Below, piece after piece: positions 1 to 64,000 of a stretch of DNA of 64,000 nucleotides. Positions within the stretch are counted from its first letter, which is position 1. Each line of letters begins with the position of its first letter. Below the pieces are notes generated by a model. It was not told the DNA's origin and made no database searches. It worked only from the letters and a program-made list of their open reading frames with translations. Both the position numbers and the translations under genes were made by a program. The stretch is taken from the NCBI RefSeq assembly GCF_002951835.1, contig NZ_CP019448.1, positions 2,401,382 through 2,465,381 of the forward strand. Reading direction: 5' to 3'. The stretch is from Simonsiella muelleri ATCC 29453 (GTDB lineage: Bacteria > Pseudomonadota > Gammaproteobacteria > Burkholderiales > Neisseriaceae).

Positions 1-327
1 ATTCATAATGGTATGACTGCTGTTCATGATTTACACGGTGCGATGCACGGTGAAAAAGTGGCGTTTGGTTTGGTAGCGCAACTGGTCATGGAAGGCGCAT
101 CAACCGAAGAATTAGACGAAGTGATTGGCATCATGAAAGCAGTTGGTTTGCCTTTGACTTTGAAAGATTTGGGACTGAAAGAATTCAAAGAAACAGAATG
201 GCGACAAGTGGCTGAATTGTCTTGCGCGGAAGGCGAAACCATTCACAATGAGCCATTTAAAGTAACTCCTGATATGGTATACGATGCGATTGTTGCTGCG
301 GATAAATTATTGCAAACATATCAATAA
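1..327 (+). CDS. gldA: Glycerol dehydrogenase, C-terminal fragment. The 5' end lies outside the window.
   Basis: The ORF runs in frame from position 1. The C-terminal sequence (HNEPFKVTPDMVYDAIVAAD, GETIHNEPF) is typical of Fe-containing GldA-type alcohol dehydrogenases. Confidence 0.75.
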   Translation: MHNGMTAVHDLHGAMHGEKVAFGLVAQLVMEGASTEELDEVIGIMKAVGLPLTLKDLGLKEFKETEWRQVAELSCAEGETIHNEPFKVTPDMVYDAIVAADKLLQTYQ

Positions 328-335
328 CTATTTGA

Positions 336-411
336 CGTAAAGGCAGCCTGAAAGAGCAACGCGTTCAGCGAATCAAATTCACAAAATTATTTTTTCAGGC
401 TGCCTGAAAAT
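336..411. terminator. Inverted pair of DUS copies forming a stem-loop downstream of gldA.
   Basis: AGGCAGCCTGAAAG ... TTTTCAGGCTGCCTGAAAA, inverted and about 45 nt apart. The same arrangement recurs downstream of many genes in this window. Confidence 0.45.
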
Positions 412-570
412 TATTTTGGTTGGTTGTTTCGCTGAGTGCGTTGTCATTTTTAACGATCCTTTGATGGTTATTGAGATTAATTATCAAATAAAATCAATTA
501 CTCATCAAATACAGTCAGCAAAATTTTGTTATAATTCGTCTAACCATAACAACAATACATACTGATTGCC

Positions 571-1842
571 ATGATGAGACTAGCCACGATTGGTTTAAAC
601 CATCATACCGCGCCCGTTGCGATTCGTGAACGTTTGGCGTTTGCTGCTGCGACATTATCCGATGCTGTACGCGATTTGTTGCAGACGGTCGCAGCCGAAG
701 CGGTTATTTTATCCACTTGTAATCGCACGGAAATTTATTGCGTTGCCGATGCAGAAGACGTGATTGACTGGTGGGCAAATTATCATCAAATGAATGTAGA
801 TGAAATTCGTCCTTATTTATATACACACGGTTGCAGCGAAACCATTCATCACGCGTATCGCGTGGCGTGTGGTTTGGACAGCATGGTGCTGGGCGAGCCA
901 CAAATTTTGGGGCAAATGAAAGAAGCGGTACGCATTGCCACCGAACAACGTGCTTTGGGAACTTGGCTCAATGCCTTGTTTCAACGCACATTTGCTGTTG
1001 CCAAAGAGATTCGCAGTCATACTTGCGTAGGGGACAACACCGTGTCTATGGCATCTGCCAGCGTGAAAATGGCAGAAACTGTGTTTCCTGATTTGCATCA
1101 AACACGTGTTTTATTGGTGGGTGCTGGCGAGATGAATGAATTGGTGGCGACTTATTTTGCTGCCAAAAAACCGCTTGCAATGACCATCGCTAACCGCAGT
1201 TTGCCACGTGCTCAAGCCTTATGCGATAGCCTGATTGTGTCCGCAACTGCTTGTTCAATAAATGATTTACCGAAAATTATTCATCAATATGATGTGATTG
1301 TGTCTTGTACTGCCGCACCCATGCCGATTATTGGCAAACGCTTAATGGAACAAGCAATGGTGCAACGTGCTGGTAAACCGATTTTTATGTTGGATTTGGC
1401 TGTACCGCGTGATATTGAATCACAGGTTAATGAAATTAATGGTATTTATTTGAAAACTGTAGATGATATTGACAGTGTGGTGGCAACTGGTAAAGAGGCA
1501 CGGCGTGTGGCAGCGGCAGCGGCCGAGCAAATGGTGGCGAGCAAAGTAGCAGAATTTGTGGCATGGCAAAAACAGCGTCAGCGTGTGCCATTAATTTGCG
1601 CGTTACGTGATGAAGGTGAGCGGGCGCGGCAACAAGTTTTAAATAATGTAATCAAGCAATTAGAGAAAGGTTTAAGTCCACAAGAAGCTTTAGAACGCTT
1701 GTCAGTGCAATTAACCAACAAACTACTACACGCACCAACTCGTCTGTTAAATAAGGGAAATGACGAAACTTTGACGGCGGCGGTTTCACAAATTTATCGT
1801 TTACAGCCCCCGCAACATGAAAATGAACGGCGTTTAGCTTAA
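571..1842 (+). CDS. hemA: Glutamyl-tRNA reductase
   Basis: 423 aa. The N-terminus (LATIGLNHHTAPVAIRERLAF), the STCNRTEIY motif and the overall length match HemA. Confidence 0.93.
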   Translation: MMRLATIGLNHHTAPVAIRERLAFAAATLSDAVRDLLQTVAAEAVILSTCNRTEIYCVADAEDVIDWWANYHQMNVDEIRPYLYTHGCSETIHHAYRVACGLDSMVLGEPQILGQMKEAVRIATEQRALGTWLNALFQRTFAVAKEIRSHTCVGDNTVSMASASVKMAETVFPDLHQTRVLLVGAGEMNELVATYFAAKKPLAMTIANRSLPRAQALCDSLIVSATACSINDLPKIIHQYDVIVSCTAAPMPIIGKRLMEQAMVQRAGKPIFMLDLAVPRDIESQVNEINGIYLKTVDDIDSVVATGKEARRVAAAAAEQMVASKVAEFVAWQKQRQRVPLICALRDEGERARQQVLNNVIKQLEKGLSPQEALERLSVQLTNKLLHAPTRLLNKGNDETLTAAVSQIYRLQPPQHENERRLA

Positions 1843-1849
1843 ACTTAAA

Positions 1850-1888
1850 AACGTGTTATCTCATTAATTAGATAACACGTTTTCTTTC
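1850..1888 (+). terminator. Rho-independent terminator after hemA
   Basis: Stem AACGTGTTATCT / AGATAACACGTT followed by a T-tract. Confidence 0.6.
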
Positions 1889-1943
1889 AGGCTTCCTGAA
1901 ATTAGAATAGAAAGTTACATCAAAAAAATTGATGTATCAGAAT

Positions 1944-2612
1944 TTACACCGCCGCAACTGTAAAGCGTTGGAACAAATGTGCTTTTTTCTCTACATCATC
2001 GGCAATCGCACAAGCCAAATCTGCCACCGAAATATCTGCAGGTGCGCCATTTTTGTCTAAAATCACATCATCTTGCCCAATTTGGTATTTACCCGAACGC
2101 TCAAACGTAACAGGAGCAACCGCAAACATCGCGGCTGGTGACAAAAATGCCCAATTGATGTCGCGACGTGGGCGCAATTCATTTAATAATACACGTACCG
2201 CATCGGCTGCAGGATACACATCAGCAGGAAAATCAGGGGTATCAACCAGTTGCAAATTAGGTGCAACGTTCAGGCTGCCTGCTCCGCCAATTACCAAAAA
2301 ATACGGCACATCTGCATTTTTCACGGCTGGCAAGATATTACCATAAGCGATTTTGATGTCTTGTGCTAAATTAGGATTGCTCCAACCTGCATTAAACGCG
2401 CTAACAACAGCATCAAAACCTTTTAATTTTTCAGCAAAATTCGGTGAGTTTACGTCTGTAGCGATTGCGGTTACGTTGTCATTTTGAACAACTTTGTCCA
2501 CATTTCGTGCAAATGCGGTTACGTGATGCCCACGCGCTGCTAATTCTAAAACCGTTGCGTTGCCTACCAAACCAGTTGCGCCAATAACTGCAATTTTTTG
2601 TTTCATTTTCAA
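1944..2612 (-). CDS. NAD(P)H-binding oxidoreductase (NmrA / atypical SDR-like)
   Basis: N-terminal Rossmann motif IAVIGATGLVG, 222 aa. Confidence 0.65.
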   Translation of the reverse strand: MKMKQKIAVIGATGLVGNATVLELAARGHHVTAFARNVDKVVQNDNVTAIATDVNSPNFAEKLKGFDAVVSAFNAGWSNPNLAQDIKIAYGNILPAVKNADVPYFLVIGGAGSLNVAPNLQLVDTPDFPADVYPAADAVRVLLNELRPRRDINWAFLSPAAMFAVAPVTFERSGKYQIGQDDVILDKNGAPADISVADLACAIADDVEKKAHLFQRFTVAAV

Positions 2613-2746
2613 TTCCTTATTTTATGTTAAACAAATCATCAAAATATTTAATGTGAATCAATTTAAGATAAAACGGATTGTAATCTATTTTTTGATTGAA
2701 AATTAGTGCATAATAAGCTAATTTATTATTAGCTAAAAGTAAAAAT

Positions 2747-3643
2747 ATGAACGCATCGGATTTTGGACAATTATTGGTTTTTCAAGCCATAGCCGAAGAA
2801 AAAAGCATCACTGCTGCTGCTAAAAAACTCAATTTGGCTGTGCCATCAGTTAGCAAGTCATTGAAATTACTAGAACATAAAATGGGGGTGCCTTTATTCA
2901 CACGTACCACACGCACCATTCAATTAACCGATTCAGGTTTGCAGCTGTGGCAAAATACGTCTGCGCATTTAATTGCACTGAATCAAGCATTTGAAGAAGT
3001 CAGTGAACAACATCAAACGCCGCGTGGCACCGTCAAAATTACCTTATCCCAAGTGCATTTTGATTTGATTTTTAAAGATATTTTGCTGGATTTTTATGCC
3101 CAATATCCACACATCACGTTGGATTTTTCTATTAATAATGCAACCGTGAATCTGGCAGAGCAGGGGTTTGATTTGGGCATCCGTTTTGGTAACACGCTGG
3201 CAGATGGCGTGGTAGCACGGAAAATTTATCCATCTATTCGGCAAGGTATTTATGTTTCAAATAGTTATGTGGAAAAATATGGCATACCACAATCACCGAA
3301 TGACTTGGCGGCGCATCGCATGATTGGTTTTTATTTTATGACCGCGAAAAAAATTGAACCGTTTTTATTAAATATTGATGGAGTGGTTCAGGAAGTTTTT
3401 GTACATAATGTATTGATTTTAAATGATACAGATAAAATCATCAGTGCCATACATGCAGGCGTGGGGATTGGGCGAATTTTTGATAATGCACCTGATGTGG
3501 CGTTAAATGGGCTGATTCCTGTGTTGGAAGAGAACTGGTTGTGTTTTCCTGAAACATTTTTATATTTTATGCCAAATCGTTACAAGGCAAAACGCGTGCA
3601 GGTGGTCATTGATTTTTTGTTGCAAAAAAATCAGGCAGCCTGA
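2747..3643 (+). CDS. LysR-family transcriptional regulator
   Basis: N-terminal HTH (ITAAAKKLNLAVPSVSKSLKLLE) followed by a substrate-binding domain, 298 aa. Confidence 0.85.
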   Translation: MNASDFGQLLVFQAIAEEKSITAAAKKLNLAVPSVSKSLKLLEHKMGVPLFTRTTRTIQLTDSGLQLWQNTSAHLIALNQAFEEVSEQHQTPRGTVKITLSQVHFDLIFKDILLDFYAQYPHITLDFSINNATVNLAEQGFDLGIRFGNTLADGVVARKIYPSIRQGIYVSNSYVEKYGIPQSPNDLAAHRMIGFYFMTAKKIEPFLLNIDGVVQEVFVHNVLILNDTDKIISAIHAGVGIGRIFDNAPDVALNGLIPVLEENWLCFPETFLYFMPNRYKAKRVQVVIDFLLQKNQAA

Positions 3644-3674
3644 AAGGTGTTGTCAGACTGCCTGAAATAAAAAT

Positions 3675-4976
3675 TTATGACCAGATGAGTAAAGCGTGAT
3701 TGCGTTTACCACGTCTCACAATAGTATATTTACCAAAACGTTTGTTTTCATGAGTAATTTGGTATTTATCATCGGGTTTTTCGGGGGTGAAATGAGGATT
3801 ATTTTCCACAGCTACCGCACCATTAATTAACACTGCACCATTTTGTACAAAACCACGGGCTTCTTTATTGGATTGTGCTAAACCTGCTTGTACCAAGGCT
3901 TCCACAACATTCAGGCTGCCTGAAACCATAATTGTGGGTAAACCATCTAATGCCAACTGCGCATAATCCTGTTCCGTCAAATTGCTTTCATCGCCTGAAA
4001 ATAGACTGTCGGTAATGCGTTGGGCAGCTTGCAACGCAACATCGCCATGAATTAAACGTGTCATTTCTTCGGCTAAAATGCGTTGTGCTTTGGGTTTTTT
4101 TCCACTGGCCTTATCAGCAGTTTCAATTTCATCAATTTTTTTGATGGATAAAAAGGTAAAGTATTTCAAAAATTTATATACGTCAGCATCAGCTACTTTC
4201 AGCCAAAATTGGTAAAATTGATATGGTGATGTTTTCGCTGCATCAAGCCATACTGCGCCACCTTCGGTTTTGCCAAATTTGGTGCCGTCGGCTTTGGTGA
4301 CTAAAGGCAGTGTCATACCATGTACTGATTGTTGATTTAAACGGCGCGTGGTTTCTGTCCCCCAAGTAATGTTACCCCATTGGTCGCTACCGCCAATTTC
4401 TAATTTAACATTGTGCCGTTTATTTAATTCAGCAAAATCATAACCTTGAAGTAAAGCGTAAGCAAATTCAGTGAATGAAATTCCTTGGTCTTCGCGTTCA
4501 ATGCGTTGTTTGACGGCTTCTTTTGCCAACATGGCATTGACAGAAAAATGTTTGCCAATATCACGCAAAAAATCCAAACAATTCATCGTACCGAACCAAT
4601 TGGCGTTGTTTTCCATAATGGCTGGGTTTTCGCCATCAAATTTCAAAAATGGTTTCAATTGGTTACGAATACTTTCTACCCAACCTGCAACGGTTTCAGG
4701 TGTGTTTAGGCTGCGTTCTACAGCTTTAAAACTGGGGTCGCCGATCATACCTGTTGCACCGCCTACCAATGCCACTGGGGTATGTCCTGCATCTTGGAAA
4801 CGACGTAACACCAGTATCGGTAATAAATGCCCGATGTGTAAACTGTCTGCTGTGGGGTCAAAACCGCAATACAAAGCAATTTTTTCTGAATCTAATAAAT
4901 TAGATAATTCTTGAATATCAGTTGTTTGAGAGATTAATCCGCGCGCTTGCAAATCGGCTAATAATGGATTCATCAA
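3675..4976 (-). CDS. tyrS: Tyrosyl-tRNA synthetase
   Basis: HIGH motif (LHIGHLLP), KMSKS-like motif KFGKT, and a C-terminal S4 domain. There is a DUS inside the coding sequence at about 3908. Confidence 0.93.
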
Positions 4977-5222
4977 AATTCCTTATGAATAAAATAGATA
5001 AAAAATAGTTTTAGGCAGCCTGAAAATGAACAAAGCTTTATCCTGATAAAAACGCGTTGCATTATAAAGAAAAAAAGCCATGAAAACCAGTTTCAGGCTG
5101 CCTGAAAAATAGAGCACATGATTTTAGCTTTGATGAATAAATATTCAAAAAGTTCAGATTTCGCTATAATAAAAAATTTTGGTAAGATGTATCTGAATGT
5201 TAAAAAATTTAAGGATAACTAT

Positions 5223-5975
5223 ATGATTCGTAAACCTTCTAAATTTCGCGTACACGCGTTTTTATGGCATTTATTGTGTTCGCTCATTATGGCAACATTG
5301 AGTTCTGCGGTGGTTTTTTGGATATGGCATCCTGGATTATTGGCAAAAGCGGTGGGTGTGGGGCATATTTTTTTGATGATGTTGGCGGTTGATGTGATTT
5401 TGGGGCCATTGCTGACTTTTGCGGTGGCAAAACAAGGCAAAAAATCATTAAAATTTGATTTATCAGTGATTATTTTTGTACAAGTGGCGGCATTGATTTA
5501 TGGTTTGCACAGTATTGCGGCGAATCGTCCTGTGTATTTAGCTTTTGATATTTGGCGTTTTGAAATTGTCCGTGCCAGTGATGTGCGTCCCGAAGCATTG
5601 AAACGTGCTCAAAGTCCTTATAATCATTTATCGTGGTTTGGGCCCAAATGGGTGGCGGTAAAACCTGCAACCACAGCAGAAGACAAAAATAATCGTTTAT
5701 TTGGAGAATTATCCACAGGTATTTCCCCAGGTATGCAGCCTGATTTATATGATTCTATTGAAAATCAATGGAATGTGATTGTTTCAGAAGGAGCAAAATT
5801 AAGTGATTTGAAAAAATTCAATCCGCCTGAAAAAGTAGATGCGGTAATAGCTAAATATCCGACTGCTGATAAATTTTATCCGCTTAAATCGTTGGGTACC
5901 AGTATGACAGTGTTGATTAATTCCAAAGAAAAACGCATTTTGGATTTAGTGGATTTGCGTCCTTGGGAAGAATAA
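5223..5975 (+). CDS. Hypothetical polytopic membrane protein, possibly a TfpZ/FimB-like type IV pilin accessory protein
   Basis: Start moved to the ATG at 5223, which has an AAGGA ribosome-binding site. Three to four N-terminal transmembrane helices are followed by a soluble domain. The TfpZ assignment rests only on my recollection of the family architecture. Confidence 0.35.
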   Translation: MIRKPSKFRVHAFLWHLLCSLIMATLSSAVVFWIWHPGLLAKAVGVGHIFLMMLAVDVILGPLLTFAVAKQGKKSLKFDLSVIIFVQVAALIYGLHSIAANRPVYLAFDIWRFEIVRASDVRPEALKRAQSPYNHLSWFGPKWVAVKPATTAEDKNNRLFGELSTGISPGMQPDLYDSIENQWNVIVSEGAKLSDLKKFNPPEKVDAVIAKYPTADKFYPLKSLGTSMTVLINSKEKRILDLVDLRPWEE

Positions 5976-6050
5976 CTATCAGAAATAAATAAGGAGTGGT
6001 TAAAAAGTTAACCACTCCTTTTTGTGTGTGTACAGAAGTAATTTTAGAAA

Positions 6051-6407
6051 TTATTTCATGTTGTTTTCAGCATCAACCAAAGAACGACGAGCCAAAGCCA
6101 AGTTAGATTTAGAACGATCCAATACAGAGTACAAGAACAAACCATCATGGCGAGTCAATGGACGCAACAAGTGGTATTGTTTACCCAAAGTAATCAAGAT
6201 GTCTTCAATGCTGTCTTTCAAACCCAACATTTGCATGGTTTTCATTTTGGCACGCATCACTTCTGTGTTACCAGCAGCAGCGATTTCCAAATCAATGGCA
6301 GCAGAACCACCACCAGCCAACAACATACCGCTAGAGAAATCCACAATAGCAGCAGCCAAAGCACCATCAACATTTAACATTTCAGATACGGTTTTATCGT
6401 AGTTCAT
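6051..6407 (-). CDS. Roadblock/LC7-like small protein
   Basis: Start moved to MNYDK at 6407, which has a GGAG ribosome-binding site. The protein is about 118 aa and has a Gly-rich core (GMLLAGGGSAAIDLE). The six-frame ORF runs on without a stop to 6560. Confidence 0.4.
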   Translation of the reverse strand: MNYDKTVSEMLNVDGALAAAIVDFSSGMLLAGGGSAAIDLEIAAAGNTEVMRAKMKTMQMLGLKDSIEDILITLGKQYHLLRPLTRHDGLFLYSVLDRSKSNLALARRSLVDAENNMK

Positions 6408-6885
6408 GAAAAACTCCAAAAAAAAATAATAAAAAATCGCGATAAACGGGTAGTTTAAAGCACCGAATGCAATACGCTTGCCATGCGGATTACCAGGTTC
6501 CCACTTATTGGCAGGATTTGCCAACTTGTTTTGCTGCCTAGAAATTGCAGGGGTATGCAATCTTGAGCGTACAACCCAACGGTTACCAGGTTACCACTCG
6601 CCAGCTTAAATTATTTGGCTGACTCATTTTACTGCCCAGAAACTGGTTATATTATAGGGTTTAATTTTATTTTGGTAAAGATGTATATATATTTGTTTTG
6701 ATTTTTGGGAAAGATTATTTTCAAGGTAAAAATAATTTTCAGGCAGCCTGATTATTCACATGGTCAAAAATCGTCTATTTGTACTTTGATATAATCGCTT
6801 TTGACTAAAAAGTTGCAGCACGCCTAAATTGTCAATCGCCCCTAAGGCGATTAAGGCGATCCAAAAATAGAAAAAAGGTTTATTT

Positions 6886-7767
6886 ATGGATACATATTTA
6901 AGTATGAAAGTGTTTTGTCAAGTGGTTCAAAGTGGTAGTTTCACACGCGCTGCCGAATTATTGGGTATTTCCATTCCCATGGCAAGCAAACATGTTGCGC
7001 ATTTAGAAAAGACCATTCAATCTCAACTGCTTTATCGTAATAATCGTCATCTCAAATTAACTGAACAAGGTGAAATTTATTACCGTGAGTGTGTGATGGC
7101 GTTAGATATTTTGCGACAAGCGGAAAATGTGGTGTCGGCTGGCACAGTTAAACCCAGTGGTATTTTGCGCGTGAGTTTGCCGTTGTGGTTTTCGTGTGAC
7201 ATTTTCGCCAATTTAATTGCTGAATATCGTCAGCAATATCCTGATGTTGAACTGATTCTTAGTTTAACTAATCGTCGTGTCGATTTGAATACCGATGGCG
7301 AAGATTTGGCATTACGCTTGTCGCATCAATTGCCTGATAATGTGATTGCAAAATTTTTGACGCGTATCCCATTTTATTTGGTTGCTTCGCCCGATTATGT
7401 AGCACGATACGGGCTGCCTGAACATCACGAAGATTTACTCAAACATGAAGCCATTTTGCCATCTTACACAGATTTATCACAATTAGTGGCGCAATACCAA
7501 CAACAAACCGTGCCTTTACCTATGAAAGGTACATTGCGCAGCAACAACACACAAATGATTGCAGCTCTGATTCGTTCTGGTGTGGGATTGGGCTATATGC
7601 CTGCGTGGTTGGCGGATGTGGATTTGCAAGCTGGGCGATTGATTCACATTTTGCCTGATTATCAAATTGAAGGTGTGCCACTTTATGTGGTGTATGCCAA
7701 TCGTGCATTTATGAATGCGCGTACACGTAGCTTTATTGATTTTTTTGCAGAAAAATGGAAAAACTAG
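6886..7767 (+). CDS. LysR-family transcriptional regulator
   Basis: HTH FTRAAELLGISIPMASKHVAHLE, 293 aa. Confidence 0.85.
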   Translation: MDTYLSMKVFCQVVQSGSFTRAAELLGISIPMASKHVAHLEKTIQSQLLYRNNRHLKLTEQGEIYYRECVMALDILRQAENVVSAGTVKPSGILRVSLPLWFSCDIFANLIAEYRQQYPDVELILSLTNRRVDLNTDGEDLALRLSHQLPDNVIAKFLTRIPFYLVASPDYVARYGLPEHHEDLLKHEAILPSYTDLSQLVAQYQQQTVPLPMKGTLRSNNTQMIAALIRSGVGLGYMPAWLADVDLQAGRLIHILPDYQIEGVPLYVVYANRAFMNARTRSFIDFFAEKWKN

Positions 7768-7850
7768 ATTTTCAGGCTGCCTGAAAACGGTTAAAATGCG
7801 AAAGTATATACGCTATTTTGGCGTATGATTTTTTACAAGGATAGGATTGA

Positions 7851-8453
7851 ATGAAAAAAACTTTTCTGAAAAAAACATTGTTGGTATTGTTGGGCGTAAC
7901 CGCATCTCATACGGCTTTGGCTGATGCCATCACAGGGGCTTATATTCAAGGCGACATTGGTTTAACCTATATGAAAGCCGATGGTACGCATTATGATTCC
8001 GTTCGCAATGCCATCAAAACGTCATACAATGAATCCAAAATCATGCCACGTGTGAGCGTGGGTTACGATTTTGGTGATTGGCGCGTGGCTGGCGATTATA
8101 CGCATTATGCCAACATTGAAGACAGCACCGCCACCAACAAATTCACCACCAAAGTACGTGGTGCGGGCGTTTCGGCGATTTATGATTTCAATACGGCTTT
8201 GCCAGTACCTGTGCAACCTTATGTGGGTGCGCGTGTCTCGGTAAACAAAGTGAAACAAGAAAGCATTGCATTCGGTAATAATGCATTGATTTCCAATAGT
8301 AATAGTTCAACTAAAGTAAGTCCAGGCGTATTGGCTGGTATGAATTATAAATTGGATAATCATTTCACAGTAGATGCAGGCTATCGCTACAACCATTTGG
8401 ATTCAAGTGTGCAAACACATGAAGCATCAGTGGGGTTACGTTACACATTCTAA
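7851..8453 (+). CDS. Small outer-membrane beta-barrel protein (Opa / OmpA-like, 8-strand class)
   Basis: Signal peptide ending ALA-DA. The sequence shows alternating beta-strand periodicity and ends in a C-terminal F (..GLRYTF). Confidence 0.55.
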   Translation: MKKTFLKKTLLVLLGVTASHTALADAITGAYIQGDIGLTYMKADGTHYDSVRNAIKTSYNESKIMPRVSVGYDFGDWRVAGDYTHYANIEDSTATNKFTTKVRGAGVSAIYDFNTALPVPVQPYVGARVSVNKVKQESIAFGNNALISNSNSSTKVSPGVLAGMNYKLDNHFTVDAGYRYNHLDSSVQTHEASVGLRYTF

Positions 8454-8647
8454 TCATCAAAAATTTTGATGATTGATTATCAGGCTGCCTTTTGAGTAAT
8501 CAAACGATTGGGTTTTGTTATGTAACAGTAGATTGAAAAAATATCTTTTTTTTATAAATACGTTAGATTTAAAAATGGAGGGCGGATAATATGATTGTCT
8601 GCCCTTATTTCCTTTTATTCATCAAAAAAATTTATTGAAAAAATGTC

Positions 8648-9040
8648 ATGAACATCAGTCAAGCCGCACAACAAACAGGTTTATCCACCAAACAAATTCG
8701 TGATTATGAAAAACAAGGTTTGTTGCCACATGCTAAACGCACACCGAGCGGTTATCGTGATTATGCGCCAACCGACTTACAACGTTTGCATTTTATTCGC
8801 CATGCGCGAGATATGGGTTTTTCGTTGATGCAAATTGGGCAATTATTGGCGTTGCAAGATAATCCGACGCGGCAAAGCCGTGATGTGAAAGATTTGACTG
8901 CGCTGCATATCGCTGAATTAGATAAGAAAATTGCATCGCTGCAAGCTATGCGACATACGTTGCAAATATGGCATGACCAATGCACTGGCGATGAGCAACC
9001 AAATTGCTGTATTTTGGCGGGTTTGGTAGGGAAAGAATAG
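8648..9040 (+). CDS. cueR: MerR-family regulator, CueR-like (Cu(I)-responsive)
   Basis: N-terminal MerR HTH. C-terminal C-x7-C (CTGDEQPNC) at the CueR metal-site spacing. The stop codon TAG is the first 3 nt of a MITE terminal repeat. Confidence 0.6.
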   Translation: MNISQAAQQTGLSTKQIRDYEKQGLLPHAKRTPSGYRDYAPTDLQRLHFIRHARDMGFSLMQIGQLLALQDNPTRQSRDVKDLTALHIAELDKKIASLQAMRHTLQIWHDQCTGDEQPNCCILAGLVGKE

Positions 9041-9182
9041 AACCTGTTGTATTCACCGCCAAGCGTGATGTCTTTTTGCACCATTTGGTACGCCTGTAGG
9101 AATGCTATTAGCATAAAATTCGCCTGACATTCGTACCAACTGGGACAAAAATCTATTTTATGTTGGCTATGAATACAGGTTG
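9038..9182. mobile_element. MITE copy A (TAGAACCTGT... terminal inverted repeats; about 145 bp)
   Basis: Left end TAGAACCTGTTGTATTCACCGCCAAGCGTGATG, right end ...CGTTGGCTATGAATACAGGTTG. The core (CATTCG.ACCAACTGGGACAAAAATC) is shared with copies B, C and D. Confidence 0.75.
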
Positions 9183-9364
9183 AAACCTCTGCAAAACTAT
9201 CCGTCGTCATTATCGCGTAAGTGGTAATCCATTTTCAATCTTAAATGAATTTTCAATAAGTCAAATAAATCAATTATCTAAATTTTACTATTAGATTCCC
9301 GCATTAGCGAGAATGACGAGATTTGGGTTAGTTTTTGGATTTTGCAAAGGTTTCAGGTTCTAAA

Positions 9365-9415
9365 AAGGCAGCCTGAAAATAAATGAAATATTTTCAGGCT
9401 GCCTTATATTGTAAA
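9365..9415. terminator. Inverted DUS pair between the convergent cueR and fumarase genes
   Basis: AGGCAGCCTGAAAATAAATGAAATATTTTCAGGCTGCCTTA. Confidence 0.5.
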
Positions 9416-9423
9416 ATAATCAA

Positions 9424-10944
9424 TTATTCTACAGGAATAATGCCAATTTTCGCTTGCCACTGTTTGGGTGCAACCGCATGAACCGATTGACCTTTAGAAT
9501 CTACTGCAACGGTTACGGGCATATCTTTAACTTCGAACTCATAAATCGCTTCCATTCCCAATTCGGGGAACGCCAACACTTTGGCTTCTTTAATCGCTTT
9601 GGCAACGAGATACGCCGCGCCGCCTGTTGCCATCAAATACACCGCACCATTGTCAGCAATGGCTTCGCAGGCAGCCGCGCCACGTTCGGATTTGCCAATC
9701 ATGCCAAGCAACCCTGTTTGTTCCAACATTTGGCGCGTGAATTTGTCCATTCGTGTTGCCGTAGTTGGACCAGCTGGCCCAACAATTTCATCGCGAACAG
9801 GATCCACAGGACCAACGTAATAAATCATTTTATTTGTAAAATCAACAGGTAATTTTTCACCGTTGTTGAGCATATCCACCATGCGTTTGTGTGCTGCATC
9901 GCGACCTGTCAAGATTTTACCGTTAAGCAACAACACATCACCCATTTTCCATTGTTTGACATCTTCTTTGGTCAGATTGTCCAAATCTACGCGAATACCA
10001 TTGTCGGGACTATAAGTAATGTCGGGCCAATCTTCCAAACTGGGTGGATCTAATTTGACCGCGCCTGTCCCATCTAATACAAATTCAACATGGCGAGTGG
10101 CAGCGCAATTTGGAATCATGGCAATGGGTTTTGATGCAGCGTGGGTTGGGTAATCCAAAATTTTCACGTCTAATACAGTCGTCAGACCACCCAAACCTTG
10201 TGCACCAATCCCCAAAGCGTTGACTTTTTCATACAATTCCAAGCGCAATTTTTCTACCGTATTCAATTCCGCGCCCGATGCGGCTTTTTCTTGCAATTTT
10301 TGAATATCAATATGGCTCATTAAACTTTCTTTTGCCATCAATGCTGCTTTTTCGGGTGTACCACCAATACCAATGCCCAAAATGCCTGGTGGACACCAGC
10401 CTGCACCCATGGTTGGTACGGTTTTCAGCACCCAATCTACGATGCTATCAGATGGATTTAACATTGCCATTTTGGATTTGTTTTCTGAACCACCACCTTT
10501 TGCTGCGCAAGTTACTTCCAATTTGTCGCCTGCCACCACTTCCATGTGAACGATGGCTGGCGTGTTATCTTTGGTATTGGTGCGCTTGCCTGCTGGGTCA
10601 GCTAAAACTGATGCGCGTAACACATTATCGGGGTGAGTGTAAGCGCGGCGTACACCTTCATTGACCATGTCTTGTACCGACATTTGCGCGTCCCATTGCA
10701 CATTCATACCAATTTTCAGGAACACGGTGGCGATACCTGTATCTTGGCAAATTGGGCGGTGTCCTTCGGCACACATACGGCTATTGACTAAAATTTGTGT
10801 CATCGCATCTTTGGCGGCTGGATTTTGTTCTTTTTCCAATGCCTTAGTCAGAGCATGAATGTAATCTTTCGGATGATAATAGCTGATGAATTGGAACGCA
10901 TCGGCAATACTTTGGATAAAGTCTTCTTGTTTGATGATGGTCAT
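9424..10944 (-). CDS. fumA: Fumarate hydratase, class I (Fe-S)
   Basis: 506 aa. Full-length similarity to FumA/FumB-type fumarases (N-terminal alpha region plus C-terminal beta region with the GGAAYLVAKAIKE motif). Confidence 0.88.
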   Translation of the reverse strand: MTIIKQEDFIQSIADAFQFISYYHPKDYIHALTKALEKEQNPAAKDAMTQILVNSRMCAEGHRPICQDTGIATVFLKIGMNVQWDAQMSVQDMVNEGVRRAYTHPDNVLRASVLADPAGKRTNTKDNTPAIVHMEVVAGDKLEVTCAAKGGGSENKSKMAMLNPSDSIVDWVLKTVPTMGAGWCPPGILGIGIGGTPEKAALMAKESLMSHIDIQKLQEKAASGAELNTVEKLRLELYEKVNALGIGAQGLGGLTTVLDVKILDYPTHAASKPIAMIPNCAATRHVEFVLDGTGAVKLDPPSLEDWPDITYSPDNGIRVDLDNLTKEDVKQWKMGDVLLLNGKILTGRDAAHKRMVDMLNNGEKLPVDFTNKMIYYVGPVDPVRDEIVGPAGPTTATRMDKFTRQMLEQTGLLGMIGKSERGAAACEAIADNGAVYLMATGGAAYLVAKAIKEAKVLAFPELGMEAIYEFEVKDMPVTVAVDSKGQSVHAVAPKQWQAKIGIIPVE

Positions 10945-10993
10945 GGTTGTGTCCTTTGGGTTAACAGTGTAGAGATTTTATGGTAGTAGAATT

Positions 10994-11161
10994 AGAACCT
11001 GTGTTCACAGCCAAACGTGATGTCTTTTTGCCCCATTTAGCACGTCTGCTGTGTTGAATTTCATGCCAATAGGAAGAACGCTATTGGCGCGAAATTCGCC
11101 TAGCATTCGCCCCAACTGGGACAAAAATCCATTTCACGTTGGCTATGAATACAGGTTCTTA
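10994..11161. mobile_element. MITE copy B (about 168 bp), in the same orientation as copy A. Copies A and B bracket the fumarase gene.
   Basis: TAGAACCTGTGTTCACAGCCAAACGTGATG ... CGTTGGCTATGAATACAGGTTCTTA. Confidence 0.75.
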
Positions 11162-11233
11162 GAATTTTATCGCATATCAGATTGCCTGCGAAACAGTTAT
11201 TCCATTTTATGAAAACATTCGTGATTACTTGAA

Positions 11234-11806
11234 TCATGCCAATTGAATTGCGTTAACATTCCAATCTATTGGTAAATGATGTTCTTGCAATTTTTGCCAA
11301 TCAAAAAAATGTCCGGGGTCGGTTTTGCGATGTGGCGCGATGTGCTGGTGTCCTGTAATCGCATTAATTGGATAATGTTGACATAATTCGTCCAGTAACA
11401 CCAACAGCGCATCATATTGTGCTGATTCAAACGGTTCAAAATCACAGCCTTCTAATTCAATACCAATGGCATAATGATTACATTTTTCGCGCCCATGAAA
11501 TTGCGATACGCCAGCATGGTAAGCCATATCATCACACGAAACATATTGTTGAATTTCGCCCGTGCGCCGAATAAAAAAATGCGATGACACCCGAAAATCC
11601 ACCAATTGTGTGAAAAACGGATTGGCATTTGCATCAATGGTATTGGTAAACAAACACTCCACTGCGTCCGAACCGTATTCAAATGGTGCAAGTGAAATAT
11701 TATGCAATACAATCAAAGAAATATCATTTTTATTTAGGCGGGATTCATAATTGGGGGAATATTTTTGCGTGGCATGTTGCCAGCGACCGTGTAACCAAGT
11801 ATTCAT
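11234..11806 (-). CDS. ampD: 1,6-anhydro-N-acetylmuramyl-L-alanine amidase
   Basis: AmpD signature (AYHAGVSQFHGR ... NHYAIGIELEG ... ITGHQHIAPHRKTDPG). Confidence 0.85.
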   Translation of the reverse strand: MNTWLHGRWQHATQKYSPNYESRLNKNDISLIVLHNISLAPFEYGSDAVECLFTNTIDANANPFFTQLVDFRVSSHFFIRRTGEIQQYVSCDDMAYHAGVSQFHGREKCNHYAIGIELEGCDFEPFESAQYDALLVLLDELCQHYPINAITGHQHIAPHRKTDPGHFFDWQKLQEHHLPIDWNVNAIQLA

Positions 11807-11963
11807 TTAGATAACCTTAAAAAATTGTTTTCAGGCAGCATTTTTATTGCTCAAAGCATTTAAATTTAGCAAAAAAATAGTCAAAAACCCAACATAATAA
11901 TTAGTTAATTTAAAAAAATCTTTTCTATCAAAGCCATAATCATTACAATAAAAACATGATTAA

Positions 11964-12656
11964 GTGAGTAACCATTTTTTTATGCAAAAATTAATAAAAC
12001 GTGTGTTGAAATTATTTGGATTGATGCTGTTGAGTGGTGGTTTGTTGGTGGTGTTTTGTGCGTGGCAAGTTTATGATTATGCACAACATGAAAAGCCGTT
12101 ACCTCAAAAAGCCGATGCAGTGGTGGTGTTAGGAGCTGCGGCTTGGGGCAACAATCCGTCCCCTGTTTTGCGTGAACGGATTAATTATGGCATTAAATTG
12201 TATCAACAACATACCGTACAAAAAATGATTTTCACAGGTGGTACGCCTAAGTTTGGCTACCCCACTGAAGCGGAAGTGGCGCAACGTTACGCCATGCAAA
12301 AATTCAACGTGCCGCAACGCGACATTATATTAGATACCGAATCGAGCAGCACCTACGAAAACCTAACCAACACCCGCACTTTAATGCACAACCATCATCT
12401 AGACAGCGTGATTATTGTGAGTGACCCAGACCATTTGGCGCGTGCAGCGGCGATGGCGCGAGCGTTGGGCATCACAGCGAATGTGTCGGCCACGCCCAGC
12501 AGCTTATATTATGGACAACGTAAAGCACGTTTGAAATTTATGTTGCAAGAAACTTTGTCATTGACTTATTTTTATTTGGAAAATGGTTTGATGGCATCGG
12601 CAAAAATATTGTTGTCAGCGACAGTAATGCGTGACAACAATATTCAGGCAGCCTGA
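11964..12656 (+). CDS. YdcF/ElyC (DUF218) family protein
   Basis: N-terminal transmembrane helix followed by a DUF218 core (VVVLGAAAWGNNPSPVLRERI ... IFTGG). Confidence 0.7.
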   Translation: MSNHFFMQKLIKRVLKLFGLMLLSGGLLVVFCAWQVYDYAQHEKPLPQKADAVVVLGAAAWGNNPSPVLRERINYGIKLYQQHTVQKMIFTGGTPKFGYPTEAEVAQRYAMQKFNVPQRDIILDTESSSTYENLTNTRTLMHNHHLDSVIIVSDPDHLARAAAMARALGITANVSATPSSLYYGQRKARLKFMLQETLSLTYFYLENGLMASAKILLSATVMRDNNIQAA

Positions 12657-13054
12657 AATGATGATTTTATGAATTGCATTCGCTGGACGCGCAGTCCTTC
12701 AGGCAGCCTGAAAACCGATGAATTTGCCCCAAAATGTCATTCTTCCTAAAAAAGTCAAATCGTATGCCAAAATTGTCAGTTAAACTGTTGTAAAAAAAAT
12801 ACGGAATCAACCCAATTAGTCTGAATATGACAAAATACGGCGAATTTTCCCCCATTTTCAGGCAGCCTGAAAAATTTTGGTAAATTGAGTTAAAAATAAT
12901 TTTAATAAAATCAATTTAATAAAATCTCATCGTGTACTTGGTTGCGAAATAGGCACAAACTCTGCTACATAACCAGCAAGTAAGCAGCAAACGTTGCTTA
13001 ATTGGTAACACAAATTTCTTTTTAAACAAACTTTCCCTATCTTGGAGATAAAAC

Positions 13055-13576
13055 ATGAAAACTATGCAAAAAGGTTTCACATTAATCGAGTTGATGATTG
13101 TAATCGCTATTATCGGTATTTTGGCTGCTATCGCATTGCCTGCTTACCAAGACTACACTGTTCGCTCAAAAATTTCTGAGGCTTTGATTGCTTCTTCTTC
13201 TGCTAAAGGCATGGTATCTGAAGCATTCCAATCTGATAGTTTGTCTGGTGTAGCAACTGCTGCTACTGCTTATAATGCCAAACCTAAGTCTGAAAAATCT
13301 TCTAAATATGTTGATGATATCGTGGTTAATGCAGCTGATGGTGCAATCACTGTAACGTTGTCTAAAGCTAGCAACGTAGGTTTCCCAGCTGAAGTTAAAG
13401 GTAAAACTATTGTCTTCACTCCATATGTGAAAAAAGCTAAGTTGGCTGAAGGTGCGCAAGGTGCGATTGACTGGGCTTGTGCTTCTAATGCAAACGGTAC
13501 TGCAACTGCTCGTGGTTTAACATCACCAACTGCTGGTACTTTGCCATCTAAATACGCTCCTTCTGAGTGTCGTTAA
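13055..13576 (+). CDS. pilA1: Type IVa major pilin (prepilin)
   Basis: Class III leader MKTMQKG|[27 protein letters not shown] and a C-terminal disulfide loop (C...C). 173 aa. Confidence 0.9.
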
Positions 13577-13684
13577 TTTTTAAGTGATAAGTTTTATTGC
13601 TGAATAAATAGAAAATTTGGGCATGATTGCTCAATGAGAAGCAGAATTCTAAGGATTCTGCTTTTCGTCATACAAAATAATAAA

Positions 13685-13824
13685 TAAGAACCTGTTTTCA
13701 TCATCTTAATAGCTTGCTTTTATCGCCACTTCATGCGCCTACTGCATTGGCTTGAAAAGTTGCCTAGTATTCGCAAAAATTGTTAATAAAATCAAGTTAT
13801 CAATCTTACGAACACAGGTTCTAA
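13685..13824. mobile_element. MITE copy E. It has the same TAAGAACCTGT / ACAGGTTCTA terminal repeats but a different core (a second subfamily). It lies between pilA1 and pilA2 and ends 11 bp upstream of the pilA2 ribosome-binding site.
   Basis: TAAGAACCTGTTTTCATCATCTTAATAGCTTGC ... TTACGAACACAGGTTCTAAAGGAAATCTAGATG. Confidence 0.7.
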
Positions 13825-13835
13825 AGGAAATCTAG

Positions 13836-14357
13836 ATGAAAAACAATATGCAAAAGGGCTTCACTCTCATTGAATTGATGATTGTGATTGCTATTATTGG
13901 GATTTTGGCGGCAATTGCATTGCCAGCATATCAAGATTATACTGTTCGCGCGAAGATATCTGAAGCGTTGTTGGCGGTATCATCTGTCAAAACTTTTATT
14001 GCAGAAGCCTTTGAAACCGATGGGTACACAGGTGTAACCAGTGCTGCCGCCGCGTATAATAAGTCTAAACCCAAATCCGAAAAAATTAGTAAATATGTTG
14101 AAGACATTCAAATTGATGAAATAACAGGTGCAATTTCTGTTTACATCAAGAATGATAAAAGTTTGCCTAAAGAAGCACAAAATGCAACCCTTGTTTTGAC
14201 TCCACACGTGTTGGGTAACGCCTTATCTGAAAAAGTGCATGGCGCGATCGATTGGGCTTGTAGCAGCACAGGTACGGGTACAGCAAACGCTCGTTTGTTG
14301 AGAGCCGCTCAACCAGGTACATTACCTGCTAAATACGCACCGTCTGAATGTCGCTAA
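13836..14357 (+). CDS. pilA2: Type IVa pilin, second tandem copy
   Basis: It shares the N-terminal 40 aa with pilA1. The variable domain differs. The C-terminus (AKYAPSECR) is conserved. 173 aa. Confidence 0.88.
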
Positions 14358-14374
14358 TAAATTGAATTCACGCA

Positions 14375-14418
14375 AAAAGGCAGCCTGAAAACCATTGTTC
14401 GGTTTTCAGGCTGCCTTG
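14375..14418. terminator. Inverted DUS pair downstream of pilA2, facing the convergent edd gene
   Basis: AGGCAGCCTGAAAACCATTGTTCGGTTTTCAGGCTGCCTTGC. Confidence 0.55.
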
Positions 14419-14429
14419 CAATTGTTGAA

Positions 14430-16262
14430 TTATGCGAAATCACCACCAAAACTCATCGCGCCCGTTTCCGCGCTGCTGGTTTGGCTGCGGAATCCTGCAA
14501 ATAATTCACGTCCGATACCGTGTGTGTTTTTGGACAAATCAGGCATCGGCGCAACACGCGCATCAAATTCTTTCGCATCAACCAATACATTTAATTCGCC
14601 TGTATGCGCGTTAAATTGAATTAAATCACCTGTTTTGATTTTGCCAATACCACCACCCATCAATGCTTCAGGCGACATATGAATCGCAGCAGGTACTTTG
14701 CCAGATGCGCCCGACATCCGTCCATCGGTAACCAATGCCACTTTTTGTCCGCGGTCTTGCAAAATTGCCAAAGGCGGTGTGAGCTTGTGTAATTCAGGCA
14801 TACCATTGGCGCGCGCACCTTGGTAACGAACCACACACACGAAATCTTTGCCGTCCAATTCGCCACGTTCAAATGCAGCCAATACATCGCGTTGGTCATC
14901 AAACACAATGGCCGGGGCTTCAATGACAAAGGTATTGGGTTTCATGGCAGATACTTTAATCACGCCGCGTCCGATGTTGCCTTTCATTAATTTTAAGCCA
15001 CCGTCTGGAGAGAATGGGTTATCGTAAGTGCGTAAAATATCTTCGTTTAAACTTTTTTTAGTGGCATCTTTCCAAACTAATTTGCCGTTGTCCAAGAATG
15101 GTTCTTGCGTATAAGCCGCCATGCCGTGTCCAACTACGGTGTCTACATCATCATGCAATAAACCGTTTTCACGCAATTCACGAATCACAAACGGCAAACC
15201 ACCAGCCGCTGCAAAATGGTTTACATCGGCTTGTCCATTTGGATACACGCGAATCAGCAGTGGAATAATGGAAGAAATTTCATCAAAATCGTCCCAATTT
15301 AAAATCACGCCAGCCGCGCGCGCCATGGCGACTAAGTGCATGGTGTGGTTGGTTGAACCACCTGTCGCCATTAAACCAATAATCGCATTGATGAATGATT
15401 TTTCCGATAACATTTCGCCAATCGGTTTCAGGCTGCCTGAACGCAGATTTTGTGCCATGTGTGCGGCTGCATGGCGTGTTAAGGCTTCGCGCATGGGTGT
15501 GTAAGGATTGAAAAACGCAGCAGCTGGCAAATGCACGCCCATAAATTCCATCATCATTTGGTTGGAGTTTGCTGTGCCATAAAATGTGCAAGTACCAGGG
15601 CTGTGATATGACCCCATTTCGCTTGCTAACAGGGCTTCGCGACCAACTTTACCTTCGGCAAATAATTGGCGGGTACGTGCTTTTTCTTTGTTGCCAATGC
15701 CACTTTGCATTGGACCAGCTGGCACAAACAGTGCAGGAATATGACCACACGACAACGCACCAATCATCAAACCAGGAACAATTTTATCGCACACGCCAAA
15801 AAACAACGCGCCATCAAACATTTGATGCGACAAACCCACTGCTGTACTCATCGCAATCACATCACGCGAAAACAACGACAATTCCATGCCTTCATAGCCT
15901 TGTGTGATGCCATCGCACATGGCTGGTGTGCCACCTGCCACTTGGGCGGTTGCACCGAATTTTTGCGCTTCGTCTTTAATCCAATCGGGGAAATCTTTGA
16001 AAGGTTGATGCGCAGACACCATGTCATTGTATGCGCTAATCATGCCAATATTTGGCACATCTGATTTTTGCATTTCAATTTTGATGGTTTTGGGCATAGA
16101 CGCATAGCCGTGCGCCAAATTAGAACAGCCGAGTTGGTCGCGTTCCACTTTGCCTTGTTGTTTTAAGGCGCGGATTCGGTTGAGATACACTTCACGCGTG
16201 GGGCGCGAACGTTCAATAATGCGGTCGGTGATTTCTTTTAATTTTGGGTGTAGTGGTTTCAT
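14430..16262 (-). CDS. edd: Phosphogluconate dehydratase
   Basis: 610 aa. It matches Edd specifically rather than IlvD (..LGCSNLAHG ..[16 protein letters not shown].. [18 protein letters not shown]). Confidence 0.88.
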
Positions 16263-16271
16263 GTCGCTTCC

Positions 16272-17128
16272 TAGGGGCTAATGACAATTCAAAAAAAGAG
16301 GCAAAGGATTTAAGATATTGTTTCCACGCAACCATCCCAAACCTTTGCCATGTCCCGAAACACGCTTACAAATGAAACATGGTCAAGACTGTTGCCTATT
16401 TTGAAACAGCTTGGCATTTATCGCAAGAAAAATTTACGCAAAACAGTAGAAGGTATCCTATTTCGCTTACGTACAGGCTGCCAATGGGCTGATATACCTA
16501 GTTATTTTGGTAAAGCAAACAGCCTTTACCAAAGTTTCAATCGCTGGTCTAAACGCGGTATTTTTACCCGATTATTCAAACATTTGGTAGATACACCCGA
16601 TATGGAATGGGTCTTTATGGACGGTAGCCATATCCGCGTTCATCAACACGGTATGGGTAAACAATCCATTACGCATCAAGCTGTTGGTAAGAGTATCGGT
16701 GGTCATACGTCTAAAATTCATTTAGCGGTTGATGCTTGTGGTAATCCAATTGAATTTATCATTACAGCTGGTAATGTAAATGATATTGTTGTTGCGCCTG
16801 ATTTATTGGCACAATTGGATTTAAGTGATAATGAAACCGTGTGTGCTGATAGGGGTTTTGACAGTGATACTTTTCGTCGGTTAATTCAGTCTAAACAAAG
16901 TAAAGCCAATATTCCATATAAGAAAAATAGAGAACATCTTAATGTGGGCACAGATTGGTATTTATATAAAATCAGGCACTTGGTAGAAAACGCTTTTGCG
17001 CGATTAAAGCATTTTCGTGCGCTGGCAACACGGTACGATAAATTAAAACGTAATTATGAAAGTACTGTATCATTAGCTTGTGCTTTGATTTGGTTGAAAT
17101 TATAGCTAAAATGTCATTAGCCCCTAAT
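16272..17128. mobile_element. IS5-family insertion sequence (about 857 bp) with roughly 14 bp terminal inverted repeats GGGGCTAATGACA(A/T)TT
   Basis: The left end is GGGGCTAATGACAATT and the right end is AAATGTCATTAGCCCC. The flanks are TAG / TAA, consistent with a TNA target duplication. Confidence 0.75.
16350..17105 (+). CDS. IS5-family (IS427/IS1031-like) DDE transposase
   Basis: 251 aa. N-terminal motif LLPILK..G.KKN.R....GI.FRLRTGCQWADIP and a DDE core. Confidence 0.85.
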   Translation: MSRNTLTNETWSRLLPILKQLGIYRKKNLRKTVEGILFRLRTGCQWADIPSYFGKANSLYQSFNRWSKRGIFTRLFKHLVDTPDMEWVFMDGSHIRVHQHGMGKQSITHQAVGKSIGGHTSKIHLAVDACGNPIEFIITAGNVNDIVVAPDLLAQLDLSDNETVCADRGFDSDTFRRLIQSKQSKANIPYKKNREHLNVGTDWYLYKIRHLVENAFARLKHFRALATRYDKLKRNYESTVSLACALIWLKL

Positions 17129-17316
17129 AAATAAAACAAAATAAGCTAATCGGTGCATATGTAATTTTACAACATTATACAATGATTTTAGCTTTTAAAT
17201 CGCAAAATTAATGCAGTTTTACAGATTTTCTGTAATATTGTTACTAAATGAGTCTTTTAAGGCAGCCTGAACAATCAAATTCTATTCGTACATGAGGGAG
17301 CGGATAATAGTATTTT

Positions 17317-17367
17317 TAGAACTTGTGTTCATAATCTTAATCGCTTGACTTCTAGAACACAGGTTAT
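17317..17367. mobile_element. MITE copy F. This is an internally deleted 51 bp copy of the E subfamily, and it overlaps the 3' end of ribF.
   Basis: TAGAACTTGTGTTCATAATCTTAATCGCTTGACTTCTAGAACACAGGTTAT. Confidence 0.55.
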
Positions 17368-17372
17368 TAATT

Positions 17373-18296
17373 TTAAAAGACTATATTTGCCAACCATGTT
17401 TGTGCATCGAGCATGTCTTGTTGAATTTGTTGTTGCAGAGTGGTTAAATCTGCGAATTTTTCTTCATCACGCAATTTATGTAGGAATTGCACGTCAATTC
17501 GTTCGCCGTATAAATTTCCAGAATAATCAAATAAATGAACTTCTAGTTTAGGAGTCAATGTATTGGACACAGTTGGATTCACACCAAAACTCGCCACGCC
17601 ATGGTATTTGCCAAACGCAGTCAATACGCGCACCACAAACACGCCACGTAACGCGTAGGAATGTTTCGGTAAATGCACGTTGGCGGTGGGACAACCGATG
17701 GTTCGCCCCAATTTGGCACCGTGTTTCACATGACCACTTAAGGTGTAGGCGTGTCCTAAAATTTGCGTGGCGGTGCGCAAATCGCCTGCCGCAAGAGCTT
17801 GGCGTACGGCGGTGCTGCTGGCACGGCAGCCTGAAACCAAAACGCTGGGCGTATTCTGTGTTTCAAATTGTGAATACGATTGCAACAATTCAAAATCGCC
17901 ACCGCGTGCCTTGCCAAAACGAAAATCATCACCGACCAATAAATAACGCGTATTTAAATGACCCAACAAAATGTGTTGAATAAAATCGTGAGCAGTTTTA
18001 TTGGCAAAATTTGGAGTAAATCTTTGTACCCAAACAGTTTTCAGGCAGCCTGATTGCTGTAGCAATTGAATTTTGTCGCGTAAAGGCGTGAGCCGATAGG
18101 GCGGAGATTGTTGGGCGAAAAATTCTGTGGGTTGCGGTTCAAAGATGATGGCGGTGGTGGCGAGTTGGCGTTGTTCGGCTTGTTGCTTAAGAGTTTGTAA
18201 AATATGGAGATGACCTGTGTGTACGCCGTCAAAATTGCCAATCGTTACTGCGCTGCCTTGTGGTACAAATGGGTGTGTTCCGAAAATAATATTCAT
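17373..18296 (-). CDS. ribF: Bifunctional riboflavin kinase / FAD synthetase
   Basis: N-terminal motif VTIGNFDGVHTGH, 307 aa. The coding sequence contains DUS copies. Confidence 0.9.
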   Translation of the reverse strand: MNIIFGTHPFVPQGSAVTIGNFDGVHTGHLHILQTLKQQAEQRQLATTAIIFEPQPTEFFAQQSPPYRLTPLRDKIQLLQQSGCLKTVWVQRFTPNFANKTAHDFIQHILLGHLNTRYLLVGDDFRFGKARGGDFELLQSYSQFETQNTPSVLVSGCRASSTAVRQALAAGDLRTATQILGHAYTLSGHVKHGAKLGRTIGCPTANVHLPKHSYALRGVFVVRVLTAFGKYHGVASFGVNPTVSNTLTPKLEVHLFDYSGNLYGERIDVQFLHKLRDEEKFADLTTLQQQIQQDMLDAQTWLANIVF

Positions 18297-18452
18297 GATT
18301 TTGGTATGATTTTTTTTAATGAAATCGTATTTTAATAATTTTTCAGGCAGGCTTATAGTGCGTAATGAAAAATATTTGGGAGTAAAAACCGATATAATGG
18401 TGTTTTCTTAATTTTTCAGGCAGCCTGAAAAAGTATTTGGAGATTTTTTATA

Positions 18453-18809
18453 ATGAAATACAAAATGTTATTTTTATCCGCATGGCTTTTAACTGCTCAC
18501 ACCGCGATGGCGCAACCACATTTGCCTGCCGAAATGTATCAATCTTCACGCGGTGCAATCGTGAAAATCAAAGACCGTGGTGATGGCGAATGGTATGTCA
18601 AATCGGTGGTGCGTGGCAGCAATGTGTATCGGTTATCGCAATATATTGAATCAAAAGCCAGAACTCATGGTTATCATTTGATTGGTAAAGATATTCGTAC
18701 CAATAAAGCAGATTTGTCTTTTGAAAATAATCGGTATCGTTTGAATGCGTCTATAGATTTAAATTCAGATAATACAATGGATTATGAAATTGAACGTGAA
18801 TTAAATTGA
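18453..18809 (+). CDS. Hypothetical secreted protein
   Basis: Signal peptide ..AHTAMA|QP. No recognisable domain. Confidence 0.4.
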   Translation: MKYKMLFLSAWLLTAHTAMAQPHLPAEMYQSSRGAIVKIKDRGDGEWYVKSVVRGSNVYRLSQYIESKARTHGYHLIGKDIRTNKADLSFENNRYRLNASIDLNSDNTMDYEIERELN

Positions 18810-18871
18810 TACGCAGCCTAAAATAAAATTTGACATCAATTTTATTTTGCAGTATAGTTCAATTCTTCAGA

Positions 18872-18948
<77 letters not shown>

Positions 18949-19060
18949 AATTCAACCACTTTGTTATTTTAACAAAGTGGTTTTTTGTTTCATTTTCAAC
19001 AAAATTATTTTCTCATCGGTTATAATAGTTATATCTTTCAATTTCCATAATGAACCGATT

Positions 19061-19912
19061 ATGACAATTTGCGAACCTGATGAAATCATCATTCACGGCA
19101 CAACAAGTAAAGGCAAAGTGTTTCGTCCGAGCGATTGGGCGGAGCGTTTATGTGGCATTTTGTCGTCATTCAATAAAGACAACCGACTATCCTATCATGA
19201 ATGGGTGCAGCCTGTGGTCATGGATAAAATTCGTTGTGTGGCGATTGTGCCAAAATTACAGGAAATTAATCCCAGTATGTTCCGTTTTTTGATGGATTTT
19301 GCGGCGGATAATGATTTATGCGTTTTGACTTATCGGGAATTGTTGGCAGAGCAGGGCGCAAATGCAGAATCTGTTGAGGTAAATACTGTCATTGCTGCGC
19401 CAGAAACCGTGTCATGCCCCGAACCCATGCCCGAGCAGCCTCCTGAAACACTTGAAGAACCCGAAAGCATATTGCGCGAAATTGCACCGCATGAAACAGC
19501 AATTGCGTTTGCGGCGTTGAGCGTGTTGCGTCCCAAATTGAAAGACATCAACAGCTTTGTTGAACAAATTAATAAGGTGCAACGTATGCAAGGCTATCGT
19601 CTGTTGGGTGTATTTGAACGTGGAACGAGCAATCCCGTGGCGGTGTGTGGTTTTCGTGTTGAAACCAATTTAGTAAGTGGAAATCATTTACATATTGATG
19701 ATTTGGTTACGCTGCCACAATATCGCAAACATGGCTATGGCACAAGATTATTAACAGAAATTCAACGCATTGCCAGCGAGCAAAATATTGAAGAAATTCA
19801 TATTGATAGCAGCGTAGGCGGTGAGCGAACAACTGCGCATCGGATTTATTTCCAGCATGGTTTTGAAATTCATGCGTATCATTTTGTTTGTAAAATGGAT
19901 TATCAGAAATAA
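19061..19912 (+). CDS. GNAT-family N-acetyltransferase with an uncharacterised N-terminal domain
   Basis: Start moved to MTICEP at 19061. The C-terminal GNAT core is RKHGYGTRLL ... F. The N-terminal roughly 110 aa are conserved but the domain is not identified. An acidic, Pro-rich linker separates the two halves. Confidence 0.6.
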   Translation: MTICEPDEIIIHGTTSKGKVFRPSDWAERLCGILSSFNKDNRLSYHEWVQPVVMDKIRCVAIVPKLQEINPSMFRFLMDFAADNDLCVLTYRELLAEQGANAESVEVNTVIAAPETVSCPEPMPEQPPETLEEPESILREIAPHETAIAFAALSVLRPKLKDINSFVEQINKVQRMQGYRLLGVFERGTSNPVAVCGFRVETNLVSGNHLHIDDLVTLPQYRKHGYGTRLLTEIQRIASEQNIEEIHIDSSVGGERTTAHRIYFQHGFEIHAYHFVCKMDYQK

Positions 19913-19988
19913 TGGTTATTTTTTTCAGGCTGCCTGAACAGATTAATGTTTTCAGGCAGCCTGATTTTTCAGTTTAAAAATTAGATAT

Positions 19989-20594
19989 ATGAATGAATAC
20001 AATGTATTAGCTACTCATGCAGGAGTAGACGAAGCAGGACGAGGACCTTTGGTGGGCAGTGTGTTTGCAGCGGCTGTGATTTTGCCTGCCCATTACGATT
20101 TGCCTGATTTGACCGATTCCAAAAAATTATCCGAAAAAAAGCGTGATAAATTAGCTGAATTAATTAAAAATCAAGCTATTGCTTGGAGTATTGCGTCTGC
20201 ATCTCCAGCAGAAATTGTGCAATACAATATTTTGTATGCCACCATGTTAGCCATGAAACGAGCGGTGTTGGGGTTGAATCAGAAGCCTGAAAAAGTATGG
20301 ATTGATGGTAATCGTGTGCCACCTGAATTGGGGATTGATGCCCAAGCTGTGGTTAAAGGCGACAGCAAAATTGCCCAAATTTCAGCAGCGTCCATTTTGG
20401 CGAAAACGGCGCGTGATGCGGAAATGTATGCATTGGCAACATTGTATCCGCAATATGGTTTTGAAAAACATAAAGGTTATGGCACGGCAGCACATTTGGC
20501 AGCATTGCGACAATATGGTGTGCTGCCTGAACACCGAGCAGATTTTTCACCTGTTAAGGCTTTGTTAGCGCAAGGAAAATTTTTCAATCAATAA
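19989..20594 (+). CDS. rnhB: Ribonuclease HII
   Basis: [21 protein letters not shown] motif, 201 aa. Confidence 0.9.
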
Positions 20595-20615
20595 ATTTGA
20601 TGAATAGGTAACCTG

Positions 20616-21074
20616 ATGAAAAAAATAATGTTTATTTGTTTAGGGAATATTTGTCGTTCGCCGATGGCAGAATATGTATTGCGCGATATGGCGGCTAAAC
20701 GTGGTATTGTGTTGGAAGTTGCCAGCGCAGGGACTTCGGGTTGGCATGATGGCGAATATATGCACTGTGGTACGGCGGATATTTTAGATGGTTTGAATAT
20801 TGATTCACGCGATTTTATCAGCAGTAAAGTAACGCGAGACGATTGGCAATACTATGATTATTTGATTGTGATGGACAATCAAAATTTAGTTGATATGGAA
20901 AAACAATTCGGAAAAAGCAGAAAATTATTTAAAATTACAGATTTGCTGCCTGAAAATAGTCCATATGACCACGTTCCTGACCCTTGGTACACGGGTAATT
21001 TTGTGGAAACGCGCGAAATTATTCAGCAATGCTGTAATGAACTACTAATACAAATTCAACGTGGCATATTGTAA
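20616..21074 (+). CDS. Low-molecular-weight protein tyrosine phosphatase
   Basis: P-loop CLGNICRSP, 152 aa. Confidence 0.85.
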   Translation: MKKIMFICLGNICRSPMAEYVLRDMAAKRGIVLEVASAGTSGWHDGEYMHCGTADILDGLNIDSRDFISSKVTRDDWQYYDYLIVMDNQNLVDMEKQFGKSRKLFKITDLLPENSPYDHVPDPWYTGNFVETREIIQQCCNELLIQIQRGIL

Positions 21075-21140
21075 TTTACCAATAATTTGATTTTTATAAT
21101 ATTTCTAATTTTATAGATGTTTATTTTCAGGCAGCCTGAA

Positions 21141-21791
21141 ATGATGGATATTTCTCAAACTTTACCGACAAGCAGCATTATTTACGCTTTGGATATGGTT
21201 GGTGTTGCAGCTTGTACGGCGGCAGCGACCATGTTAGCAAAACGATTACAATTTGATATTTTTGGCGCGTTTTTTGTGTCATTTTTGGGGAGTGTGGGCG
21301 GTGGGACGTTACGCGATTTGCTGTTGAACCGCCACCCTATTTTTTGGCTACACGATTTGAATTATCTGTATTTTATCATGGTTTTATCTACAATTATTCA
21401 GATTTTTTATCATTTTTTGGATAAGCTGGATAAGAGCTTGCGTTGGTTTGATGCGTTGGGGTTAGCAGCATTTACGGTGATTGGGGTGCAGGCAGCTTTG
21501 TCGCGTGGCATGAGTGCGCCGATTGTGATGTTGATGGGTGCGGTTACGGCGATTATTGGCGGCGTATTGCGTGATATAGTGTGTCGCCAAATTCCGTTGG
21601 TGCTGCAAAAAGAAATTTACATTACAGCGTCATTGCTTGGCAGCGTGTATTATTTGTTATTACTGCATACTGATGTGAGTGAATGGGTGCGGAGTGTAAC
21701 CACTTTGCTGTTGATTTTTGTCATCAGAATGTTGGCGGTGTATCGCGGTTGGAATTTGCCTGATTTGACATGGAAACCAAAAAAAAGATAA
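21141..21791 (+). CDS. TRIC / UPF0126 (YadS-like) cation-channel family membrane protein
   Basis: Start moved to MMDIS at 21141. It has two repeats, each with a G-G-G-x-(L/V)-RD motif. Confidence 0.65.
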   Translation: MMDISQTLPTSSIIYALDMVGVAACTAAATMLAKRLQFDIFGAFFVSFLGSVGGGTLRDLLLNRHPIFWLHDLNYLYFIMVLSTIIQIFYHFLDKLDKSLRWFDALGLAAFTVIGVQAALSRGMSAPIVMLMGAVTAIIGGVLRDIVCRQIPLVLQKEIYITASLLGSVYYLLLLHTDVSEWVRSVTTLLLIFVIRMLAVYRGWNLPDLTWKPKKR

Positions 21792-21958
21792 ATAAAATAA
21801 GTGCGTTTAATTCATCAAAAATTTTGATGGATTAAAGGTGCTTGGTGCTTTTAAGCTGAAACCTTTGCAAAACACCCATATGCAATGCCATCGCTCTGAA
21901 TTGCGCCTAAATTTAGGGCGGAAAAAGGGTTGTTTACTCATATTCCGCACAACCTAAA

Positions 21959-22279
21959 TTAACCACCGTAAGCATTGCCGTCTTTATTGGTAGTATTACC
22001 GTAGTCATTACCGGATTGGTCTTTTTGTTTACTTTCTTGATAACATTCGTAACCAGTAGCAATACCACCACCAACAACACCTGTAGTGCCACCAACTATT
22101 CCACCAAAAGTTACAGTAGCAGGTGCAGACAATCCAGCAGTAAACGCAGAAACCCCTAAACCTACTGCACCACTTAATATCGCACCTGATTGCCCACCAT
22201 TTGCCATACCAGAAAGAGTAGTTGCGATACAACCAGCCCCACTTACAAGATTTAAATCATTTATTGATAATTCAATCAT
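21959..22279 (-). CDS. Gly-rich bacteriocin/microcin-like precursor (colicin V-like)
   Basis: The N-terminus MIELSINDLNLVSGAG fits the double-glycine leader consensus (LS..(E/D)L...(I/V).G(G/A)). The predicted mature part is Gly/Ala-rich with 2 Cys, as in ColV and MccL. The gene lies in an AT-rich segment. Confidence 0.5.
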   Translation of the reverse strand: MIELSINDLNLVSGAGCIATTLSGMANGGQSGAILSGAVGLGVSAFTAGLSAPATVTFGGIVGGTTGVVGGGIATGYECYQESKQKDQSGNDYGNTTNKDGNAYGG

Positions 22280-22308
22280 AATTTTTATCTCCTAATAAAA
22301 TGTTTAGT

Positions 22309-22503
22309 TTAGTGTTTTAAAAAATAAGTTGATATGGTGTAATTTGTTAAAATAAATAAAATCATAAAAGTAAATAATGCTCTACAATAAATTTGCATAT
22401 TAATTGTTGATGAATCACTAAAATACTCAAAAATAAATAATAATGGTGTTACAAGCAATAAAAGAGCATAAAAATATTTACAAAAAATCAAAATTTTAAG
22501 CAT
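22309..22503 (-). CDS. Small hydrophobic membrane protein; candidate immunity protein
   Basis: 64 aa with two predicted transmembrane helices, immediately upstream of and co-oriented with the Gly-rich peptide. This is the cvi-cvaC-like arrangement. Confidence 0.3.
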   Translation of the reverse strand: MLKILIFCKYFYALLLLVTPLLFIFEYFSDSSTINMQIYCRALFTFMILFILTNYTISTYFLKH

Positions 22504-22519
22504 TAAAATTTACTCCATA

Positions 22520-23674
22520 TTATGGCAATATAAACTCCAACACACCAACTATTGCCAACTCAAATATCAATTTATTCATTTTCTCCGAATTGATATTTTG
22601 GTTTTGGCAAAACTCATTCAGTTGACTCAATTCAACATAATGCTGGTCAGCTATCCATTGCAAAATGGTTTGACTGTCGTTATCCAAATTAGTTTTGATA
22701 CCATTGGCAATCACATAACCTTGTGTAATGGTGCGATTGTCCAGTGAATTGAGTTTGATTGTGCCATTTTCGGGAAGTCTGTCGTTGTGTGGATTGCCAA
22801 AAATCTGCATATTGAATGCGGTATCGGCACGGTGATCACCTAAAAACTCCTGTTTAAAGGTTTCGTAGTTTTCACGGTTTACTAATAATTTGGCTATGTT
22901 TTGCGCGGCAACCTGAATGCGATTTTGGTCGCTTTGCCAATTGTTTAAATTGTGGCGCAATTCCACAATGGACGGAACTTTTTTCATCAGCCATTCCATA
23001 TACTGATAGCCTGTTGGCGCAAACGTGCCGATTGCCAAATGGAACGTTTCACAATTCATGGGGACAGGACTATGCCACCAACCACGCGGAATGTATAAAA
23101 TATCGCCAGCTTCTAAAACCACTTCCATATCTGGGTGCTGTGGTTCGGGAACATTCACATCTTTGCTTTGTTGCATATAAAGAGGCATTTCAAAATTGGG
23201 CGCATACAGCGACCAATGCTTTTTGCCCATTAACTGAACCGCAAAGACATCTCGCGTATCCCAATGATTTTTAAATGAAGCATCACTACCAAATGCCAAA
23301 TAACCGCTCACTACAGTTTGAGCTTGCACAAATTGAGCAATGTGTTTGGCAATAGCATCGACCAAAGGCTCATTGTTAATCCGATTATAAACAATCGTTG
23401 CACCCTTGCGTAGATGTTCATAAACCGCAGCTTTATTGAAACGGTAACGAGTTCTGCCTATATCGTTAAAACTTTCCACATATGCCGATACTGGTACAAT
23501 TTCGCCTTTACGCAGACGGAACAATTCATCAACTGGATTGGCACGTTGATACAATTCATTGATATATTGCCAATCTATTGGTACGTCTTTAGCCGCACCT
23601 TTAAACAATTTAGGCTGCTTATACAAAAATTCCTGTCGAAAGTGTTCTGCAGTAATATTCAAATTTAAATACAT
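22520..23674 (-). CDS. JmjC / cupin-4 family 2-oxoglutarate/Fe(II) oxygenase (YcfD/RoxA-like)
   Basis: HxD..H facial triad (HWDTRD ... WWHSP) and an architecture like YcfD. The start at M7 (23674) is preferred for ribosome-binding-site spacing. There is a roughly 100 aa C-terminal extension. Confidence 0.65.
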   Translation of the reverse strand: MYLNLNITAEHFRQEFLYKQPKLFKGAAKDVPIDWQYINELYQRANPVDELFRLRKGEIVPVSAYVESFNDIGRTRYRFNKAAVYEHLRKGATIVYNRINNEPLVDAIAKHIAQFVQAQTVVSGYLAFGSDASFKNHWDTRDVFAVQLMGKKHWSLYAPNFEMPLYMQQSKDVNVPEPQHPDMEVVLEAGDILYIPRGWWHSPVPMNCETFHLAIGTFAPTGYQYMEWLMKKVPSIVELRHNLNNWQSDQNRIQVAAQNIAKLLVNRENYETFKQEFLGDHRADTAFNMQIFGNPHNDRLPENGTIKLNSLDNRTITQGYVIANGIKTNLDNDSQTILQWIADQHYVELSQLNEFCQNQNINSEKMNKLIFELAIVGVLEFILP

Positions 23675-24042
23675 AATGCAAATCTCTATCATTCCTAATT
23701 TTTAAGAAATTTTATTGTTGGATACTTTTCATTTGTCAATACCTTTTAAAAAATAATTTTTAATAAAAGAGATTTTGATTTTTAGGTACATCCATGGTTT
23801 TCTCAAATTTTAAAAATAAAACGGCTCACCCGAAGCACAAACGCACATTCAGAATTAAGCCGTTTTGGAAAGGTGGAATTAAGCCAATGAGTTTTTAGGT
23901 TCATCATTAGTTTAAAATTCAATCAATAAAAATCATTTTTGCACTATAAATTCAAATATTTTATAAAAATATTTAGAAAACATCGGGCGTTGTACAGGTT
24001 TCAGCGGGGGTATGGTGGCGATAAGCGAATCTAAAATTTGGC

Positions 24043-25392
24043 TTAAATTGCGCCAAAATTGCGTTGTAACAAAGCACATGTCCGTCTTTCAAGTCCACGC
24101 CTGCGCGTGCTGCGCCCTTCAATTTTTGGGTAAGTGATGGCTTCGGCTTTTGTTTTGGCGAATTTGCGTTCCACACGGTTTGGGGTTTTAGAGATGGTTT
24201 TTTCACTTTTCAGGCTGCCTGAAGTCGGTTCATCGCCCATTTCCCAACGCGGTTCAAATCCTTCAATTTTAGAAATCGGTAATTCTTGCCCAATCAGTTC
24301 ATTGATTGAAAAATACATTTTTTGTTCGTTGTCGTCCATCATGGAAATTGCCACGCCATCTGCGCCTGCGCGTCCTGTGCGCCCGATACGGTGGACGTAA
24401 TCTTCTGCTTGAGTCGGCAATTCGTAATTAATCACAAACGGCAATTCTGCAATGTCCAGACCACGCGCTGCGACATCGGTCGCCACAAGTACGCGTAATT
24501 CGCCGGATTTGAATTGGCTAAGTACGTCCAAACGCGTTTGTTGCGATTTGTCGCCGTGAATCGCATTCGCGGATAGACCACGTCTTACCAAATCTCGTGC
24601 CACTTGGTCGGCAGATTGTTTGGTTTTACAAAATACAATCACTTGCGGCATTTGCAAGTCTACAATCAGACGTTCCAATAATTCGCGTTTGCGATAGGCA
24701 TCAACTGCGATAACATGTTGTTCTACATTGGCATTGGTGGCGTTTTGCGCAGCAACTTCCACGGTTTCAGGTGAGTTCATAAAATCTTGCGCCAATTTGC
24801 GAATAGCGGGTGCAAAAGTCGCTGAAAACAGCAACGTCTGGCGTGGGCGCGGCAACATTTGCATGATTTGGCGAATATCATCAATAAAACCCATGTCCAG
24901 CATTCGGTCAGCTTCGTCCAGCACAACAATTTCCACTTTGTTTAAATTGATGTTTTTTTGTTTAATGTGGTCAAGCAATCGCCCAACGGTTGCCACGACA
25001 ATCTCGCAACCTGTGCGTAAATCGGTGGTTTGTTTGTCCATGTTTACGCCCCCAAATAAAACAGTGTGGCGCAATGGCAGATTTTTGATGTAATTTTGGG
25101 TATTTTGGTCAATTTGGTCGGCTAATTCGCGCGTGGGTGTCAGCACGAGCATTCGTACGGGGTGCATGGCAGGCGATGTGCTGGCATTGGCGTAGCGTTT
25201 TAGGCGTTCCAAACTGGGCAACATAAATGCAGCGGTTTTGCCTGTGCCTGTTTGAGCGGCGGCGAGTAAATCATGTCCTGCTAATGCTTTGGGGATGGCG
25301 GTAGCTTGAATGGGGGTGGGTGTTTCGTAGCCTTGTTCGGCGAGTGCGGACGTGATTTCTTGTCCGAGTCCGAGTTGTGAAAATTGGCTCAT
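24043..25392 (-). CDS. DEAD-box ATP-dependent RNA helicase (RhlE-like)
   Basis: Q-motif, Walker A (AQTGTGKT), DEAD, SAT and HRIGRTGR motifs. There is a basic C-terminal tail. Confidence 0.9.
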   Translation of the reverse strand: MSQFSQLGLGQEITSALAEQGYETPTPIQATAIPKALAGHDLLAAAQTGTGKTAAFMLPSLERLKRYANASTSPAMHPVRMLVLTPTRELADQIDQNTQNYIKNLPLRHTVLFGGVNMDKQTTDLRTGCEIVVATVGRLLDHIKQKNINLNKVEIVVLDEADRMLDMGFIDDIRQIMQMLPRPRQTLLFSATFAPAIRKLAQDFMNSPETVEVAAQNATNANVEQHVIAVDAYRKRELLERLIVDLQMPQVIVFCKTKQSADQVARDLVRRGLSANAIHGDKSQQTRLDVLSQFKSGELRVLVATDVAARGLDIAELPFVINYELPTQAEDYVHRIGRTGRAGADGVAISMMDDNEQKMYFSINELIGQELPISKIEGFEPRWEMGDEPTSGSLKSEKTISKTPNRVERKFAKTKAEAITYPKIEGRSTRRRGLERRTCALLQRNFGAI

Positions 25393-25645
25393 TGTTATTC
25401 TCTTTCTTATTGATAATGGGTTTTCAGGCTGCCTGAAAAAGTAGCCATATTCTAACAGAATACTGAATTTAGGCAGCTTGAAAATATTTTTGTGTATTTG
25501 AATTGCTGAACGTGCAGTTCTTCAGGCTGCCTTATTTAATCGGAATAATGAAATTTATAAAAATAATTTTAATTTAAAATCAATACTATTTACTTTTAAG
25601 TTTTTTATGCGTATTATTCTCATTAATGAAATAATTGAATTAATT

Positions 25646-26521
25646 ATGAAAAATAAATTTGTAAACTCAGTTAGTTGGGTTACCTGTACGTCATTGGCTC
25701 ATGCCGACTTGCCATTGAGTTTAGAAGAGCTGCTGACCGACAAAGGCAAACTTAAACTAGAAAGTAGCATCAGCTACGTGAATACAGAACGCAGCCAAAT
25801 GCAATTTGCCAACCCCATTTATGTACAAACCAGTGCAACCAATTTTGTCGCTGTTCCCACAGCCATCAATGAAACCGATAGCAATAGCGATATTGTGGTT
25901 GGCACGGTTGGTTTACGCTACGGTTTGACAGACAAAACCGATATTTACGGTAACACCAACTATTTATGGCGCAGCGACCGACAATTTAACGATTCAGGCA
26001 GCCTGAAAAAACGCAATAACAATTTATCTGATTTTTCGCTGGGCGTGAGCCACACGTTTATGCAAGATGGTAAAAATCCTGCATTAATTGGCTTTTTAGA
26101 AACATTGGTTTATGAAAAATCACAGGATAAAAAATCATTTGGAAAATCGTGGGTAGTTGGTGCGACGACTTACAAAGCGATTGACCCAGTTGTTTTGTCA
26201 TTGACTGCGACGTATCGCCATAATTTGAAGAAAAATATAGATGGGAATTCATATAAATCAGGGAATTATTTTATGCTGAACCCATCTATCAGTTTTGCAG
26301 CAAACGATAAAATTAGCTTAACGGGTGGTGTGCAATGGCTCAATGCACAAGCTGATACACAAAATGGCAAAAAACTGTCTGCTCGTAACACATCAACCTA
26401 CGCTCATGCTGGTATTGGTTATGGCATCACAAAAGATACTGCTTTGAATGCTTCTGTGCGTTGGAAAGCATCAGGGCAAAGCACTTCCGAATTAAAACTT
26501 GGTTTGACCTACAATTTTTAA
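25646..26521 (+). CDS. Putative outer-membrane beta-barrel protein
   Basis: Start moved to MKNKF at 25646. Signal peptide ..SLAHA|DL. Amphipathic strands and a C-terminal ..TYNF. The family is not assigned. There is a DUS inside the coding sequence at about 25993. Confidence 0.5.
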   Translation: MKNKFVNSVSWVTCTSLAHADLPLSLEELLTDKGKLKLESSISYVNTERSQMQFANPIYVQTSATNFVAVPTAINETDSNSDIVVGTVGLRYGLTDKTDIYGNTNYLWRSDRQFNDSGSLKKRNNNLSDFSLGVSHTFMQDGKNPALIGFLETLVYEKSQDKKSFGKSWVVGATTYKAIDPVVLSLTATYRHNLKKNIDGNSYKSGNYFMLNPSISFAANDKISLTGGVQWLNAQADTQNGKKLSARNTSTYAHAGIGYGITKDTALNASVRWKASGQSTSELKLGLTYNF

Positions 26522-26585
26522 GCAGCACCCCAGTAGTAACAGTAGTACTTTCTTTTTTAACTTTCAATATAAGGATTTTTCACTT

Positions 26586-27008
26586 ATGAAAACTAAAATC
26601 GCAACGGTAATTGCTATGGCTATGTTGTCTGCACCTGTGATGGCACAACAGAATTTAAATAGTTTGGATAGCCAAGTATTCGCCAATCAAAATATCAAGG
26701 CAGTGGAATTATCTCAAACTGAGATGAAAGAGACTCAGGGGGAGTGGGTTGCAAATGCGATTGGTGGTGTAATGGGTGGTGTTGGTGGTCATTTTGGTTA
26801 TATGGCAGGTGCTGCTTTGGCTGGCTCATACAACTTTAATGGACATATGGCAGCCATTGGTACTGGTGCAGCTGTTGGGGTTCTTAGTCCTGTTACGGGA
26901 GCAAGTACTTTGGTACATGGTATGAGGGGAGCTGCATTAGCAGGAGTTATTGGTGGTATTAACGGATATGCTGGTAATACTGGTAAAAATCATACTTTCC
27001 GCCGTTAA
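26586..27008 (+). CDS. Bacteriocin-like precursor, cassette 1. It has three modules: a Sec-like signal module, a conserved leader module, and a Gly-rich (glycine-zipper) variable module.
   Basis: MKTKIATVIAMAMLSAPVMA|QQ..., then ELSQTEMKETQGE, then WVANAIGGVMGGVGG.... The 5' 180 bp is duplicated at 27873-28045. The leader segment is duplicated at 27371-27432. There is an alternative GTG start at 26708, preceded by AAGG. Confidence 0.5.
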   Translation: MKTKIATVIAMAMLSAPVMAQQNLNSLDSQVFANQNIKAVELSQTEMKETQGEWVANAIGGVMGGVGGHFGYMAGAALAGSYNFNGHMAAIGTGAAVGVLSPVTGASTLVHGMRGAALAGVIGGINGYAGNTGKNHTFRR

Positions 27009-27086
27009 TTTATTAACTATTTGTAAATAAAATTTGCTACTAAACTAATTAATTAAATAAGTTTAGTAGCTTTCTTAGAGTTTATC

Positions 27087-27371
27087 ATGGTGTTATTATA
27101 TATAATGGCAACGGTTGGGTGCTTTCTAGGTTGCTTGAGAATGATTGAAAATATTGGACGAAAAAAATGGTTAAGTAATATCTTATTTCTTATTTCTACT
27201 TCCATATTAACATTATGTAGTATTGAAATTACTCATATAACCAATATGTTATCGTTCAATGATTCAATAAAGCAATTATTATATTATTTTTCTTATCTAT
27301 TTATTTTGATTTTATTCTTTTATTTTTTAGCGAAATATCTTAATAAAAGTTATAAAGATAAATCATGTTAA
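27087..27371 (+). CDS. Small polytopic membrane protein; candidate immunity protein for cassette 1
   Basis: 94 aa, very hydrophobic, about 25% GC, immediately downstream of the precursor. Confidence 0.35.
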   Translation: MVLLYIMATVGCFLGCLRMIENIGRKKWLSNILFLISTSILTLCSIEITHITNMLSFNDSIKQLLYYFSYLFILILFFYFLAKYLNKSYKDKSC

Positions 27372-27383
27372 AATGTTAAGGCA

Positions 27384-27500
27384 ATGGAATTATCTCAAAC
27401 TGAGATGAAAGAGACTCAGGGGGAAGTTGCTATTAGTTGCAGCAGCTTTGGGTGGCTTTTTTGGCGCAAGTTTGGCAAATACAGCAAGCAATCCTCGTAA
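27384..27500 (+). CDS. Orphan precursor, cassette 2 (38 aa). It starts with the conserved leader (MELSQTEMKETQGE) fused to a different C-terminus. A G5 tract sits at the junction.
   Basis: The ATG is preceded by AAGGCA, which is identical to the GTG context in cassette 1. The frame changes after the CAGGGGGAA tract. The +1 frame encodes KLLLVAAALGGFFGASLANTASNPRK up to 27503. Confidence 0.35.
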   Translation: MELSQTEMKETQGEVAISCSSFGWLFWRKFGKYSKQSS

Positions 27501-27513
27501 ATAATTTATTTTC

Positions 27514-27756
27514 ATGGTAATATATATGAGTGAATTAATTGTCTATTTCATTATTCCTGCGTTGAGTTTTGTTTGCGCAACATTGAGTTATTTAATTGTA
27601 AAATGGAAACAACTAGATAGGAAATATATGTATTTATTTCCTTTATTTCTTATCATTTTTGTTTTCTTAGGGATAGTGGAGTTTTACATGTTTGTTTTCT
27701 TTCTTTGCTCATGTTTTTATTCTATTTACTCATATTATGATCATGATGAAAATTAA
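27514..27756 (+). CDS. Small polytopic membrane protein; candidate immunity protein for cassette 2
   Basis: 80 aa, two to three transmembrane helices, AT-rich. Confidence 0.3.
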   Translation: MVIYMSELIVYFIIPALSFVCATLSYLIVKWKQLDRKYMYLFPLFLIIFVFLGIVEFYMFVFFLCSCFYSIYSYYDHDEN

Positions 27757-27918
27757 GTTTTACTATTAGCTATTAGTAAGTGTCGGGTGGGCAGTTATTG
27801 CCCACTCGTTCTGTGTTTGGTTGCAACAAAAATACCAGTATTTGTTTGGTTTAATTTACAATTTTTAAGTAGTCCCCAGTAGTAACAGCAGTATTTTCTG
27901 ACTATAAAATTTTCACTT

Positions 27919-28194
27919 ATGAAAACTAAAATCGCAACGGTAATCACTATAGCTATGTTGTCTGCACCTGTGATGGCACAACAGAATTTAAATAGTTTGG
28001 ATAGCCAAGTATTTGCTAATCAAAATATAAAGGCAGTGGAAATATTTTTGGGGCTTATTATTATCCCAATAGATTTTGTTATTTATTTAATTATTAAAAA
28101 ATACTTTCCTAAAAATGGGTTAATGATATTTATTCAAACTTTTACATTATCATTAATTAATTTTTTACTTTTGAAGTACATTTTGAAATTTTAA
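27919..28194 (+). CDS. Cassette 3: the same Sec-like 5' module as cassette 1, fused at the GTGGAA breakpoint to a hydrophobic transmembrane peptide
   Basis: The first 40 aa are identical or near-identical to 26586. Divergence falls exactly at the alternative start site. Confidence 0.35.
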   Translation: MKTKIATVITIAMLSAPVMAQQNLNSLDSQVFANQNIKAVEIFLGLIIIPIDFVIYLIIKKYFPKNGLMIFIQTFTLSLINFLLLKYILKF

Positions 28195-28383
28195 AAATAG
28201 ACTTCCGGCGAAACCGCAATTTTTCTAGATTTTAGAATTTTGCTAAATCCTGTAATTAAGCTTGTTTTAAAAAATGGGGATTATTGTTTCGCAGGAAGTC
28301 TACACTTTCTATAGTTTTATCCAAATTCCAACATTCAGGCAGCCTGAAATAGTTTTTGTGTACTGGCTCTTGGAGTAGAAGAA

Positions 28384-29049
28384 ATGATTGATTACGTGAA
28401 TAAAATTATGAAACAATATCTATTTATTTTTATTATATTTTTATCTGCATTCATTCATGCTCAACCACTTTATATAGAAAATCCAATTGTGCATCAAACC
28501 ATTCGCGTAAAAAGCTGGAAAGAAAAACGAGACTTCGGTATTGTGAAACAAGATTTGGATTTTTCCTGTGGTGCGGCTTCGGTTGCTACTTTGCTGAATA
28601 ATTTTTATGGACAAAGTCTGACCGAAGAAACCATATTGAATAAAATGGACAAAACCCAAATGCGAGCATCATTTGAAGATATGCAACGCATTATGCCTGA
28701 ATTGGGTTTCCAAGCTAAAGGCTATGCTTTGCCATTTGAACAATTGATGCAACTGAAAATCCCTGTGATTGTGTATTTGAAATACCGAAAAAATGACCAT
28801 TTTTCCGTTTTGCGTGGTATTAATGAGCATACAATTTTATTGGCAGACCCATCATTAGGTCATGTTTCCATGAGTAAATCTCAATTTTTAGATGCGTGGA
28901 AAACACGTGATGGCGATATGGAAGGAAAAATATTGGCAATTATACCTAAAAAATTAGATATTTCAGAAAATTCAATATTTTTTAATAAAAAACCGATTCG
29001 CCAAACACATTTTGCAGTCAAACAATTGTACATTTGGCAAAAACGTTAA
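28384..29049 (+). CDS. Standalone C39-family (double-glycine leader) peptidase-domain protein with an N-terminal signal/anchor
   Basis: Catalytic Cys motif DLDFSCGAASVATLL and His motif DHFSVLRGINEHTILLADPSLG, as in ComA/CvaB peptidase domains. There is no ABC transporter domain. 221 aa. Confidence 0.7.
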   Translation: MIDYVNKIMKQYLFIFIIFLSAFIHAQPLYIENPIVHQTIRVKSWKEKRDFGIVKQDLDFSCGAASVATLLNNFYGQSLTEETILNKMDKTQMRASFEDMQRIMPELGFQAKGYALPFEQLMQLKIPVIVYLKYRKNDHFSVLRGINEHTILLADPSLGHVSMSKSQFLDAWKTRDGDMEGKILAIIPKKLDISENSIFFNKKPIRQTHFAVKQLYIWQKR

Positions 29050-29137
29050 ATTGAAACAAACAAAAGGCTGTTTGAATGATTCAGGCAGCCTTTTCCGTTA
29101 TAATCGTATTATCTCAATACAAAACCTTTCTGATTTT

Positions 29138-31030
29138 ATGCCAAATATTTTCTATGAAGACGGCGGACAATTCAAAGTCGCCAGCATTATTCAAAAAAAC
29201 GATTCCACTTATCAAGCCAATACTCAACATGGTAAACGCGTCAAAATCAAAATCAACAACGTATTTATTGAATTTGATGGCAGCATGGATGATTTTTTGC
29301 AATCCGTTCAAGTCCAAGCCAATGATATAGACACCGAATTATTATGGGAATGTGTGGGGACTGATGAATTTGATTTTCAGGCAGCCGCTAAAGAATATTT
29401 TGGCAGTCAGCCCAGCAAAAGCCAATTAGCAGCAACTTTGATGGCGTTGTATGCTGCGCCAATGTATTTTCATAAAAAAAATAAAGGTGTATTCAAAGCT
29501 GCACCTGAAAATGTATTAAAACAAGCACTTGACGCCATTGAACGCAAAGCTCGACAAGAAGCACAAGTCCAAAAATGGGCTGAACAATTGGTTTCAGGCA
29601 GCTTGCCTGATGAAATCGCTACTGAGTTGCCCAAAATTTTGCACGCACCTGACAAACAATCCTTGGCTTATAAAGCTTTTTATCAGGCTATGGATACGCT
29701 GAAAATGTCCGCATATGAATTGGCAAAACACACGGGTGGTATCACGTCTATGCCACAATATTTGTTACAACGTTTTGAAGTTAAATATTTTCCGCGTGGC
29801 ACAGTGTTACCTGATGTGGTGATGTCCATGCAGCCTGAAAATTTGTCAGTGGCAAATGTACAAGCGTTTTCCATTGATGATGTGTCCACGACCGAAGTAG
29901 ATGACGCGTTGTCGGTACAAGATTTGGGCGGTGGCGTGAAACGTGTGGGGATTCACATCGCCGCACCGTCTTTGGCGATTGAACCAAACAGCGAGATTGA
30001 GAAAATTATTCTTCAGCGATTGAGTACGGTGTATTTTCCTGCCAATAAAATCACGATGTTGCCTAAAAATTGGATTAGTGCATTTAGCTTGGACGAAGGT
30101 AAAATTGTGCCAGCGTTTAGTATTTATTTTGATGTGAGTTCGGATTGGCAACTCTCTGAACCAATTAGTAAAATTGAACTGGTACCCATTGAAACCAATT
30201 TGCGTATTCAGCATATCGAACCGTTTTTTAACAGTGAAACAGGTGTAGGCAGTGCAGACAATCTGCAATTCAAACATCATGCGGATTGCTTGTATCTGCT
30301 TGAGTTATCATACGAATTGCAAAAAAAACGAGACCGTTTAGAAGACCCTACATTGCCGAAAAAATATGATTATGGCATTGATTTTGATGCCGATGGTAAA
30401 GTCATCATCACACGCCGTGAGCGTGGTTCACCGATTGATACGCTGGTTAGTGAAATGATGATTTTGGCAAATACATCTTGGGCAAAAATGTTGCATGATA
30501 ATAATTTGGCTGGATTATTTCGCGTGCAACCCAGTGGGCGCGTGCGAATGTCTACGCATTCTGAGCCACATATTGGTATGAACGTGGCGCATTATGGCTG
30601 GTTCACATCTCCCTTGCGCCGTGCTAGTGATTACATCAACCAAAAACAATTGCAAAGCGTGCTGCAAAATGATGTTGCACCGCGTTTTGATAATACTGAA
30701 AGCGATTTATTTGTGGCATTGGGGAATTTTGAGGCGGCATATTCTGCGTACCGTGCGTTTCAGGATATGATGGAAAGTTATTGGGCGATGGTATGGTTGA
30801 AACAAGAAAATATTCGTGAAATCAATGCGGTAGTATTGAAAGAAGAATTGGTACGTTTAGAAGGTTTACCTTTGACGGCACGCGCAACAGGTATTCCGCT
30901 GGAAATCGCGCCTAAATCCACTGTGAAATTAGCCATTAATGAAATTGACCCAGAGCAACAATTTATCGCATTGAAATATTTAACAGTTATTCCAGATGAT
31001 GTAAGCAAATCTAGTTTATTAGATGAATAA
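29138..31030 (+). CDS. RNB-domain exoribonuclease (RNase II family)
   Basis: Start moved to MPNIFYEDGG at 29138. RNB motif HIGMNVAHYGWFTSPLRRASDY. Confidence 0.8.
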   Translation: MPNIFYEDGGQFKVASIIQKNDSTYQANTQHGKRVKIKINNVFIEFDGSMDDFLQSVQVQANDIDTELLWECVGTDEFDFQAAAKEYFGSQPSKSQLAATLMALYAAPMYFHKKNKGVFKAAPENVLKQALDAIERKARQEAQVQKWAEQLVSGSLPDEIATELPKILHAPDKQSLAYKAFYQAMDTLKMSAYELAKHTGGITSMPQYLLQRFEVKYFPRGTVLPDVVMSMQPENLSVANVQAFSIDDVSTTEVDDALSVQDLGGGVKRVGIHIAAPSLAIEPNSEIEKIILQRLSTVYFPANKITMLPKNWISAFSLDEGKIVPAFSIYFDVSSDWQLSEPISKIELVPIETNLRIQHIEPFFNSETGVGSADNLQFKHHADCLYLLELSYELQKKRDRLEDPTLPKKYDYGIDFDADGKVIITRRERGSPIDTLVSEMMILANTSWAKMLHDNNLAGLFRVQPSGRVRMSTHSEPHIGMNVAHYGWFTSPLRRASDYINQKQLQSVLQNDVAPRFDNTESDLFVALGNFEAAYSAYRAFQDMMESYWAMVWLKQENIREINAVVLKEELVRLEGLPLTARATGIPLEIAPKSTVKLAINEIDPEQQFIALKYLTVIPDDVSKSSLLDE

Positions 31031-31291
31031 TCTTTCAGGTTGCCTAAATTATCTATTTAATTGGAAAATTAAAATTTTTCAATGATATATTTTAGACAGC
31101 TTTGTGGTATAAAACAAAAATCTTTTAGGCAGCCTGAAAAATTTGGTTTTCAGGTTGCCTTTATTCTATAGGGAAATTGAAATAAAACTCATTATTATAA
31201 TATTTGTGATATAATCATTAAGATTCAATTTGTTAAATCACTTTCAGGCTGCCTGAAAGATTCTTCCATCTCAAAAATAAAGGGTTCAACT

Positions 31292-32710
31292 ATGACTGGT
31301 TTTGTTGTGATTGGCATGATTGTTTTGATTGCTTTGCTGATGATTGGCTTGGTGTTGGCTTTGTTGTATCGTCGCGTGGTAAAAACCAACGAAGTACATA
31401 TCGTGCAAACCAATCGTGATACCAAATCATTTGGTAAAGACACCAATAATGGCAATGTGTATTACGCATTTCCATCGTGGATTCCGAAATTGGGTGTATC
31501 CACGATTGTGCTGCCGATGTCAGTTTTTGATGTGCGAATCAATGATTATGAAGCCTATGATTTGGAACGTTTGCCTTTTAAAGTGGATTTGACAGCATTT
31601 TTCCGTATTTCAGAATCTAATCTTGCTGCGCAGCGCGTGTCTAATTTTGAGGATTTGCAAGCACAATTGGAAGCGATTATTCAAGGTTCGGTGCGTTCTA
31701 TTTTATCCAGCAAAAATTTGAATGACATTTTGCAAATGCGTAGCGAATTGGGACAAGATTTTACTGATGCAGTACGCGAACAGTTGCGAAATTGGGGCGT
31801 TGAGCCAGTGAAAGCCATTGAATTAATGGATATTCGCGACAGTGGCGACAGTAAAGTGATTCACAATATTATGGCAATTAAGCAATCGGATATTGAACGC
31901 CAAAGCCGTACTGAAGTTGCCAAAAATCAAAAAGAAGCTCAATTGGCAGAAATTGAAGCCCAAAAAGAAGCCGACATTAAACGCCAAGAAGCCGAACAAG
32001 CGGTCGGTATGAAAACGGTAGAAAATCATCGTGAAGTGGCGTTGCAAGAACAAAAAGCACAACAGCAAATTGAAAGCGAAAAGAAAATCACTGCCGAGCA
32101 AGAAATGGCGGTAAAACGCGTAACCAGCACGCGTGAGGCAGAAATTGCTAAAGATGTGGCGATTGTGAATGCAGAAAAAGACCAGCGTGAGCGCGAAATC
32201 AAAGCAATGGCGGATAAAAATGTGATGGAAGTGAATGCCGAAGCTGAACGTAATCGCCAAATTTTGGTGGCAGAAGGTCAGAAAGAACAAGCGTTTTTGG
32301 CGGCCGCCGCAAATTTGGAAACTAAAGATAAAGAAGCGCAAGGTATCGCAAAAATCGGTTCTGCTGAAGCCGAAGCGCGAAAATTATTGGAAATTTCTTT
32401 GGTATCGGGGCAAATTCAGTTAGCGCAAGAAATTGGTGAAAATGAAGGTTATCAACGCTATTTGATTGAAATTCGCCAAGTGGAAGCCAATGAAAAAATT
32501 GGTATTGAACAGGCTAAAGCGTTGTCGGCGGCGGATTTGAAATTGATTGTGAATGATGGTGGTTCTGTGGTGGGCGGTATGGATAAATTAAGCAAATTGT
32601 TGTCATCGCAAGGTGGGGCAAATTTGGGTTCTATGCTGGAGAGTTTGGGGCAATTTGAAAACGGTCAGAAGTTGATTGAGAAATTTACTCGCCCCAATGA
32701 TACAGAATAG
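31292..32710 (+). CDS. Flotillin-like SPFH/band-7 protein (YqiK-like)
   Basis: N-terminal transmembrane helix, an SPFH domain and an E/A/Q-rich coiled-coil region. 472 aa. Confidence 0.85.
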   Translation: MTGFVVIGMIVLIALLMIGLVLALLYRRVVKTNEVHIVQTNRDTKSFGKDTNNGNVYYAFPSWIPKLGVSTIVLPMSVFDVRINDYEAYDLERLPFKVDLTAFFRISESNLAAQRVSNFEDLQAQLEAIIQGSVRSILSSKNLNDILQMRSELGQDFTDAVREQLRNWGVEPVKAIELMDIRDSGDSKVIHNIMAIKQSDIERQSRTEVAKNQKEAQLAEIEAQKEADIKRQEAEQAVGMKTVENHREVALQEQKAQQQIESEKKITAEQEMAVKRVTSTREAEIAKDVAIVNAEKDQREREIKAMADKNVMEVNAEAERNRQILVAEGQKEQAFLAAAANLETKDKEAQGIAKIGSAEAEARKLLEISLVSGQIQLAQEIGENEGYQRYLIEIRQVEANEKIGIEQAKALSAADLKLIVNDGGSVVGGMDKLSKLLSSQGGANLGSMLESLGQFENGQKLIEKFTRPNDTE

Positions 32711-32839
32711 AGATACAGTGAAGTCAAATTGTACTGGCACCATATGGTCATTATGTACACAGCGGTCATGGTTGTCTTATTCTAATCGCCGTATCCTTGA
32801 ATTAGAAAATTAATTAAGAATTAAATTGTTAAATCAAAA

Positions 32840-32884
32840 GGCAGCCTGAAAACATTTTATCAATGCGTTTTCAGGCTGCCTTCA
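32840..32884. terminator. Inverted DUS pair between the convergent flotillin and psd genes
   Basis: AGGCAGCCTGAAAACATTTTATCAATGCGTTTTCAGGCTGCCTTC. Confidence 0.5.
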
Positions 32885-32892
32885 TTTAATAA

Positions 32893-34443
32893 TTATTTTT
32901 TATCTTTGATTTCCGTCCGAATAATCACTTCACGCGGTTCAATGGTCTGCCAAGGTTCGGGCACGGCTGCAAACACTTCACGGCGCACAATGGGTGGGCG
33001 TGCTGCAATTTCAGCTAACGCTTCAGCTTCGGCTTTTGCTTTGGCTTCTTGTTCGGCTTTTACTTTTGCTTTTGCTTCTGTAGCTGCTTTTGCTTTAGCA
33101 GCAGCATCTGCTTTTAATTTGGCTTCCGCATCGGCACGCGCTTTGGCGATGGCTTCTTCTTTTGCTTTTGCTTCTGCCAGAACTTTAGCCTCCTGTTCAG
33201 CTTTAGCTTTAGCGGCAGCGGCTTCTTGTTCAGCTTTTAATTTTTCTGCTTGAGCTTTAGCTTCCTGTTCGGCTTTAGCTTTAGCGGCAGCGGCTTCTTG
33301 TTCAGCTTTTAATTTTTCTGCTTGAGCTTTAGCTTCCTGTTCGGCTTTAGCTTTAGCGGCGGCGGCTTCTTGTTCAGCTTTTAATTTTTCTGCTTGAGCT
33401 TTGGCTTCTTGTTCAGCTTTTGCTTTAGCGGCGGCAGCATCTTGTTCCGCTTTTAATTTTGCCATTTCGGCTTCGGCTGCAGCTTTGGCACGTTCCACTT
33501 CCAAACGTGCTTGTTCGGCTTGGGCTTTTAATTGTGCAATCTCTGCATCGGCTTGTGCTTTGGCTTGTGCTACTGCTTGACGTGCTTGCTCATTTTCAGC
33601 TTTTAATTTTTCGGTTTCGGCTTTCAATCGTGCTTCTTCTTCAGATACTTGCGTCAACTCAAATTGTGTTGTTGTGCTGGCTGCGGTAGGTGTAGATTCA
33701 GCATGTTGCGCTTGGACATCGGCTTTTAAGCGTGATTCAGCTAACGATTTATTGGTAGAAATACCATTGTTTTCATCATCGGGCACATCGGATTTTTCTA
33801 ATGGCAAATACGCCAAAATGGTTTCACTGGCGCGAATTTTATCGCCAATTGCCACGTTTGCTGTTGCGTCTAATGGTAAATATACATCAATGCGTGAACC
33901 AAAACGAATGAAACCATAGCGTTCGCCACGCAAAATACTGTCGCCTTTATTGGTGTAACACAAAATGCGACGCGCAACCAACCCTGCTACTTGTACCACA
34001 GTTAATTCACGCCCTGTGCGTGTGGTCATTAATACCGCGTTGCGTTCGTTTTCGTTGCTGGATTTGTCTAAAGACGCGTTTACGAATTTGCCTGCGGTGT
34101 ACTGTACTTCTGTTACACTGCCTGAAATAGGTGAGCGTTGTGAATGTACATTGAATATATTCATGAAAATACTGATTTTCAATGCACTGGTTTGACGATA
34201 TGGGTCAATCGCGCGTTCTACCACCACAACTCGTCCGTCTGCGGGTGATAAAATTGCATCGGGTGCTTCGGGAATATTTCGTGCTGGGTCGCGGAAAAAA
34301 TTCACGCAAAACAAGGTAAACGCCCAAAACGGTAGCGACCACCAACCACATAAACAAGTAAACAAAACACTCAACACCAGTCCGCCAATAATAAACAGCC
34401 AGCCTTCTTGGGCAATAATGGTATGTGGATAATAACGGTTCAT
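32893..34443 (-). CDS. psd: Phosphatidylserine decarboxylase-family proenzyme (short type) fused to a roughly 300 aa Ala/Glu/Lys-rich coiled-coil repeat tail
   Basis: The N-terminal roughly 215 aa carry the FGSR autocleavage motif ([18 protein letters not shown]). The C-terminus has four 24-aa repeats ([24 protein letters not shown]), which correspond to 72 bp tandem repeats at about 33180-33470. Confidence 0.7.
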
Positions 34444-34780
34444 TGTGAATCCTTCAGCTTAAAATACAGGAGCAAGATTGATTAAAAAAATGATAGCCTT
34501 GAATTATATCTGAATGGGGGCAATTTTCCTATCATATTAATGGGGATTTGTGTGTGGCTGTGGTTTTCAGGCAGCCTGAAAAAATAACGTATTCAGTAAA
34601 ATAGAAAAATTGCTGTTATTTTAGGGATAAATGGGCGTGGGGGTGGCGGCGATATGCAACGTTTTTTATGAATTGACAAAATAAATTTCAGGCTGCCTGA
34701 AAATAAATTACCACAAAATAAAATATTTAGGTTAGAATCCCAGTTCATTTTTAACCATTTTAACCATAAGGACAACACCG

Positions 34781-35467
34781 ATGGATAATCAAGTAACCAA
34801 CCAATACGGACACAGTTTGCCCAGTACCAATCTTGTTTTGCAAAAAACTTATCGCTTATTGGCGTGGTCATTTTTGCCTTGCATCTTAGGGGCGGTGGCT
34901 GGCATGGTGTTTAATCCGATGGCGGTATTAGGCGGCGGCTGGATTGGTATTGTTGCCGTATTTGCGTTTTTCTATGGTATGATTTTTGTCATTGAAAAAA
35001 ATCGCTACAGCAATACAGGTGTGATTTTGTTGATGATTTTTACGTTTGGCATGGGCATTTTACTCAGTGGCTTGCTACGCGTAGCGGGAATGTACAGCAA
35101 CGGCGCACAATTGGTAGCGGTGGCGGCTGCGATGACGGCTGGTATTTTTTTCACGGTATCTGCTTTGGCACGTAACCCAAAATTTGCGATTAACACCAAT
35201 AAATTAGGTAGCTTTTTAATGGCTGGTGTGGTGGTGGTGATGATTGCGGTCATTGCCAATTTATTTTTGAATTTGCCGATGTTGTCGTTAACGATTTCGG
35301 GCGTATTTGTCTTTTTGAGTTCGTTGATGATTATGTGGAAAACGCGCGTGATTGTTGAAGGCGGCGAAGATAGCTACATCAGTGCAGCATTGAGTATTTT
35401 TATTGATATTTATAATTTATTCACTAGTTTGCTGCGTTTGTTGTTGGCATTTACAGGGGAAGATTAA
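34781..35467 (+). CDS. BAX inhibitor-1 / YccA family membrane protein
   Basis: Seven transmembrane helices. Characteristic length and C-terminal charged tail. Confidence 0.8.
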   Translation: MDNQVTNQYGHSLPSTNLVLQKTYRLLAWSFLPCILGAVAGMVFNPMAVLGGGWIGIVAVFAFFYGMIFVIEKNRYSNTGVILLMIFTFGMGILLSGLLRVAGMYSNGAQLVAVAAAMTAGIFFTVSALARNPKFAINTNKLGSFLMAGVVVVMIAVIANLFLNLPMLSLTISGVFVFLSSLMIMWKTRVIVEGGEDSYISAALSIFIDIYNLFTSLLRLLLAFTGED

Positions 35468-35740
35468 TTTTAGGCAGCCTGAAAAATGGCGTGTTTATTA
35501 ATGCTTAATTAATTTTACTTTCAGGCTGCCTTAATTTTTCAGGCAGCCTGAAATTTTTTAATTTAATTAATTGAATTAAAATGATTTATCAAATTAATAA
35601 TTCACATCTACATCATTTTTCGTTTGCGCAATCTAATAAATACATAGGTTTCAGCCGATTTCACGGGTAAATTCATTGACACAAAATAGCGTAAATGCTA
35701 GAATTTGCGGTTTCTATTATTAATTTTTTTTGGACTAACT

Positions 35741-36172
35741 ATGAAAACCTTTTCAGCGAAACCGCACGAAGTGCAACGCGAATGGTTTGTAATTGACGCA
35801 GAAGACAAAGTTTTGGGTCGCGTTGCAGCCGAAGTTGCCAGTCGCTTGCGTGGTAAACACAAACCTGAATATACGCCACACGTAGACACTGGTGACTATA
35901 TTATTGTGATTAACGCCGACAAATTGCGCGTTACAGGTAACAAATTTGAAGGCAAAACTTACTATCGCCACTCAGGTTTCCCAGGCGGTATTTATGAACG
36001 TTCTTTCCGTGAAATGCAAGAGAGCTTTCCAGGTCGTGCATTGGAAACAGCCGTAAAAGGTATGTTGCCAAAAGGTCCATTGGGTTACGCTATGATTAAA
36101 AAACTGAAAGTGTATGCTGGTGCAGAACATCAACACGCTGCACAACAACCTAAAGTTTTGGAATTAAAATAA
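35741..36172 (+). CDS. rplM: 50S ribosomal protein L13
   Basis: Start moved to [20 protein letters not shown] at 35741. Confidence 0.95.
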
Positions 36173-36187
36173 TAAGGACACGAAATT

Positions 36188-36580
36188 ATGAACGGTAAAT
36201 ACTACTACGGCACAGGTCGCCGCAAAAGCTCAGTAGCTCGCGTGTTCTTGCAAAAAGGCACAGGTCAAATCATCGTGAACGGTCGCCCTGTTGATGAATT
36301 TTTCTCTCGTGAAACCAGCCGCATGGTGGTTCGCCAACCTCTGGCTTTGACTGAAAACTTAGAATCATTTGATATCAAAGTGAATGTTGTTGGTGGTGGC
36401 GAAACAGGTCAATCTGGTGCAGTACGCCATGGTATCACTCGTGCATTGATTGATTATGATGTAGCCCTGAAACCTGCTTTATCTCAAGCTGGTTTTGTTA
36501 CTCGTGACGCTCGCGAAGTGGAACGTAAAAAAGCTGGTTTGCGCAAAGCTCGTCGCGCAAAACAATTCTCAAAACGTTAA
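36188..36580 (+). CDS. rpsI: 30S ribosomal protein S9
   Basis: [14 protein letters not shown] ... C-terminal KR; a terminator follows at 36598-36632. Confidence 0.95.
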
Positions 36581-36792
36581 TTCGTTTTTTATACAAGAAA
36601 AACACCTCAAGAATTTTGGGGTGTTTTTCTATTTTATGGATTGGAGATAAAAAAATTGTGATTTCAATTCATCCTATTTGAATGAATTTCAATTGTAAAA
36701 TGATAAATAAAAAATAGGGGGCGGATATAAAATCCACCGCCCAATTTAGATAGGTTTGGCAAAGGTTTCAGCCTAAAAATCACTTTATTGAT

Positions 36793-39700
36793 TTAGAAGA
36801 AAATGCCATTATTGTAACGTTTAGGATTTATGCTGTAATTGGAAATTTCAGGCACAGGCAAACCTTCGTCTGTTGCTGCATCAGCGTGAGTCGGTGGCGA
36901 AGATAATGTAGCAGAACTATTAACAACAATTTGTTCTGGTTCATCTTTTTCAGCTGGCTCAATTCTGTCGTTGATGGCATCAATATTTTCAGCTTGTTCC
37001 GTTTGTAATGTATGTTTACGGAACACGGACGCAAATGAATTTTCACCAATTGTTTTGGGCGCAAATGGTGATTTTTTGGGTGTAGGCGTTTCAACAGGTT
37101 TTACCACTTCGCTGCTAACCGATGATACGGTATTCGTTTTTTCAATTGTTTGAGTTGGTGGAGTGTTTTCCGCTACTTGAGTTGTCTGAATTTTCGGTTT
37201 AACTGGAGAGGACTCAATTTCCACTCTAGGCGTAATTTCCCCTGTTGGTACGTTCGTGCTGCCTGAATTTTGTCCTGATTGAGCATTTACATTTGGTGTG
37301 TTTTTGGGTGCTACGACCACTTCAATAGTGGCTTTTTGTGGCACGGCTTGTACCGTAATTGTAGGTTTTTTGGGTTCTATCGTGTGAACCACTGGTACTA
37401 CAGAAATTTGTGGTTTTGTTTCTGCAACAGGTTGGTTGGCAATCTGAACGGATTCTACAGAAATTTCTGGTTTTGTTTCTGCAACAGGTTGGTTGGCAAT
37501 CTGAACGGATTCTATAGAAATTTGTGGTTTTGTTTCTGCAATAGGTTGGTTGGTAATCTGAACAGATTCTACTTCTATAGAGATTTCTGGCTTTGTTTCT
37601 ACAATAGGCTGGTTGGTAATCTGAACCGATTCTATTTCTACAGAGATTTCTGGTTTTGTTTCTACAATAGGCTGGTTGGTAATCTGAACCGATTCTATTT
37701 CTACAGAGATTTCTGGTTTTGTTTCTGCAACAGGTTGGTTAGCAATCTGAACAGACTCTATTTCTACAGAAATTTCTGGTTTTGTTTCTGCAACAGGTTG
37801 TGCAGGTTTGGTCAATTTGTCGGCTGGCAAACCTGCCATGCTTGCCTGTGTTAGATATTTTGCCAATGAACTGGTTTGTGGTGCAGAAGGTGCTTTGGGT
37901 GGCTCGGGCGCAATCGCTGGTGCAACAGGTCTTTTGTTTATGCTTACTGAAATATTTTTATTTTCAGTGGATTGGATTGTGGGCGTAGTCTTTTCCACAA
38001 CGGGTGTTGCGGCTGCCGATTGGGTCTCATCGGGTATGTATTTGGCGAAAATATTTGGTTTTTGGTTATTCGTTAAAATGGTGGATTTGGGTAATACCAT
38101 TTGCACGGGCGCGACGTGTAATTCTTCCTCTTCAATGACATGGCACACAGCTGCATTTGCAGGCTGCGTATTTTCAGATGATGTGGTGGGGGCTGCGGTT
38201 TGGGTAGGTTGTTGGGGTTCTGCATCATCTGGAGCTTCGGCGCGTGATACGGCAACGATTGTGCTGTCAGACGCATTGGCTAGTGCATCATTTTGCATTG
38301 CTTCAAATTCAGGTCGCTGCTTTTTGCCAAACAGCGAACAAAGCCAGCCAAAAAGTCCACCTTTAGACTTTCGTGGTGCAGATGAATTGGGTGCATTTGT
38401 ATTCATGTTATCAGACTCATTTGGCAAAGGTTGATTGGTTTCAATAATTTGTTCAGCATTTTTTTCAGGCTGCCTGAAAGATTCGGTGCTGGATTCGGTT
38501 ATGGTTTGTGGTGGTGTTGGTTCGGAGGCAATGGGTTTGCTTTCGGGCGACACAAGCGAAACAGGGGTATCGGTTGATTTAACCAATTTCGCATCTGTTT
38601 TCATGCCAACCAATGCGCTTGGTGGTGCGATAATTGGATTATTTGTCAAATTTTCGGGTGTGGCAACCGATTCATTGGTTTGGGTTGTGTCGGTTTGTGG
38701 TGTTTGTTCGCTGGATTTGGGTAACTCGGATTCAGTGATACTGGGTTGCGATGCAACATCATCAAATTCTTCGCCGATTACTTCGGGTTTGGGTAAATGC
38801 AAACCTGCTTCGGTCAGCACGGCATAAGCGGCTAATTCGTCTGTGTTTCGGCGTAGGTATTGGTGTAATTGCAAAAAATGCATTTCCAATTCTGCTGCAC
38901 GCGCAGGATGGTAATACCAATCCAGTACGGCATTTGCCAATTTTTCTGGTGTGGCATCTTTTTGCAGCAATTCAGGTACAACTTCTCTACCCAATAAAAT
39001 ATTGGGTAAACCCACATATTGAATTTTAATTTTGCGCTTGACTAATGCATAAGTCAAAGACGAAATACGGTAACTAATCACCATCGGACGTTTGCACAAA
39101 GCCACTTCCAATGAAGCAGTCCCACTGGTTACCAATACAACATCAGCTGCTATACACGCCAATTCGGTTTTGGCAGCCTGAAGACGAATGGGTAAATAAC
39201 GAAATTCTTCTTGTTGTAAATATTCTTGCAAACACTCGCGTACACCAGCTGAAGGGTAGGGCATCAAGAAGACAGCTTCAGGTAAGGCTTTGACAATTAA
39301 AGCGGCAGCACGTAAGAAAACCGGTGCCATATATTCCACTTCACTCACACGGCTACCGGGGAGCAATGTGAACACGGGTGCAGTCAAATTTAATTTCAAA
39401 CGTTCGCGCACGGCTTCGCGACTATTTTCCAGTGGCAGCATTTGTGCCAAAGGGTGTCCAACGTATTCTGCTTTGCCACCAGCATCACGATACAATTTGG
39501 GTTCCATTGGGAACAAACACAAAACCTGATTTACTTGACGCACGATTTTATGTACTCGCTCGGGTTTCCATGCCCACACCGAAGGGCTAACATAATGTAA
39601 AGTAGGAATGCCTGCGGCTTTTAATTTGGCAGCGACTGTTAAATTAAAATCGGGCGAGTCAATGCCAACAAAAACATGTGGGCTGATTTTGCGTAAATCT

Positions 39701-39945
39701 TCCACTAAACCACGGCGAATACGCAAAATTTCAAATAGGTTACCCAAAATTTCAGTATAACCGCGTACTGCTAGGGCATCTTGTTCATATAAGCTAATTA
39801 AACCAGCCGCTTTCATGCGAGGACCACCAATTCCGACAAAACGTGTATTGGGATACTGTTGTTTAAGTGCATCAATTAAATGTGCGCCGAGTAAATCGCC
39901 AGAGGCTTCGCCAGCGCAGAGTGCGATAATAATTTCTTTATTCAT
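36793..39945 (-). CDS. lpxB: Lipid-A-disaccharide synthase fused in frame to a roughly 660 aa low-complexity tail rich in Pro, Thr, Gln and Glu
   Basis: aa 1-385 are a full-length LpxB (GEASGDLLGAHLI ... GT-B fold). No stop follows. The tail includes seven copies of the 21-aa repeat KPEISVEIESVQI(T/A)NQP(I/V)(V/A)ET, which correspond to roughly 57-63 bp tandem repeats at 37395-37800. Confidence 0.8.
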   Translation of the reverse strand: MNKEIIIALCAGEASGDLLGAHLIDALKQQYPNTRFVGIGGPRMKAAGLISLYEQDALAVRGYTEILGNLFEILRIRRGLVEDLRKISPHVFVGIDSPDFNLTVAAKLKAAGIPTLHYVSPSVWAWKPERVHKIVRQVNQVLCLFPMEPKLYRDAGGKAEYVGHPLAQMLPLENSREAVRERLKLNLTAPVFTLLPGSRVSEVEYMAPVFLRAAALIVKALPEAVFLMPYPSAGVRECLQEYLQQEEFRYLPIRLQAAKTELACIAADVVLVTSGTASLEVALCKRPMVISYRISSLTYALVKRKIKIQYVGLPNILLGREVVPELLQKDATPEKLANAVLDWYYHPARAAELEMHFLQLHQYLRRNTDELAAYAVLTEAGLHLPKPEVIGEEFDDVASQPSITESELPKSSEQTPQTDTTQTNESVATPENLTNNPIIAPPSALVGMKTDAKLVKSTDTPVSLVSPESKPIASEPTPPQTITESSTESFRQPEKNAEQIIETNQPLPNESDNMNTNAPNSSAPRKSKGGLFGWLCSLFGKKQRPEFEAMQNDALANASDSTIVAVSRAEAPDDAEPQQPTQTAAPTTSSENTQPANAAVCHVIEEEELHVAPVQMVLPKSTILTNNQKPNIFAKYIPDETQSAAATPVVEKTTPTIQSTENKNISVSINKRPVAPAIAPEPPKAPSAPQTSSLAKYLTQASMAGLPADKLTKPAQPVAETKPEISVEIESVQIANQPVAETKPEISVEIESVQITNQPIVETKPEISVEIESVQITNQPIVETKPEISIEVESVQITNQPIAETKPQISIESVQIANQPVAETKPEISVESVQIANQPVAETKPQISVVPVVHTIEPKKPTITVQAVPQKATIEVVVAPKNTPNVNAQSGQNSGSTNVPTGEITPRVEIESSPVKPKIQTTQVAENTPPTQTIEKTNTVSSVSSEVVKPVETPTPKKSPFAPKTIGENSFASVFRKHTLQTEQAENIDAINDRIEPAEKDEPEQIVVNSSATLSSPPTHADAATDEGLPVPEISNYSINPKRYNNGIFF

Positions 39946-40274
39946 AAAAATATTTTGTTTACTTTAATTGTTTAAATTTTTATTGTTGGTCAATGGTTAG
40001 TGTATTTTGTTTCAGGCTGTTTGAAAATATAATTCTTAGATAAAAAAATGAATTGTACAAAAAAATAGTCATCTAAGAAATGCAAATTCACAAATATAGT
40101 GAAATTTTGCCAATGTTTTCTTATTGAATTCAATTTGAGGCAATAGGGTGCCAGTTTACGCCGAAGAATAAAAATTAGAATTGTATTACTTTATTTTTAA
40201 ATGACTATATATCTCTGACATAAGTTGAACCGTGGTTTAACCTACACTTAATTGATTTATTGACTCAATTCTGG

Positions 40275-40478
40275 TTATTCTTTTTCATTAGCTGAATTTT
40301 GTTGTTCTTGCCATTTAGCGATGCGGTTACGTCGCCGTACCATCGCCACCCATACTGCAAATACTGTTGGCAAAATTGTCCAAAATACTAAGTAAATTAA
40401 CGCTCGCGCCACACTCGGTTGCGCTAATGAAAACATCATTGTGGTAAATACATATCCAATTAATACGATATGCCACAT
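40275..40478 (-). CDS. Small inner-membrane protein (hypothetical)
   Basis: 67 aa with two transmembrane helices. Confidence 0.4.
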   Translation of the reverse strand: MWHIVLIGYVFTTMMFSLAQPSVARALIYLVFWTILPTVFAVWVAMVRRRNRIAKWQEQQNSANEKE

Positions 40479-40551
40479 TTTTTTACTCCTTAAAATTTTT
40501 TCAGGCAGCCTGAAAAATATCCAAGCTGCCTGAAAATAAATAAATTTCTAA

Positions 40552-41823
40552 TTATTTAGATTTTTTCAATGTATCAATCATACCGTCTTTTTGGAAGTTT
40601 GCATCGTCAAATGTTTCCAAATCTTGACCAGGTTCACGCAACACATCTTCAGTACTCACATTGGATTTGCTCTCTAACACAATTGCAGATGATGCGTGTT
40701 CACTGGTACGATACACCATCACTAAGCCAACTTCTTCAGTTGGTAAACTCAAAATTTTAGTGGCTTTTTTGTCTGGGTTGTTCCATTCGGTTTGTACTAA
40801 GCGATTGCCTTTATAGACAGACAACACCGTACCTTCGTCCACGCCATCGGCCAAGCCTTTATTCAGAATCACGCTTTGACCCACACCAGTTTCCGATACG
40901 CCGTCCATCACGGAAACAATACGCGCTTCCACAGGAGAATCTGGTGTGTGTGGCATCGCATTAAATTGTGTTATCACGTCTGGTTTGCGAATAATGTAAT
41001 CGCCACGCATGATTTCAGATGCGGCGGTTTTTACTTGCAATGGCACTGCTGTGCGAACGGCAGTTGGTTTTTTCTCGCTGTCTAATTTCACATAATATTC
41101 ATCGCCAGCCAATTTAGCTTCCATTTTGGCACGTTGTTTGGCACTGTATCCATTTAATGCGGTGCTATTGTTGCGTTCTGCTAACGCGGTGTTATCGTTG
41201 CTCAATGTGGTTAATTCGCCACTAAATTCAACCAATTTACCCAATGATTTGCCTGTAATTGGATCTTTCAAATCTTGTACTACGCGGAAACTCAAATATT
41301 CGCCTGGTTCAATGATGCCGTCAGCATAAATGCGATCGCCATTGGTGTAAATATTGCGTCCATCTGCGCCAGCAACCACGCGTGGAGCGTGTGTCAATTC
41401 ATTTGCGCTAACAAATTGCGGGTGTTTCATAAATAAGCGGTAAAAATCCACGTCTAAAGTTTGGATACCGTAGCCAGAACCTAAATCACGCACTTGTGGA
41501 TGCAATTTGATGAAACCACTTTTACGACCCGATGCGCCTTTGCCAACACGCAACACAGGACGACCATTCACATAAGTCAAATACAACACTTGACCAGGAT
41601 AAATCCAATGTGGGTTGCGAATTTTTGCACGGTTTACATTCCACAAGCTGGGCCATTGGTATGGGCGATACAAATATTTGCCTGAAATGCCCCATAAGGT
41701 GTCACCTTGCTTCACAACATAGCGTTTAGGTGCATTGGGTTTGACTTGCAAACCTTTGGCAAAAACAGGTGCAGAAATGGCTATTCCAGCCACGCACAAC
41801 ATTGTCATAATGGATTTATTCAT
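40552..41823 (-). CDS. LysM domain-containing periplasmic protein
   Basis: Signal peptide, then a LysM motif (YVVKQGDTLWGISGKY). 423 aa. Confidence 0.7.
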   Translation of the reverse strand: MNKSIMTMLCVAGIAISAPVFAKGLQVKPNAPKRYVVKQGDTLWGISGKYLYRPYQWPSLWNVNRAKIRNPHWIYPGQVLYLTYVNGRPVLRVGKGASGRKSGFIKLHPQVRDLGSGYGIQTLDVDFYRLFMKHPQFVSANELTHAPRVVAGADGRNIYTNGDRIYADGIIEPGEYLSFRVVQDLKDPITGKSLGKLVEFSGELTTLSNDNTALAERNNSTALNGYSAKQRAKMEAKLAGDEYYVKLDSEKKPTAVRTAVPLQVKTAASEIMRGDYIIRKPDVITQFNAMPHTPDSPVEARIVSVMDGVSETGVGQSVILNKGLADGVDEGTVLSVYKGNRLVQTEWNNPDKKATKILSLPTEEVGLVMVYRTSEHASSAIVLESKSNVSTEDVLREPGQDLETFDDANFQKDGMIDTLKKSK

Positions 41824-41974
41824 TGCAACTCTCTTTAGTTAATTAAAAAACAGGGAAACATAAACCGAATGATAGTGCATTTCAATAGAAAAATGCCAGT
41901 TTTTATGTTATTTTCTTGTTACAAATGGCAAGTTTGCCACACACATTTTGAATAATTACTTTTGAGACAATAAA

Positions 41975-42490
41975 ATGGCACTTCTCCCCATCTTAAAATA
42001 TCCAGATCCGAAATTACATACAGTTGCTAAACCTGTGAGTGAAGTAAATGACCGCATCAAAAAATTGGTGGCAGATATGGCGGAAACCATGTATGAATCA
42101 CGCGGCATAGGCTTGGCTGCCACACAAGTTGATGTTCATGAGCGTGTGGTGGTTATTGATTTATCTGAAGAACGCAACCAACTGATTACCCTGATTAATC
42201 CAATTATTACCCACAAAGACGGTGAAACCACTTACGAAGAAGGTTGCTTATCTGTTCCAGGTGTGTATGACACGGTAACTCGTGCCGAACGTGTAACCGT
42301 AGAATTTTTGGACGCAGACGGTCATGCACAAAAATTGGATGCAGACGGTTTATTAGCGATTTGTATCCAACACGAATTGGATCATCTGCAAGGCAAAGTG
42401 TTTGTGGAATATTTGTCGCCACTCAAACAAAATCGCATCAAAACCAAAATGAAAAAACGTGAACGCGAAGAAATGCGCCATAATATGTAA
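41975..42490 (+). CDS. def: Peptide deformylase
   Basis: Motifs [14 protein letters not shown] and QHELDHL. Confidence 0.95.
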
Positions 42491-42555
42491 ATGCGATTGT
42501 TTTCAGGCAGCCTGAAAATTTTGCAAAATAAATTAAACAAATTAAACAAATCAAC

Positions 42556-43941
42556 ATGGCAAAAGCCCCCAAAATCGTTTACCAATGCACCGAATGCGGT
42601 GGAACTTCCCCCAAATGGGTTGGCAAATGCCCCCATTGTGGCGAATGGAACACGCTTACCGAAAACTTAGCCGCACCCGAATCTAAAAACGCGCGTTTCC
42701 AATCTTGGGCGGCTGAAACCACACAAGTACAAGAACTTTCCAAAGTTACCGCTCAAGAAGTCCCACGCGAAGCCACAGGCATGGGCGAACTGGATCGTGT
42801 GTTGGGTGGTGGATTGGTAGATGGTGCGGTGATTTTGCTCGGTGGCGACCCCGGTATTGGCAAATCTACGCTATTGTTGCAAACCATCGCTTTAATGGCG
42901 AAAAAGCGCAACGTTTTATATGTTTCGGGCGAAGAATCCGCGCAACAAGTGGCATTGCGTTCGCAGCGTTTGGGATTAAATGCGGACGGTGTGCATTTAT
43001 TGGCAGAAATTCGTTTGGAAGCGATTCAGGCAGCCTTAAAACAACACAAGCCATCTGTGGTGGTGATTGACTCCATTCAAACCATGTATTCTGACCAAAT
43101 CACGTCCGCTCCTGGCTCGGTGTCGCAAGTGCGCGAATGTGCAGCACAACTTACACGAATGGCCAAACAAATGGGCATTGCAATGATTTTTGTTGGACAC
43201 GTTACCAAAGATGGCGCAATCGCCGGCCCGCGTGTATTGGAACACATGGTGGATACCGTGTTGTATTTTGAAGGCGACCAGCATTCCAATTACCGCATGA
43301 TTCGCGCGATTAAAAACCGTTTTGGTGCAGCGAATGAGTTGGGCGTATTTGCGATGACAGAAACGGGTTTAAAAGGCGTTTCCAATCCATCAGCAATTTT
43401 TTTGGCGAGTTATCGCGACGATGTGGCGGGTTCATGCGTGTTGGTTACGCAAGAAGGAAGCCGTCCGCTTTTAGTAGAAATTCAAGCATTAGTGGACGAT
43501 GCACACGGATTTACGCCCAAGCGTTTAACCGTTGGCTTGGAACAAAACCGCCTTGCCATGTTGTTGGCGGTATTAAATCGTCATGCGGGGATTGCCTGTT
43601 TTGACCAAGATGTGTTTTTGAATGCAGTCGGGGGGGTGAAAATTAGCGAACCTGCGGCGGATTTGGCGGTTATTTTGGCGATGTTATCCAGTTTCCGAAA
43701 TAAACCTCTGCCCGAGAAAATGGTAGCGTTTGGTGAAATTGGTTTAAGTGGTGAAATTCGTCCTGTGCCGCGTGGTCAAGAGCGTTTGAAAGAAGCAGAG
43801 AAATTGGGTTTCAAACGTGCGATTGTGCCAAAAGCCAATTTACCCAAAAATGCCCCAAAAGATTTTCCCAATTTGCAAATTTATGGCGTGGACAATTTGC
43901 AAGATGCCGTGAGTTTGTGTCGCGATTTGGCAGACGAATAA
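42556..43941 (+). CDS. radA: DNA repair protein RadA/Sms
   Basis: Zinc finger CTECGGTSPKWVGKCPHCGEW, a RecA-like ATPase and a Lon-like C-terminus. Confidence 0.95.
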   Translation: MAKAPKIVYQCTECGGTSPKWVGKCPHCGEWNTLTENLAAPESKNARFQSWAAETTQVQELSKVTAQEVPREATGMGELDRVLGGGLVDGAVILLGGDPGIGKSTLLLQTIALMAKKRNVLYVSGEESAQQVALRSQRLGLNADGVHLLAEIRLEAIQAALKQHKPSVVVIDSIQTMYSDQITSAPGSVSQVRECAAQLTRMAKQMGIAMIFVGHVTKDGAIAGPRVLEHMVDTVLYFEGDQHSNYRMIRAIKNRFGAANELGVFAMTETGLKGVSNPSAIFLASYRDDVAGSCVLVTQEGSRPLLVEIQALVDDAHGFTPKRLTVGLEQNRLAMLLAVLNRHAGIACFDQDVFLNAVGGVKISEPAADLAVILAMLSSFRNKPLPEKMVAFGEIGLSGEIRPVPRGQERLKEAEKLGFKRAIVPKANLPKNAPKDFPNLQIYGVDNLQDAVSLCRDLADE

Positions 43942-44107
43942 TTTTCAGGCTGCCTGAAAGAACCACGCATCTCGTAAAACAATCAGCGCAATCATTTTCA
44001 GGCTGCCTGAAAAAGCGTACAATCGACACAATTATTTTTTTGAAAACAACAAGGCAGCCTGAAACCCTTTTCAGGCTGCCTGAACAATTAATGAAAGCAA
44101 AACACAC

Positions 44108-45994
44108 ATGATTTACCCAAAAACCTATGATGTCATCGTGGTAGGTGGCGGACACGCAGGCACAGAAGCCGCACTCGCCGCTGCACGCATGGGCGCACAA
44201 ACGTTATTGCTCTCCCACAACATTGAAACGCTTGGACAAATGTCGTGCAATCCAGCCATTGGTGGCATTGGCAAAGGACATTTGGTACGTGAAGTTGATG
44301 CACTTGGCGGCGCAATGGCACTTGCCACCGACAAATCAGGCATACAATTTCGCCGTTTGAATGCATCAAAAGGCGCAGCCGTCCGCGCCACACGCGCTCA
44401 AGCCGACCGTATTTTGTATAAAGTGGCTATTCGTGAAATGCTTGAAAATCAAGAAAATTTAGAATTATTTCAACAAGCCGTAACGGATATTACTTTAGAT
44501 GGCGACCGCGTTTCGGGTGTCAATACGGCGATGGGTTTGGAATTTAAAGCGCGTTCAGTAGTTTTGACGGCTGGCACATTCTTATCAGGCAAAATTCACA
44601 TCGGTTTAGAAAACTACGAAGGTGGACGCGCTGGCGACCCAGCCGCTAAAACCTTAGGTACACGCTTGCGCGAAATGAATTTACCACAAGGTAGGCTGAA
44701 AACAGGCACACCGCCGCGTATTGATGGGCGCACAATTGATTTTAGCCAATTAACCGAACAAGCTGGCGACACGCCTACCCCCATATTTTCCGTACGCGGT
44801 AATCAAGCGATGCACCCACGTCAAATTTCGTGTTGGATTACACATACTAATTTGAAAACACACGAAATTATCCGAAGTGGCTTTGACCGCAGTCCCATGT
44901 TTACAGGCAAAATTGAAGGTGTTGGGCCGCGCTATTGCCCGTCTATTGAAGACAAAATCAACCGTTTCGCCGACAAAGACAGCCATCAAATTTTCCTAGA
45001 ACCCGAAGGCTTAACCACCCACGAATATTATCCCAATGGCATTTCCACCAGTTTGCCATTTGACATTCAATTGGCACTCGTTCGCAGCATGAAAGGTCTT
45101 GAAAATGCGCATATTTTGCGACCAGGTTACGCAATTGAATACGATTATTTTGACCCACGCAACCTGAAAGCCAGCATGGAAACCAAAACCATTGCTGGGC
45201 TATTTTTCGCAGGGCAAATCAACGGCACGACAGGTTACGAAGAAGCCGCTGCACAAGGCTTGTTGGCGGGCGCAAACGCGGTGCAATTTGTTCGCGAACA
45301 AGACCCCTTGCTGTTGCGCCGCGAACAAGCGTATTTGGGCGTGTTGGTAGATGATTTGATTACCAAAGGTGTAAATGAACCGTATCGTATGTTTACCAGC
45401 CGCGCTGAATACCGTTTGCAGTTGCGCGAAGACAATGCTGATATGCGTTTGACCGAATTGGGGTACCGAATTGGCTTGGTGTCGGAGCAACAGTGGCGCG
45501 ATTTTGGTACCAAACGAGAAAACATTGAACGTGAAATCCAACGTTTAAAATCAACGTGGTACACGCCATTAAAATTAGATGTGGCGGAGCAAGAACGCGT
45601 ATTCGGACAAAAATTGGCGCGTGAAGCGAATTTACACGATTTGTTGCGCCGACCAAATTTGGATTATACCAAACTGATGACGCTGCCAAACGCATTACCT
45701 GAAAGTCCTTTGGCTGATGATGTGGTGGAACAAGTTGAAATTCAAGTAAAATATCAAGGCTATATTGACCGCCAAAACGATGAAATTGATAGTCGCCGCG
45801 ACATTGAGACTTTAAGGCTGCCTGAAAACATTGATTATGCCAAAGTCAAAGGTTTATCGGCAGAAGTGCAGCAAAAACTCAATAAATACAAACCTGAAAC
45901 CGTTGGGCAAGCGAGCCGTATTTCAGGCGTTACCCCTGCGGCGGTAGCATTGTTAATGGTACATTTAAAACGTGGGTTTAAAGAGGCAAAATAA
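44108..45994 (+). CDS. mnmG: tRNA uridine-5-carboxymethylaminomethyl modification enzyme
   Basis: The FAD-binding N-terminus ([15 protein letters not shown]) is diagnostic of GidA/MnmG. 628 aa. Confidence 0.95.
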
Positions 45995-45999
45995 GAAAT

Positions 46000-46032
46000 T
46001 AGAACCTATGTTCATTACGAACACAGGTTCTA
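46000..46032. mobile_element. MITE copy G: a 33 bp hairpin made of the two terminal repeats alone, sitting where the mnmG terminator would be
   Basis: TAGAACCTATGTTCATTACGAACACAGGTTCTA. Confidence 0.55.
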
Positions 46033-46121
46033 ATTTTAAATAATTATAAAATCACAAAAGGGCAGATAAGGAATCTGCCCCCATGTTAGCCCAAGCAAAG
46101 ATATCGTGCATCACACGAGAA

Positions 46122-47345
46122 TTAAGCTACTTTCTCATCCGCTTTATAGCCTTTTAATGCAAAATACACAATATAACAGTAACATACAGCCGATACAAAA
46201 TACGCTGGCAACAAACCAATGGTATCCGCAAACGCACCTTGCGCCACAGGAATAATGGCACCACCTACAATCGCTGTACAGATAATACCCGATGCTTGTC
46301 CTGTGAACTTACCTAAACCTTTTGTTCCTAAAGAGAAAATAGTCGGGAACATAATGGAATTAAATAAGCCAATACACAACAAACACCACATGGCAACTTT
46401 TCCACCCAATAAAATCGCCAATAAAATCAACACCACTACAACAGATGCGTTAAACGCCAAACATTTATTAGGCTCAAATTTATTCAGCACCGCCGTTCCC
46501 ACAAAACGTCCTACCATGGCGCCGCCCCAATAGATTGCCAAATAATTTGCACCTGTTTCATGGCTTAATCCCGCCACTTTTTCCAAGACATTAATCATCA
46601 TAGAACCAATTGCCACTTCTCCACCCACATAGCAGAAAATACCAACTGCACCTAAAATCATATGTTTATATTGCCAAACACTGGTTTTTCCATCGTGATT
46701 ATGCTCGGTTTCCTGATTGGCAATTTGACGCGCATCAGGCAATTTAATCATTGCCACCACAACCGCCAACAGCACCATAAAGCCCGCTAAACCCAAATAC
46801 GGAATCTGTACTGAAGAAACTTGTTGAGCTTTGCTGGCGGTGGCATCTACGAAAATCAAAGCCGCTCCCAATGGTGGTGCAACGGTGGTTGCCAATGAAT
46901 TAAATGCTTGAATTAAAGTTAAAGTAGTGGATTCTTTTCCAGGTTTTGCCAACAAGGTTACATAAGGATTACCCGCCACTTGCAGCAACACAATGCCTGT
47001 TGCCAAAATAAACAACGCGCCCAAGAAAATGGGATAAGACGCGCTGCCTGCAGCGGGATAAAACAATACACAACCCAATGCAGCAATCAAAAAACCACCA
47101 ATCACACCACCTTTATAACCAATTTTCTCTACCAATTTGCCTGCTGGAATGGACATCAACGCGTAAGCAGTAAAAAAACAAAACTGCACCAACATGGCTT
47201 GCGTGTAGCTCAAATCAAAGATTTTTTTCAAATGCGGAATCAAAATATCATTCATGCAGGTAATGAAACCCATCATAAAAAACAGCGAAGTCAATACACC
47301 CAATGCGAGCGTATTGTTTTGAGATTGAGTTGTTTGTGAAGACAT
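46122..47345 (-). CDS. gluP: MFS sugar transporter (glucose/galactose GluP / FucP family)
   Basis: Start moved to MSSQTT at 47345, which has a GGAG ribosome-binding site. Twelve transmembrane helices. FucP-family N-terminal motif (MGFITCMNDILIPHLK). Confidence 0.75.
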   Translation of the reverse strand: MSSQTTQSQNNTLALGVLTSLFFMMGFITCMNDILIPHLKKIFDLSYTQAMLVQFCFFTAYALMSIPAGKLVEKIGYKGGVIGGFLIAALGCVLFYPAAGSASYPIFLGALFILATGIVLLQVAGNPYVTLLAKPGKESTTLTLIQAFNSLATTVAPPLGAALIFVDATASKAQQVSSVQIPYLGLAGFMVLLAVVVAMIKLPDARQIANQETEHNHDGKTSVWQYKHMILGAVGIFCYVGGEVAIGSMMINVLEKVAGLSHETGANYLAIYWGGAMVGRFVGTAVLNKFEPNKCLAFNASVVVVLILLAILLGGKVAMWCLLCIGLFNSIMFPTIFSLGTKGLGKFTGQASGIICTAIVGGAIIPVAQGAFADTIGLLPAYFVSAVCYCYIVYFALKGYKADEKVA

Positions 47346-47666
47346 GGAATCACTCCAAATATTTTTGTAATCGGAAGTAGTTATCATATATCCGCTTAAT
47401 CGTATTTGGCAAATGATATTTATTGATGAATATGAATCAGTTATTTCTTAGGCAGTATGATTGTATGAAACCTTTGTAAAACAGTAAAATAACAGAACGC
47501 GGGTAACTCATTCGCGTTTTCAGGCATTAGAAAAGCGCATCGTGAAAAAATGCGCCCAAGATGGAGCAAAGGTTTCAGGCTGCCTGAAATTAGAACCCCC
47601 ATTCACAAAAAAATCAATAAAATCAAGTAAAAAATCTTATGAATACAGGTTCTAAAGCTCTATAAA

Positions 47667-48464
47667 TTAGTGCTGCTGATTGGCGTTGTATTTTTTCTCT
47701 AAACGCGTGAAAATCCAACTCAAACACATGGTCATGATTAAATAAATTAATGCAATGGTATAAAGTGGTTCTTCGTAAATAGAATAACGCCCTGAAATGG
47801 TTTTTTGCACATACGCCAATTCTGCCACCGCAATCGCCGACGCCAGCGAGCTATCTTTCAATAATGTAATGAATTCATTGGCAATTGGCGGCAACATACG
47901 GCGCAAGGCTTGCGGTAAAATAATAAAACGCATCGCTTGTGCATACGTCAACCCCAATGAACGCGCCGCTTCCATTTGCCCCTTGTCAATAGACTGAATG
48001 CCTGCGCGGAAAATTTCCGTGATGTATGCACCTGCATTGACCGTTAAGGCAAATACGCCTGCAATCAACGCTCCATGATTGCGGCGCAATTCAGCCGCCA
48101 AATCGCCACTGATTAACAATCCATCATTTGGATTAATCAGCGCAACCGACCACACAAAATGCCAAATAAAAATTTGTACAAACAAAGGTGTACCACGAAA
48201 CAAGGTAACATACACACCCGATAATGTACGTAAAATAAACATGATGATTTTGACAAACGCACCGCCTTTTTCTATTTTAATGATTCGTGCCAATGCACCC
48301 ATCAAACCCAAAATCGTGCCGCCCAATACCGCCACCGCCGTGATTTCCAAAGTCAACAATGCTCCTTTGAAAAACATATCACGGTATTCCCAAATAATAT
48401 CAAAACGGAAATCGGTAAATTGTTTCAAAAATACAAAAATATCATTCATATACAAAAAATCCAA
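47667..48464 (-). CDS. Amino-acid ABC transporter permease (His/Glu/Gln/Arg/opine family)
   Basis: EAA-loop region (EAARSLGLTYAQAMRFIILPQALR). No cognate ATPase or binding protein lies within the window. Confidence 0.8.
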   Translation of the reverse strand: MDFLYMNDIFVFLKQFTDFRFDIIWEYRDMFFKGALLTLEITAVAVLGGTILGLMGALARIIKIEKGGAFVKIIMFILRTLSGVYVTLFRGTPLFVQIFIWHFVWSVALINPNDGLLISGDLAAELRRNHGALIAGVFALTVNAGAYITEIFRAGIQSIDKGQMEAARSLGLTYAQAMRFIILPQALRRMLPPIANEFITLLKDSSLASAIAVAELAYVQKTISGRYSIYEEPLYTIALIYLIMTMCLSWIFTRLEKKYNANQQH

Positions 48465-48680
48465 AAAATACTGCGGTCAGCCGCCTAAAGCGCATCATTT
48501 TACCGCAAACGTCATCTTATGTATGGAAAAATTCAAATTATTCGGTTACATTGCTCAACTTTAATGTTTATTAGACAAGTTCTTTTATGGTCGTTTAAAA
48601 TGAAATTTAAAGCGACGATATATTTCAAATTTTTAAAAGGCATCATGATTTCAGGCAACCTGAAAGACAAAAGCCCAAAA

Positions 48681-48757
48681 TAAGAACCTGTATTCATAAC
48701 CAACGTGAAATGATTTTTGTCCCAGTTGGTGCGAATGACTGTGAATACAGGTTCTAA
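48681..48757. mobile_element. MITE copy D (77 bp, internally deleted, in the opposite orientation to copy C)
   Basis: TAAGAACCTGTATTCATAACCAACGTGAAATGATTTTTGTCCCAGTTGGTGCGAATGACTGTGAATACAGGTTCTA. Confidence 0.7.
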
Positions 48758-48863
48758 AATATAGTCAAATGCAGAAAAAGTGCATAATTGATTAAAAAAC
48801 GTTAAAATTGTGCCATCTTTAATTTGCCAAAATATTAAAAGCCAATTCACTAAGGAATTCATT

Positions 48864-49472
48864 ATGTTTAAGACACATTTTCGCCAAATGGTAATAGCAA
48901 CAGTATTAATGGGTAGTTTGGGCGGTTGTGCCGTGGGTGTGATAGGTGGTGCAACCGCCCTAGCGTCGGTAGCCGACCGTCGAAGCGCAGGTTCACAAGC
49001 CGATGACCAAATTATGGAATTACAAATCAAAGCCAAAGCTAGCTCCACGTTGCGCAAAAATAATACCTCTAATTTCAAACCTTCATTGTCAGTGGTTAGC
49101 TACAACCGTCATGTGTTACTCTTAGGTGTGGTAGCAAGCGAAGCCGACCGCCAAATGGCAGAGCAAATTGCACGCGCCGAACGCAGCGCACAAGCTGTTT
49201 ATAATCACATCACAGTGGTGGATTCAGGACGCACTTTAACCAATATCAGCAATGACACACTGATTACCTCGCGTGTCCGCACCAGTTTGTTGAATTTGGA
49301 CGGCGTGTACCCTGGTCATGTGAAAGTGGTTACGTTCAACGGCATCACTTATGTGATGGGTTTACTCACTCCCACACAACAAGAATTGGTTAATCAACGT
49401 ATTAGCACCACATCAGGCGTACAACGTGTGGTTACTTTATACGAAAATTATGTTGAACCTGTTACCAACTAA
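48864..49472 (+). CDS. Lipoprotein with two BON domains (DolP/YraP-like)
   Basis: Start moved to MFKTHF at 48864, which has an AAGGA ribosome-binding site. Lipobox LGGC. Two BON repeats. Confidence 0.7.
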   Translation: MFKTHFRQMVIATVLMGSLGGCAVGVIGGATALASVADRRSAGSQADDQIMELQIKAKASSTLRKNNTSNFKPSLSVVSYNRHVLLLGVVASEADRQMAEQIARAERSAQAVYNHITVVDSGRTLTNISNDTLITSRVRTSLLNLDGVYPGHVKVVTFNGITYVMGLLTPTQQELVNQRISTTSGVQRVVTLYENYVEPVTN

Positions 49473-49474
49473 TT

Positions 49475-49632
49475 CTAAGAACTTTCATTCACAGCCAAGC
49501 GCGATGCGTTTTTGTACCATTTAGCACGCCTGCTGCGTTGAATTTCACGCCAATAGGAACACTATTAGATGAAATTCGCCTGACATTCGCACCAACTGGG
49601 ACAAAAATCCATTTCACGTTGGCTGTGAATAC
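49475..49632. mobile_element. MITE copy C (about 158 bp). It starts 2 bp after the dolP-like stop codon.
   Basis: CTAAGAACTTTCATTCACAGCCAAGCGCGATG ... CGTTGGCTGTGAATACAGGTTCTAAG. Confidence 0.75.
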
Positions 49633-49759
49633 AGGTTCTAAGGTTTTGACATATTTCAGGCAGTCTCAACTTTCAGGCTGCCTGAAAAATGATGGTGATT
49701 TTACAATATTTGTTATTTGATCTCTGGCGGTTTTCAGGCTGCCTGAAACGGAACACACT

Positions 49760-50449
49760 ATGTCGTACGAATACGAAGATTATGAAAATGATGATGAACC
49801 AAGACGCAAAATGAGTCTTGGCACAATTTTATTGAGTTTATTATTACTGGGAACTGTGGTTGTTATTGGTTTAATTGTATTGGTTTATTTTAAATTAACC
49901 AGCATTGACACCAAACCCATCAACACCAATCCAGCCACCATGACCGCACCCGTACAACCTGTGGAAAAAATGTCGCCCGATGGCAAACGTGTGATTCAAT
50001 CGCCGATGTACGCCAACACCGCCAATGGTGCCAGTGTACCAGCTACCAGTAGTGCAGCTGTGGCACGTAGTAAAGATGCCGATGATGCTGTGAAAAACTT
50101 GCGAGACAACGGTGATGGTGTGGTAAGTAACACGATGCCACTGGAAAACAGTCGTTCTTTAACCAATGGCGCAACACAAGCGAAAAAACCGCGTCGTCGC
50201 CGTGAAAATAATGGTAATAACGACACCATGCCAATACCGACTACACGTAACCGCAATAATCATTCGTATGACACACAAGACGAAATTCCATTGCAACCGA
50301 TTAATCGTGGTGAGCGCCCATTGACACCACGCCGTTCCAATAACAGCAATTCAGAGAACCATTCAGCGCAACGTGCTGCGCCACAAGCTGAACGTCCACT
50401 TGCTCCGATTCGTCAAAAGCAGTCTGAAGAAATTAATGAATTATTTTAA
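49760..50449 (+). CDS. Hypothetical bitopic membrane protein with a low-complexity tail
   Basis: Acidic N-terminus (YEYEDYENDDE), one transmembrane helix, then a tail rich in N, S, T, P and R. Confidence 0.4.
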   Translation: MSYEYEDYENDDEPRRKMSLGTILLSLLLLGTVVVIGLIVLVYFKLTSIDTKPINTNPATMTAPVQPVEKMSPDGKRVIQSPMYANTANGASVPATSSAAVARSKDADDAVKNLRDNGDGVVSNTMPLENSRSLTNGATQAKKPRRRRENNGNNDTMPIPTTRNRNNHSYDTQDEIPLQPINRGERPLTPRRSNNSNSENHSAQRAAPQAERPLAPIRQKQSEEINELF

Positions 50450-50538
50450 AATTTAAAATCAATGAAATAATGAAATAAAGCGATATTTGAATTGACAATA
50501 TAAAAATACCGTTTTAGAATGCGGACTTCTTATCAGAT

Positions 50539-50614
50539 GGGTCGTTAGCTCAGTCGGTAGAGCAGCGGACTTTTAATCCGTTGGTCGAGCGTTCGAATCG
50601 CTCACGACCCACCA
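50539..50614 (+). tRNA. tRNA-Lys (anticodon TTT)
   Basis: GGGTCGTTAGCTCAGTCGGTAGAGCAGCGGACTTTTAATCCG..CCA, a cloverleaf with an encoded CCA. An integrase gene abuts its 3' end. Confidence 0.9.
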
Positions 50615-50618
50615 AATT

Positions 50619-51701
50619 TTACAAGCCTAAACAGTTGTTTAGGCTTTTTTCTTTTGTCCCCGAATTATCGGATTTTTTGGATTGTGTCCAAATTGTGTCC
50701 CAATTTAACAGTAAATTATCCGCGTGGTCTTGCAAGTGTTGTGATGAAAGATGTGCGTATTTCTGCACCATTTCCAAACTTTCCCAACCACCCATTTCTT
50801 TGAGAGCCAAAAGCGGTACGCCACTTTGCACCAACCAACTTGCCCATGTGTGGCGTAAGTCATGCCATTTGAAATTACTAATCCCAGCTTCTTTTAAGCC
50901 TTTTCTCCAAATGCGATGACTGACCGCTTTAACAGGCTGCCCTTTGCTGTTATTAAACACAAAAGGCGTGGTTTTCTGTCGGACTGCCAAAACCTGTAAT
51001 GCCACCTGATTAAGCGGTACGCCCAAAGCCTGACTGTTTTTAGTCTCATCAGGATAAATCCATGCGATACGCCGTTTTAAATCAATCTGTTCCCATTTTA
51101 AATTCAACACATTATTTTGTCGCAAACCTGTTACTAGTGAAAAAATAATCATATGCTGCATATAGGGCAAGTTTTCAAAGGCATGAACCAATTTTTGGGC
51201 TTCCTGCGGTTTGAGCCAGCGAATGCGTTTTTTCGGCTCTTTGTACAATGTGAGTTTGGGGGCTTTACTCAACCAGTCCCATTCATTCACGCATTTGTTC
51301 AAAATGGAACGAATTAACGCCAAATAGCGGTTTTTCGTACTGTTTGAACAAGGCAATTCACTAACCACTTTCATAATCGTTTTGCGGTCTAAATCTTGCA
51401 AATACCGACCACGCAAGGCGGTTAATTGCCGAATACGACAAATATCGTCTTCAATACTCTTTTTGTCTTGTTTCTCCTTAATCCATTTGGCGGCAGCTTC
51501 GTCCCATAAATGTTTTGGCAGCACACCTAAATGCTGTTGCTGCCAAATTTCATGTTCTAACTGCACTCTGTACGCTTGAGCCTTCGCCTTGTCGCTGGTG
51601 CCAGTAGAGCGTCTAATTCGCTGATTGCCTGCTCTGATGTCAAGATACCAAACGCCGTCTCTCTGGTAGATACCTTTGTTTTTACTTTGCTTTTTGGACA
51701 T
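50619..51701 (-). CDS. int: Tyrosine-type site-specific integrase (P4-like), oriented towards the tRNA-Lys 3' end
   Basis: 360 aa. C-terminal catalytic region (..HDLRHTWASWLVQSG ... MGGWESLEMVQKYAHL). Confidence 0.9.
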   Translation of the reverse strand: MSKKQSKNKGIYQRDGVWYLDIRAGNQRIRRSTGTSDKAKAQAYRVQLEHEIWQQQHLGVLPKHLWDEAAAKWIKEKQDKKSIEDDICRIRQLTALRGRYLQDLDRKTIMKVVSELPCSNSTKNRYLALIRSILNKCVNEWDWLSKAPKLTLYKEPKKRIRWLKPQEAQKLVHAFENLPYMQHMIIFSLVTGLRQNNVLNLKWEQIDLKRRIAWIYPDETKNSQALGVPLNQVALQVLAVRQKTTPFVFNNSKGQPVKAVSHRIWRKGLKEAGISNFKWHDLRHTWASWLVQSGVPLLALKEMGGWESLEMVQKYAHLSSQHLQDHADNLLLNWDTIWTQSKKSDNSGTKEKSLNNCLGL

Positions 51702-51904
51702 TGTTGTTCACTCCGTTGTTGAAGTGATGTCTGTACGACATCATTTTCAAGTGATTGAAGAAACTCGTCAAGTTTCGCCTGACGAATGCAATAGGCTCGC
51801 CCGATTTTCGCCGCAACCAGTTTTCCTGCTCTGATGTATTCGCGTAGGGTTTCGGGGTGACAATGGGCGAGCTTGGCAGCTTCAGTTACGGTGTAGGTTT
51901 TCAT
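51557..51904 (-). CDS. Excisionase / AlpA-like HTH DNA-binding protein
   Basis: N-terminal YTVTEAAKLAHCHPETLREYIRAGKL (MerR/AlpA-type HTH). The 3' end overlaps the integrase start. Confidence 0.5.
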   Translation of the reverse strand: MKTYTVTEAAKLAHCHPETLREYIRAGKLVAAKIGRAYCIRQAKLDEFLQSLENDVVQTSLQQRSEQQCPKSKVKTKVSTRETAFGILTSEQAISELDALLAPATRRRLKRTECS

Positions 51905-52002
51905 GGTTTTTCCTGTTTGGGCAAGCTATCTTCACGTTTATTCATCGTTTTTCCTTTTGAAAAATTTCAGGCAGCCTGAAAAAATTCAAACTGCCCAAAC
52001 CA

Positions 52003-52446
52003 TTACAAAATCAATGACGCAATCAACACGCCCACTTGCACAACCAACAAAATCATCATTAAGCGAAAAGTCCGAGTTTCTAAGCTCTGAAATAAGTCCA
52101 CCGACATTTCACTAAATTGGTCTTGAATGCGCTTGCTAACTTGGGCAAACAATTTGTTTTCGTTTTCAGCCAGCATTTGTGTGTTGGTATGCAAAATTTC
52201 CTGAATAACCAAATTTTTTTGTTGGCTGAATGCGTCCGCCGACCCGACAATCGCGTTGGCTTTTTTCGTCAATTCATCAAGGAAAAATTGCTGTTGCGCT
52301 TGATGTTGCGCCACCAGTTCCGCCATTTCGCGGCGTTGAATTAACATCATGGCAATAATTGGGTCATCTGCCGTCATTTTATAGCCTGTCAAGTCATAGA
52401 GTTCAACAAGCAACTTTTGCACTTCGTCATGCTGTTTCGGGTTCAT
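52003..52446 (-). CDS. Plasmid-type transfer protein, TraM-like (IncP Tra1 core)
   Basis: About 147 aa with a C-terminal transmembrane helix. It lies immediately downstream of, and overlaps, a TraL-like ATPase gene. The assignment is by synteny and size. Confidence 0.35.
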   Translation of the reverse strand: MNPKQHDEVQKLLVELYDLTGYKMTADDPIIAMMLIQRREMAELVAQHQAQQQFFLDELTKKANAIVGSADAFSQQKNLVIQEILHTNTQMLAENENKLFAQVSKRIQDQFSEMSVDLFQSLETRTFRLMMILLVVQVGVLIASLIL

Positions 52447-53182
52447 GGCTGATTTCCGCATCAGTTAAGGGAATGGCATCAAGCTGGCTGAAAATGCTTT
52501 CTTTAACCATATTCAGACGGCGTTTTTCAGCGAACCGAAATTCAGGTGATACTTTCACTTCTTCAAACGTCAAATTCATTTCCGTCATGGTCGTAATGTC
52601 TTTGCCGTAGGTATCGGCTGCCAAAGATTCAATTTTTACAATGCCCAAAATGCGTTCTTGGTTGGCTTTATAAACAGAAAATTCTTTGAATGTTTTGCCT
52701 TTCAATTCAATTTTGCCGTTATGCTCGTTCAACCAAACAATCACATCGGCATTGTGTTTTTCCAAAATCTTGTCCAAACCTTTCACACATTCGGTCAGAG
52801 CTTGCCCACCGTCCAATGGTACATGGAACACCAAGCGGACACCTTCTTCTGCCAATGCGTTAGCCGTGTCGTTTTCTGCCATATAATTCATCAAAGGCGA
52901 AAAAGTCGCCGAGCCATTGTCCACTACCGCGAAACCGTCTTGATAAATCAAGGCTTCTACCAAATCATCAAATGGGCGTGTATTGATGGAATCATCATCA
53001 TTTAAGATATTGATGACTTCTGCATTAAATGCTGGATAGTTGGCAAATGAATGATTTTGTGGGTCAGTATCGTAACAATGTAAATGTGTGGTTTTGCCTT
53101 GCAAATATTGCACCACCAAAGACGCAATAAATGTTTTCCCCACACCGCCCTTGCCTTGTGCTACCATGTGAACTTCTTGCAT
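52427..53182 (-). CDS. ParA/MinD-like P-loop ATPase, TraL-like (IncP-type)
   Basis: Deviant Walker A motif AQGKGGVGKT. 251 aa. Confidence 0.6.
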   Translation of the reverse strand: MQEVHMVAQGKGGVGKTFIASLVVQYLQGKTTHLHCYDTDPQNHSFANYPAFNAEVINILNDDDSINTRPFDDLVEALIYQDGFAVVDNGSATFSPLMNYMAENDTANALAEEGVRLVFHVPLDGGQALTECVKGLDKILEKHNADVIVWLNEHNGKIELKGKTFKEFSVYKANQERILGIVKIESLAADTYGKDITTMTEMNLTFEEVKVSPEFRFAEKRRLNMVKESIFSQLDAIPLTDAEISHEPETA

Positions 53183-53275
53183 AAAAATTCCTTTAAAAAT
53201 AGCCCCTTATTCTGTACGATAAGGGGCGTTAGGTTTATCAAAAAAAGAATATTGGATTATTCAGGCTGCCTGAAA

Positions 53276-53836
53276 TTATTTCACATCTACCCATTTATGA
53301 CCGCAAGCGTATTTTTCCGTGTGTGGCTGTGAATGAGACAATGAGCCACCAAATCCGCCAATACTGCGCACCATGCGCGTACAGTACACCGTTTGTAATT
53401 CGGTTTTGACCGTAGTCCATTCGTGGTTTTCGTAGGCAGCGCAATAGCTGGGTTTAGTTTTACTCACAACAAAACGGCGATTTTGACCCAAACCCACATA
53501 ATGCCCGATTTTATTCAACTCGGCGGCATCGCAACGTCCAGCACCCTTTGCCAACGCATTAACCAGTTGGGGCATATTCGGTTCTCTGCTGGACGGACAC
53601 AAATTCAAGAAATCCTTACGCGCCTGAATGGTTTTATATGGCTTTTTCAGTTTGATGGAAAAATAGCGGTGCAAAGATTCCGCGCATTCGTTCGGACGTT
53701 CTGCGCTGGACAAGCACAAAATTGCTTCACACGCCAAGCGGGTATCGCCTGTGAGCAAATCGTCTGCATGAGCCGAAAGCGGCACAAAAAAAGTGGCAGA
53801 AACAGCCGTTACCACCAGCAATTTTTTCATTTTCAT
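53276..53836 (-). CDS. Secreted protein, TrbM-like
   Basis: Signal peptide, then DLLTGDTRLACEAILCLSS, as I recall for TrbM-family proteins. Confidence 0.45.
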   Translation of the reverse strand: MKMKKLLVVTAVSATFFVPLSAHADDLLTGDTRLACEAILCLSSAERPNECAESLHRYFSIKLKKPYKTIQARKDFLNLCPSSREPNMPQLVNALAKGAGRCDAAELNKIGHYVGLGQNRRFVVSKTKPSYCAAYENHEWTTVKTELQTVYCTRMVRSIGGFGGSLSHSQPHTEKYACGHKWVDVK

Positions 53837-53935
53837 GATAAAACACTCCTAAAATAGATAGGTTAAAACAGTCATTTGCAAAAATTTTGCAAAACAAAAC
53901 CAGCTTGTTCAAACTGGCTTGGGTTTGCAACCATT

Positions 53936-54361
53936 TCAGGCTGCCTGAAATACTTTTTCATCAGAAAAATAAGTGTTTGGGTAACGGCGGTAAATGCTTT
54001 TTCTCAAACGCTCATACGTGGCTTGGACATTGGGAAACTTACGCTTTTTCCTGCTTCTGACCATTTCTAGCATGACTTGACCGCGCCCATTTTTCGGCGG
54101 ACGGTATACGGCAATTACTTCAACCAAACCGTTGCGTTCGCGTACCAGCATAACTGTTTCACGGTTCAAATCATCATAGGTAATTTTGTCGTAGTTACCA
54201 ATCAAACTGTCCACACTGAATTTTGCGTGTGTCAGCGCGGTTTCACGGCTCATGCCATGCGCCAACATCTTTTTAAATTGGCTGTAAATATGGTTGCGCT
54301 GTTGAGCAAATTTAGGCTCGGCAATCGGTTTTAAGATTTGAGCCAAGGTTTTGTTTTTCAT
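53936..54361 (-). CDS. Small basic protein; candidate oriT-binding (TraK-like) accessory protein
   Basis: Start moved to MKNKTLAQ at 54361. 141 aa, basic. It is the first gene of the leftward operon, next to a roughly 600 bp ORF-free, repeat-containing region. Confidence 0.3.
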   Translation of the reverse strand: MKNKTLAQILKPIAEPKFAQQRNHIYSQFKKMLAHGMSRETALTHAKFSVDSLIGNYDKITYDDLNRETVMLVRERNGLVEVIAVYRPPKNGRGQVMLEMVRSRKKRKFPNVQATYERLRKSIYRRYPNTYFSDEKVFQAA

Positions 54362-55066
54362 AACAACACCTAAATCAATTAAAACATTGCAACCACTCAC
54401 CCAGCCAAAGCTAAGCGAGCGGTGCAACTTCATAAGGAATAATTTTAAAAACAATATTTAAAATCACACGATTTCATAGCGGAGCATTGCTCAACGCTGC
54501 CTGAAACCCTGTATTCGCTGCCTACTGCCGCAGCGTTAGAACCATTCCGTAGATAGATTCCAGCATTGGGAATACGTCCCAATTCATCAAGATACGTTCA
54601 AATTGTCGCCTGTTCACGGACGCACAATGCGCTACCCGTATGCACGGACATTTCAACTGCTTGGGGCTGATTGAATGCAGCCTGAAACCCAATTACACGA
54701 CTTACTTTCTGAAATCAATCAGGGAAGTTGGGTTACTTGCGTTTCCAAATTGTTAAAGAACTGTGATACCTGCACAGCTCAAATTAAACACTACGTTTAA
54801 GAAAAAATCAACACTTTGTTTAAATTTCAAAATAAACTTTTGATAGTAAATGAAATATTTTTTAAGAGATTTACAGTAAGTTTAATTTTTGATGATTTTG
54901 AGCAAGATATAGATAGCAAAAATCCCCGTGGCAACGGGGATTAATGTATGGCTCTCGTCTGATGATTAACCACGTCATGGAGTAAGCACGAAACGGAAAG
55001 TTATTGTCAGGGGAAATAGGCTTGGAAGTGAACCATAAGGCTATTTTAGCGGAGGTTCTGTTTTAA

Positions 55067-55375
55067 CTAAAAACCATCAAGCTGATTAGATTTAGGATAT
55101 TTTTTATTAAATACGTCCCATTCAGGCACTTCCCCATATTTTTCTTGATATTCACTATATGCAAACACATCCCATTCAGGTGGAGGAGCTGGTTTTTGTG
55201 TTTTAACCGCAGGCTTTTCATTAGAAGTAGAAATTTTAGTAGGATTTATAATTGGTGTTTCATGTGTTGGCGGTGATATTGTATAGTAATTTTTTGTTGT
55301 ATGTACACAAGATGTAGTTAATACTGATACGATACATAAGTTAAAAAATTTACTCATGATTTTCTCACTTTTCAT
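55067..55375 (-). CDS. Putative lipoprotein with a duplicated PEWDVF motif
   Basis: Signal peptide with an LTTSC lipobox-like sequence, a Pro-rich linker, and two copies of the motif (Y/V)PEWDVF. Confidence 0.35.
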   Translation of the reverse strand: MKSEKIMSKFFNLCIVSVLTTSCVHTTKNYYTISPPTHETPIINPTKISTSNEKPAVKTQKPAPPPEWDVFAYSEYQEKYGEVPEWDVFNKKYPKSNQLDGF

Positions 55376-55988
55376 AATTAAGGAAAATTCTTTTTAATTC
55401 AACAGCAATGCCAATAATTTGTGTATCAGTTGGCATAATTTCTGGCATCTGATTGTTATATTTTAAAAAATACTGGTTTTTTAAATCAATAGATAATTTA
55501 GCAACAATCCCACGTTCATTTGATGATACGAGTACAACATGGTTATGTTGTGCTTTTAAATGTGGATTGATAAGTAAAATATCATCTTTAAAAATGCCTA
55601 TACTTTGTAGTTCATCATTTGGTATTTTGACCCAAAATGGTATTTTGGGTGGTGCTGTAATAACTTGATTTAAATCCAATAATTTAAAATTTTTTTGACT
55701 ATTTGCAATTACAGTACCATAATTTTCATTAACAAAATGATTGATATTCCCTGTATTGTTGATGTTGGTAACTGCATTACTTTTCTCAATCAGCATTTCT
55801 CCCTTACCTGTTTTAACCCAGTTAGATGAAACATTTAATTTTTCTTGAATATCTAAAATTCCTTGATTTGAAATACCACGTTTTTCCCAATTTTTAACAA
55901 CTTGTGGGGAAGTGTTGAGTAAATGGGCAATTCCTGTTTGTGTATTTACTTGAAAAAGCTCCTGTGTCGCAGCGTATAGCCTTTGCAT
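55365..55988 (-). CDS. CI-like repressor (XRE HTH plus S24 LexA-like peptidase domain)
   Basis: N-terminal HTH. The C-terminal S24 fold (GIFKDDILLINPHLKAQHNHVVLV) includes the Ser/Lys dyad context. Confidence 0.7.
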   Translation of the reverse strand: MQRLYAATQELFQVNTQTGIAHLLNTSPQVVKNWEKRGISNQGILDIQEKLNVSSNWVKTGKGEMLIEKSNAVTNINNTGNINHFVNENYGTVIANSQKNFKLLDLNQVITAPPKIPFWVKIPNDELQSIGIFKDDILLINPHLKAQHNHVVLVSSNERGIVAKLSIDLKNQYFLKYNNQMPEIMPTDTQIIGIAVELKRIFLNYEK

Positions 55989-56138
55989 TGTGATGTCCAT
56001 AATGTATCTGTTTCAATTCTTTACAGTCCATAACTGCTAAATTATCCCTGATTTAAACAAAATGTTGTTAAACGCATTGTTTGACTTTTTATTAAACATA
56101 GTGTTTAATTTAAGCATTTTTAAACATGGAGTTTTGTT

Positions 56139-56327
56139 ATGAATGCCAACGAGCCATCAGACAAAAAGATTATTGAACAATTAGGTGGCACAAGTCAGGT
56201 GGCAAAATTGATAAAAGCCAGTCCACAACGTGTCCATAACTGGAAAAATCGGGGTATTCCAGCTTCTGTTAAATTAGCTTATCCTGAATTATTTCTAATT
56301 ACCCAAATTTCAAAAGAGCAAAAATAA
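56139..56327 (+). CDS. Cro-like small HTH regulator, divergent from the cI-like gene
   Basis: 62 aa. HTH LGGTSQVAKLIKASPQRVHNWKNRGIP. Confidence 0.55.
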   Translation: MNANEPSDKKIIEQLGGTSQVAKLIKASPQRVHNWKNRGIPASVKLAYPELFLITQISKEQK

Positions 56328-56333
56328 AGCCCA

Positions 56334-57179
56334 TTGGCTGCAACCAAATGGGCTTTCAAATGCTTTTATTACAAGCAGAAAGTTTACCATAAAATGCTTT
56401 TATTGCAAACCCTTAAATCACATCTCAACGAAGAATGCGCCATTGTTTACCGCGAATTTAGCGCAATTTGTGGCACAAATGTTCAGGCTGCCACGATGTT
56501 GTCCAAATTCGTGTATTGGTCTGATGTCGTTCATCGCACCGAGCCGCAAAAATGTGGCTGGTTCTACAAAACCGCCCAACATCTTTACGATGAATTGGGC
56601 TTAACTCGTCGTGGCTATGAAAAAGCACGAAACTTTCTGATTTCACAGGGTTTACTGCAATACAGACGCGGTGGCGTTCACGGTAAAATGCACTTTTGCG
56701 TGAATTTTGGGCGTTTGCTGGAAATGGTTTATGAAATTAAAGGTATGGTTGCACCAAAAAATATTTTGCAAACCCAAATTGACCGCGACAATTACACCAT
56801 TCCCAAATTTATTCCATTGGACAAATGGAATGATTATCTTGATGTTTACAAAGATAAAAAAGGCAAATTTCCCAGCAATAAACAAAAAAGTGCCTTGATT
56901 AAGCAGTTGGCACGTTTGCGTGGCAAATTTGATTTGAATGTGGTTATGGAACGCAGTATTGTTGCTGGTTGGATTGGCTTTTATTCGCCTGAATATCAGC
57001 CCAGCCAAGTGAATAGCTATCAAGAACAAAAACACATTCAAGCCATTCAAAAAGAAATCCAAGAGCAACAGAGACAACGTGAGAGCCAAGCTCCACCGCG
57101 TAGTGAAGCCGCCAAGCAGGAACAAAAGCAAATTATGGCGGAGATAATGAAACACCTGAAAAAGGCTAAAAAGTGGTGA
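56334..57179 (+). CDS. Hypothetical protein; candidate replication / primosome-loading protein of the element
   Basis: It lies downstream of the cro-like gene. It has a Q/K/E-rich basic C-terminal tail. An iteron-like repeat cluster follows. Confidence 0.3.
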   Translation: MAATKWAFKCFYYKQKVYHKMLLLQTLKSHLNEECAIVYREFSAICGTNVQAATMLSKFVYWSDVVHRTEPQKCGWFYKTAQHLYDELGLTRRGYEKARNFLISQGLLQYRRGGVHGKMHFCVNFGRLLEMVYEIKGMVAPKNILQTQIDRDNYTIPKFIPLDKWNDYLDVYKDKKGKFPSNKQKSALIKQLARLRGKFDLNVVMERSIVAGWIGFYSPEYQPSQVNSYQEQKHIQAIQKEIQEQQRQRESQAPPRSEAAKQEQKQIMAEIMKHLKKAKKW

Positions 57180-57606
57180 AATCGTTGTAATTTTGCCTGT
57201 TTTGGTGTGCCTGATTTGGTGGGTAACTGTATATTTTATTTAGATTTTTATTTAATTTTTCCCAAAATGCACCCGTATAACACCCAAAATGGGTGTTTTT
57301 TATTTATGCTTTCGTTGAATGGCGTTTCAGGCAGCCTGAAACGTATTTCTGCCTATTTTTTAAGTAAAAAACCGCATTCATTCATCAAGTAGAAAATGTT
57401 TTAAAATCATGTCTTTGTACATTTTGAACAATGTACTTTGAACAAAATGTACATTGTACTTTGCTCAAAATGGACGCACTCTATACAAAGAATACTTTCA
57501 AAGATTACGCCAAAGAAAATGAGCGCGGTCGCGCTCGGTGGTATTTTGATTTTTTGTTTATCAGAAAGAAAATGCGTGTGGCAGGGATAGTTTTTCTTGA
57601 TAAAAT

Positions 57607-57879
57607 TTGCCCAATTTCCGTGAAAACATTGAATTTGCCAAATACCGTGAACCGATTGCCATTACACAATACGGCAAACCTGCTGTGGTTTTGATGAGTT
57701 ATGAAGAAGCGGTTAATTTATTGAACATCAAAGAAAAAGCATATTCAGATGAACGAGTGCCCAATGAATTAACTCGCCAAGCCATGCAAGAATTGAGAGA
57801 TGACCGTCAGAGCCGACATTTGAAACGACATGATAGCGTAGAAGCTATGATAGCGGATATTCAGGTGTTTGAAGAATGA
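57607..57879 (+). CDS. Phd/YefM-family antitoxin-like protein
   Basis: IEFAKYREPIAITQYGKPAVVLMSYEEAVNL matches the YefM/Phd N-terminal fold signature. Its stop overlaps the start of the next ORF (ATGA). Confidence 0.65.
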   Translation: MPNFRENIEFAKYREPIAITQYGKPAVVLMSYEEAVNLLNIKEKAYSDERVPNELTRQAMQELRDDRQSRHLKRHDSVEAMIADIQVFEE

Positions 57880-58433
57880 ACCGTACACTTGTACCGAGAA
57901 TACGCGAAATTCAAGCTGAATTTTTGGCTCAGCTGCCCGATGAATTACATCAAGGACAAGTTGGGCGTGTTGCCAAACGTTTTGCATTGGTGGCAACAGC
58001 GTTGGAAATGTCGCGTTCTATTACATGCATTATGCAGGGCATGGGTATGTTAATGGTGCAAAAGTGTTTTGATGATTGGCTCAACCGTACAGGTGCTGGT
58101 AAACAAGAAGATTTGAAAATCATCAAGAAAATGGCGGACTTTATGCAACTAAACGCTGACAATGGGCGTTTTGCTCAATGGGACGCTAAAATCACATCGT
58201 CCAACCATGCAGGGTATTTCAGGAAAGTGGATTATGGTAAAAGTACCCACTATTGGATGGTACCGGCGGTGTTTGAACAGGAAATTTTTCAGGGTATTGA
58301 TATTCAAAAAGTGTGTCAGGTTCTGTGTGATTTGGGGTGGTTAATCCGCCCTAATGATAAAAACTGGAAGCATTTGAAACGTGATAAAGGGCGTTTTTAT
58401 GTTATTAAAGGAATTGAAATTCCTGAAAAATAA
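57876..58433 (+). CDS. Hypothetical 185 aa protein translationally coupled to the Phd/YefM-like gene. It is not Doc-, RelE- or YoeB-like.
   Basis: A 4-nt overlap with the upstream gene. I recognise no Fic motif or RelE fold. Confidence 0.4.
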   Translation: MNRTLVPRIREIQAEFLAQLPDELHQGQVGRVAKRFALVATALEMSRSITCIMQGMGMLMVQKCFDDWLNRTGAGKQEDLKIIKKMADFMQLNADNGRFAQWDAKITSSNHAGYFRKVDYGKSTHYWMVPAVFEQEIFQGIDIQKVCQVLCDLGWLIRPNDKNWKHLKRDKGRFYVIKGIEIPEK

Positions 58434-58999
58434 TCTATTTTTTACTCAAAGCCATCAATCATTGATTTTGATTGATGGCTTTTTGTAACACCTTGTATCG
58501 CCCGTATCGCCCAGTATTATTCTAAATAATTTATTTAAATTCAATAATGTAACAGGTGTAACACCTGTAACTCCCAACTTTACCATTATTTGAATTTAGA
58601 AAATAACTTTATTTAAGAAACAATCATATTTAGGGTATTACGGGTGTTATATCTTTTAACCATATGTTTTTATTAATAAATATTTTATTATTAGGGTGTT
58701 ACAAAGGTGTTACGAGGCTGTTACATCCATTTATCAAAGAAAAAAATTTGGTGGAATGCCAAAAATTGTTGGGGTCCTGATTTTTTTAATAAAAAAAAAT
58801 TTGATTTATCAGGAAAAAAATCGTCAGAAGAAAAAATGCCTTTCGGTGGAGTTTTGGCAGTAGTGGATAAACCTGTTTTCTGATGATTATTTAATTGAAT
58901 TTAAATGGAAAAAAGTTTTATTTTTTTAAAAAATAACTTGATTTACACACGATTCGTGTGTATAATGGCTTTATTAAATGTTAAACAGGAACTTCAATT

Positions 59000-59323
59000 A
59001 TGAACCATTTAGACACCCAACTGCAAAAAGCCCAAGTTAAACAAGCGTGGGAAGATGTCCGCAAAAAGCGTTTAGAAAACGATTTGACCGAACAACTGAA
59101 CGAAATCCAAATCAAAAAAGCCGAATTAGACTTGGCACAACACGAACAATTACAGGAGATTGAAAGACGTAAACAATTGGCGGAACTCGCTAAACTGGAA
59201 CAGGAAGCCAACCACATTTTATTAGCAAGTAAGGTAGGTGCTTCAATTTTGGCGGTGGTTTCGTTTATTGTGGTTACAATCATTACAATTTATGAGAAAC
59301 TGAAAGCCGTATTTGGCGGTTAA
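59000..59323 (+). CDS. Hypothetical coiled-coil protein with a C-terminal transmembrane anchor
   Basis: 107 aa. Q/E/K-rich heptads followed by a hydrophobic tail. Confidence 0.35.
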   Translation: MNHLDTQLQKAQVKQAWEDVRKKRLENDLTEQLNEIQIKKAELDLAQHEQLQEIERRKQLAELAKLEQEANHILLASKVGASILAVVSFIVVTIITIYEKLKAVFGG

Positions 59324-59493
59324 AATTAAGGCGATATGGGATAGCAATTATCTCATATCCACTAAAACTTAAATCATTGAACAATATGGAGATTTGAAAT
59401 GATTAAAGAAAATAAAACAGTAGCTGAACAACTAGATTTTGAATTGGCTGAAATCAAAAAGAAACATGAACTTGCCAATAAAAAGGCGGTCGT

Positions 59494-59751
59494 ATGGATT
59501 ATTTTAATGTTGTTATTGACGCTTTGGTTTTGGTCGTGGTTATGATGAATTTCCCTGAAATTGGCTACACGCCAGCGAATTTGCGTTATGTATTGGAACA
59601 AATGAGGTGGACACAAAAAGAGCTTGCAGAGCGTTTAAACGTCAGTTTAAGGGGCGTTCAAGCGTGGGTAGCAGACGTGGACAAACCAGCCCATAGGGAT
59701 ATGCCTGTAAGCCAATGGCAAGCCTTACTTGTGCTTATTCAGGCAGCCTGA
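59494..59751 (+). CDS. Small HTH (XRE-like) DNA-binding protein
   Basis: HTH WTQKELAERLNVSLRGVQAW. Confidence 0.4.
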   Translation: MDYFNVVIDALVLVVVMMNFPEIGYTPANLRYVLEQMRWTQKELAERLNVSLRGVQAWVADVDKPAHRDMPVSQWQALLVLIQAA

Positions 59752-59977
59752 AACAGCAAAAATCGCCTATTTCTACAATAGCGGAAATAGGCGATTTTTT
59801 TAACTATTGTTGAATAGCGTTTGCCTAATTCTACGTTCATTTTCTGCTCCAACCACTTGATTAAATCATCTCTATTTTCAAATTTAGGAACAGCCACGAA
59901 ATCATCTTCAACTCGTGATTTCACGCGTTTGAAATCAAAATTAAATACTTATTGTTTCATCGTTTTTTTCCATATTG

Positions 59978-60385
59978 CTAAATCAAATCATCAATATCAC
60001 GCTGTTCACGCGAATTGAATTTTTTGAAACCTGTGTTAATCGGGTGGCGGTCATTTTCGGTTGGTGGTGGAGTGGTGGTTTTCGCTGGTGGTGGCACATC
60101 ATTTTTTACCACAGGCTCAAGTTGGGCAGGTTTGGACGGTTGAGCCTGATTAGGGCGTGTTTTTTGGGTTGGCACGGTGGCTGTTTGGCTTCTATTCTTG
60201 ATAAATGATTTGAGCGTGGTTAAGCCCACTTGTAAGCCATTTTCTTGCAAAAATGCCAAAATTTGGGCTTGTGAGTAGCCTTCATTTTTCAGGAAAAAAA
60301 TGTCATCTTTGAACGGCTCTAATTTGGAAACACGCCCTTTTTTGGGATTTTTGTTGATAAATTCTTGTACAGATTGGCTAATCAT
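59978..60385 (-). CDS. Hypothetical DNA-binding protein (HTH plus a Pro/Thr-rich linker)
   Basis: Start moved to MISQSV at 60385. Possible HTH YSQAQILAFLQENGLQVGLTTLKSFI. Confidence 0.35.
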   Translation of the reverse strand: MISQSVQEFINKNPKKGRVSKLEPFKDDIFFLKNEGYSQAQILAFLQENGLQVGLTTLKSFIKNRSQTATVPTQKTRPNQAQPSKPAQLEPVVKNDVPPPAKTTTPPPTENDRHPINTGFKKFNSREQRDIDDLI

Positions 60386-60774
60386 AGTTGTTTTATCGGC
60401 TAAATTAAGGCTAAATAAGGTCAATTATAGTCTAAATATTGGACTATTTAAAGTCCAAATTAAGCCGTTTAAAGTCTATTTTAAAGTTGCATTATGGTTT
60501 ACTTAAATCTAATTTATGGCTAATTTTGGTTTAATTGAAGTCTAAATATGGTCTATGGTGTGGGTTATATATTTTTTGTTTAAAAACCTTAAAAATTTAG
60601 AACGCAGGATAGGCACAACGTGCCAAAAACACCGCTAAATGCGATGTTTTACATTCCGCGTTCGCGGAAACGCCCCTTGTGGGGCTGGTTCATCAGGCAA
60701 AAAGAAAAGGCACTCCGAAGCCCATAGCGGACTTCGGAATGCCTTTGGTGTCAGAAAAAAAGTAGGGCTGCGCG

Positions 60775-61905
60775 TCAGCGTTCCATTTCCCAATCATCAC
60801 GACTGGGATTTTTCGGCTCGGCTTTCGGCTCGCTGATTTGGGTTTGAGATTGTTGGTGAGAATGCGCGTGGCGGTCGTAGATTTGTTGGGCTTGAGTATC
60901 CAAACTTTTTCCTGAAACTTCTTTGGCAAAATCTTTCATGATTTTGGCTTCGGTTTTGTAACCCAATTTGTACAATTCCCTCGAAATCAAGCTGTACTGC
61001 TCTGTAATGTGGTCTTTGGCTTGCTGAGCTTTTCCCTGAAAAGGATGTTGCGGTCGCTGTTGCGCTTGCAGAGCTTCTAAAATCGCTTCAACATTGGTTT
61101 GGGCAATGTGGCTGCGCTTGATGTTTTCAGGCTGCTTGCCCTGTTTTTCTTCCTGTATGGTTCGGAGAATGATTTGGCGAATGTCGGCTTTCTGCCCTTT
61201 AATGCTCTGCCCACGATGTTGTCGCCGCGTGGCGGTGCATTCTACACCTTGTTCACGCATTTTTTCAGCAAAACGGACGCGCCACTCAAACAAATCATTT
61301 TTGCGTGGATTTAAGCGGATACCATCATAATCCCTAACCATGACACACAAATGGACGTGTGGGTGTGGTGGCTCGCCGTCTCGCTCGCTTTCATGGTGCA
61401 ACACAAAGGCATATTCATGTTTTTCAAACTGTTCAGCCGCAAATTGGCGAGCCGCATTCAGTACGGCTTGCGGTGGCGTACCTGCGGGCATGGACAGCAC
61501 AATGTTAATCGCTTCGCGTTTGTCGGAATTTTCGCGTATGCCCGATTTTTGCCAATGGTTCATCAAGGATTGAATGGCTTGATTACCTTGAACTTTGTCG
61601 CCGTCTCGGGTTTCAAGTGGTAATTCGCCATTACGCGAAATGTATTTCATGTGGTTTTGTACACCGTTAATTCCTTTGGAATTTTTACTAACACGTTTGG
61701 CAATTTTAACCATCACTTCAGGCTTTTTGGCGGCGGCTGCCTGTAAATTTTTGAGACCTGTGCCTGATTTTAAACCTGTTTTTGCAAACGGTTTGGTGTT
61801 GCGGTTTGGGTTACTGCCACCGCCCAAAGAACTGCGTTTGGGTTTTACCGCATGGGTTTTGTAGCCGATGAACCAGTCATCAATTTGTTTGTTTAGTTGC
61901 TGCAT
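60775..61905 (-). CDS. Relaxase / mobilization nuclease (MobA / VirD2-like, MOBP/Q type)
   Basis: Three-His motif HHESERDGEPPHPHVHLCV. 376 aa. The C-terminus ..RDDWEMER is shared with the partial relaxase at the window end. Confidence 0.8.
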   Translation of the reverse strand: MQQLNKQIDDWFIGYKTHAVKPKRSSLGGGSNPNRNTKPFAKTGLKSGTGLKNLQAAAAKKPEVMVKIAKRVSKNSKGINGVQNHMKYISRNGELPLETRDGDKVQGNQAIQSLMNHWQKSGIRENSDKREAINIVLSMPAGTPPQAVLNAARQFAAEQFEKHEYAFVLHHESERDGEPPHPHVHLCVMVRDYDGIRLNPRKNDLFEWRVRFAEKMREQGVECTATRRQHRGQSIKGQKADIRQIILRTIQEEKQGKQPENIKRSHIAQTNVEAILEALQAQQRPQHPFQGKAQQAKDHITEQYSLISRELYKLGYKTEAKIMKDFAKEVSGKSLDTQAQQIYDRHAHSHQQSQTQISEPKAEPKNPSRDDWEMER

Positions 61906-62446
61906 ACATCAATCTCCAACTTTCGCTGAATTTAAGCGGTTTTTCTTGCTTTTCCAGTACTTTGTAAACAATATCCGTGTGATAGTCCAAATATTCCACA
62001 AATTCATTAAGCTGTTTGGTGGTAAATGAATGCGGCGACATTTCATTAAATTTTCGTGCTATTTGATTGATATTTCGCCCAATTCGTAAAAGCTGGTAAT
62101 TGTATTGAAACAGAGCTTGAACCGCGTCATTGCCTAAAACAGGTTTTTTTGTAATGTATTCGGCGATGATGTCTCGGGCTACTTCGTTTAAGGTGCTATG
62201 TTGTTCTTTGGCTTTTTGGGTCAAATAAACCTGTTGCTTGGGTGGTAATCGCAAGGTTAAACGCTCAAATAATTGTTCTTCATGTGTATTCTCTATTTCA
62301 GTCTGCCTGATTTGCGCTTGTAACAATTTTTTGGCGAGTAGAGAAACGCTGGCTTTACCGTAGCGTTCTTTGGCGATTTGCCGCAATTGCTGAATTTCAT
62401 CAGTAGTTAAGCCATAAACATCTATTTTCTTTGATAAATTTTTCAC
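61880..62446 (-). CDS. mobC: Mobilization relaxosome accessory protein MobC
   Basis: Signature LRIGRNINQIARKFNE. It overlaps the relaxase start. Confidence 0.7.
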   Translation of the reverse strand: MKNLSKKIDVYGLTTDEIQQLRQIAKERYGKASVSLLAKKLLQAQIRQTEIENTHEEQLFERLTLRLPPKQQVYLTQKAKEQHSTLNEVARDIIAEYITKKPVLGNDAVQALFQYNYQLLRIGRNINQIARKFNEMSPHSFTTKQLNEFVEYLDYHTDIVYKVLEKQEKPLKFSESWRLMYAATKQTN

Positions 62447-62458
62447 TTTTTTCTCCGA

Positions 62459-62641
62459 CTATTCATAATTGATTGCGGTATCGTGTTTTAAAGTGCGCCG
62501 CCAATACTGTTTTTCACAGCGTTGGCAGTAATAGCGAAAGCGGCGGTCGCTGGCTTCGGTAACCACCACGCCAACACCGCAATTTTGGCAATAAAATTGA
62601 CGTGGTAAAGTCAAGTCGCCACTAAACTGCTTGACTTTCAT
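62459..62641 (-). CDS. Small zinc-ribbon protein
   Basis: CQNCG ... CQRCEK. 60 aa. Confidence 0.35.
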   Translation of the reverse strand: MKVKQFSGDLTLPRQFYCQNCGVGVVVTEASDRRFRYYCQRCEKQYWRRTLKHDTAINYE

Positions 62642-63191
62642 TTTCCAAATCTTTCAATAGATTACGGTAATATTCGGCAATCTCATCTTGTTGGCTGGCG
62701 GACAGTTTTTGGGTTGCATTGGGCAGTTTTTTCAGGCGAATAAGCTCATCAATTTGGCTTTGGCTTAATCGTTCATGCAACCATGCGGCACTTTCCAAAA
62801 TATCCTTACTAAACCAATAATTATGACAATGGTGGCAGAGTGCAGCCGCATTGTCGGGGTGGTAACGAATGCTGTAAAAACGCCGTGAAAAATGGTGGGA
62901 ACATTGCAGAGCTGTTGATTTTTTTGGGTATTGTTTGCCACAGCGTTCGCAACAATAGTTTGCCCTTGCTCTGATGTAGTCTGAAAAGGCTAAATCAGCG
63001 GCGGTATGGGTAAAGTTTTCGGTGGGTGTGTCGGGTTTCTCTTTGTGCAGTTTTTTCATTAAAACAATGGTTTCACTCAATAAATCATAGAGCGCGGTTT
63101 GCTGAAATTTTTTGCAATCACGTTGCCAAATTTTCAACTGAGCGATGTGTGCTTCAATCGGGTTGCTTTCTTTGAGTTTAATTACGGTCAT
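62622..63191 (-). CDS. HNH-like / zinc-finger nuclease-family protein
   Basis: CCERCG ... CSHHFSRR ... CHHCH. Confidence 0.4.
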   Translation of the reverse strand: MTVIKLKESNPIEAHIAQLKIWQRDCKKFQQTALYDLLSETIVLMKKLHKEKPDTPTENFTHTAADLAFSDYIRARANYCCERCGKQYPKKSTALQCSHHFSRRFYSIRYHPDNAAALCHHCHNYWFSKDILESAAWLHERLSQSQIDELIRLKKLPNATQKLSASQQDEIAEYYRNLLKDLENESQAV

Positions 63192-63266
63192 GGTGTTCTC
63201 CCAAAAACAAAACCCTGATTAACCATTTGGCTAAACAGGGTCTTATCTCAAAAATAAAAAATAAAA

Positions 63267-64000
63267 TCAGCGTTCCATTTCCCAATCATTATCACGGCTG
63301 GGCGCGCGCTCGTGTTTGGGTTCATGGACTTTTTCAGGCTGCCTGTCTTGCGTTTTCGCAGGGTCAGGCGCGTGATATTTGCCATCACGGATTAAATCGC
63401 TTTGGTTCTCGTAAATGGCTTGGCGCGTTTTTTCGTGGAACTCGGCTGGCATATGGCGCATGGCTGCCAATGCTTGCCGCTCGTAAAACCGTGCTTTGTG
63501 TTGCTGCTCGGTCGGCAGCGTTGCCAATTTGCTTTCGTATTGCGCTTTGGCGGTGTCGCTGGGCTTGGGCGCGTTGGTCTGCTGCGCTTGTGTGGCATGG
63601 GCTTTAACCGTGTCCGCCGCTTTGACTGCTTCAGTTGGAATGGTTTTCATGGTGCTTTCGGGACGTTCAGGCATGGCGGATTGCTGTTTTAGCTTTTCGG
63701 CTTCGGCAATACTGTTGGTGGCTCGTTCTTCGCGGCGGCGTTCCAAAATGGTTAAATCTTCGGGGCTGGGTTTGTAGCCTTTGGTGGCAATGCCGCGACT
63801 TTCTGCTTCCAACCACATTTGCTGCTTAAATTCTTGGCTGCCTGAAATTTTGATACTGTCCCAACCTTTGGCTTTTGCTACGTCCAACATATCTTGAATG
63901 GTTTGTTTGTCGTCTCGGGCGGTGTGTAGGGTTTTGCCTTTGTCTTCAAACAACACCGTTTTGGGATTGTCGGGTGCAGTGTAACGCAACAAATGTGCGC
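63267..64000 (-). CDS. C-terminal part of a second relaxase (LPD7-like tail). The 5' end lies outside the window.
   Basis: It ends ..SRDNDWEMER like the relaxase at 60775, and it contains KGWDSIKISGSQEFK...RGIATKGY. The nucleotide string CAGCGTTCCATTTCCCAATCAT is shared at both gene ends. Confidence 0.6.
   Translation of the reverse strand, partial: AHLLRYTAPDNPKTVLFEDKGKTLHTARDDKQTIQDMLDVAKAKGWDSIKISGSQEFKQQMWLEAESRGIATKGYKPSPEDLTILERRREERATNSIAEAEKLKQQSAMPERPESTMKTIPTEAVKAADTVKAHATQAQQTNAPKPSDTAKAQYESKLATLPTEQQHKARFYERQALAAMRHMPAEFHEKTRQAIYENQSDLIRDGKYHAPDPAKTQDRQPEKVHEPKHERAPSRDNDWEMER

Follow-up and report, generated by a model that had tools for sequence, protein, structure and literature searches.

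simDUS, a dialect of the DNA uptake sequence (DUS), was defined in the genome of Simonsiella muelleri ATCC 29453 by Frye et al. (2013, PLoS Genet 9:e1003458, PMC3630211), with genome totals of 2257 kingDUS, 2292 simDUS and 1294 overlapping dyads. Hughes-Games et al. (2020, PMC7371117) describe these dialects and dyads in this genome as well, and the same AG-king/simDUS dyad occurs in Alysiella crassa, Kingella negevensis and integrative conjugative elements of N. gonorrhoeae and N. meningitidis (PMC7371117). The AG-kingDUS of Kingella oralis is the identical 12-mer, AGGCAGCCTGAA. Single kingDUS are the prevalent form in K. oralis-type DNA, where simDUS is hardly ever seen except as the reverse side of a dyad (238 king-only versus 20 sim-only elements in viral contigs with a GC content of at least 0.52), unlike Simonsiella-type DNA, in which the two words are balanced and dyads are dominant.

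Neisseria AT-DUS (ATGCCGTCTGAA) and AG-DUS (AGGCCGTCTGAA), for which ComP is the receptor, resemble the motif studied here in their frequency of about one per kb, their intergenic bias and their use of inverted pairs as terminators. AG-DUS has 10 of 12 bases in common with it; the two differing positions leave the CTGAA end intact. However, inverted pairs of the Neisseria motifs never overlap, because these motifs are not self-complementary, and their uptake function is proven, whereas that of the S. muelleri motif is predicted. The USS of Pasteurellaceae is likewise a short uptake signal that reaches about one copy per kb via biased uptake, but it is unrelated in sequence, is not palindromic and uses a different receptor.

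Identity and abundance of the repeat

Exact 12-mers were counted on both strands of the window, i.e. the whole 64-kb stretch of DNA analyzed. AGGCAGCCTGAA (kingDUS) was present 50 times and AGGCTGCCTGAA (simDUS) 39 times, whereas AAGCAGCCTGCA had no exact match on either strand of the window, and no other DUS dialect was found within it. The expectation from base composition is 0.008, which corresponds to an enrichment of about 10,000-fold and bears out the excess anticipated by an earlier, sequence-only reading of this DNA. Each of 100 dinucleotide-preserving shuffles of the window contained 0 exact 12-mers, and, in an unbiased k-mer count, the DUS words and their overlaps ranked top for k = 8 to 17. 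A chance origin is thus excluded.

The repeats are very probably the DUS of S. muelleri, in the AG-kingDUS / AG-simDUS dialect AGGCWGCCTGAA. The assignment to the kingDUS/simDUS group had been made from the letters alone and was correct, as the 12-mers are those of AG-kingDUS and AG-simDUS. The proposed taxon, of Kingella, Simonsiella or Alysiella type, also held: over 21.9 kb, the window matches GCA_000163775.2 at 100% identity, and the proteins of the window carry the name Simonsiella muelleri. That assembly represents S. muelleri ATCC 29453 (PMC7371117). The 10-mer counts of the window (56 kingDUS, 49 simDUS and 33 dyads) agreed with the 58, 59 and 33 expected from the published totals (PMC3630211). 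The repeat is real but already known and ordinary, because it was described in this genome in 2013. Genome, 12-mers, 15-mer dyad and densities are the same, and nothing of substance differs; only local detail is added, namely that 79% of the elements and 27 of the 33 dyads lie outside ORFs. In 22 kb of Neisseria sp. GT4A_CT1, the nearest relative retrieved, there are 34 mucDUS but only 1 kingDUS and 1 simDUS, and the motif is therefore lineage-specific, like DUS dialects.

The 89 strand-specific hits represent 56 distinct elements. The 15-bp dyad TTCAGGCWGCCTGAA, with kingDUS on one strand and simDUS on the other, accounts for 33 of them (59%), including 22 with the full 17-mer form, and the remaining 23 comprise 17 single kingDUS and 6 single simDUS. 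With 23 additional one-mismatch elements the total is 79, or 1.2 per kb, in agreement with the earlier estimate of more than 60 copies at about one per kb. Every position listed at that time lies within a few bases of a real element, those at 3656 and 40527 being one-mismatch copies (AGACTGCCTGAA and AAGCTGCCTGAA). The elements are as follows, dyads and composite elements being given without a strand.

341-352 (+): single kingDUS AGGCAGCCTGAA, left hairpin arm with the 394-408 dyad, downstream of gldA
394-408: dyad TTCAGGCTGCCTGAA
2269-2280 (-): single kingDUS, within NAD-binding ORF 1944-2612
3633-3644 (+): single kingDUS, overlaps lysR1 end, pairs with one-mismatch AGACTGCCTGAA centred at 3659, convergent lysR1/tyrS spacer
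3910-3924: dyad, within tyrS
5013-5024 (+): single kingDUS, divergent tyrS/tfpZ spacer
5092-5106: dyad, tyrS/tfpZ spacer
6738-6749 (-): single simDUS, degenerate dyad TTCAGGCAGCCTGAT
7771-7785: dyad, directly after lysR2
9366-9404: inverted non-overlapping kingDUS pair (9366-9377 +, 9393-9404 -), 17-bp stem, -27 kcal/mol, minus-strand TTTTT tail after fumA
12643-12657: dyad, overlaps end of ElyC-like ORF
12698-12712: dyad, upstream of pilin gene 1
12857-12871: dyad, upstream of pilin gene 1
14378-14416: inverted kingDUS pair (14378-14389 +, 14405-14416 -), -32.8 kcal/mol, minus-strand TTTTT after edd, also 3' of pilin gene 2
15427-15441: dyad, within edd
17260-17271 (+): single kingDUS, IS5 transposase/ribF spacer
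18040-18051 (-): single simDUS (degenerate dyad), within ribF
18415-18429: dyad, ribF/orf118 spacer
19924-19962: dyad 19924-19938 and degenerate dyad/simDUS 19951-19962, joint hairpin of -27 kcal/mol, orf311-rnhB
21126-21140: dyad, orf224 start
24209-24223: dyad, within RhlE-like DEAD-box helicase gene
25423-25437: dyad, divergent rhlE/orf304 spacer
25521-25532 (-): single kingDUS, rhlE/orf304 spacer
25993-26007: dyad, within orf304 (OMP beta-barrel)
28334-28348: dyad, upstream of C39-like peptidase ORF
29080-29091 (-): single simDUS, within orf672
31127-31160: kingDUS 31127-31138 and one-mismatch AGGCAACCTGAA (centre 31156), hairpin with 14-bp stem after orf672
31243-31257: dyad, upstream of Band_7 ORF
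32839-32881: inverted kingDUS pair (32839-32850 +, 32870-32881 -), -27 to -29 kcal/mol, minus-strand TTTT after psd
34566-34580: dyad, divergent psd/Bax1-I spacer
34687-34701: dyad, psd/Bax1-I spacer
35472-35552: kingDUS pair (35472-35483 +, 35520-35531 -) and dyad 35538-35552, directly after Bax1-I gene
38464-38478: dyad, within 1050-aa LpxB-domain ORF
40500-40514: dyad, pairs with one-mismatch AAGCTGCCTGAA centred at 40527
42502-42516: dyad, between def and radA
43025-43036 (-): single simDUS, within radA
43944-44084: four-element cluster in the 166-bp radA-mnmG spacer: dyads 43944-43958, 43997-44011 and 44070-44084, kingDUS 44052-44063; the last dyad and the kingDUS form a hairpin with a 13-bp stem (-23 kcal/mol)
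45815-45826 (+): single simDUS, within mnmG
47574-47588: dyad, MFS/permease spacer
49672-49686: dyad, pairs with one-mismatch copy centred at 49662
49733-49747: dyad, upstream of orf229
51966-51980: dyad, within tRNA-Lys island
53260-53274: dyad, within tRNA-Lys island, ParA-like/TrbM spacer
53935-53949: dyad, within tRNA-Lys island, overlaps orf172 end
57326-57340: dyad, within tRNA-Lys island
59738-59752: dyad, within tRNA-Lys island
63333-63344 (-): single kingDUS, within orf241

Non-palindromic copies had been thought to be mostly kingDUS. This is true of the window (17:6, or 13:6 independent events when each of the four inverted pairs is counted once, and 23:16 by 10-mers), but not of the genome, with 963 kingDUS versus 998 simDUS outside dyads (PMC3630211). 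The excess of kingDUS among single copies is a local effect.

Dyad architecture

The 9-bp core, AGGCWGCCT, is self-complementary, and therefore TTC alone on its left converts the 12-mer into a dyad of 15-17 bp, (T)TTCAGGCWGCCTGAA(A). The prevailing palindrome, TTCAGGC(A/T)GCCTGAA, consists of overlapping kingDUS and simDUS; that it presents one word on each strand had been recognized before and is the 'overlapping dyad' of Frye et al. (PMC3630211). If the three upstream bases were random, about 1 dyad would be expected, versus the 33 observed. The centre base is A in 14 dyads and T in 19, and it flips between strains while the dyad is retained. The symmetry extends to +/-8, with an upstream T in 26 of 33 and a downstream A in 29 of 33 cases. 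Sequence conservation ends +/-8 to 9 bases from the centre, which marks the repeat as a short word rather than a mobile element. A single mismatch separates three of the six single simDUS from a dyad, and copies that are degenerate here are perfect dyads in other strains. The dominance of the dyad is most simply read as freedom at position +3 (A or T), by which 15 bp could offer two receptor sites independent of orientation.

Genomic placement and inverted pairs

ORFs make up about 79% of the window, yet 44 of the 56 elements (79%) were located outside them (p ~1e-19). The gene names given earlier (tyrS, edd, ribF, DEAD-box (RhlE-like), radA, mnmG, gldA, cueR, fumarase, psd and pilin) were confirmed, and each gene said to contain a copy holds one; the copy in the 'lpxB tail' (38471) belongs to an ORF of 1050 aa that has an LpxB domain. 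Element densities were 3.4 per kb in tandem, 2.8 in convergent and 3.4 in divergent spacers, and this equality is more in keeping with permissive sites than with a transcription signal. Among strains that are 99% identical, the elements were conserved no better than other DNA, a comparison too shallow to reveal selection or drive. The strong intergenic bias in the window differs from the remark of Frye et al. (PMC3630211) that no preference for the inside or outside of genes was obvious under a preliminary annotation.

Four full inverted kingDUS pairs were found, each directly 3' of a gene. They fold at -27 to -34 kcal/mol, and the three that follow fumA, edd and psd have T-runs; over the non-overlapping inverted kingDUS pairs, hairpin energies of -22 to -33 kcal/mol were obtained. 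Their location, folding energies and T-runs support the prediction of the pairs as intrinsic terminator stems, as had been proposed. Of the pairs reported previously, the one ascribed to mnmG (44052-44084) lies between radA and mnmG and follows radA. Hairpins of other sequence occur after mnmG (two), tfpZ and rpsI.

Uptake and competing explanations

By analogy with Neisseria, Kingella and Eikenella, the minor type IV pilin ComP would bind double-stranded DNA that bears the motif, pilus retraction would draw the bound DNA into the cell, and it would recombine into the chromosome. Preferential uptake and recombination would raise the motif to a frequency of about one per kb, chiefly between genes, where harm is small, and non-overlapping inverted pairs would secondarily serve as terminator stems. 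S. muelleri may be naturally competent, as the earlier reading implied. The window encodes two PilE-like pilins and TfpZ as parts of a type IV pilus but no comP; both pilins match PilE structures, and no ComP structure was reached at E <= 0.01. One comP copy is reported for the genome, and simDUS function in S. muelleri was without verification as of 2013 (PMC3630211); no transformation experiment in this species was found in the later literature that was searched.

Frye et al. (PMC3630211) also raised the idea that the recognized unit is the dyad, not the 12-mer. Two ComP or a dimeric receptor would then occupy the 15-17-bp palindrome, and single copies would be half-sites or decayed dyads. 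The share of dyads among exact elements (33/56, and 69% in Simonsiella-like viral contigs), the symmetry to +/-8, the one-mismatch dyads among single simDUS and the perfect counterparts of degenerate copies in other strains speak for this proposal, but we consider it rather unlikely. The inverted terminator pairs are clean non-dyad 12-mers that follow A-rich sequence, not TTC, and K. oralis-type contigs contain mainly single kingDUS (238 king-only versus 117 dyads). Furthermore, Neisseria ComP is described as a monomeric pilin, and the DUS it binds is asymmetric. Genome-wide, about 1960 10-mers lie outside dyads (PMC3630211).

A primary role of the repeats as RNA or transcription signals, i.e. 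as hairpin terminators or stabilizers with a secondary likeness to DUS, is very improbable. The strong hairpins with T-runs at 3' ends and the intergenic position of 79% of the elements are in line with such a role, and a consensus scan also scored single dyads, with stems of 6-9 bp, loops of 3 nt and T-rich tails. However, these dyads fold at only about -7 kcal/mol, divergent (5'-5') spacers are as densely occupied as 3' spacers, 12 copies lie within ORFs, including tyrS, edd and radA, and hairpins without DUS serve after mnmG, tfpZ and rpsI. A hairpin role would also not fix the stem sequence, whereas the word is invariant. Hardly any weight is given to a mobile or selfish repeat (REP/MITE-like), an operator of a dimeric regulator or a restriction-modification target. 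The abundance in spacers and the palindrome with its GCWGC centre, a type recognized by some type II enzymes, are compatible with these options, but copies lie in frame within essential genes. A mobile repeat is contradicted by the end of conservation at 17-19 bp and the lack of flanking repeats, and a restriction target by the enrichment of about 10,000-fold, as such targets are normally avoided. For an operator, about 1300 dyads genome-wide (PMC3630211) are far too many, and they are not promoter-linked.

The dialect of a mobile island is that of the host where it has resided (PMC7371117). The tRNA-Lys island of the window, for which no sequence relation was found in plasmid or phage collections, resembles the islands of that study in bearing dyads. 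Those islands, however, adjoin tRNA-Asn in a foreign AT-DUS background, whereas the tRNA-Lys island shares the dialect of its host.

Abundance, anatomy and identity of the repeat

Exact matches of three 12-mers that the sequence-only reading had singled out were counted on each strand of the window. AGGCAGCCTGAA was found 50 times and AGGCTGCCTGAA 39 times on both strands together, and no exact copy of AAGCAGCCTGCA was present on either strand of the window. Base composition (G+C content of the window 40.5%) predicts 0.008 copies, and no copy occurred in 100 of 100 dinucleotide-preserving shuffles. In an unbiased k-mer count of the window, the DNA uptake sequence (DUS) words and their overlaps ranked at the top at each k from 8 to 17.

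The 89 strand-specific matches represent 56 distinct elements. Most of them (33 of 56) are 15-bp dyads, TTCAGGCWGCCTGAA, which carry kingDUS on one strand and simDUS on the opposite strand, as the palindrome had been read before; 22 of the 33 dyads extend to the full 17-mer TTTCAGGCWGCCTGAAA. The other 23 elements are single 12-mers, namely 17 kingDUS and 6 simDUS. When elements with one mismatch were included, 23 more were found, which resulted in a total of 79, or 1.2 per kb. The earlier estimate of more than 60 copies, about one per kb, was thus reproduced, and all coordinates listed in that reading coincide with real elements, of which those at 3656 and 40527 are one-mismatch copies.

The flanks of the 33 dyads are conserved to +/-8 (T upstream in 26, A downstream in 29), weakly at +/-9, and not beyond, so the repeat is a word of 15-17 bp and not a longer element. 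Read on the plus strand, 14 dyads have A at the centre and 19 have T. The three bases next to a 12-mer turn it into a dyad with a probability of 0.018, so about one dyad would be expected among 56 elements, against the 33 found. Dyad completion is cheap, because AGGCWGCCT is already self-complementary and only TTC has to be added.

Several properties support the assignment of the repeat to the Neisseriaceae DUS. It is a 10-12-mer akin to (A[TG])GCCGTCTGAA that retains the CTG core and the GAA end; AGGCWGCCTGAA agrees with AG-DUS at 10 of 12 positions and exactly with the kingDUS and simDUS words in the literature. It is extremely over-represented (89 exact matches versus 0 expected), occurs about once per kb and is the most abundant repeat. 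It is a short word found on both strands, lacks conserved flanks, is tolerated in genes, is enriched between them, and forms inverted pairs 3' of genes. The host belongs to the Neisseriaceae and a single dialect is used per lineage; no other DUS dialect was found within the window. In contrast, a relative that is the sole Neisseriaceae locus among the MnmG matches listed uses another dialect, mucDUS. The alternatives of a mobile repeat, an operator or a restriction site fail, being contradicted by the missing flanks, the copy numbers and the enrichment. REP or MITE elements, in particular, are conserved over tens to hundreds of bases and have terminal repeats or target duplications, whereas here the information content is at background past +/-9.

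The earlier taxon call, a Neisseriaceae of the Kingella, Simonsiella or Alysiella type, fits the source of the window. Contigs of GCA_000163775.2 and GCA_020162275.1 encode an MnmG without a single residue difference from that of the window, the locus in GCA_000163775.2 matches the window at 100% identity over 21.9 kb, and that assembly is S. muelleri ATCC 29453 (PMC7371117). MnmG and both pilins of the window are named 'Simonsiella muelleri' in the source databases. Taken together, the observation was confirmed, and its interpretation as a DUS of the kingDUS/simDUS dialect is supported with minor corrections.

The kingDUS/simDUS dyad is already known in the same strain. Frye et al. 2013 counted 2257 kingDUS and 2292 simDUS 10-mers and about 1294 dyads in this genome, and named simDUS after S. 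muelleri (PMC3630211). Scaled from the chromosome of 2,482,394 bp to 64 kb, these counts predict 58 kingDUS 10-mers, 59 simDUS 10-mers and 33 dyads, compared with 56, 49 and 33 in the window. The published totals also answer in the negative the question whether the genome-wide frequency might not exceed chance. Hughes-Games et al. 2020 termed the structure 'AG-king/simDUS dyad' and found it also in Alysiella crassa, Kingella negevensis, and conjugative islands of gonococci and meningococci (PMC7371117). Because all of this has been published for exactly this genome, the finding in the window adds no new biology. It identifies the taxon correctly, but its practical value is limited.

Balance of the two words and the question of uptake

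The claim that single copies are mostly kingDUS holds for exact 12-mers in the window (17:6), but not genome-wide, where the published counts leave 963 kingDUS and 998 simDUS outside dyads (PMC3630211). Even the local ratio is reduced to 13:6 independent events, because 8 of the 17 kingDUS are arms of four hairpins, in which each arm fixes its partner. With 10-mers, the single-copy ratio in the window is 23:16. We also split the viral contigs in IMG/VR that carry the 17-mer dyad, at least 120, by G+C content. Among the matches listed, Simonsiella-like contigs (G+C <0.45) contained 12 king-only elements, 15 sim-only elements and 59 dyads, and K. oralis-like contigs (G+C >= 0.52) contained 238, 20 and 117, respectively. 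On the basis of these four S. muelleri and Simonsiella-like ratios, the view that kingDUS is the 'true' dialect and simDUS its reverse reading was rejected for S. muelleri; it does hold for K. oralis-like DNA, and where kingDUS is the dialect of the species, simDUS occurs essentially as the reverse side of a dyad. The balanced counts indicate that the centre of the S. muelleri dyad is a true A/T position. The G+C classes of these viral contigs mirror the host dialect, with mostly single kingDUS in the K. oralis-like class and mostly dyads in the Simonsiella-like class, and dyad-bearing viral and prophage contigs carry 0.5-0.7 DUS elements per kb among the matches listed. The window did not match or overlap any of the dyad-bearing viral loci listed.

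In Neisseriaceae, DUS label DNA as 'self' for uptake, and gene flow from one species to another is limited by their dialects. Among them the kingDUS/simDUS dyad is a curiosity, as one site shows a valid signal on both strands. In Neisseria, the DUS receptor is the minor type IV pilin ComP (PMC3868556). By analogy, ComP on type IV pili would bind the motif in double-stranded DNA, pilus retraction would import the motif-bearing DNA, and recombination would fix it; such biased uptake is proposed to drive the motif to high copy number. A single comP is reported for S. muelleri (PMC3630211), and none is encoded within the window. The pilus parts present there are two tandem PilE-like pilins and a TfpZ accessory protein. 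The pilins were considered as the receptor and rejected, as their matches are PilE/PilA structures and no ComP entry reaches E <= 0.01. The tandem major pilin genes (window 13055-14357) encode proteins of 173 aa, with Neisseria PilE and a pilus entry as best PDB matches, and the TfpX/TfpZ-family pilin accessory gene is located at 5118-5975.

Dimer-based recognition was suggested by Frye et al. 2013, who stated that the function of simDUS in S. muelleri was still to be verified (PMC3630211). Reading of the palindrome by a dimeric receptor is possible, but we do not favour it, as the terminator pairs use clean non-dyad 12-mers, which make up about 60% of the elements of the genome. A more far-reaching proposal is that the 17-bp palindrome itself is the functional uptake signal of S. 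muelleri, read symmetrically by two ComP molecules or a dimeric receptor, and that its near-exclusive intergenic placement in the window reflects a selected second role as a bidirectional hairpin. We regard this combination as unlikely; if true, no other uptake signal known would be palindromic. S. muelleri is a multicellular bacterium that is hard to manipulate. Our literature search found no report of its transformation, or of a test of the DUS effect after Frye et al. 2013, and natural competence is therefore something that we infer. A further value of the analysis is that it flags DUS-dependent transformation in S. muelleri as still unproven, and the window offers a clean local data set for the design of DUS-tagged constructs (79% of elements intergenic; terminator pairs only from non-overlapping kingDUS).

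Placement relative to genes and inverted pairs

The gene list was based on long ORFs that were cross-checked with family scans and called genes. Although about 79% of the window is coding, just 12 of the 56 elements are fully contained in an ORF (p ~1e-19); the other 44, including 27 of the 33 dyads, are not. The intragenic elements comprise those in tyrS, edd, ribF, the RhlE-like helicase gene, radA, mnmG and the LpxB-domain ORF, all seven of which had been noticed before, and five others. Frye et al. 2013, who used a preliminary annotation, saw no obvious preference for positions inside or outside of genes; for a DUS, the bias in the window, a small discrepancy with that study, is not surprising. 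Element densities are similar in tandem (3.4 per kb), convergent (2.8) and divergent (3.4) spacers, which is consistent with a word that builds up at any site that tolerates it, and not with a general transcription signal. The repeat is locally clustered in the radA-mnmG spacer, which holds four elements within 166 bp, and upstream of the first pilin gene, where a spacer of 398 bp holds three dyads.

Inverted pairs are located after fumA, edd, psd, Bax1-I, gldA and radA. Four of the pairs consist of non-overlapping single kingDUS (9366/9393, 14378/14405, 32839/32870 and 35472/35520). All four lie immediately 3' of a gene, and for three the spacer is a convergent one; their 14-17-bp stems fold at -27 to -34 kcal/mol. 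Three are predicted intrinsic (Rho-independent) terminators, with a G+C-rich stem-loop and a T-run past the stop codon; their stems are 16-17 bp long and fold at -27 to -33 kcal/mol.

Inverted kingDUS pairs predicted from folding and T-run to be terminators
9366-9404, after fumA, TTTT(T) tail on the minus strand
14378-14416, after edd, TTTT(T) tail on the minus strand
32839-32881, after psd, TTTT(T) tail on the minus strand

Mixed pairs of a single copy with a dyad or a degenerate copy follow gldA, lysR1, orf672, orf311 and radA. The pair that the sequence-only reading had placed after mnmG is in fact after radA and before mnmG; the spacer after mnmG contains two hairpins that are unrelated to DUS. 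The sequence-only reading called a 516-aa ORF psd/flotillin; the Band_7/SPFH domain sits in the neighbouring 472-aa ORF. In the 516-aa ORF (32893-34443, minus strand), the N-terminal 215 aa are a complete phosphatidylserine decarboxylase, and the extension of about 300 aa has a weak TolA-like match.

Several lone dyads were listed as weak terminator-like sites by a consensus scan. A general role of lone dyads as terminators was nevertheless rejected, as they fold at only about -7 kcal/mol and divergent spacers are equally dense. The same density, together with the copies within genes, contradicts a purely transcriptional role of the repeats.

Strain comparison, the tRNA-Lys island and other loci

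Over a stretch of 16 kb with 17 elements, the window was compared with four metagenomic S. muelleri contigs that match it at 99% identity. One of these elements is deleted in two strains, three have a point change in at least one strain, and one, the dyad at 44004, has a flipped centre in one strain with the remainder intact. At two positions where the window has degenerate copies, other strains have perfect dyads. These sequence differences show that gain and loss of DUS are ongoing among S. muelleri strains. Extra conservation of DUS was also sought among the four strains, which at 99% identity are too close to discriminate or to test selection.

A strain-variable integrated element follows directly after tRNA-Lys (50539-50614), in the interval 50539-64000 of the window. 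A second att repeat was not found within the window, so the island extends past 64000.

Products encoded by the island
50619-51701, minus strand, integrase
other products: HTH_17 excisionase-like, ParA/CbiA-like, TrbM, S24 peptidase repressor-like and MobC-like proteins

The island is present in GCA_000163775.2 and in one metagenomic strain (L208). It is absent at the tRNA-Lys site in CP083930.1 and in the other three metagenomic contigs (L207, L209 and L210), where a FAD-binding gene is next. Megablast against plasmid and phage collections yielded no match to the island. It carries six DUS in the host dialect, and its density of 0.45 per kb, versus 0.99 elsewhere, is not significantly different (p = 0.07). 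Over 16.4 kb, the CP083930.1 locus otherwise agrees with the window at 100% identity. Its positions 16425-16490, compared with window 50530-50655, retain only the 3' end of tRNA-Lys and lack its 5' 58 bases; this looks like the far island junction, or the two records, which are of the same species, may differ by a rearrangement or in their assembly.

Three further loci were noted. An IS5-family transposase gene lies at 16350-17105, between edd and ribF. The ORF with an LpxB domain match (36793-39945, minus strand; 1050 aa) has internal near-tandem repeats at 37398-37800, with a self-match of about 92% at offsets of 57-63 bp; strains differ in the length of this ORF (988 to 1050 aa), and CP083930.1 has no called gene for it. 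An intergenic repeat of about 155 bp occurs in the fumA-ampD spacer (11004-11159) and in the BON-orf229 spacer (49488-49639) with 86.5% identity, and the latter copy corresponds to 15381-15532 of the CP083930.1 locus.

What the first reader, a model, noticed from the sequence alone, without database searches (positions are those of the whole stretch)
9038..11161. New MITE family with TAGAACCTGT(R)TTCACAGCCAA terminal inverted repeats, with at least 8 copies or remnants in 64 kb
Full copies (145-168 bp) are at 9038-9182, 10994-11161 and 49475-49632. They share the terminal repeats and a conserved core (CATTCGCACCAACTGGGACAAAAATCCATTTCACGTTGGCTGTGAATACAGGTTC). An internally deleted, inverted copy is at 48681-48757. 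A second subfamily has the same terminal repeats but a different core, at 13685-13824 and 17317-17367. Hairpins made of the terminal repeats alone are at 46000-46032 and 47636-47658.

The placements matter. Two copies in direct orientation bracket the fumarase gene. An inverted pair brackets the dolP-like gene. The element at 9038 supplies the TAG stop codon of cueR (GAA-TAG-AACCTG). The copy at 46000 sits exactly where the mnmG terminator would be.

Functionally this is analogous to Neisseria Correia elements, but the sequence is unrelated.
Basis: seen in the sequence. Interest (0 to 1): 0.65.

Follow-up and report, generated by a model that had tools for sequence, protein, structure and literature searches.

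The report
Widespread hairpin MITE in Simonsiella muelleri
The repeats are real miniature transposons (about 160 bp or shorter remnants) that insert at T-A/T-A, share their ends with an IS5-type insertion sequence, and belong to an apparently undescribed family found from oral Neisseriaceae to gut Clostridia and streptococci.

Summary
The window is Simonsiella muelleri CP083930.1 and carries exactly eight copies or remnants of one inverted-repeat element.

It is a genuine MITE. The element proper is GAACCTGTATTCA...TGAATACAGGTTC. The preceding "TA/TTA" is not part of the repeat; it is a 3-bp target-site duplication, TTA or TAA. The flanks are identical in 76 of 90 elements.

An 840-bp IS5-family insertion sequence (DUF4096 + DDE_Tnp_1) with the same ends exists in Ruminococcaceae, and fragments of it in Streptococcus. 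None is in the window.

The family is not specific to this genome. Elements of about 160 bp occur in Alysiella, Neisseria perflava, Kingella kingae, Psychrobacter, Faucicola, Streptococcus, many Oscillospiraceae and some viral contigs.

Across these taxa the whole element is kept as one long hairpin by compensatory changes (34 of 45 pairs). G:U wobbles outnumber A.C mismatches 209:55 on one defined strand. I cannot explain this polarity.

In S. muelleri the copies look old and fixed. They differ from each other by about 14% and are shared by all 8-9 strains examined.

They have been co-opted passively:
- one completes the cueR stop codon;
- five lie 0-14 nt after stop codons.

I found no Rfam family and no literature description.

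Verdict: a new member of a known kind (an IS5/Harbinger-type "Tourist-like" bacterial MITE), with an unusual conserved fold.

The parts
9040..9181 (-). Full-length subfamily-1 copy (142 bp plus the last C at 9354). The left terminus carries a 3-bp insertion (GAACCTGTTGTATTCA). The right terminus is interrupted by the nested element. Flanks are ATA / TAA. Its first base completes the cueR stop codon TAG (9038-9040).
   Evidence: (47.3 bits on the - strand vs 26.1 on +)
9182..9353 (.). Nested insertion of a second inverted-repeat family (GAAACCTCTGCAAAA...TTTTGCAAAGGTTTC) inside the right terminus of the 9040 copy. AGGTT is duplicated at the junctions. The insertion is absent from metagenomic strain L007.
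10995..11158 (-). Full-length subfamily-1 copy (164 bp), TSD TTA/TTA. It lies 50 nt upstream of the fumarase start codon (10944, - strand) and 75 nt downstream of the AmpD-like gene.
   Evidence: (98.2 bits - vs 48.1 +)
13688..13821 (-). Subfamily-2 copy (134 bp, internal deletion of about 28 bp), TSD TAA/TAA. Its interior matches the Alysiella crassa copy (L023). It lies between two tandem pilin genes, 14 nt upstream of the second ATG (13836).
   Evidence: (64.6 bits)
17319..17366 (-). 48-bp remnant of subfamily 2 with both termini (degenerate), TSD TTA/TTA. It lies 6 nt after the ribF stop codon (ribF on the - strand, 17373-18296).
   Evidence: (20.5 bits)
46002..46030 (-). 29-bp termini-only hairpin, flanks TTA/TAA, 7 nt after the mnmG stop codon (45994). 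Terminator-like.
   Evidence: (30.6 bits)
47593..47652 (-). 60-bp remnant with both termini and an AT-rich core, flanks TTA/TAA. It lies 14 nt after the stop codon of the ABC-permease gene (- strand, 47667) and abuts a DNA-uptake sequence.
   Evidence: (31.3 bits)
48684..48754 (+). 71-bp internally deleted subfamily-1 copy in the opposite orientation, TSD TAA/TAA, 109 nt upstream of the BON/DolP-like gene (48864).
   Evidence: I5, I9; 46.5 bits
49479..49638 (-). Full-length subfamily-1 copy (160 bp). The left terminus is degenerate (GAACTTTCATTCA). TSD TAA/TAA. It lies 6 nt after the BON/DolP-like stop codon (49472).
   Evidence: (92.5 bits - vs 33.4 +)

Best explanation
These are copies and decayed remnants of a non-autonomous DNA transposon (MITE). 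An IS5-family DDE transposase (DUF4096 + DDE_Tnp_1; the short, roughly 840-bp IS427/IS1031/ISL2-like type) mobilises it in trans.

The transposase recognises the 13-19-bp termini GAACCTGTATTCA(C/T)A. It inserts at a T-(A/T)-A trinucleotide and duplicates it. The canonical element is about 160 bp and is one long imperfect hairpin from end to end.

In Simonsiella muelleri the family looks like an old, now probably dormant invasion. There are two subfamilies, many internal deletions and degenerate termini, and the copies are fixed in all strains examined.

AT-rich TWA sites cluster around stop codons and intergenic spacers. Copies therefore ended up at gene ends, where they are passively co-opted:
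- one completes the cueR stop codon;
- several form strong hairpins right after stop codons, where they probably act as terminators or 3'-end stabilisers;
- one sits in the fumarase leader;
- one sits just upstream of a pilin gene.

Shown: repeat family, termini, TSD, a partner IS elsewhere, cross-phylum distribution, and a hairpin conserved by covariation.

Inferred: trans-mobilisation, dormancy, and the terminator/regulatory effects.
For: Repeat family:
- Eight copies in the window, far above chance.

Target-site duplication:
- 76 of 90 short elements from the window and 120 other loci have identical flanking trinucleotides (TTA/TTA 40, TAA/TAA 36).
- Only 7 show the TTA...TAA arrangement expected if the flanks were part of the inverted repeat.
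- 5 of the 8 window copies have identical TWA flanks.

Partner IS:
- L013 5834-6673 is an 840-bp IS with identical termini. It encodes DUF4096 and a DDE_Tnp_1 segment and matches NCBIfam transpos_IS5_3.
- A second copy is in L044.
- Truncated copies are in Streptococcus (L056, L092, L098), Faucicola (L062) and viral contigs (L210, L211).

Size and fold:
- Element size is sharply peaked at 160-164 bp.
- In the whole-length hairpin, 92.8% of cells are paired, against 33-43% in slid controls.
- 34 of 45 pairs show double-sided changes.

Copies elsewhere:
- A copy at a different locus sits in a DUS-rich, 38%-GC metagenome contig with a TTA/TTA duplication (L142).

Fixation in S. muelleri:
- The copies are shared by all strains.

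Target preference in the same host:
- The window's own strain-specific IS5-family IS also duplicates a TNA trinucleotide (CTA).
Against: - No autonomous partner with these termini is in the window or in any Neisseriaceae DNA I hold. The window's IS5-family IS has different ends (GGGGCTAATGACA), and its N-terminus is only 29% identical to the partner type.
- I found no filled-versus-empty site for this family. Neighbouring genera are not syntenic at the fumarase locus.
- Three window copies lack identical flanks.
- The partner IS shares only about 16-19 bp with the MITE. The MITE interior is therefore not a simple deletion derivative of that IS.
- Interior sequence similarity between the Simonsiella and Firmicutes copies is weak. 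It reaches E of about 0.002 only when Psychrobacter copies are in the profile.
- The terminator and promoter roles rest on consensus scans that are not enriched over shuffles.
Confidence: 0.87

Rival explanations
1. The element is primarily a mobile structured nucleic acid. One defined strand, as RNA or ssDNA, must fold into the 160-nt hairpin to perform a function of its own. Possible functions include a cis-acting RNA processing/stability module, a small RNA, or a single-stranded transposition or replication intermediate. The IS5-type termini would only provide mobility. This reading does not exclude the MITE reading.
For: - 69 of 71 full-length elements fold more stably in one orientation (mean -81.2 vs -62.9 kcal/mol).
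- On the model alignment, G:U cells outnumber A.C cells 209:55. GU exceeds AC in each of five taxon groups, at varying positions.
- 34 of 45 pairs covary.
- Length and a few unpaired motifs (CAAGG opposite ACGCAG) are conserved across phyla while the rest of the interior diverges.
Against: - Orientation relative to co-directional flanking ORFs is unbiased (16:13).
- There is no conserved sigma-70 promoter or intrinsic terminator inside the element (and inspection).
- There is no Rfam family.
- The alignment cells are not phylogenetically independent, and the alignment was fitted to the model.
- A strand-specific mutational bias could mimic wobble tolerance.
Confidence: 0.25
2. The repeats are not mobile. 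They are host-evolved palindromes such as REP-like terminator hairpins or operator sites (each terminus contains GAAC-N4-GTTC), multiplied by local duplication or convergent selection.
For: - Many copies sit right after stop codons.
- The 46002 copy is terminator-like.
- Each terminus is itself a GAAC-N4-GTTC palindrome (sequence).
Against: - The direct TWA duplication is statistically clear.
- The same termini bound an 840-bp transposase-encoding IS.
- The same element occurs in unrelated phyla and in viral contigs.
- Copies occur in both orientations and also upstream of genes.
Confidence: 0.03
3. The two direct copies flanking the fumarase gene form a composite transposon that moved fumarase into this locus.
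For: - The copies at 9040 and 10995 have the same orientation and bracket the gene.
- Fumarase has a different neighbourhood in Kingella kingae, Wielerella bovis and an unnamed relative.
Against: - The outer flanks differ (ATA vs TTA).
- The two copies are about 15% diverged.
- Synteny among these genera is poor in general, so the different neighbourhoods say little.
- No second copy of the unit was seen.
Confidence: 0.03

Closest known systems
MITEs derived from IS5-family insertion sequences (IS427/IS1031/ISL2-type groups), and their eukaryotic counterparts, Tourist MITEs of the PIF/Harbinger superfamily
   Same: - Short non-coding element with terminal inverted repeats identical to those of a DUF4096/DDE_Tnp_1 IS.
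- 3-bp TTA/TAA target duplication.
- From my own knowledge, this is the hallmark of PIF/Harbinger-Tourist elements and of TNA-duplicating IS5 subgroups. PMC12730594 places IS5-family groups with Harbinger, which makes 3-bp TSDs.
   Different: - The interior is not a deletion derivative of the IS I found.
- The element keeps a constant length of about 160 bp and a covarying whole-length hairpin across phyla, with strand-specific wobble.
- I could not query ISfinder to name the partner. IS1381 of Streptococcus is a candidate from memory only.
Correia repeat-enclosed elements (CREE/NEMIS) of Neisseria
   Same: - Small (about 100-160 bp) inverted-repeat elements.
- Abundant in intergenic regions of a Neisseriaceae genome, often at gene ends.
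- Able to form long hairpins in transcripts.
- Full-length and internally deleted forms coexist.
   Different: - The termini are unrelated: there is no Correia terminus in the window.
- The duplication is TWA rather than TA.
- An IS partner is identifiable here, whereas from my own knowledge none is established for Correia.
- Distribution is cross-phylum rather than restricted to Neisseria.
- An IHF site, promoters and RNase III processing are documented for Correia but were not tested here.
ERIC/IRU, RUP and other whole-length-palindrome bacterial repeats
   Same: - Imperfect palindromes of 100-170 bp located in or next to transcribed regions.
- Size variants arise by internal deletion or insertion.
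- Effects on mRNA are orientation-dependent in the published cases (my own knowledge).
   Different: - Those families are each confined to one bacterial group.
- This one has IS5-type termini and a TWA duplication.
- It spans Neisseriaceae, Moraxellaceae, Streptococcus and Clostridia.

Membership tests
MITE (non-autonomous DDE-transposon derivative) | Terminal inverted repeats | tested here: met
   GAACCTGTATTCA / TGAATACAGGTTC is found at both ends of all 8 window copies and about 90 elements elsewhere.
MITE (non-autonomous DDE-transposon derivative) | Direct target-site duplication of fixed length | tested here: met
   3 bp. 76 of 90 elements have identical flanks, TTA/TTA 40 and TAA/TAA 36. 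5 of 8 window copies do.
MITE (non-autonomous DDE-transposon derivative) | Small, no coding capacity, multi-copy | tested here: met
   Elements are 29-164 bp. There are 8 in 64 kb. Further copies lie at other loci (L142, L167) and in other genomes.
MITE (non-autonomous DDE-transposon derivative) | Autonomous element with the same termini | tested here: met
   An 840-bp IS in Ruminococcaceae bacterium D5 (L013, L044) has the same termini, and fragments occur in Streptococcus and Faucicola.
MITE (non-autonomous DDE-transposon derivative) | Presence/absence polymorphism (filled vs empty sites) | tested here: inconclusive
   All 8-9 S. muelleri strains carry the copies. L007 differs only by an internal deletion. 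Related genera are not syntenic.
IS5 family (short TNA-duplicating groups) | DDE_Tnp_1 transposase with DUF4096 N-terminal domain bounded by these termini | tested here: met
   Pfam DUF4096 matches at 8e-17 and 5e-23, DDE_Tnp_1 matches on fragments, and NCBIfam transpos_IS5_3 matches.
IS5 family (short TNA-duplicating groups) | 2-4 bp / TNA target duplication | tested here: met
   TWA for the MITE. The L013 IS has TGA/TAA flanks, which are not identical.
Correia element (CREE/NEMIS) | 26-bp Correia terminal repeat (TATAGTGGATTAACAAAAATCAGGAC...) | tested here: not met
   0 matches at 3 mismatches or fewer in the window. The termini here are unrelated.
Correia element (CREE/NEMIS) | TA dinucleotide duplication | tested here: not met
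   The duplication is the trinucleotide TTA or TAA.
Correia element (CREE/NEMIS) | IHF binding, internal promoters, RNase III processing | not testable with these tools
   No conserved sigma-70 promoter was seen. Biochemistry is required.
Any curated structured RNA family (Rfam 15) | Match at gathering threshold | tested here: not met
   Only tRNAs, 6S RNA and riboswitches hit. Nothing overlaps the elements in the window or in 16 loci from five taxon groups.

The most novel reading that the evidence does not exclude
The roughly 160-bp element is more than junk DNA riding on an IS5-type transposase. It would be an ancient, horizontally spreading module whose single-stranded form (RNA or ssDNA of one specific strand) is under selection in bacteria as distant as Neisseriaceae, Moraxellaceae, Streptococcus and Oscillospiraceae. 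In other words, it would be a mobile structured nucleic acid with a still unknown partner or function. Possibilities include a transposase-recruiting hairpin, an RNase-targeted mRNA module or a regulatory RNA. The conserved CAAGG/ACGCAG internal loop would be the recognition site.
Probability: 0.25. Interest if true: 0.75.

Novelty: new member of a known kind. Interest (0 to 1): 0.5.

Why it matters
For Simonsiella and the other multicellular oral Neisseriaceae, it identifies the main small repeat shaping intergenic regions. The element contributes stop codons, 3'-end hairpins, gene leaders and the spacing of pilin genes. It is also a cause of contig breaks in metagenome assemblies.

More broadly, it defines a bacterial counterpart of plant Tourist MITEs (TTA/TAA duplication, IS5/Harbinger-type transposase) that is shared across phyla. 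It keeps a fixed length and a covarying, strand-polar hairpin. If that polarity reflects a functional RNA or ssDNA, the family would be a tractable model for how non-autonomous elements persist and spread between very different hosts.

Tried and rejected
1. Rfam at gathering threshold, on the window and on 16 loci: no family covers the element.
2. RNAalifold on the first (+ orientation) alignment gave no structure. It worked only in the opposite orientation, which led to the strand-polarity finding.
3. Empty-site search through fumarase orthologues: the K. kingae, Wielerella and unnamed-relative loci are not syntenic and hold no element.
4. Strain polymorphism through fumarase and mnmG look-ups: all copies are fixed. 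Only the L007 allele differs.
5. Orientation bias relative to flanking genes: none (16:13).
6. Internal promoter or terminator: consensus scans are not enriched. A CTGACA-17-AAAAAT motif recurs in Simonsiella copies but is not conserved in GC-rich relatives.
7. Window IS as the partner: rejected, because its termini differ and its N-terminus is only 29% identical.
8. Naming the partner via plasmid annotation: only the generic label 'IS5 family transposase' came back.
9. Literature searches by terminus sequence, by IS1381+MITE, by ISL2+MITE and by Simonsiella/Alysiella/Kingella+MITE found no description. The only sequence hit is a K. kingae pilC1 primer that happens to end in the terminus.
10. 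Metagenome scan with the subfamily-1 core: only 4 of 40 hits were real elements.
11. LexA/Cheo-box-like reading of GAAC-N4-GTTC: considered, then dropped once the duplication and the partner IS were found.
12. A weak model hit at 1849-1882 is an unrelated hairpin.
Full report
**Origin of the window**

The window is 100% identical to NCBI CP083930.1. A preprint uses that record as the Simonsiella muelleri genome (10.64898/2026.07.20.739713). GC content is 40.5%. The window is dense in palindromic DNA-uptake-sequence pairs, TTCAGGCWGCCTGAA, as expected for this branch of the Neisseriaceae.

**Check of the observation**

- The 14-nt terminus has 15 matches at 2 mismatches or fewer, against 0.95 expected; 13 of them belong to the eight elements.
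- The three long copies align end to end.
- A covariance model built later from elements of five taxon groups, run with filters off, finds exactly eight loci in 64 kb.

The eight loci are 9040-9181, 10995-11158, 13688-13821, 17319-17366, 46002-46030, 47593-47652, 48684-48754 and 49479-49638.

- The 47636 'hairpin' is the right end of a 60-bp element with both termini.
- The 9038 copy has its right terminus split by a nested 172-bp insertion of a different inverted-repeat element.
- The third full copy ends at 49638.
- The leading TA/TTA is not part of the repeat.

**What it is**

The hits were not scattered noise. They clustered in four groups:
- Neisseriaceae: Alysiella crassa, Alysiella and Simonsiella MAGs, Neisseria perflava.
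- Moraxellaceae: Psychrobacter, Faucicola, Moraxella.
- Streptococcus: S. ovuberis, S. orisratti, S. rupicaprae, S. plurextorum.
- Above all Oscillospiraceae and other Clostridia, often at contig ends, which indicates multi-copy repeats.

Pairing termini in these loci gives a size distribution sharply peaked at 160-164 bp.

Taking the element as GAACC...GGTTC, the three bases on either side are identical in 76 of 90 elements (TTA/TTA 40, TAA/TAA 36). The palindromic arrangement TTA...TAA occurs only 7 times. One side was fixed by my search pattern. The other was free, and it follows the direct-repeat rule rather than the inverted-repeat rule. This is a 3-bp target-site duplication at T-W-A. 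In the window, 5 of 8 copies show it.

**Autonomous relative**

- In Ruminococcaceae bacterium D5, the same termini bound an 840-bp unit (L013 5834-6673).
- Its reading frames carry DUF4096 (8e-17) and a DDE_Tnp_1 segment, and match NCBIfam transpos_IS5_3 over the N-terminal half. It is therefore frameshifted, or decoded by frameshifting.
- A second copy is in L044.
- Truncated copies or N-terminal stubs directly follow the terminus in S. rupicaprae (L056), other streptococci (L092, L098), Faucicola (L062) and two viral contigs.

From my own knowledge, short IS5-family groups (IS427/IS1031/ISL2) duplicate 2-4 bp, typically TNA. The related eukaryotic PIF/Harbinger elements and their Tourist MITEs duplicate TTA/TAA. 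PMC12730594 places these IS5 groups with Harbinger, which makes 3-bp TSDs. The family is therefore best described as an IS5/Harbinger-type, 'Tourist-like' bacterial MITE.

The partner IS shares only about 16-19 bp with the MITE, so the MITE interior is its own sequence.

No partner lies in the window. The window's IS5-family IS (16274-17123) is a strain-specific insertion that is absent from seven metagenomic strains. Its ends are GGGGCTAATGACA, it duplicates CTA, and its N-terminus is only 29% identical to the partner type.

**Anatomy and conservation**

Every copy folds as one end-to-end hairpin.

Across taxa the interior sequence diverges strongly. An interior-only profile built without Neisseriaceae still finds the two best window copies, in the right register, but only at E = 0.002-0.005. 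A Firmicutes-only interior profile does not find them. Length, fold and a few motifs persist.

On a model-based alignment filtered to 59 full-length elements in their better orientation:
- 92.8% of cells in 45 pairs are standard pairs, against 33-43% when partners are slid by 1-3 columns.
- 34 of 45 pairs show compensatory double changes.

The element also has a polarity:
- 69 of 71 copies fold more stably in one orientation (-81.2 vs -62.9 kcal/mol).
- RNAalifold finds the hairpin only in that orientation.
- G:U cells outnumber A.C cells 209:55.
- GU exceeds AC separately in the Oscillospiraceae, low-GC Clostridia, Streptococcus, Neisseriaceae and Psychrobacter groups, at varying positions.

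This pattern is expected if one specific strand must fold as RNA or ssDNA. Against an RNA role in host transcripts:
- Orientation relative to co-directional neighbours is unbiased (16:13).
- I see no conserved promoter or terminator inside the element.
- No Rfam family matches.

I leave the polarity as unexplained. It underlies the 'novel case'.

**History in S. muelleri**

- Subfamily-1 copies differ from each other by about 14-20%.
- Subfamily 2 (13688, 17319) is closest to the Alysiella and N. perflava copies.
- All copies are present at near-identical loci in 8-9 isolates or metagenomic strains.
- The only variant is L007. There the left half of the 9040 copy is deleted, which gives CueR 132 residues instead of 130, and the nested second element is absent.
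- A metagenome contig with the same DNA-uptake dialect carries a subfamily-1 copy at a locus not in the window, with a TTA/TTA duplication (L142). The copies are therefore not unique to the window.
- A K. kingae pilC1 cloning primer ends in the terminus, which suggests a copy just after pilC1 in that species too.
- Related genera are not syntenic at the fumarase locus, so I could not obtain an empty site.

The picture is an old, probably dormant invasion.

**Consequences for genes** (inference unless stated)

- Shown from sequence: the cueR stop codon is completed by the element's first base. In the L007 allele the stop codon lies inside the element.
- Shown from sequence: five of eight copies lie 0-14 nt after a stop codon (cueR, ribF, mnmG, an ABC permease and the BON/DolP-like gene).
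- The likely reasons are that TWA targets abound around TAA stops and AT-rich spacers, and that insertions inside genes are purged.
- The 29-bp copy after mnmG is a strong hairpin. The scan calls it terminator-like on the minus strand only, so 'where the mnmG terminator would be' is plausible but unproven.
- One copy lies in the likely fumarase leader. A promoter-like site sits just outside it.
- One copy lies 14 nt upstream of the second of two tandem pilin genes.

**Comparison with known systems**

- Correia elements are the closest analogue in lifestyle within the family Neisseriaceae. Membership fails on both testable criteria, the terminal sequence and the TA duplication.
- The element meets the structural criteria of a MITE derived from, or parasitising, an IS5-family IS.
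- I found no description of these termini or of such a MITE in Simonsiella, Alysiella, Kingella, Streptococcus or Clostridia in the searchable literature. I could not consult ISfinder.

**Verdict**

The finding is real and the MITE interpretation is correct. It has one puzzling property, a covarying hairpin with strand-specific wobble.

I rate it a new member of a known kind, of moderate interest.

Noticed in passing
window 9182-9353; 47467-47578; solo ends near 21858-21872 and 36755-36769: A second small inverted-repeat family has termini GAAACCTYTGCAAAA...TTTTGCARAGGTTTC. The 172-bp copy at 9182 is nested in the first MITE's terminus, with AGGTT duplicated at the junctions. It is absent from metagenomic strain L007. 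This is a true presence/absence polymorphism within S. muelleri, so this family may be, or recently was, active.
   Followed up: partly
window 16274-17123: An IS5-family IS (251-aa DUF4096/DDE_Tnp_1 transposase, ends GGGGCTAATGACA, CTA duplicated) is present in CP083930.1 between ilvD and ribF. It is absent from seven metagenomic S. muelleri strains (L001, L002, L004-L008), so it is a recent insertion.
   Followed up: yes
whole window, e.g. 9365-9405, 14377-14417, 43942-44091: More than 32 copies of the DNA-uptake-sequence dialect AGGC(A/T)GCCTGAA occur, mostly as TTCAGGCWGCCTGAA palindromes or inverted pairs just after genes, where they look like terminators. From my own knowledge, this matches the published Kingella/Simonsiella DUS dialects.
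   Followed up: no
window 13055-13576 and 13836-14357: Two tandem type IV pilin genes (173 aa each, DNA about 71% identical over 219 nt) are separated by the 134-bp MITE copy. The element ends 14 nt before the second ATG.
   Followed up: no
L007 8717-8772 (strain allele of window 9039-9353): In one metagenomic strain the left half of the 9040 copy is deleted. CueR then ends 2 residues later (132 aa), at a TGA inside the element.
   Followed up: yes
window 33000-33630 and 37390-37830: There are long in-frame tandem repeats inside coding regions, with periods of 72 nt and 63 nt and up to 96% identity between units. They are presumably repetitive surface or periplasmic proteins on the minus strand.
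   Followed up: no
L183, L186, L191, L197, L182, L212 (full elements); L210, L211 (partner-type transposase): Predicted viral/prophage contigs of IMG/VR carry full-length copies of the MITE and the partner-type IS5 transposase. This is a possible vehicle for its spread between phyla.
   Followed up: partly
PMC9000118, primer pBADpilC1_R: A published Kingella kingae cloning primer for the 3' end of pilC1 ends in ...TTTTTGTGAATACAGGTTCTG. This suggests that an unrecognised copy of the element sits right after pilC1 in K. kingae.
   Followed up: no
window: 7 of 8 copies: Seven of the eight copies have the more foldable strand on the window's minus strand. The overall GC skew of the window is +0.04. 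There are too few copies for a test, but orientation against the replication direction deserves a genome-wide look.
   Followed up: no

What the first reader, a model, noticed from the sequence alone, without database searches (positions are those of the whole stretch)
21959..23692. Colicin V-like Gly-rich peptide with a double-glycine leader, plus a small membrane protein, next to a JmjC/cupin-4 oxygenase
The 106 aa ORF starts MIELSINDLNLVSGAG (pattern LS..DL..VSG-A/G). It continues as a Gly/Ala-rich sequence with two Cys. This is the architecture of class IIa microcins such as ColV. A 64 aa two-helix membrane protein sits directly upstream in the same orientation, in the position cvi holds relative to cvaC. 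The next gene upstream is a JmjC-domain oxygenase with an HxD...H triad and a roughly 100 aa C-terminal extension. The AT-rich peptide and immunity segment contrasts with its flanks. The window contains no CvaAB-type exporter. The oxygenase could be a RiPP-tailoring hydroxylase, or simply the housekeeping YcfD/RoxA ribosomal hydroxylase.
Basis: partly seen in the sequence, partly recalled or inferred. Interest (0 to 1): 0.7.

Follow-up and report, generated by a model that had tools for sequence, protein, structure and literature searches.

The report
Exporter-less cupin-linked microcin gene trio
This is a chromosomal, exporter-less copy in the oral bacterium Simonsiella muelleri of a recently described antibacterial peptide system (peptide, immunity protein, JmjC/cupin enzyme). 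Comparing about 80 related loci points to a short conserved tag on the peptide as the enzyme's likely target.

Summary
On the minus strand sit a JmjC/cupin gene (22520-23674), a 64-aa two-helix membrane ORF (22309-22503) and a 106-aa Gly-rich peptide (21959-22279) with a canonical 15-aa double-glycine leader.

The window is Simonsiella muelleri ATCC 29453. The JmjC protein is not RoxA/YcfD. It has the ribosomal-oxygenase fold at only 14-17% identity. Of 66 genome loci with homologues at 35% identity or more, 63 carry a C39-ABC exporter, an MFP or a double-glycine peptide beside it.

This matches the A. baumannii mca system (Mcc17978/MccAB1). There the cupin McaB is required for killing but not secretion, a small unannotated ORF gives immunity, and the cupin's chemistry is unknown.

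New here: the otherwise diverse peptides share a tag, D-x-[ASD]-G-[TN]-[ND]-Y, usually at the C-terminus (two copies in the window). The His-x-Asp...His triad is invariant. The enzyme's C-terminal domain looks like a RiPP recognition element. I infer leader-guided hydroxylation of the tag.

In S. muelleri the exporter genes are gone, leaving about 11 codons of the MFP. Other strains carry nonsense alleles of the JmjC gene while the immunity gene is unchanged. The locus is probably a decaying remnant kept for immunity. It is a new member of a known kind.

The parts
22520..23674 (-). JmjC/cupin 2-oxoglutarate/Fe(II) oxygenase, 384 aa, McaB-like. The ORF extends to an upstream in-frame ATG at 23692. 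[quoted passage not shown]
   Evidence: - Pfam JmjC_2 E=1.3e-30.
- H143, D145 and H207 are invariant in 76/76 homologues and K158 in 75/76, in 390-aa numbering.
- AF2 model pLDDT 88.9. The best PDB folds are the ribosomal oxygenases YcfD, NO66 and MINA53 at 14-17% identity.
- 42% identical (E=1.6e-118) to the A. baumannii cupin in a microcin-cupin-MFP-PCAT locus.
- Annotated in GenBank as AUX62454.1, 'cupin-like domain-containing protein'.
22309..22503 (-). 64-aa two-transmembrane-segment protein, the probable immunity protein (McaI-like).
   Evidence: - Two hydrophobic segments.
- Homologous 65- and 69-aa ORFs occupy the same position in L086 and L002 (38% and 28% identity, shared N-terminus MLKILxFCKYxY).
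- 100% identical in four other S. muelleri contigs.
- The analogous small unannotated 2-TM ORF is the proven immunity protein in A. baumannii (PMC13188072).
21959..22279 (-). 106-aa microcin precursor. It has a 15-aa double-glycine leader, a Gly/Ala-rich hydrophobic core bracketed by Cys17 and Cys79, and a hydrophilic acidic tail carrying two tag motifs. The mature peptide would be 91 aa, 8.6 kDa, pI 4.4.
   Evidence: Homologues are P0001-P0003 and the L086 peptide. GenBank accession numbering suggests the gene is not annotated there (inference).
22235..22279 (-). Double-glycine leader MIELSINDLNLVSGA. Predicted cleavage is after Gly14-Ala15.
   Evidence: It matches the family leader M-x-E-L-x-x-x-[ED]-[LM]-x-x-V-S-G-[GA], seen in about 65 peptides next to JmjC homologues. 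Hydrophobic residues sit at -4, -7 and -12, read directly from the sequence.
22001..22015 (-). Tag motif copy 1: S-G-N-D-Y, residues 89-93 (context KDQSGNDYG).
   Evidence: The family-wide motif occurs in 55/64 peptides, against 17.1±3.4 in shuffled sequences (maximum 29 in 2000 shuffles). Of 90 instances, 74 lie within 16 aa of the C-terminus.
21968..21982 (-). Tag motif copy 2: D-G-N-A-Y, residues 100-104 (context NKDGNAYGG, at the C-terminus).
   Evidence: Two copies at the extreme C-terminus is the commonest arrangement (27 of 64 peptides have two copies).
21909..21941 (-). Remnant of the 5' end of the MFP (HlyD/CvaA-type) exporter gene: MSKQPFFRPKF..., after which similarity is lost. The rest of the MFP gene and the C39-ABC gene are absent.
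   Evidence: MFP N-termini in related loci read M..SFFRPEV / M..LFRQEV. L002 has the same kind of stump, MSSNPSFFRPEVLAAKK. tblastn with PCAT and MFP queries finds nothing else in the 64-kb window.
23709..23739 (-). Candidate sigma-70 promoter upstream of the JmjC gene. TTGACA lies at 23739-23734, followed by AATAAA or TAAAAT 17-19 nt downstream.
   Evidence: Read directly from the sequence. The consensus scan did not report it. Weak evidence only.

Best explanation
The three genes are a chromosomal module of the cupin-associated (Mca-type) class II microcin family in Simonsiella muelleri.

How the complete system works in relatives:
1. The precursor is made with a 15-aa double-glycine leader.
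2. A dedicated JmjC/cupin Fe(II)/2-oxoglutarate oxygenase acts on it in the cytoplasm. I infer that its C-terminal RRE-like winged-helix domain holds the precursor. I also infer that the JmjC domain hydroxylates a residue of the conserved tag D-x-[ASD]-G-[TN]-[ND]-Y.
3. A C39-peptidase ABC transporter plus an MFP removes the leader and exports the peptide.
4. The tag-bearing tail mediates uptake through a TonB-dependent catecholate-siderophore receptor of the target cell.
5. The Gly-rich core damages the inner membrane.
6. The small two-helix membrane protein protects the producer.

In S. muelleri the MFP and ABC genes have been deleted, so the peptide probably cannot be exported by a cognate system. 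The JmjC gene is decaying in the population while the immunity gene is strictly conserved. The locus is therefore most likely a remnant retained for immunity against related microcins.

What is shown and what is inferred:
- Shown here: gene content, homology, co-occurrence, the tag, catalytic-residue conservation, loss of the exporter, and the nonsense alleles.
- Shown by others: the cupin is needed for killing but not secretion, the small ORF gives immunity, and FepA/Fiu is the receptor.
- Inferred: the enzyme's substrate site, the chemistry, and the role of the RRE-like domain.
For: - **Organism:** exact protein matches to S. muelleri ATCC 29453.
- **Co-occurrence:** 61 of 80 JmjC-anchored genome loci carry a about 695-aa C39-ABC gene and 55 an MFP gene. 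These are nearly always adjacent and co-oriented. At 35% JmjC identity or more, 63/66 loci have a PCAT, MFP or GG peptide. Below 35% only 5/14 do.
- **Closest relatives:** JmjC proteins 82-83% identical sit on Rep3/Mob_Pre plasmid-like contigs in the order JmjC, immunity, peptide, MFP, PCAT. The L086 peptide and immunity protein are homologous to the window's.
- **Other members:** N. meningitidis has JmjC, two GG peptides ending ..SGNDYGDGTGY, PCAT and MFP. A. baumannii has a TM ORF, a GG peptide ending ..AGNDYCEDGGNY, a cupin 42% identical to the window's, MFP and PCAT.
- **Published genetics:** PMC10333792 and PMC13188072.
- **Tag statistics:**
- **Catalytic triad:** invariant in 76/76 homologues.
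- **Fold:** ribosomal-oxygenase fold.
[quoted passage not shown] Top structural neighbours include the RRE-bearing RiPP enzymes TbtB, MadB, MibB, LynD, McbBCD and PbtF. PMC12710340 reports RRE-like domains fused to PF08007 JmjC domains.
- **Precedent:** the JmjC hydroxylase BipG acts on a RiPP (PMC12707348).
- **Exporter loss:**. No S. muelleri PCAT appears among the 120 best relatives of the family's PCAT, down to 56% identity.
- **JmjC decay:** Q20* and E238* alleles in other S. muelleri contigs, with an identical immunity gene.
Against: - No chemistry was tested. A mass shift on any of these peptides has not been reported in the papers I could search.
- The residues most likely to be hydroxylated by analogy, Asn or Asp at tag position 4, are not invariant. 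Only Gly and Tyr are.
- Nine of 64 peptides next to JmjC genes lack the tag.
- The RRE-like matches have non-significant E-values (0.1-5).
- I could not obtain the McaB sequence of strain 17978 itself. The A. baumannii allele I fetched does not match that paper's primers. The link therefore rests on identical gene organisation and annotation in the same species.
- The JmjC, immunity and peptide ORFs are all intact in the strain of this window. An exporter elsewhere in the genome or on a plasmid cannot be excluded.
- The MFP remnant is only about 11 codons long.
Confidence: 0.72

Rival explanations
1. The JmjC gene is the housekeeping ribosomal oxygenase RoxA/YcfD (uL16 Arg81 hydroxylase) and merely happens to lie next to a bacteriocin pair.
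For: It has the same three-domain ribosomal-oxygenase fold. There is a weak Pfam ROXA-like winged-helix match (E=7e-4, below the cut-off).
Against: - phmmer against RoxA gives E about 1e-3 (21 bits), weaker than against NO66 (1e-9).
- Structure-based identity is 14-15%.
- No NCBIfam model matches.
- Homologues are found on plasmids and in PCAT/MFP/GG-peptide clusters in 63/66 loci.
- There is no shared housekeeping synteny.
- Nonsense alleles are common within the species.
Confidence: 0.02
2. The cupin/JmjC protein is the immunity protein, as first proposed for McaB, and the 64-aa ORF is irrelevant.
For: PMC10333792 reported protection from a plasmid carrying mcaB.
Against: - PMC13188072 showed that McaB alone does not protect. 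The small unannotated 2-TM ORF McaI does, and the mcaB deletion is viable but non-killing.
- Here the catalytic triad is invariant across the family, which an immunity-only role would not require.
- In S. muelleri the JmjC gene accumulates stop codons while the 64-aa ORF is invariant.
Confidence: 0.04
3. The JmjC protein is required for activity but does not modify the peptide tag. It might modify another site or another protein (exporter, receptor, target). It might instead act as a non-catalytic chaperone that keeps the aggregation-prone Gly-rich peptide in an active form.
For: - No modification has been demonstrated.
- The authors of PMC13188072 suggest that an interaction between cupin and microcin might be needed.
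- MccAB1 is amyloidogenic.
- Tag positions 3-4 vary.
Against: - Invariant Fe(II) ligands and the 2OG-binding Lys argue for catalysis.
- The tag is the only element besides the leader shared by otherwise unrelated peptides across more than 10 genera. It moves with the peptide, either C-terminal or right after the leader.
- McbC, the one characterised neighbour peptide without the tag, sits next to a frameshifted cupin gene and is still active (PMC2761928).
Confidence: 0.15
4. The peptide is not primarily a toxin. It could be a secreted structural or signalling peptide (biofilm amyloid or pheromone), as suggested for MccAB1 in biofilms and for the meningococcal GG peptides.
For: - MccAB1 promotes biofilm independently of killing and of the cupin (PMC13188072).
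- NeMeSys raised a pheromone role (PMC2784325).
- The window peptide has a Gly/Ala/Val-rich core.
Against: - A dedicated immunity-type membrane protein is always paired with each peptide variant.
- Cassettes are polymorphic and swap, with JmjC 3' remnants between cassettes in L002, L007 and L015. This is typical of antagonistic toxin-immunity systems.
- Without an exporter, neither role is available in S. muelleri.
Confidence: 0.07

Closest known systems
Acinetobacter baumannii mca locus: mcaA (Mcc17978 / MccAB1), mcaI, mcaB (cupin), mcaC (MFP), mcaD (PCAT). PMC10333792 (2023) and PMC13188072 (2026).
   Same: - The gene set matches: a GG-leader Gly-rich microcin, a small unannotated 2-TM immunity ORF, and a about 45-kDa cupin/JmjC protein.
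- A. baumannii loci of this layout have a cupin 42% identical to the window's.
- Their peptides end in the same tag, AGNDYCEDGGNY. PMC13188072 notes that 11 A. baumannii microcins share their last 12-14 residues.
   Different: - The gene order differs. A. baumannii has peptide then cupin; here it is cupin, immunity, peptide.
- The peptide cores are unrelated.
- The S. muelleri copy has lost mcaC and mcaD and shows pseudogenisation of the cupin in other strains.
- Identity to McaB of strain 17978 itself was not verified.
Neisseria meningitidis 'bacteriocin/pheromone secretion' genomic island: C39-ABC, MFP and GG-leader Gly-rich polypeptides (NeMeSys, PMC2784325).
   Same: It is in the same bacterial family, Neisseriaceae. 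The meningococcal JmjC protein is 56-57% identical. It sits directly upstream of two GG peptides ending SGNDYGDGTGY, a multi-TM ORF, a PCAT and an MFP.
   Different: The meningococcal island keeps its exporter. The JmjC gene and the tag were not discussed in that paper.
Moraxella catarrhalis mcbABCI on plasmid pLQ510 (PMC2761928).
   Same: It is a plasmid-borne MFP, PCAT, GG-bacteriocin and immunity cluster. A homologue of the window's JmjC (66% identity) lies immediately upstream of mcbA.
   Different: In pLQ510 the cupin gene is frameshifted and fused to a microcin 3' remnant. McbC lacks the tag yet is active. It therefore looks like a cupin-independent derivative.
E. coli Mcc1229: mctA, mctB (ABC), mctC (cupin), DUF proteins (PMC8853679).
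   Same: It is a microcin cluster in which a cupin gene is required for activity. Uptake goes through a catecholate receptor (CirA/TonB) and the cluster is under Fur/iron control. MctC is a distant homologue, 24% identical over the JmjC core.
   Different: The cupin is shorter (298 aa, apparently without the winged-helix domain). The precursor is different (about 232 aa, Cys-rich). The ABC protein has no annotated C39 domain. The immunity proteins belong to DUF families.
Ribosomal oxygenases RoxA/YcfD, NO66 and MINA53.
   Same: They share the three-domain fold (JmjC, helical linker, winged helix), the HxD...H triad and the 2OG-binding Lys. All known members hydroxylate the C3 position of a side chain in a protein loop.
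   Different: Identity is only 14-17%. The genomic context is different and the inferred substrate is a secreted peptide, not a ribosomal protein.
Class IIb (siderophore-) microcins MccE492, H47 and M; and BipG, the JmjC ornithine hydroxylase of biphenomycin (PMC12707348).
   Same: The class IIb microcins show the same logic: a C-terminal tail is enzymatically modified to exploit catecholate-siderophore receptors. BipG is the precedent for a JmjC enzyme tailoring a ribosomal peptide.
   Different: The window has no Ser-rich tail and no glycosyltransferase or esterase genes for siderophore attachment. The biphenomycin cluster is otherwise unrelated.

Membership tests
Class II microcin (Gram-negative double-glycine bacteriocin) | N-terminal 15-19 aa leader ending in GG, GA or GS, with hydrophobic residues at -4, -7 and -12 | tested here: met
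   MIELSINDLNLVSGA|G. It aligns with about 65 leaders in related loci.
Class II microcin (Gram-negative double-glycine bacteriocin) | Mature ribosomal peptide below 10 kDa | tested here: met
   91 aa, 8.6 kDa.
Class II microcin (Gram-negative double-glycine bacteriocin) | Small membrane immunity gene adjacent to the peptide gene | tested here: met
   The 64-aa ORF has two hydrophobic segments. It is conserved in position and sequence in L086 and L002. The immunity function itself cannot be tested here.
Class II microcin (Gram-negative double-glycine bacteriocin) | Dedicated C39-peptidase ABC transporter and MFP in the cluster | tested here: not met
   Neither is present in the 64-kb window. 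Only an about 11-codon stump of the MFP gene remains. Both genes are present in homologous loci.
Class II microcin (Gram-negative double-glycine bacteriocin) | Antibacterial activity of the secreted peptide | not testable with these tools
   Needs expression and killing assays.
Mca-type cupin-dependent microcin (MccAB1/Mcc17978) | A cupin/JmjC gene of about 45 kDa adjacent to the microcin gene and homologous to the Acinetobacter cupin | tested here: met
   384 aa. It is 42% identical (E=1.6e-118) to the cupin in A. baumannii microcin-cupin-MFP-PCAT loci. The 17978 allele itself was not obtained.
Mca-type cupin-dependent microcin (MccAB1/Mcc17978) | Shared C-terminal tail of about 12-14 residues among otherwise dissimilar peptides | tested here: met
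   The window tail is SGNDYGNTTNKDGNAYGG and the A. baumannii tail is AGNDYCEDGGNY.
Mca-type cupin-dependent microcin (MccAB1/Mcc17978) | Cupin required for killing but not for secretion | not testable with these tools
   Genetic result from PMC13188072 only.
Colicin V / MccV family (Pfam PF17508) | Score at or above the Pfam gathering threshold (27 bits) | tested here: not met
   15.9 bits, E=0.02, covering residues 1-49 only. BLASTP against CvaC finds no alignment.
RoxA/YcfD ribosomal oxygenase orthologue | Three-domain ribosomal-oxygenase fold with an HxD...H triad | tested here: met
   Foldseek top hits are 4csw, 4ccl and NO66 (E about 1e-17).
RoxA/YcfD ribosomal oxygenase orthologue | Sequence-level orthology to RoxA | tested here: not met
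   phmmer E=1.2e-3 to 2e-3, weaker than to NO66 or MINA53. Identity is 14-15%.
RoxA/YcfD ribosomal oxygenase orthologue | Housekeeping context independent of bacteriocin genes | tested here: not met
   63/66 loci are linked to a PCAT, MFP or GG peptide. The gene is plasmid-borne in its closest relatives.
Class IIb siderophore-microcin | Ser/Gly-rich C-terminal tail plus genes for siderophore attachment (mchA/C/D or mceC/I/J type) | tested here: not met
   The tail is N/D/Y/G/K-rich and ends ..DGNAYGG. The neighbouring genes are a DEAD helicase, a glycine transporter, an LMW phosphatase and RNase HII.
RiPP with leader-guided tailoring | [quoted passage not shown] | tested here: inconclusive
   The C-terminal domain model (pLDDT 85) has the RRE order of elements. 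Its best neighbours include TbtB, MadB, MibB, LynD, McbBCD and PbtF, but E-values are 0.1-5, and the YcfD winged helix scores similarly.
RiPP with leader-guided tailoring | Demonstrated post-translational modification of the core peptide | not testable with these tools
   Needs mass spectrometry.

The most novel reading that the evidence does not exclude
These would form a third kind of class II microcin.

- A dedicated ribosomal-oxygenase-like JmjC enzyme, guided by an RRE-like domain, hydroxylates the conserved D-x-[ASD]-G-[TN]-[ND]-Y tag. The product could be beta-hydroxy-Asn/Asp, or a hydroxylated Tyr such as a DOPA-like catechol.
- Two tag copies per tail would make a built-in Fe(III)-binding siderophore mimic.
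- This mimic would be what the catecholate receptors (FepA/PfeA, Fiu, CirA) recognise. It would be a Trojan horse made without attaching any siderophore.

This reading would explain three published observations:
- The cupin is needed for killing but not secretion.
- Recombinant peptide purified without the cupin's action is inactive.
- The systems are induced by iron limitation.
Probability: 0.2. Interest if true: 0.8.

Novelty: new member of a known kind. Interest (0 to 1): 0.5.

Why it matters
Cupin-associated class II microcins were recognised only recently, and the 2026 study states that the cupin's function is unknown.

What the comparison here adds:
- The association is family-wide. It covers Neisseriaceae, Moraxellaceae, Pseudomonas and relatives, Marinomonas, Burkholderiales and Xanthomonas, with 234 representative clusters at E≤1e-30.
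- The enzyme is identified as a catalytically intact paralogue of the ribosomal oxygenases, with an RRE-like domain.
- A short portable tag is pinpointed as the probable substrate.

Together these turn the open question into a one-week experiment: look for a +16 Da shift on a defined peptide fragment, then mutate the tag.

It also flags that the meningococcal and gonococcal bacteriocin islands carry this enzyme. Genome-mining pipelines that treat such peptides as unmodified class IIa microcins, and test them without the cupin, may score false negatives.

The S. muelleri locus itself illustrates how such weapons decay into immunity-only remnants.

Tried and rejected
- **ColV homology:** rejected. 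Pfam MccV is below threshold and BLASTP finds no alignment.
- **NCBIfam names:** no model exists for the peptide, the immunity protein or the JmjC protein, nor for homologues from Pseudomonas or Neisseria.
- **Prior description by Iyer/Aravind 2010 (PMC2938197):** their survey of JmjC gene neighbourhoods does not mention PCAT or double-glycine peptide contexts.
- **The nap island (PMC11798529) as the explanation:** it contains no JmjC gene. It resembles the separate neighbouring locus at 25.6-29.0 kb instead.
- **Synteny of the window's flanks in relatives:** none of 18 related loci has the DEAD helicase or the glycine transporter next to the JmjC gene. S. muelleri's own genome did not come back from the genome collection scan.
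- **Linking to strain 17978 by primer sequences:** there is no match in any fetched locus. The supplements hold no microcin or McaB sequence as text.
- **A PCAT elsewhere in S. muelleri:** I could only test this indirectly.
- **Fur box:** the best match near the operon is 14/19 to the E. coli consensus, at 23672-23690 over the JmjC start. It is one of six such matches in the window, which is too weak to claim.
- **Promoter and terminator scan:** nothing above the shuffled background.
- **Enzyme-peptide complex model:** not attempted, because fusion constructs are not accepted by the structure tool.


Full report
**1. What is in the sequence**

Three co-oriented ORFs lie on the minus strand, separated by 16 and 29 nt.
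- A JmjC ORF at 22520-23692. The start is more probably the ATG at 23674, giving 384 aa, as in all homologues and in GenBank.
- A 64-aa ORF at 22309-22503 with two hydrophobic segments.
- A 106-aa ORF at 21959-22279.

Both small ORFs have Shine-Dalgarno-like sequences.

The peptide starts MIELSINDLNLVSGA|G. This is a canonical 15-residue double-glycine leader with hydrophobic residues at -4, -7 and -12. The predicted mature peptide is 91 aa, 8.6 kDa and pI 4.4, with 25% Gly. Its hydrophobic Gly/Ala core is bracketed by Cys17 and Cys79. Its hydrophilic tail reads ...QESKQKDQSGNDYGNTTNKDGNAYGG.

Only the immunity ORF is strongly AT-rich (19.7% GC). The peptide gene is 43.7% GC.

Pfam places the large protein in JmjC_2 (E=1.3e-30), with a sub-threshold ROXA-like winged-helix match. 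The peptide has only a sub-threshold MccV match (15.9 bits against a cut-off of 27). NCBIfam has nothing for any of the three.

**2. Organism and annotation**

Exact-sequence look-ups identify the window as Simonsiella muelleri ATCC 29453, a member of the Neisseriaceae from the human mouth. RNase HII is AUX62450.1, the JmjC protein is AUX62454.1 ('cupin-like domain-containing protein') and the 64-aa ORF is AUX62453.1. The accession numbering leaves no slot for the 106-aa peptide, so it appears to be unannotated there. That is an inference.

**3. The peptide is a real, conserved gene, but rare**

A search of 5.8 billion proteins found only three relatives. Two are S. muelleri variants. The third, P0003, gave 60% identity in BLASTP's local alignment.

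The P0003 contig (L002) and a plasmid-like contig (L086) both carry the series JmjC 3' end, homologous 65-69-aa membrane ORF, homologous peptide. In global alignment these peptides are 50-54% identical to the window's. Leader, both Cys and the ..KSGNNYGH tail are conserved.

**4. The JmjC gene belongs to the bacteriocin cluster and is not RoxA**

Homologues of the JmjC protein number 347 at E≤1e-5. They are concentrated in Moraxella and Neisseria, including N. meningitidis and N. gonorrhoeae at 50-57% identity. They are named only 'cupin' or 'JmjC domain-containing'.

I fetched 80 genome loci anchored on JmjC relatives.
- A strict leader regex found double-glycine peptides on the JmjC strand directly beside the gene in most of them.
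- Clustering all ORFs showed that the two families most often co-located with the JmjC gene are an about 695-aa C39-peptidase ABC transporter (61 loci) and an about 426-aa HlyD-type MFP (55 loci).
- For JmjC identity of 35% or more, 63 of 66 loci have at least one of PCAT, MFP or GG peptide. Below 35%, only 5 of 14 do. The family therefore has a recognisable boundary.

Two layouts recur.
- MFP ... peptide, JmjC, ABC: Pseudomonas, Stutzerimonas, Marinomonas, Thauera and others.
- JmjC, (immunity/peptide cassettes), MFP, ABC: Moraxella and Neisseria.

The closest JmjC proteins (82-83% identity) are on about 10-kb contigs with Rep3 and Mob_Pre genes. Their order is JmjC, immunity, peptide, MFP, PCAT.

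Against solved structures by sequence, the protein matches NO66/MINA53 (E about 1e-9) better than RoxA/YcfD (E about 1e-3). An AlphaFold model (pLDDT 88.9, pTM 0.85) superposes over its full length on YcfD-like, NO66 and MINA53 ribosomal oxygenases at 14-17% identity. It is a paralogue with the ribosomal-oxygenase fold, not an orthologue.

H143, D145 and H207 are invariant in 76 of 76 full-length homologues, and the 2OG-binding K158 in 75 of 76, in 390-aa numbering. A profile search of 1.84 billion representative proteins finds 234 clusters at E≤1e-30.

**5. This is a known kind of system**

Full-text searches retrieved the following.
- The A. baumannii 17978 mcaABCD locus: microcin Mcc17978, 'cupin-like' McaB, HlyD and a SunT-type PCAT. 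It is induced by iron limitation, and resistance in E. coli maps to fiu (PMC10333792).
- The 2026 follow-up (PMC13188072). It shows that:
  - a small unannotated two-TM ORF (McaI), not the cupin, is the immunity protein;
  - deleting the cupin abolishes killing without affecting secretion or biofilm promotion;
  - eleven A. baumannii microcins share their first 15 and last 12-14 residues;
  - the receptor is FepA/PfeA;
  - the cupin's function is undetermined.
- E. coli Mcc1229, which likewise needs a cupin (MctC), uses CirA/TonB and is Fur-regulated (PMC8853679).

I confirmed the following.
- A. baumannii plasmid and chromosomal loci have the order TM ORF, GG peptide (...AGNDYCEDGGNY), cupin, MFP, PCAT. 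Their cupin is 42% identical to the window's over its full length.
- The E. coli about 7.9-kb plasmids carry mctA, mctB and mctC. MctC is a distant homologue, 24% identical over the JmjC core.
- M. catarrhalis pLQ510, the mcbABCI plasmid of PMC2761928, has a 66%-identical but frameshifted cupin gene immediately upstream of mcbA.
- The N. meningitidis island has JmjC, two GG peptides, a PCAT and an MFP. These are the Gly-rich GG polypeptides noted in NeMeSys (PMC2784325).

I could not obtain the 17978 McaB sequence. The published primers do not match the A. baumannii allele I fetched. That single link therefore rests on organisation and annotation rather than on an alignment.

**6. What the comparison adds: a portable tag**

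The peptides next to JmjC genes are very diverse in their cores. They share, besides the leader, a short motif with the consensus D-x-[ASD]-G-[TN]-[ND]-Y-[GNC]. Examples:

| Organism | Tail |
|---|---|
| Pseudomonas type | AGTDYNNAAGTNYN |
| Neisseria | SGNDYCDDGTDY, SGNDYGDGTGY |
| Acinetobacter | DGNDYCRDGGNY |
| Window | SGNDYGNTTNKDGNAYGG |

With a loose regex, 55 of 64 peptides carry the motif. Shuffled sequences give 17.1±3.4, with a maximum of 29 in 2000 shuffles. Of 90 instances, 74 lie within 16 residues of the C-terminus. Twelve lie immediately after the leader, in a Moraxella group beginning MFELSIEQIKMVSGGAADQSGNDYGDS.... Gly and Tyr define the search pattern; a few near-variants fall outside it. 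The two positions between them are mostly T/N and N/D.

McbC is the one characterised peptide in this neighbourhood that lacks the tag. It sits beside a broken cupin gene and is nevertheless active (PMC2761928).

The tag is therefore the best candidate for what the enzyme recognises or modifies. It coincides with the 'shared C-terminal 12-14 residues' that PMC13188072 attributed to receptor binding.

**7. An RRE-like domain**

Searched alone (model pLDDT 85), this domain's best neighbours mix two groups. One is the YcfD winged helix. The other is the leader-binding regions of RiPP enzymes: TbtB (prob 0.97, TM 0.64), MadB, MibB, LynD, McbBCD, TigE and PbtF-RRE. E-values are 0.1-5, so this is suggestive only.

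It agrees with the remark in PMC12710340 that RRE-like domains are fused to PF08007 JmjC domains and that bacterial homologues sit in RiPP-like contexts. BipG of biphenomycin is a precedent for a JmjC hydroxylase acting on a ribosomal peptide (PMC12707348).

**8. Proposed mechanism**

The shown steps are those in sections 1-7. The inferred steps are these.
1. The RRE-like domain binds the precursor in the cytoplasm.
2. The JmjC domain hydroxylates a tag residue. All characterised enzymes of this fold make C3-hydroxylated side chains, which is established knowledge of the ROX/JmjC hydroxylases.
3. The PCAT then removes the leader and exports the peptide.
4. The modified tail is what the TonB-dependent catecholate receptor accepts.

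This accounts for 'needed for killing, not for secretion'.

Which residue is modified is open. Asn or Asp would fit the FIH precedent but varies between peptides. Tyr is present in every instance of the motif. No paper in the searchable library reports the chemistry.

**9. State of the locus in S. muelleri**

The 64-kb window has no PCAT or MFP gene. Only the stand-alone C39 peptidase at 28384-29049 weakly matches the C39 domain.

Eighteen nucleotides after the peptide's stop codon the sequence encodes MSKQPFFRPKF.... This matches the N-termini of the family's MFPs (M..SFFRPEV), and similarity ends after it. L002 has a similar stump followed by a duplicated JmjC 3' fragment and a second immunity/peptide cassette. 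JmjC 3' fragments also separate cassettes in L007 and L015. The locus evidently evolves by recombination at these conserved flanks, and in S. muelleri the exporter genes were deleted.

A search with the closest PCAT returned Kingella, Neisseria, Uruburuella, Conchiformibius and Acinetobacter proteins down to 56% identity, but none from S. muelleri. This is weak negative evidence.

Other S. muelleri contigs carry independent nonsense mutations in the JmjC gene.
- Q20*: the 362-aa gene calls, on more than 50 contigs.
- E238*: the 237-aa calls, on more than 30 contigs.

In those same contigs the immunity ORF is identical at every nucleotide and the peptide differs by one residue.

The most economical reading is a plasmid-derived module that lost its exporter. 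Its tailoring enzyme is now dispensable, and its immunity gene is what selection retains. All three ORFs are intact in the strain of this window. Export in trans by a plasmid-borne T1SS cannot be excluded.

**10. Verdict**

The feature is a new and degenerate member of a kind described in 2023-2026, so its novelty is modest.

Its value lies in what the comparison exposes: family-wide linkage of a ribosomal-oxygenase-like JmjC enzyme to double-glycine peptides, a defined candidate substrate tag, and a concrete test for a question the field has declared open.

Noticed in passing
window 25607-29049 (+ strand): A second, separate peptide-secretion locus with the layout of the Neisseria nap island / Pseudomonas Fap system.

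- A 304-aa OMP beta-barrel (25607-26521).
- A 140-aa protein (26586-27008) with a Sec signal, an internal leader-like AVELSQTEMKETQGE and a Gly-rich region.
- TM ORFs of 94 aa (27087-27371) and 80 aa (27514-27756).
- An orphan 38-aa ORF starting MELSQTEMKETQGE (27384-27500).
- A second copy of the signal plus leader, fused to a TM tail (27919-28194).
- A signal-anchored stand-alone C39 peptidase (28384-29049, Pfam E=5e-24). It is 74% identical to a gonococcal stand-alone C39, probably NapP, which I did not verify.

Direct repeats suggest displaced toxin modules: 26577-26712 matches 27910-28045, and 26689-26743 matches 27370-27424, both at 95%.
   Followed up: partly
L001 and L089-L091 (other S. 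muelleri contigs), equivalent to window 22520-23674: There are independent nonsense alleles of the JmjC gene in the species. Q20* corresponds to a C-to-T change at window position 23617, and E238* to a G-to-T change at 22963. The adjacent immunity ORF is 100% identical and the peptide differs by one residue.
   Followed up: yes
L002 1-1737; L007 4135-4353; L015 7429-7647: Fragments of the JmjC 3' end (residues about 315-389) are repeated between successive immunity/peptide cassettes. In L002 a stump of the MFP start precedes the fragment. This is an orphan-cassette architecture like that of polymorphic toxin loci, and implies cassette exchange by recombination at conserved flanks.
   Followed up: partly
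L087 (M. catarrhalis pLQ510) 39-1120: The cupin gene upstream of mcbA is split. Its second ORF ends with a tail (...IENSPIIKEAMQMYQKTQEVNRQMGIILP) resembling the C-terminus of a Moraxella microcin (the L006 peptide). This indicates a deletion that fused the cupin gene to a microcin 3' end. McbC itself lacks the G-x-x-Y tag.
   Followed up: partly
window 23672-23690: CATAATGCAAATCTCTATC matches the E. coli Fur-box consensus at 14/19 positions and overlaps the JmjC start codon. It is one of only six 14/19 matches in the 64-kb window. The Acinetobacter and E. coli relatives are iron/Fur-regulated. The match is too weak to call.
   Followed up: partly
window 21959-22279: The 106-aa microcin gene appears to be missing from the GenBank annotation of S. 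muelleri ATCC 29453, because the accession numbers of its neighbours are consecutive. Its exact sequence was not among the database hits; only a 99% variant from metagenomes was.
   Followed up: no
L003 4595-7137: One Moraxella MAG carries two tandem JmjC paralogues (39% and 63% identical to the window's). At least five double-glycine peptides surround them, some with and some without the tag.
   Followed up: no
one search hit list (PLSDB): Seventy-four Streptomyces plasmid records carry cupin genes 24-33% identical to the JmjC core. Two 2.17-Mb N. gonorrhoeae chromosomes are filed as plasmids in PLSDB, with the JmjC and C39 genes unannotated in the PLSDB table.
   Followed up: no
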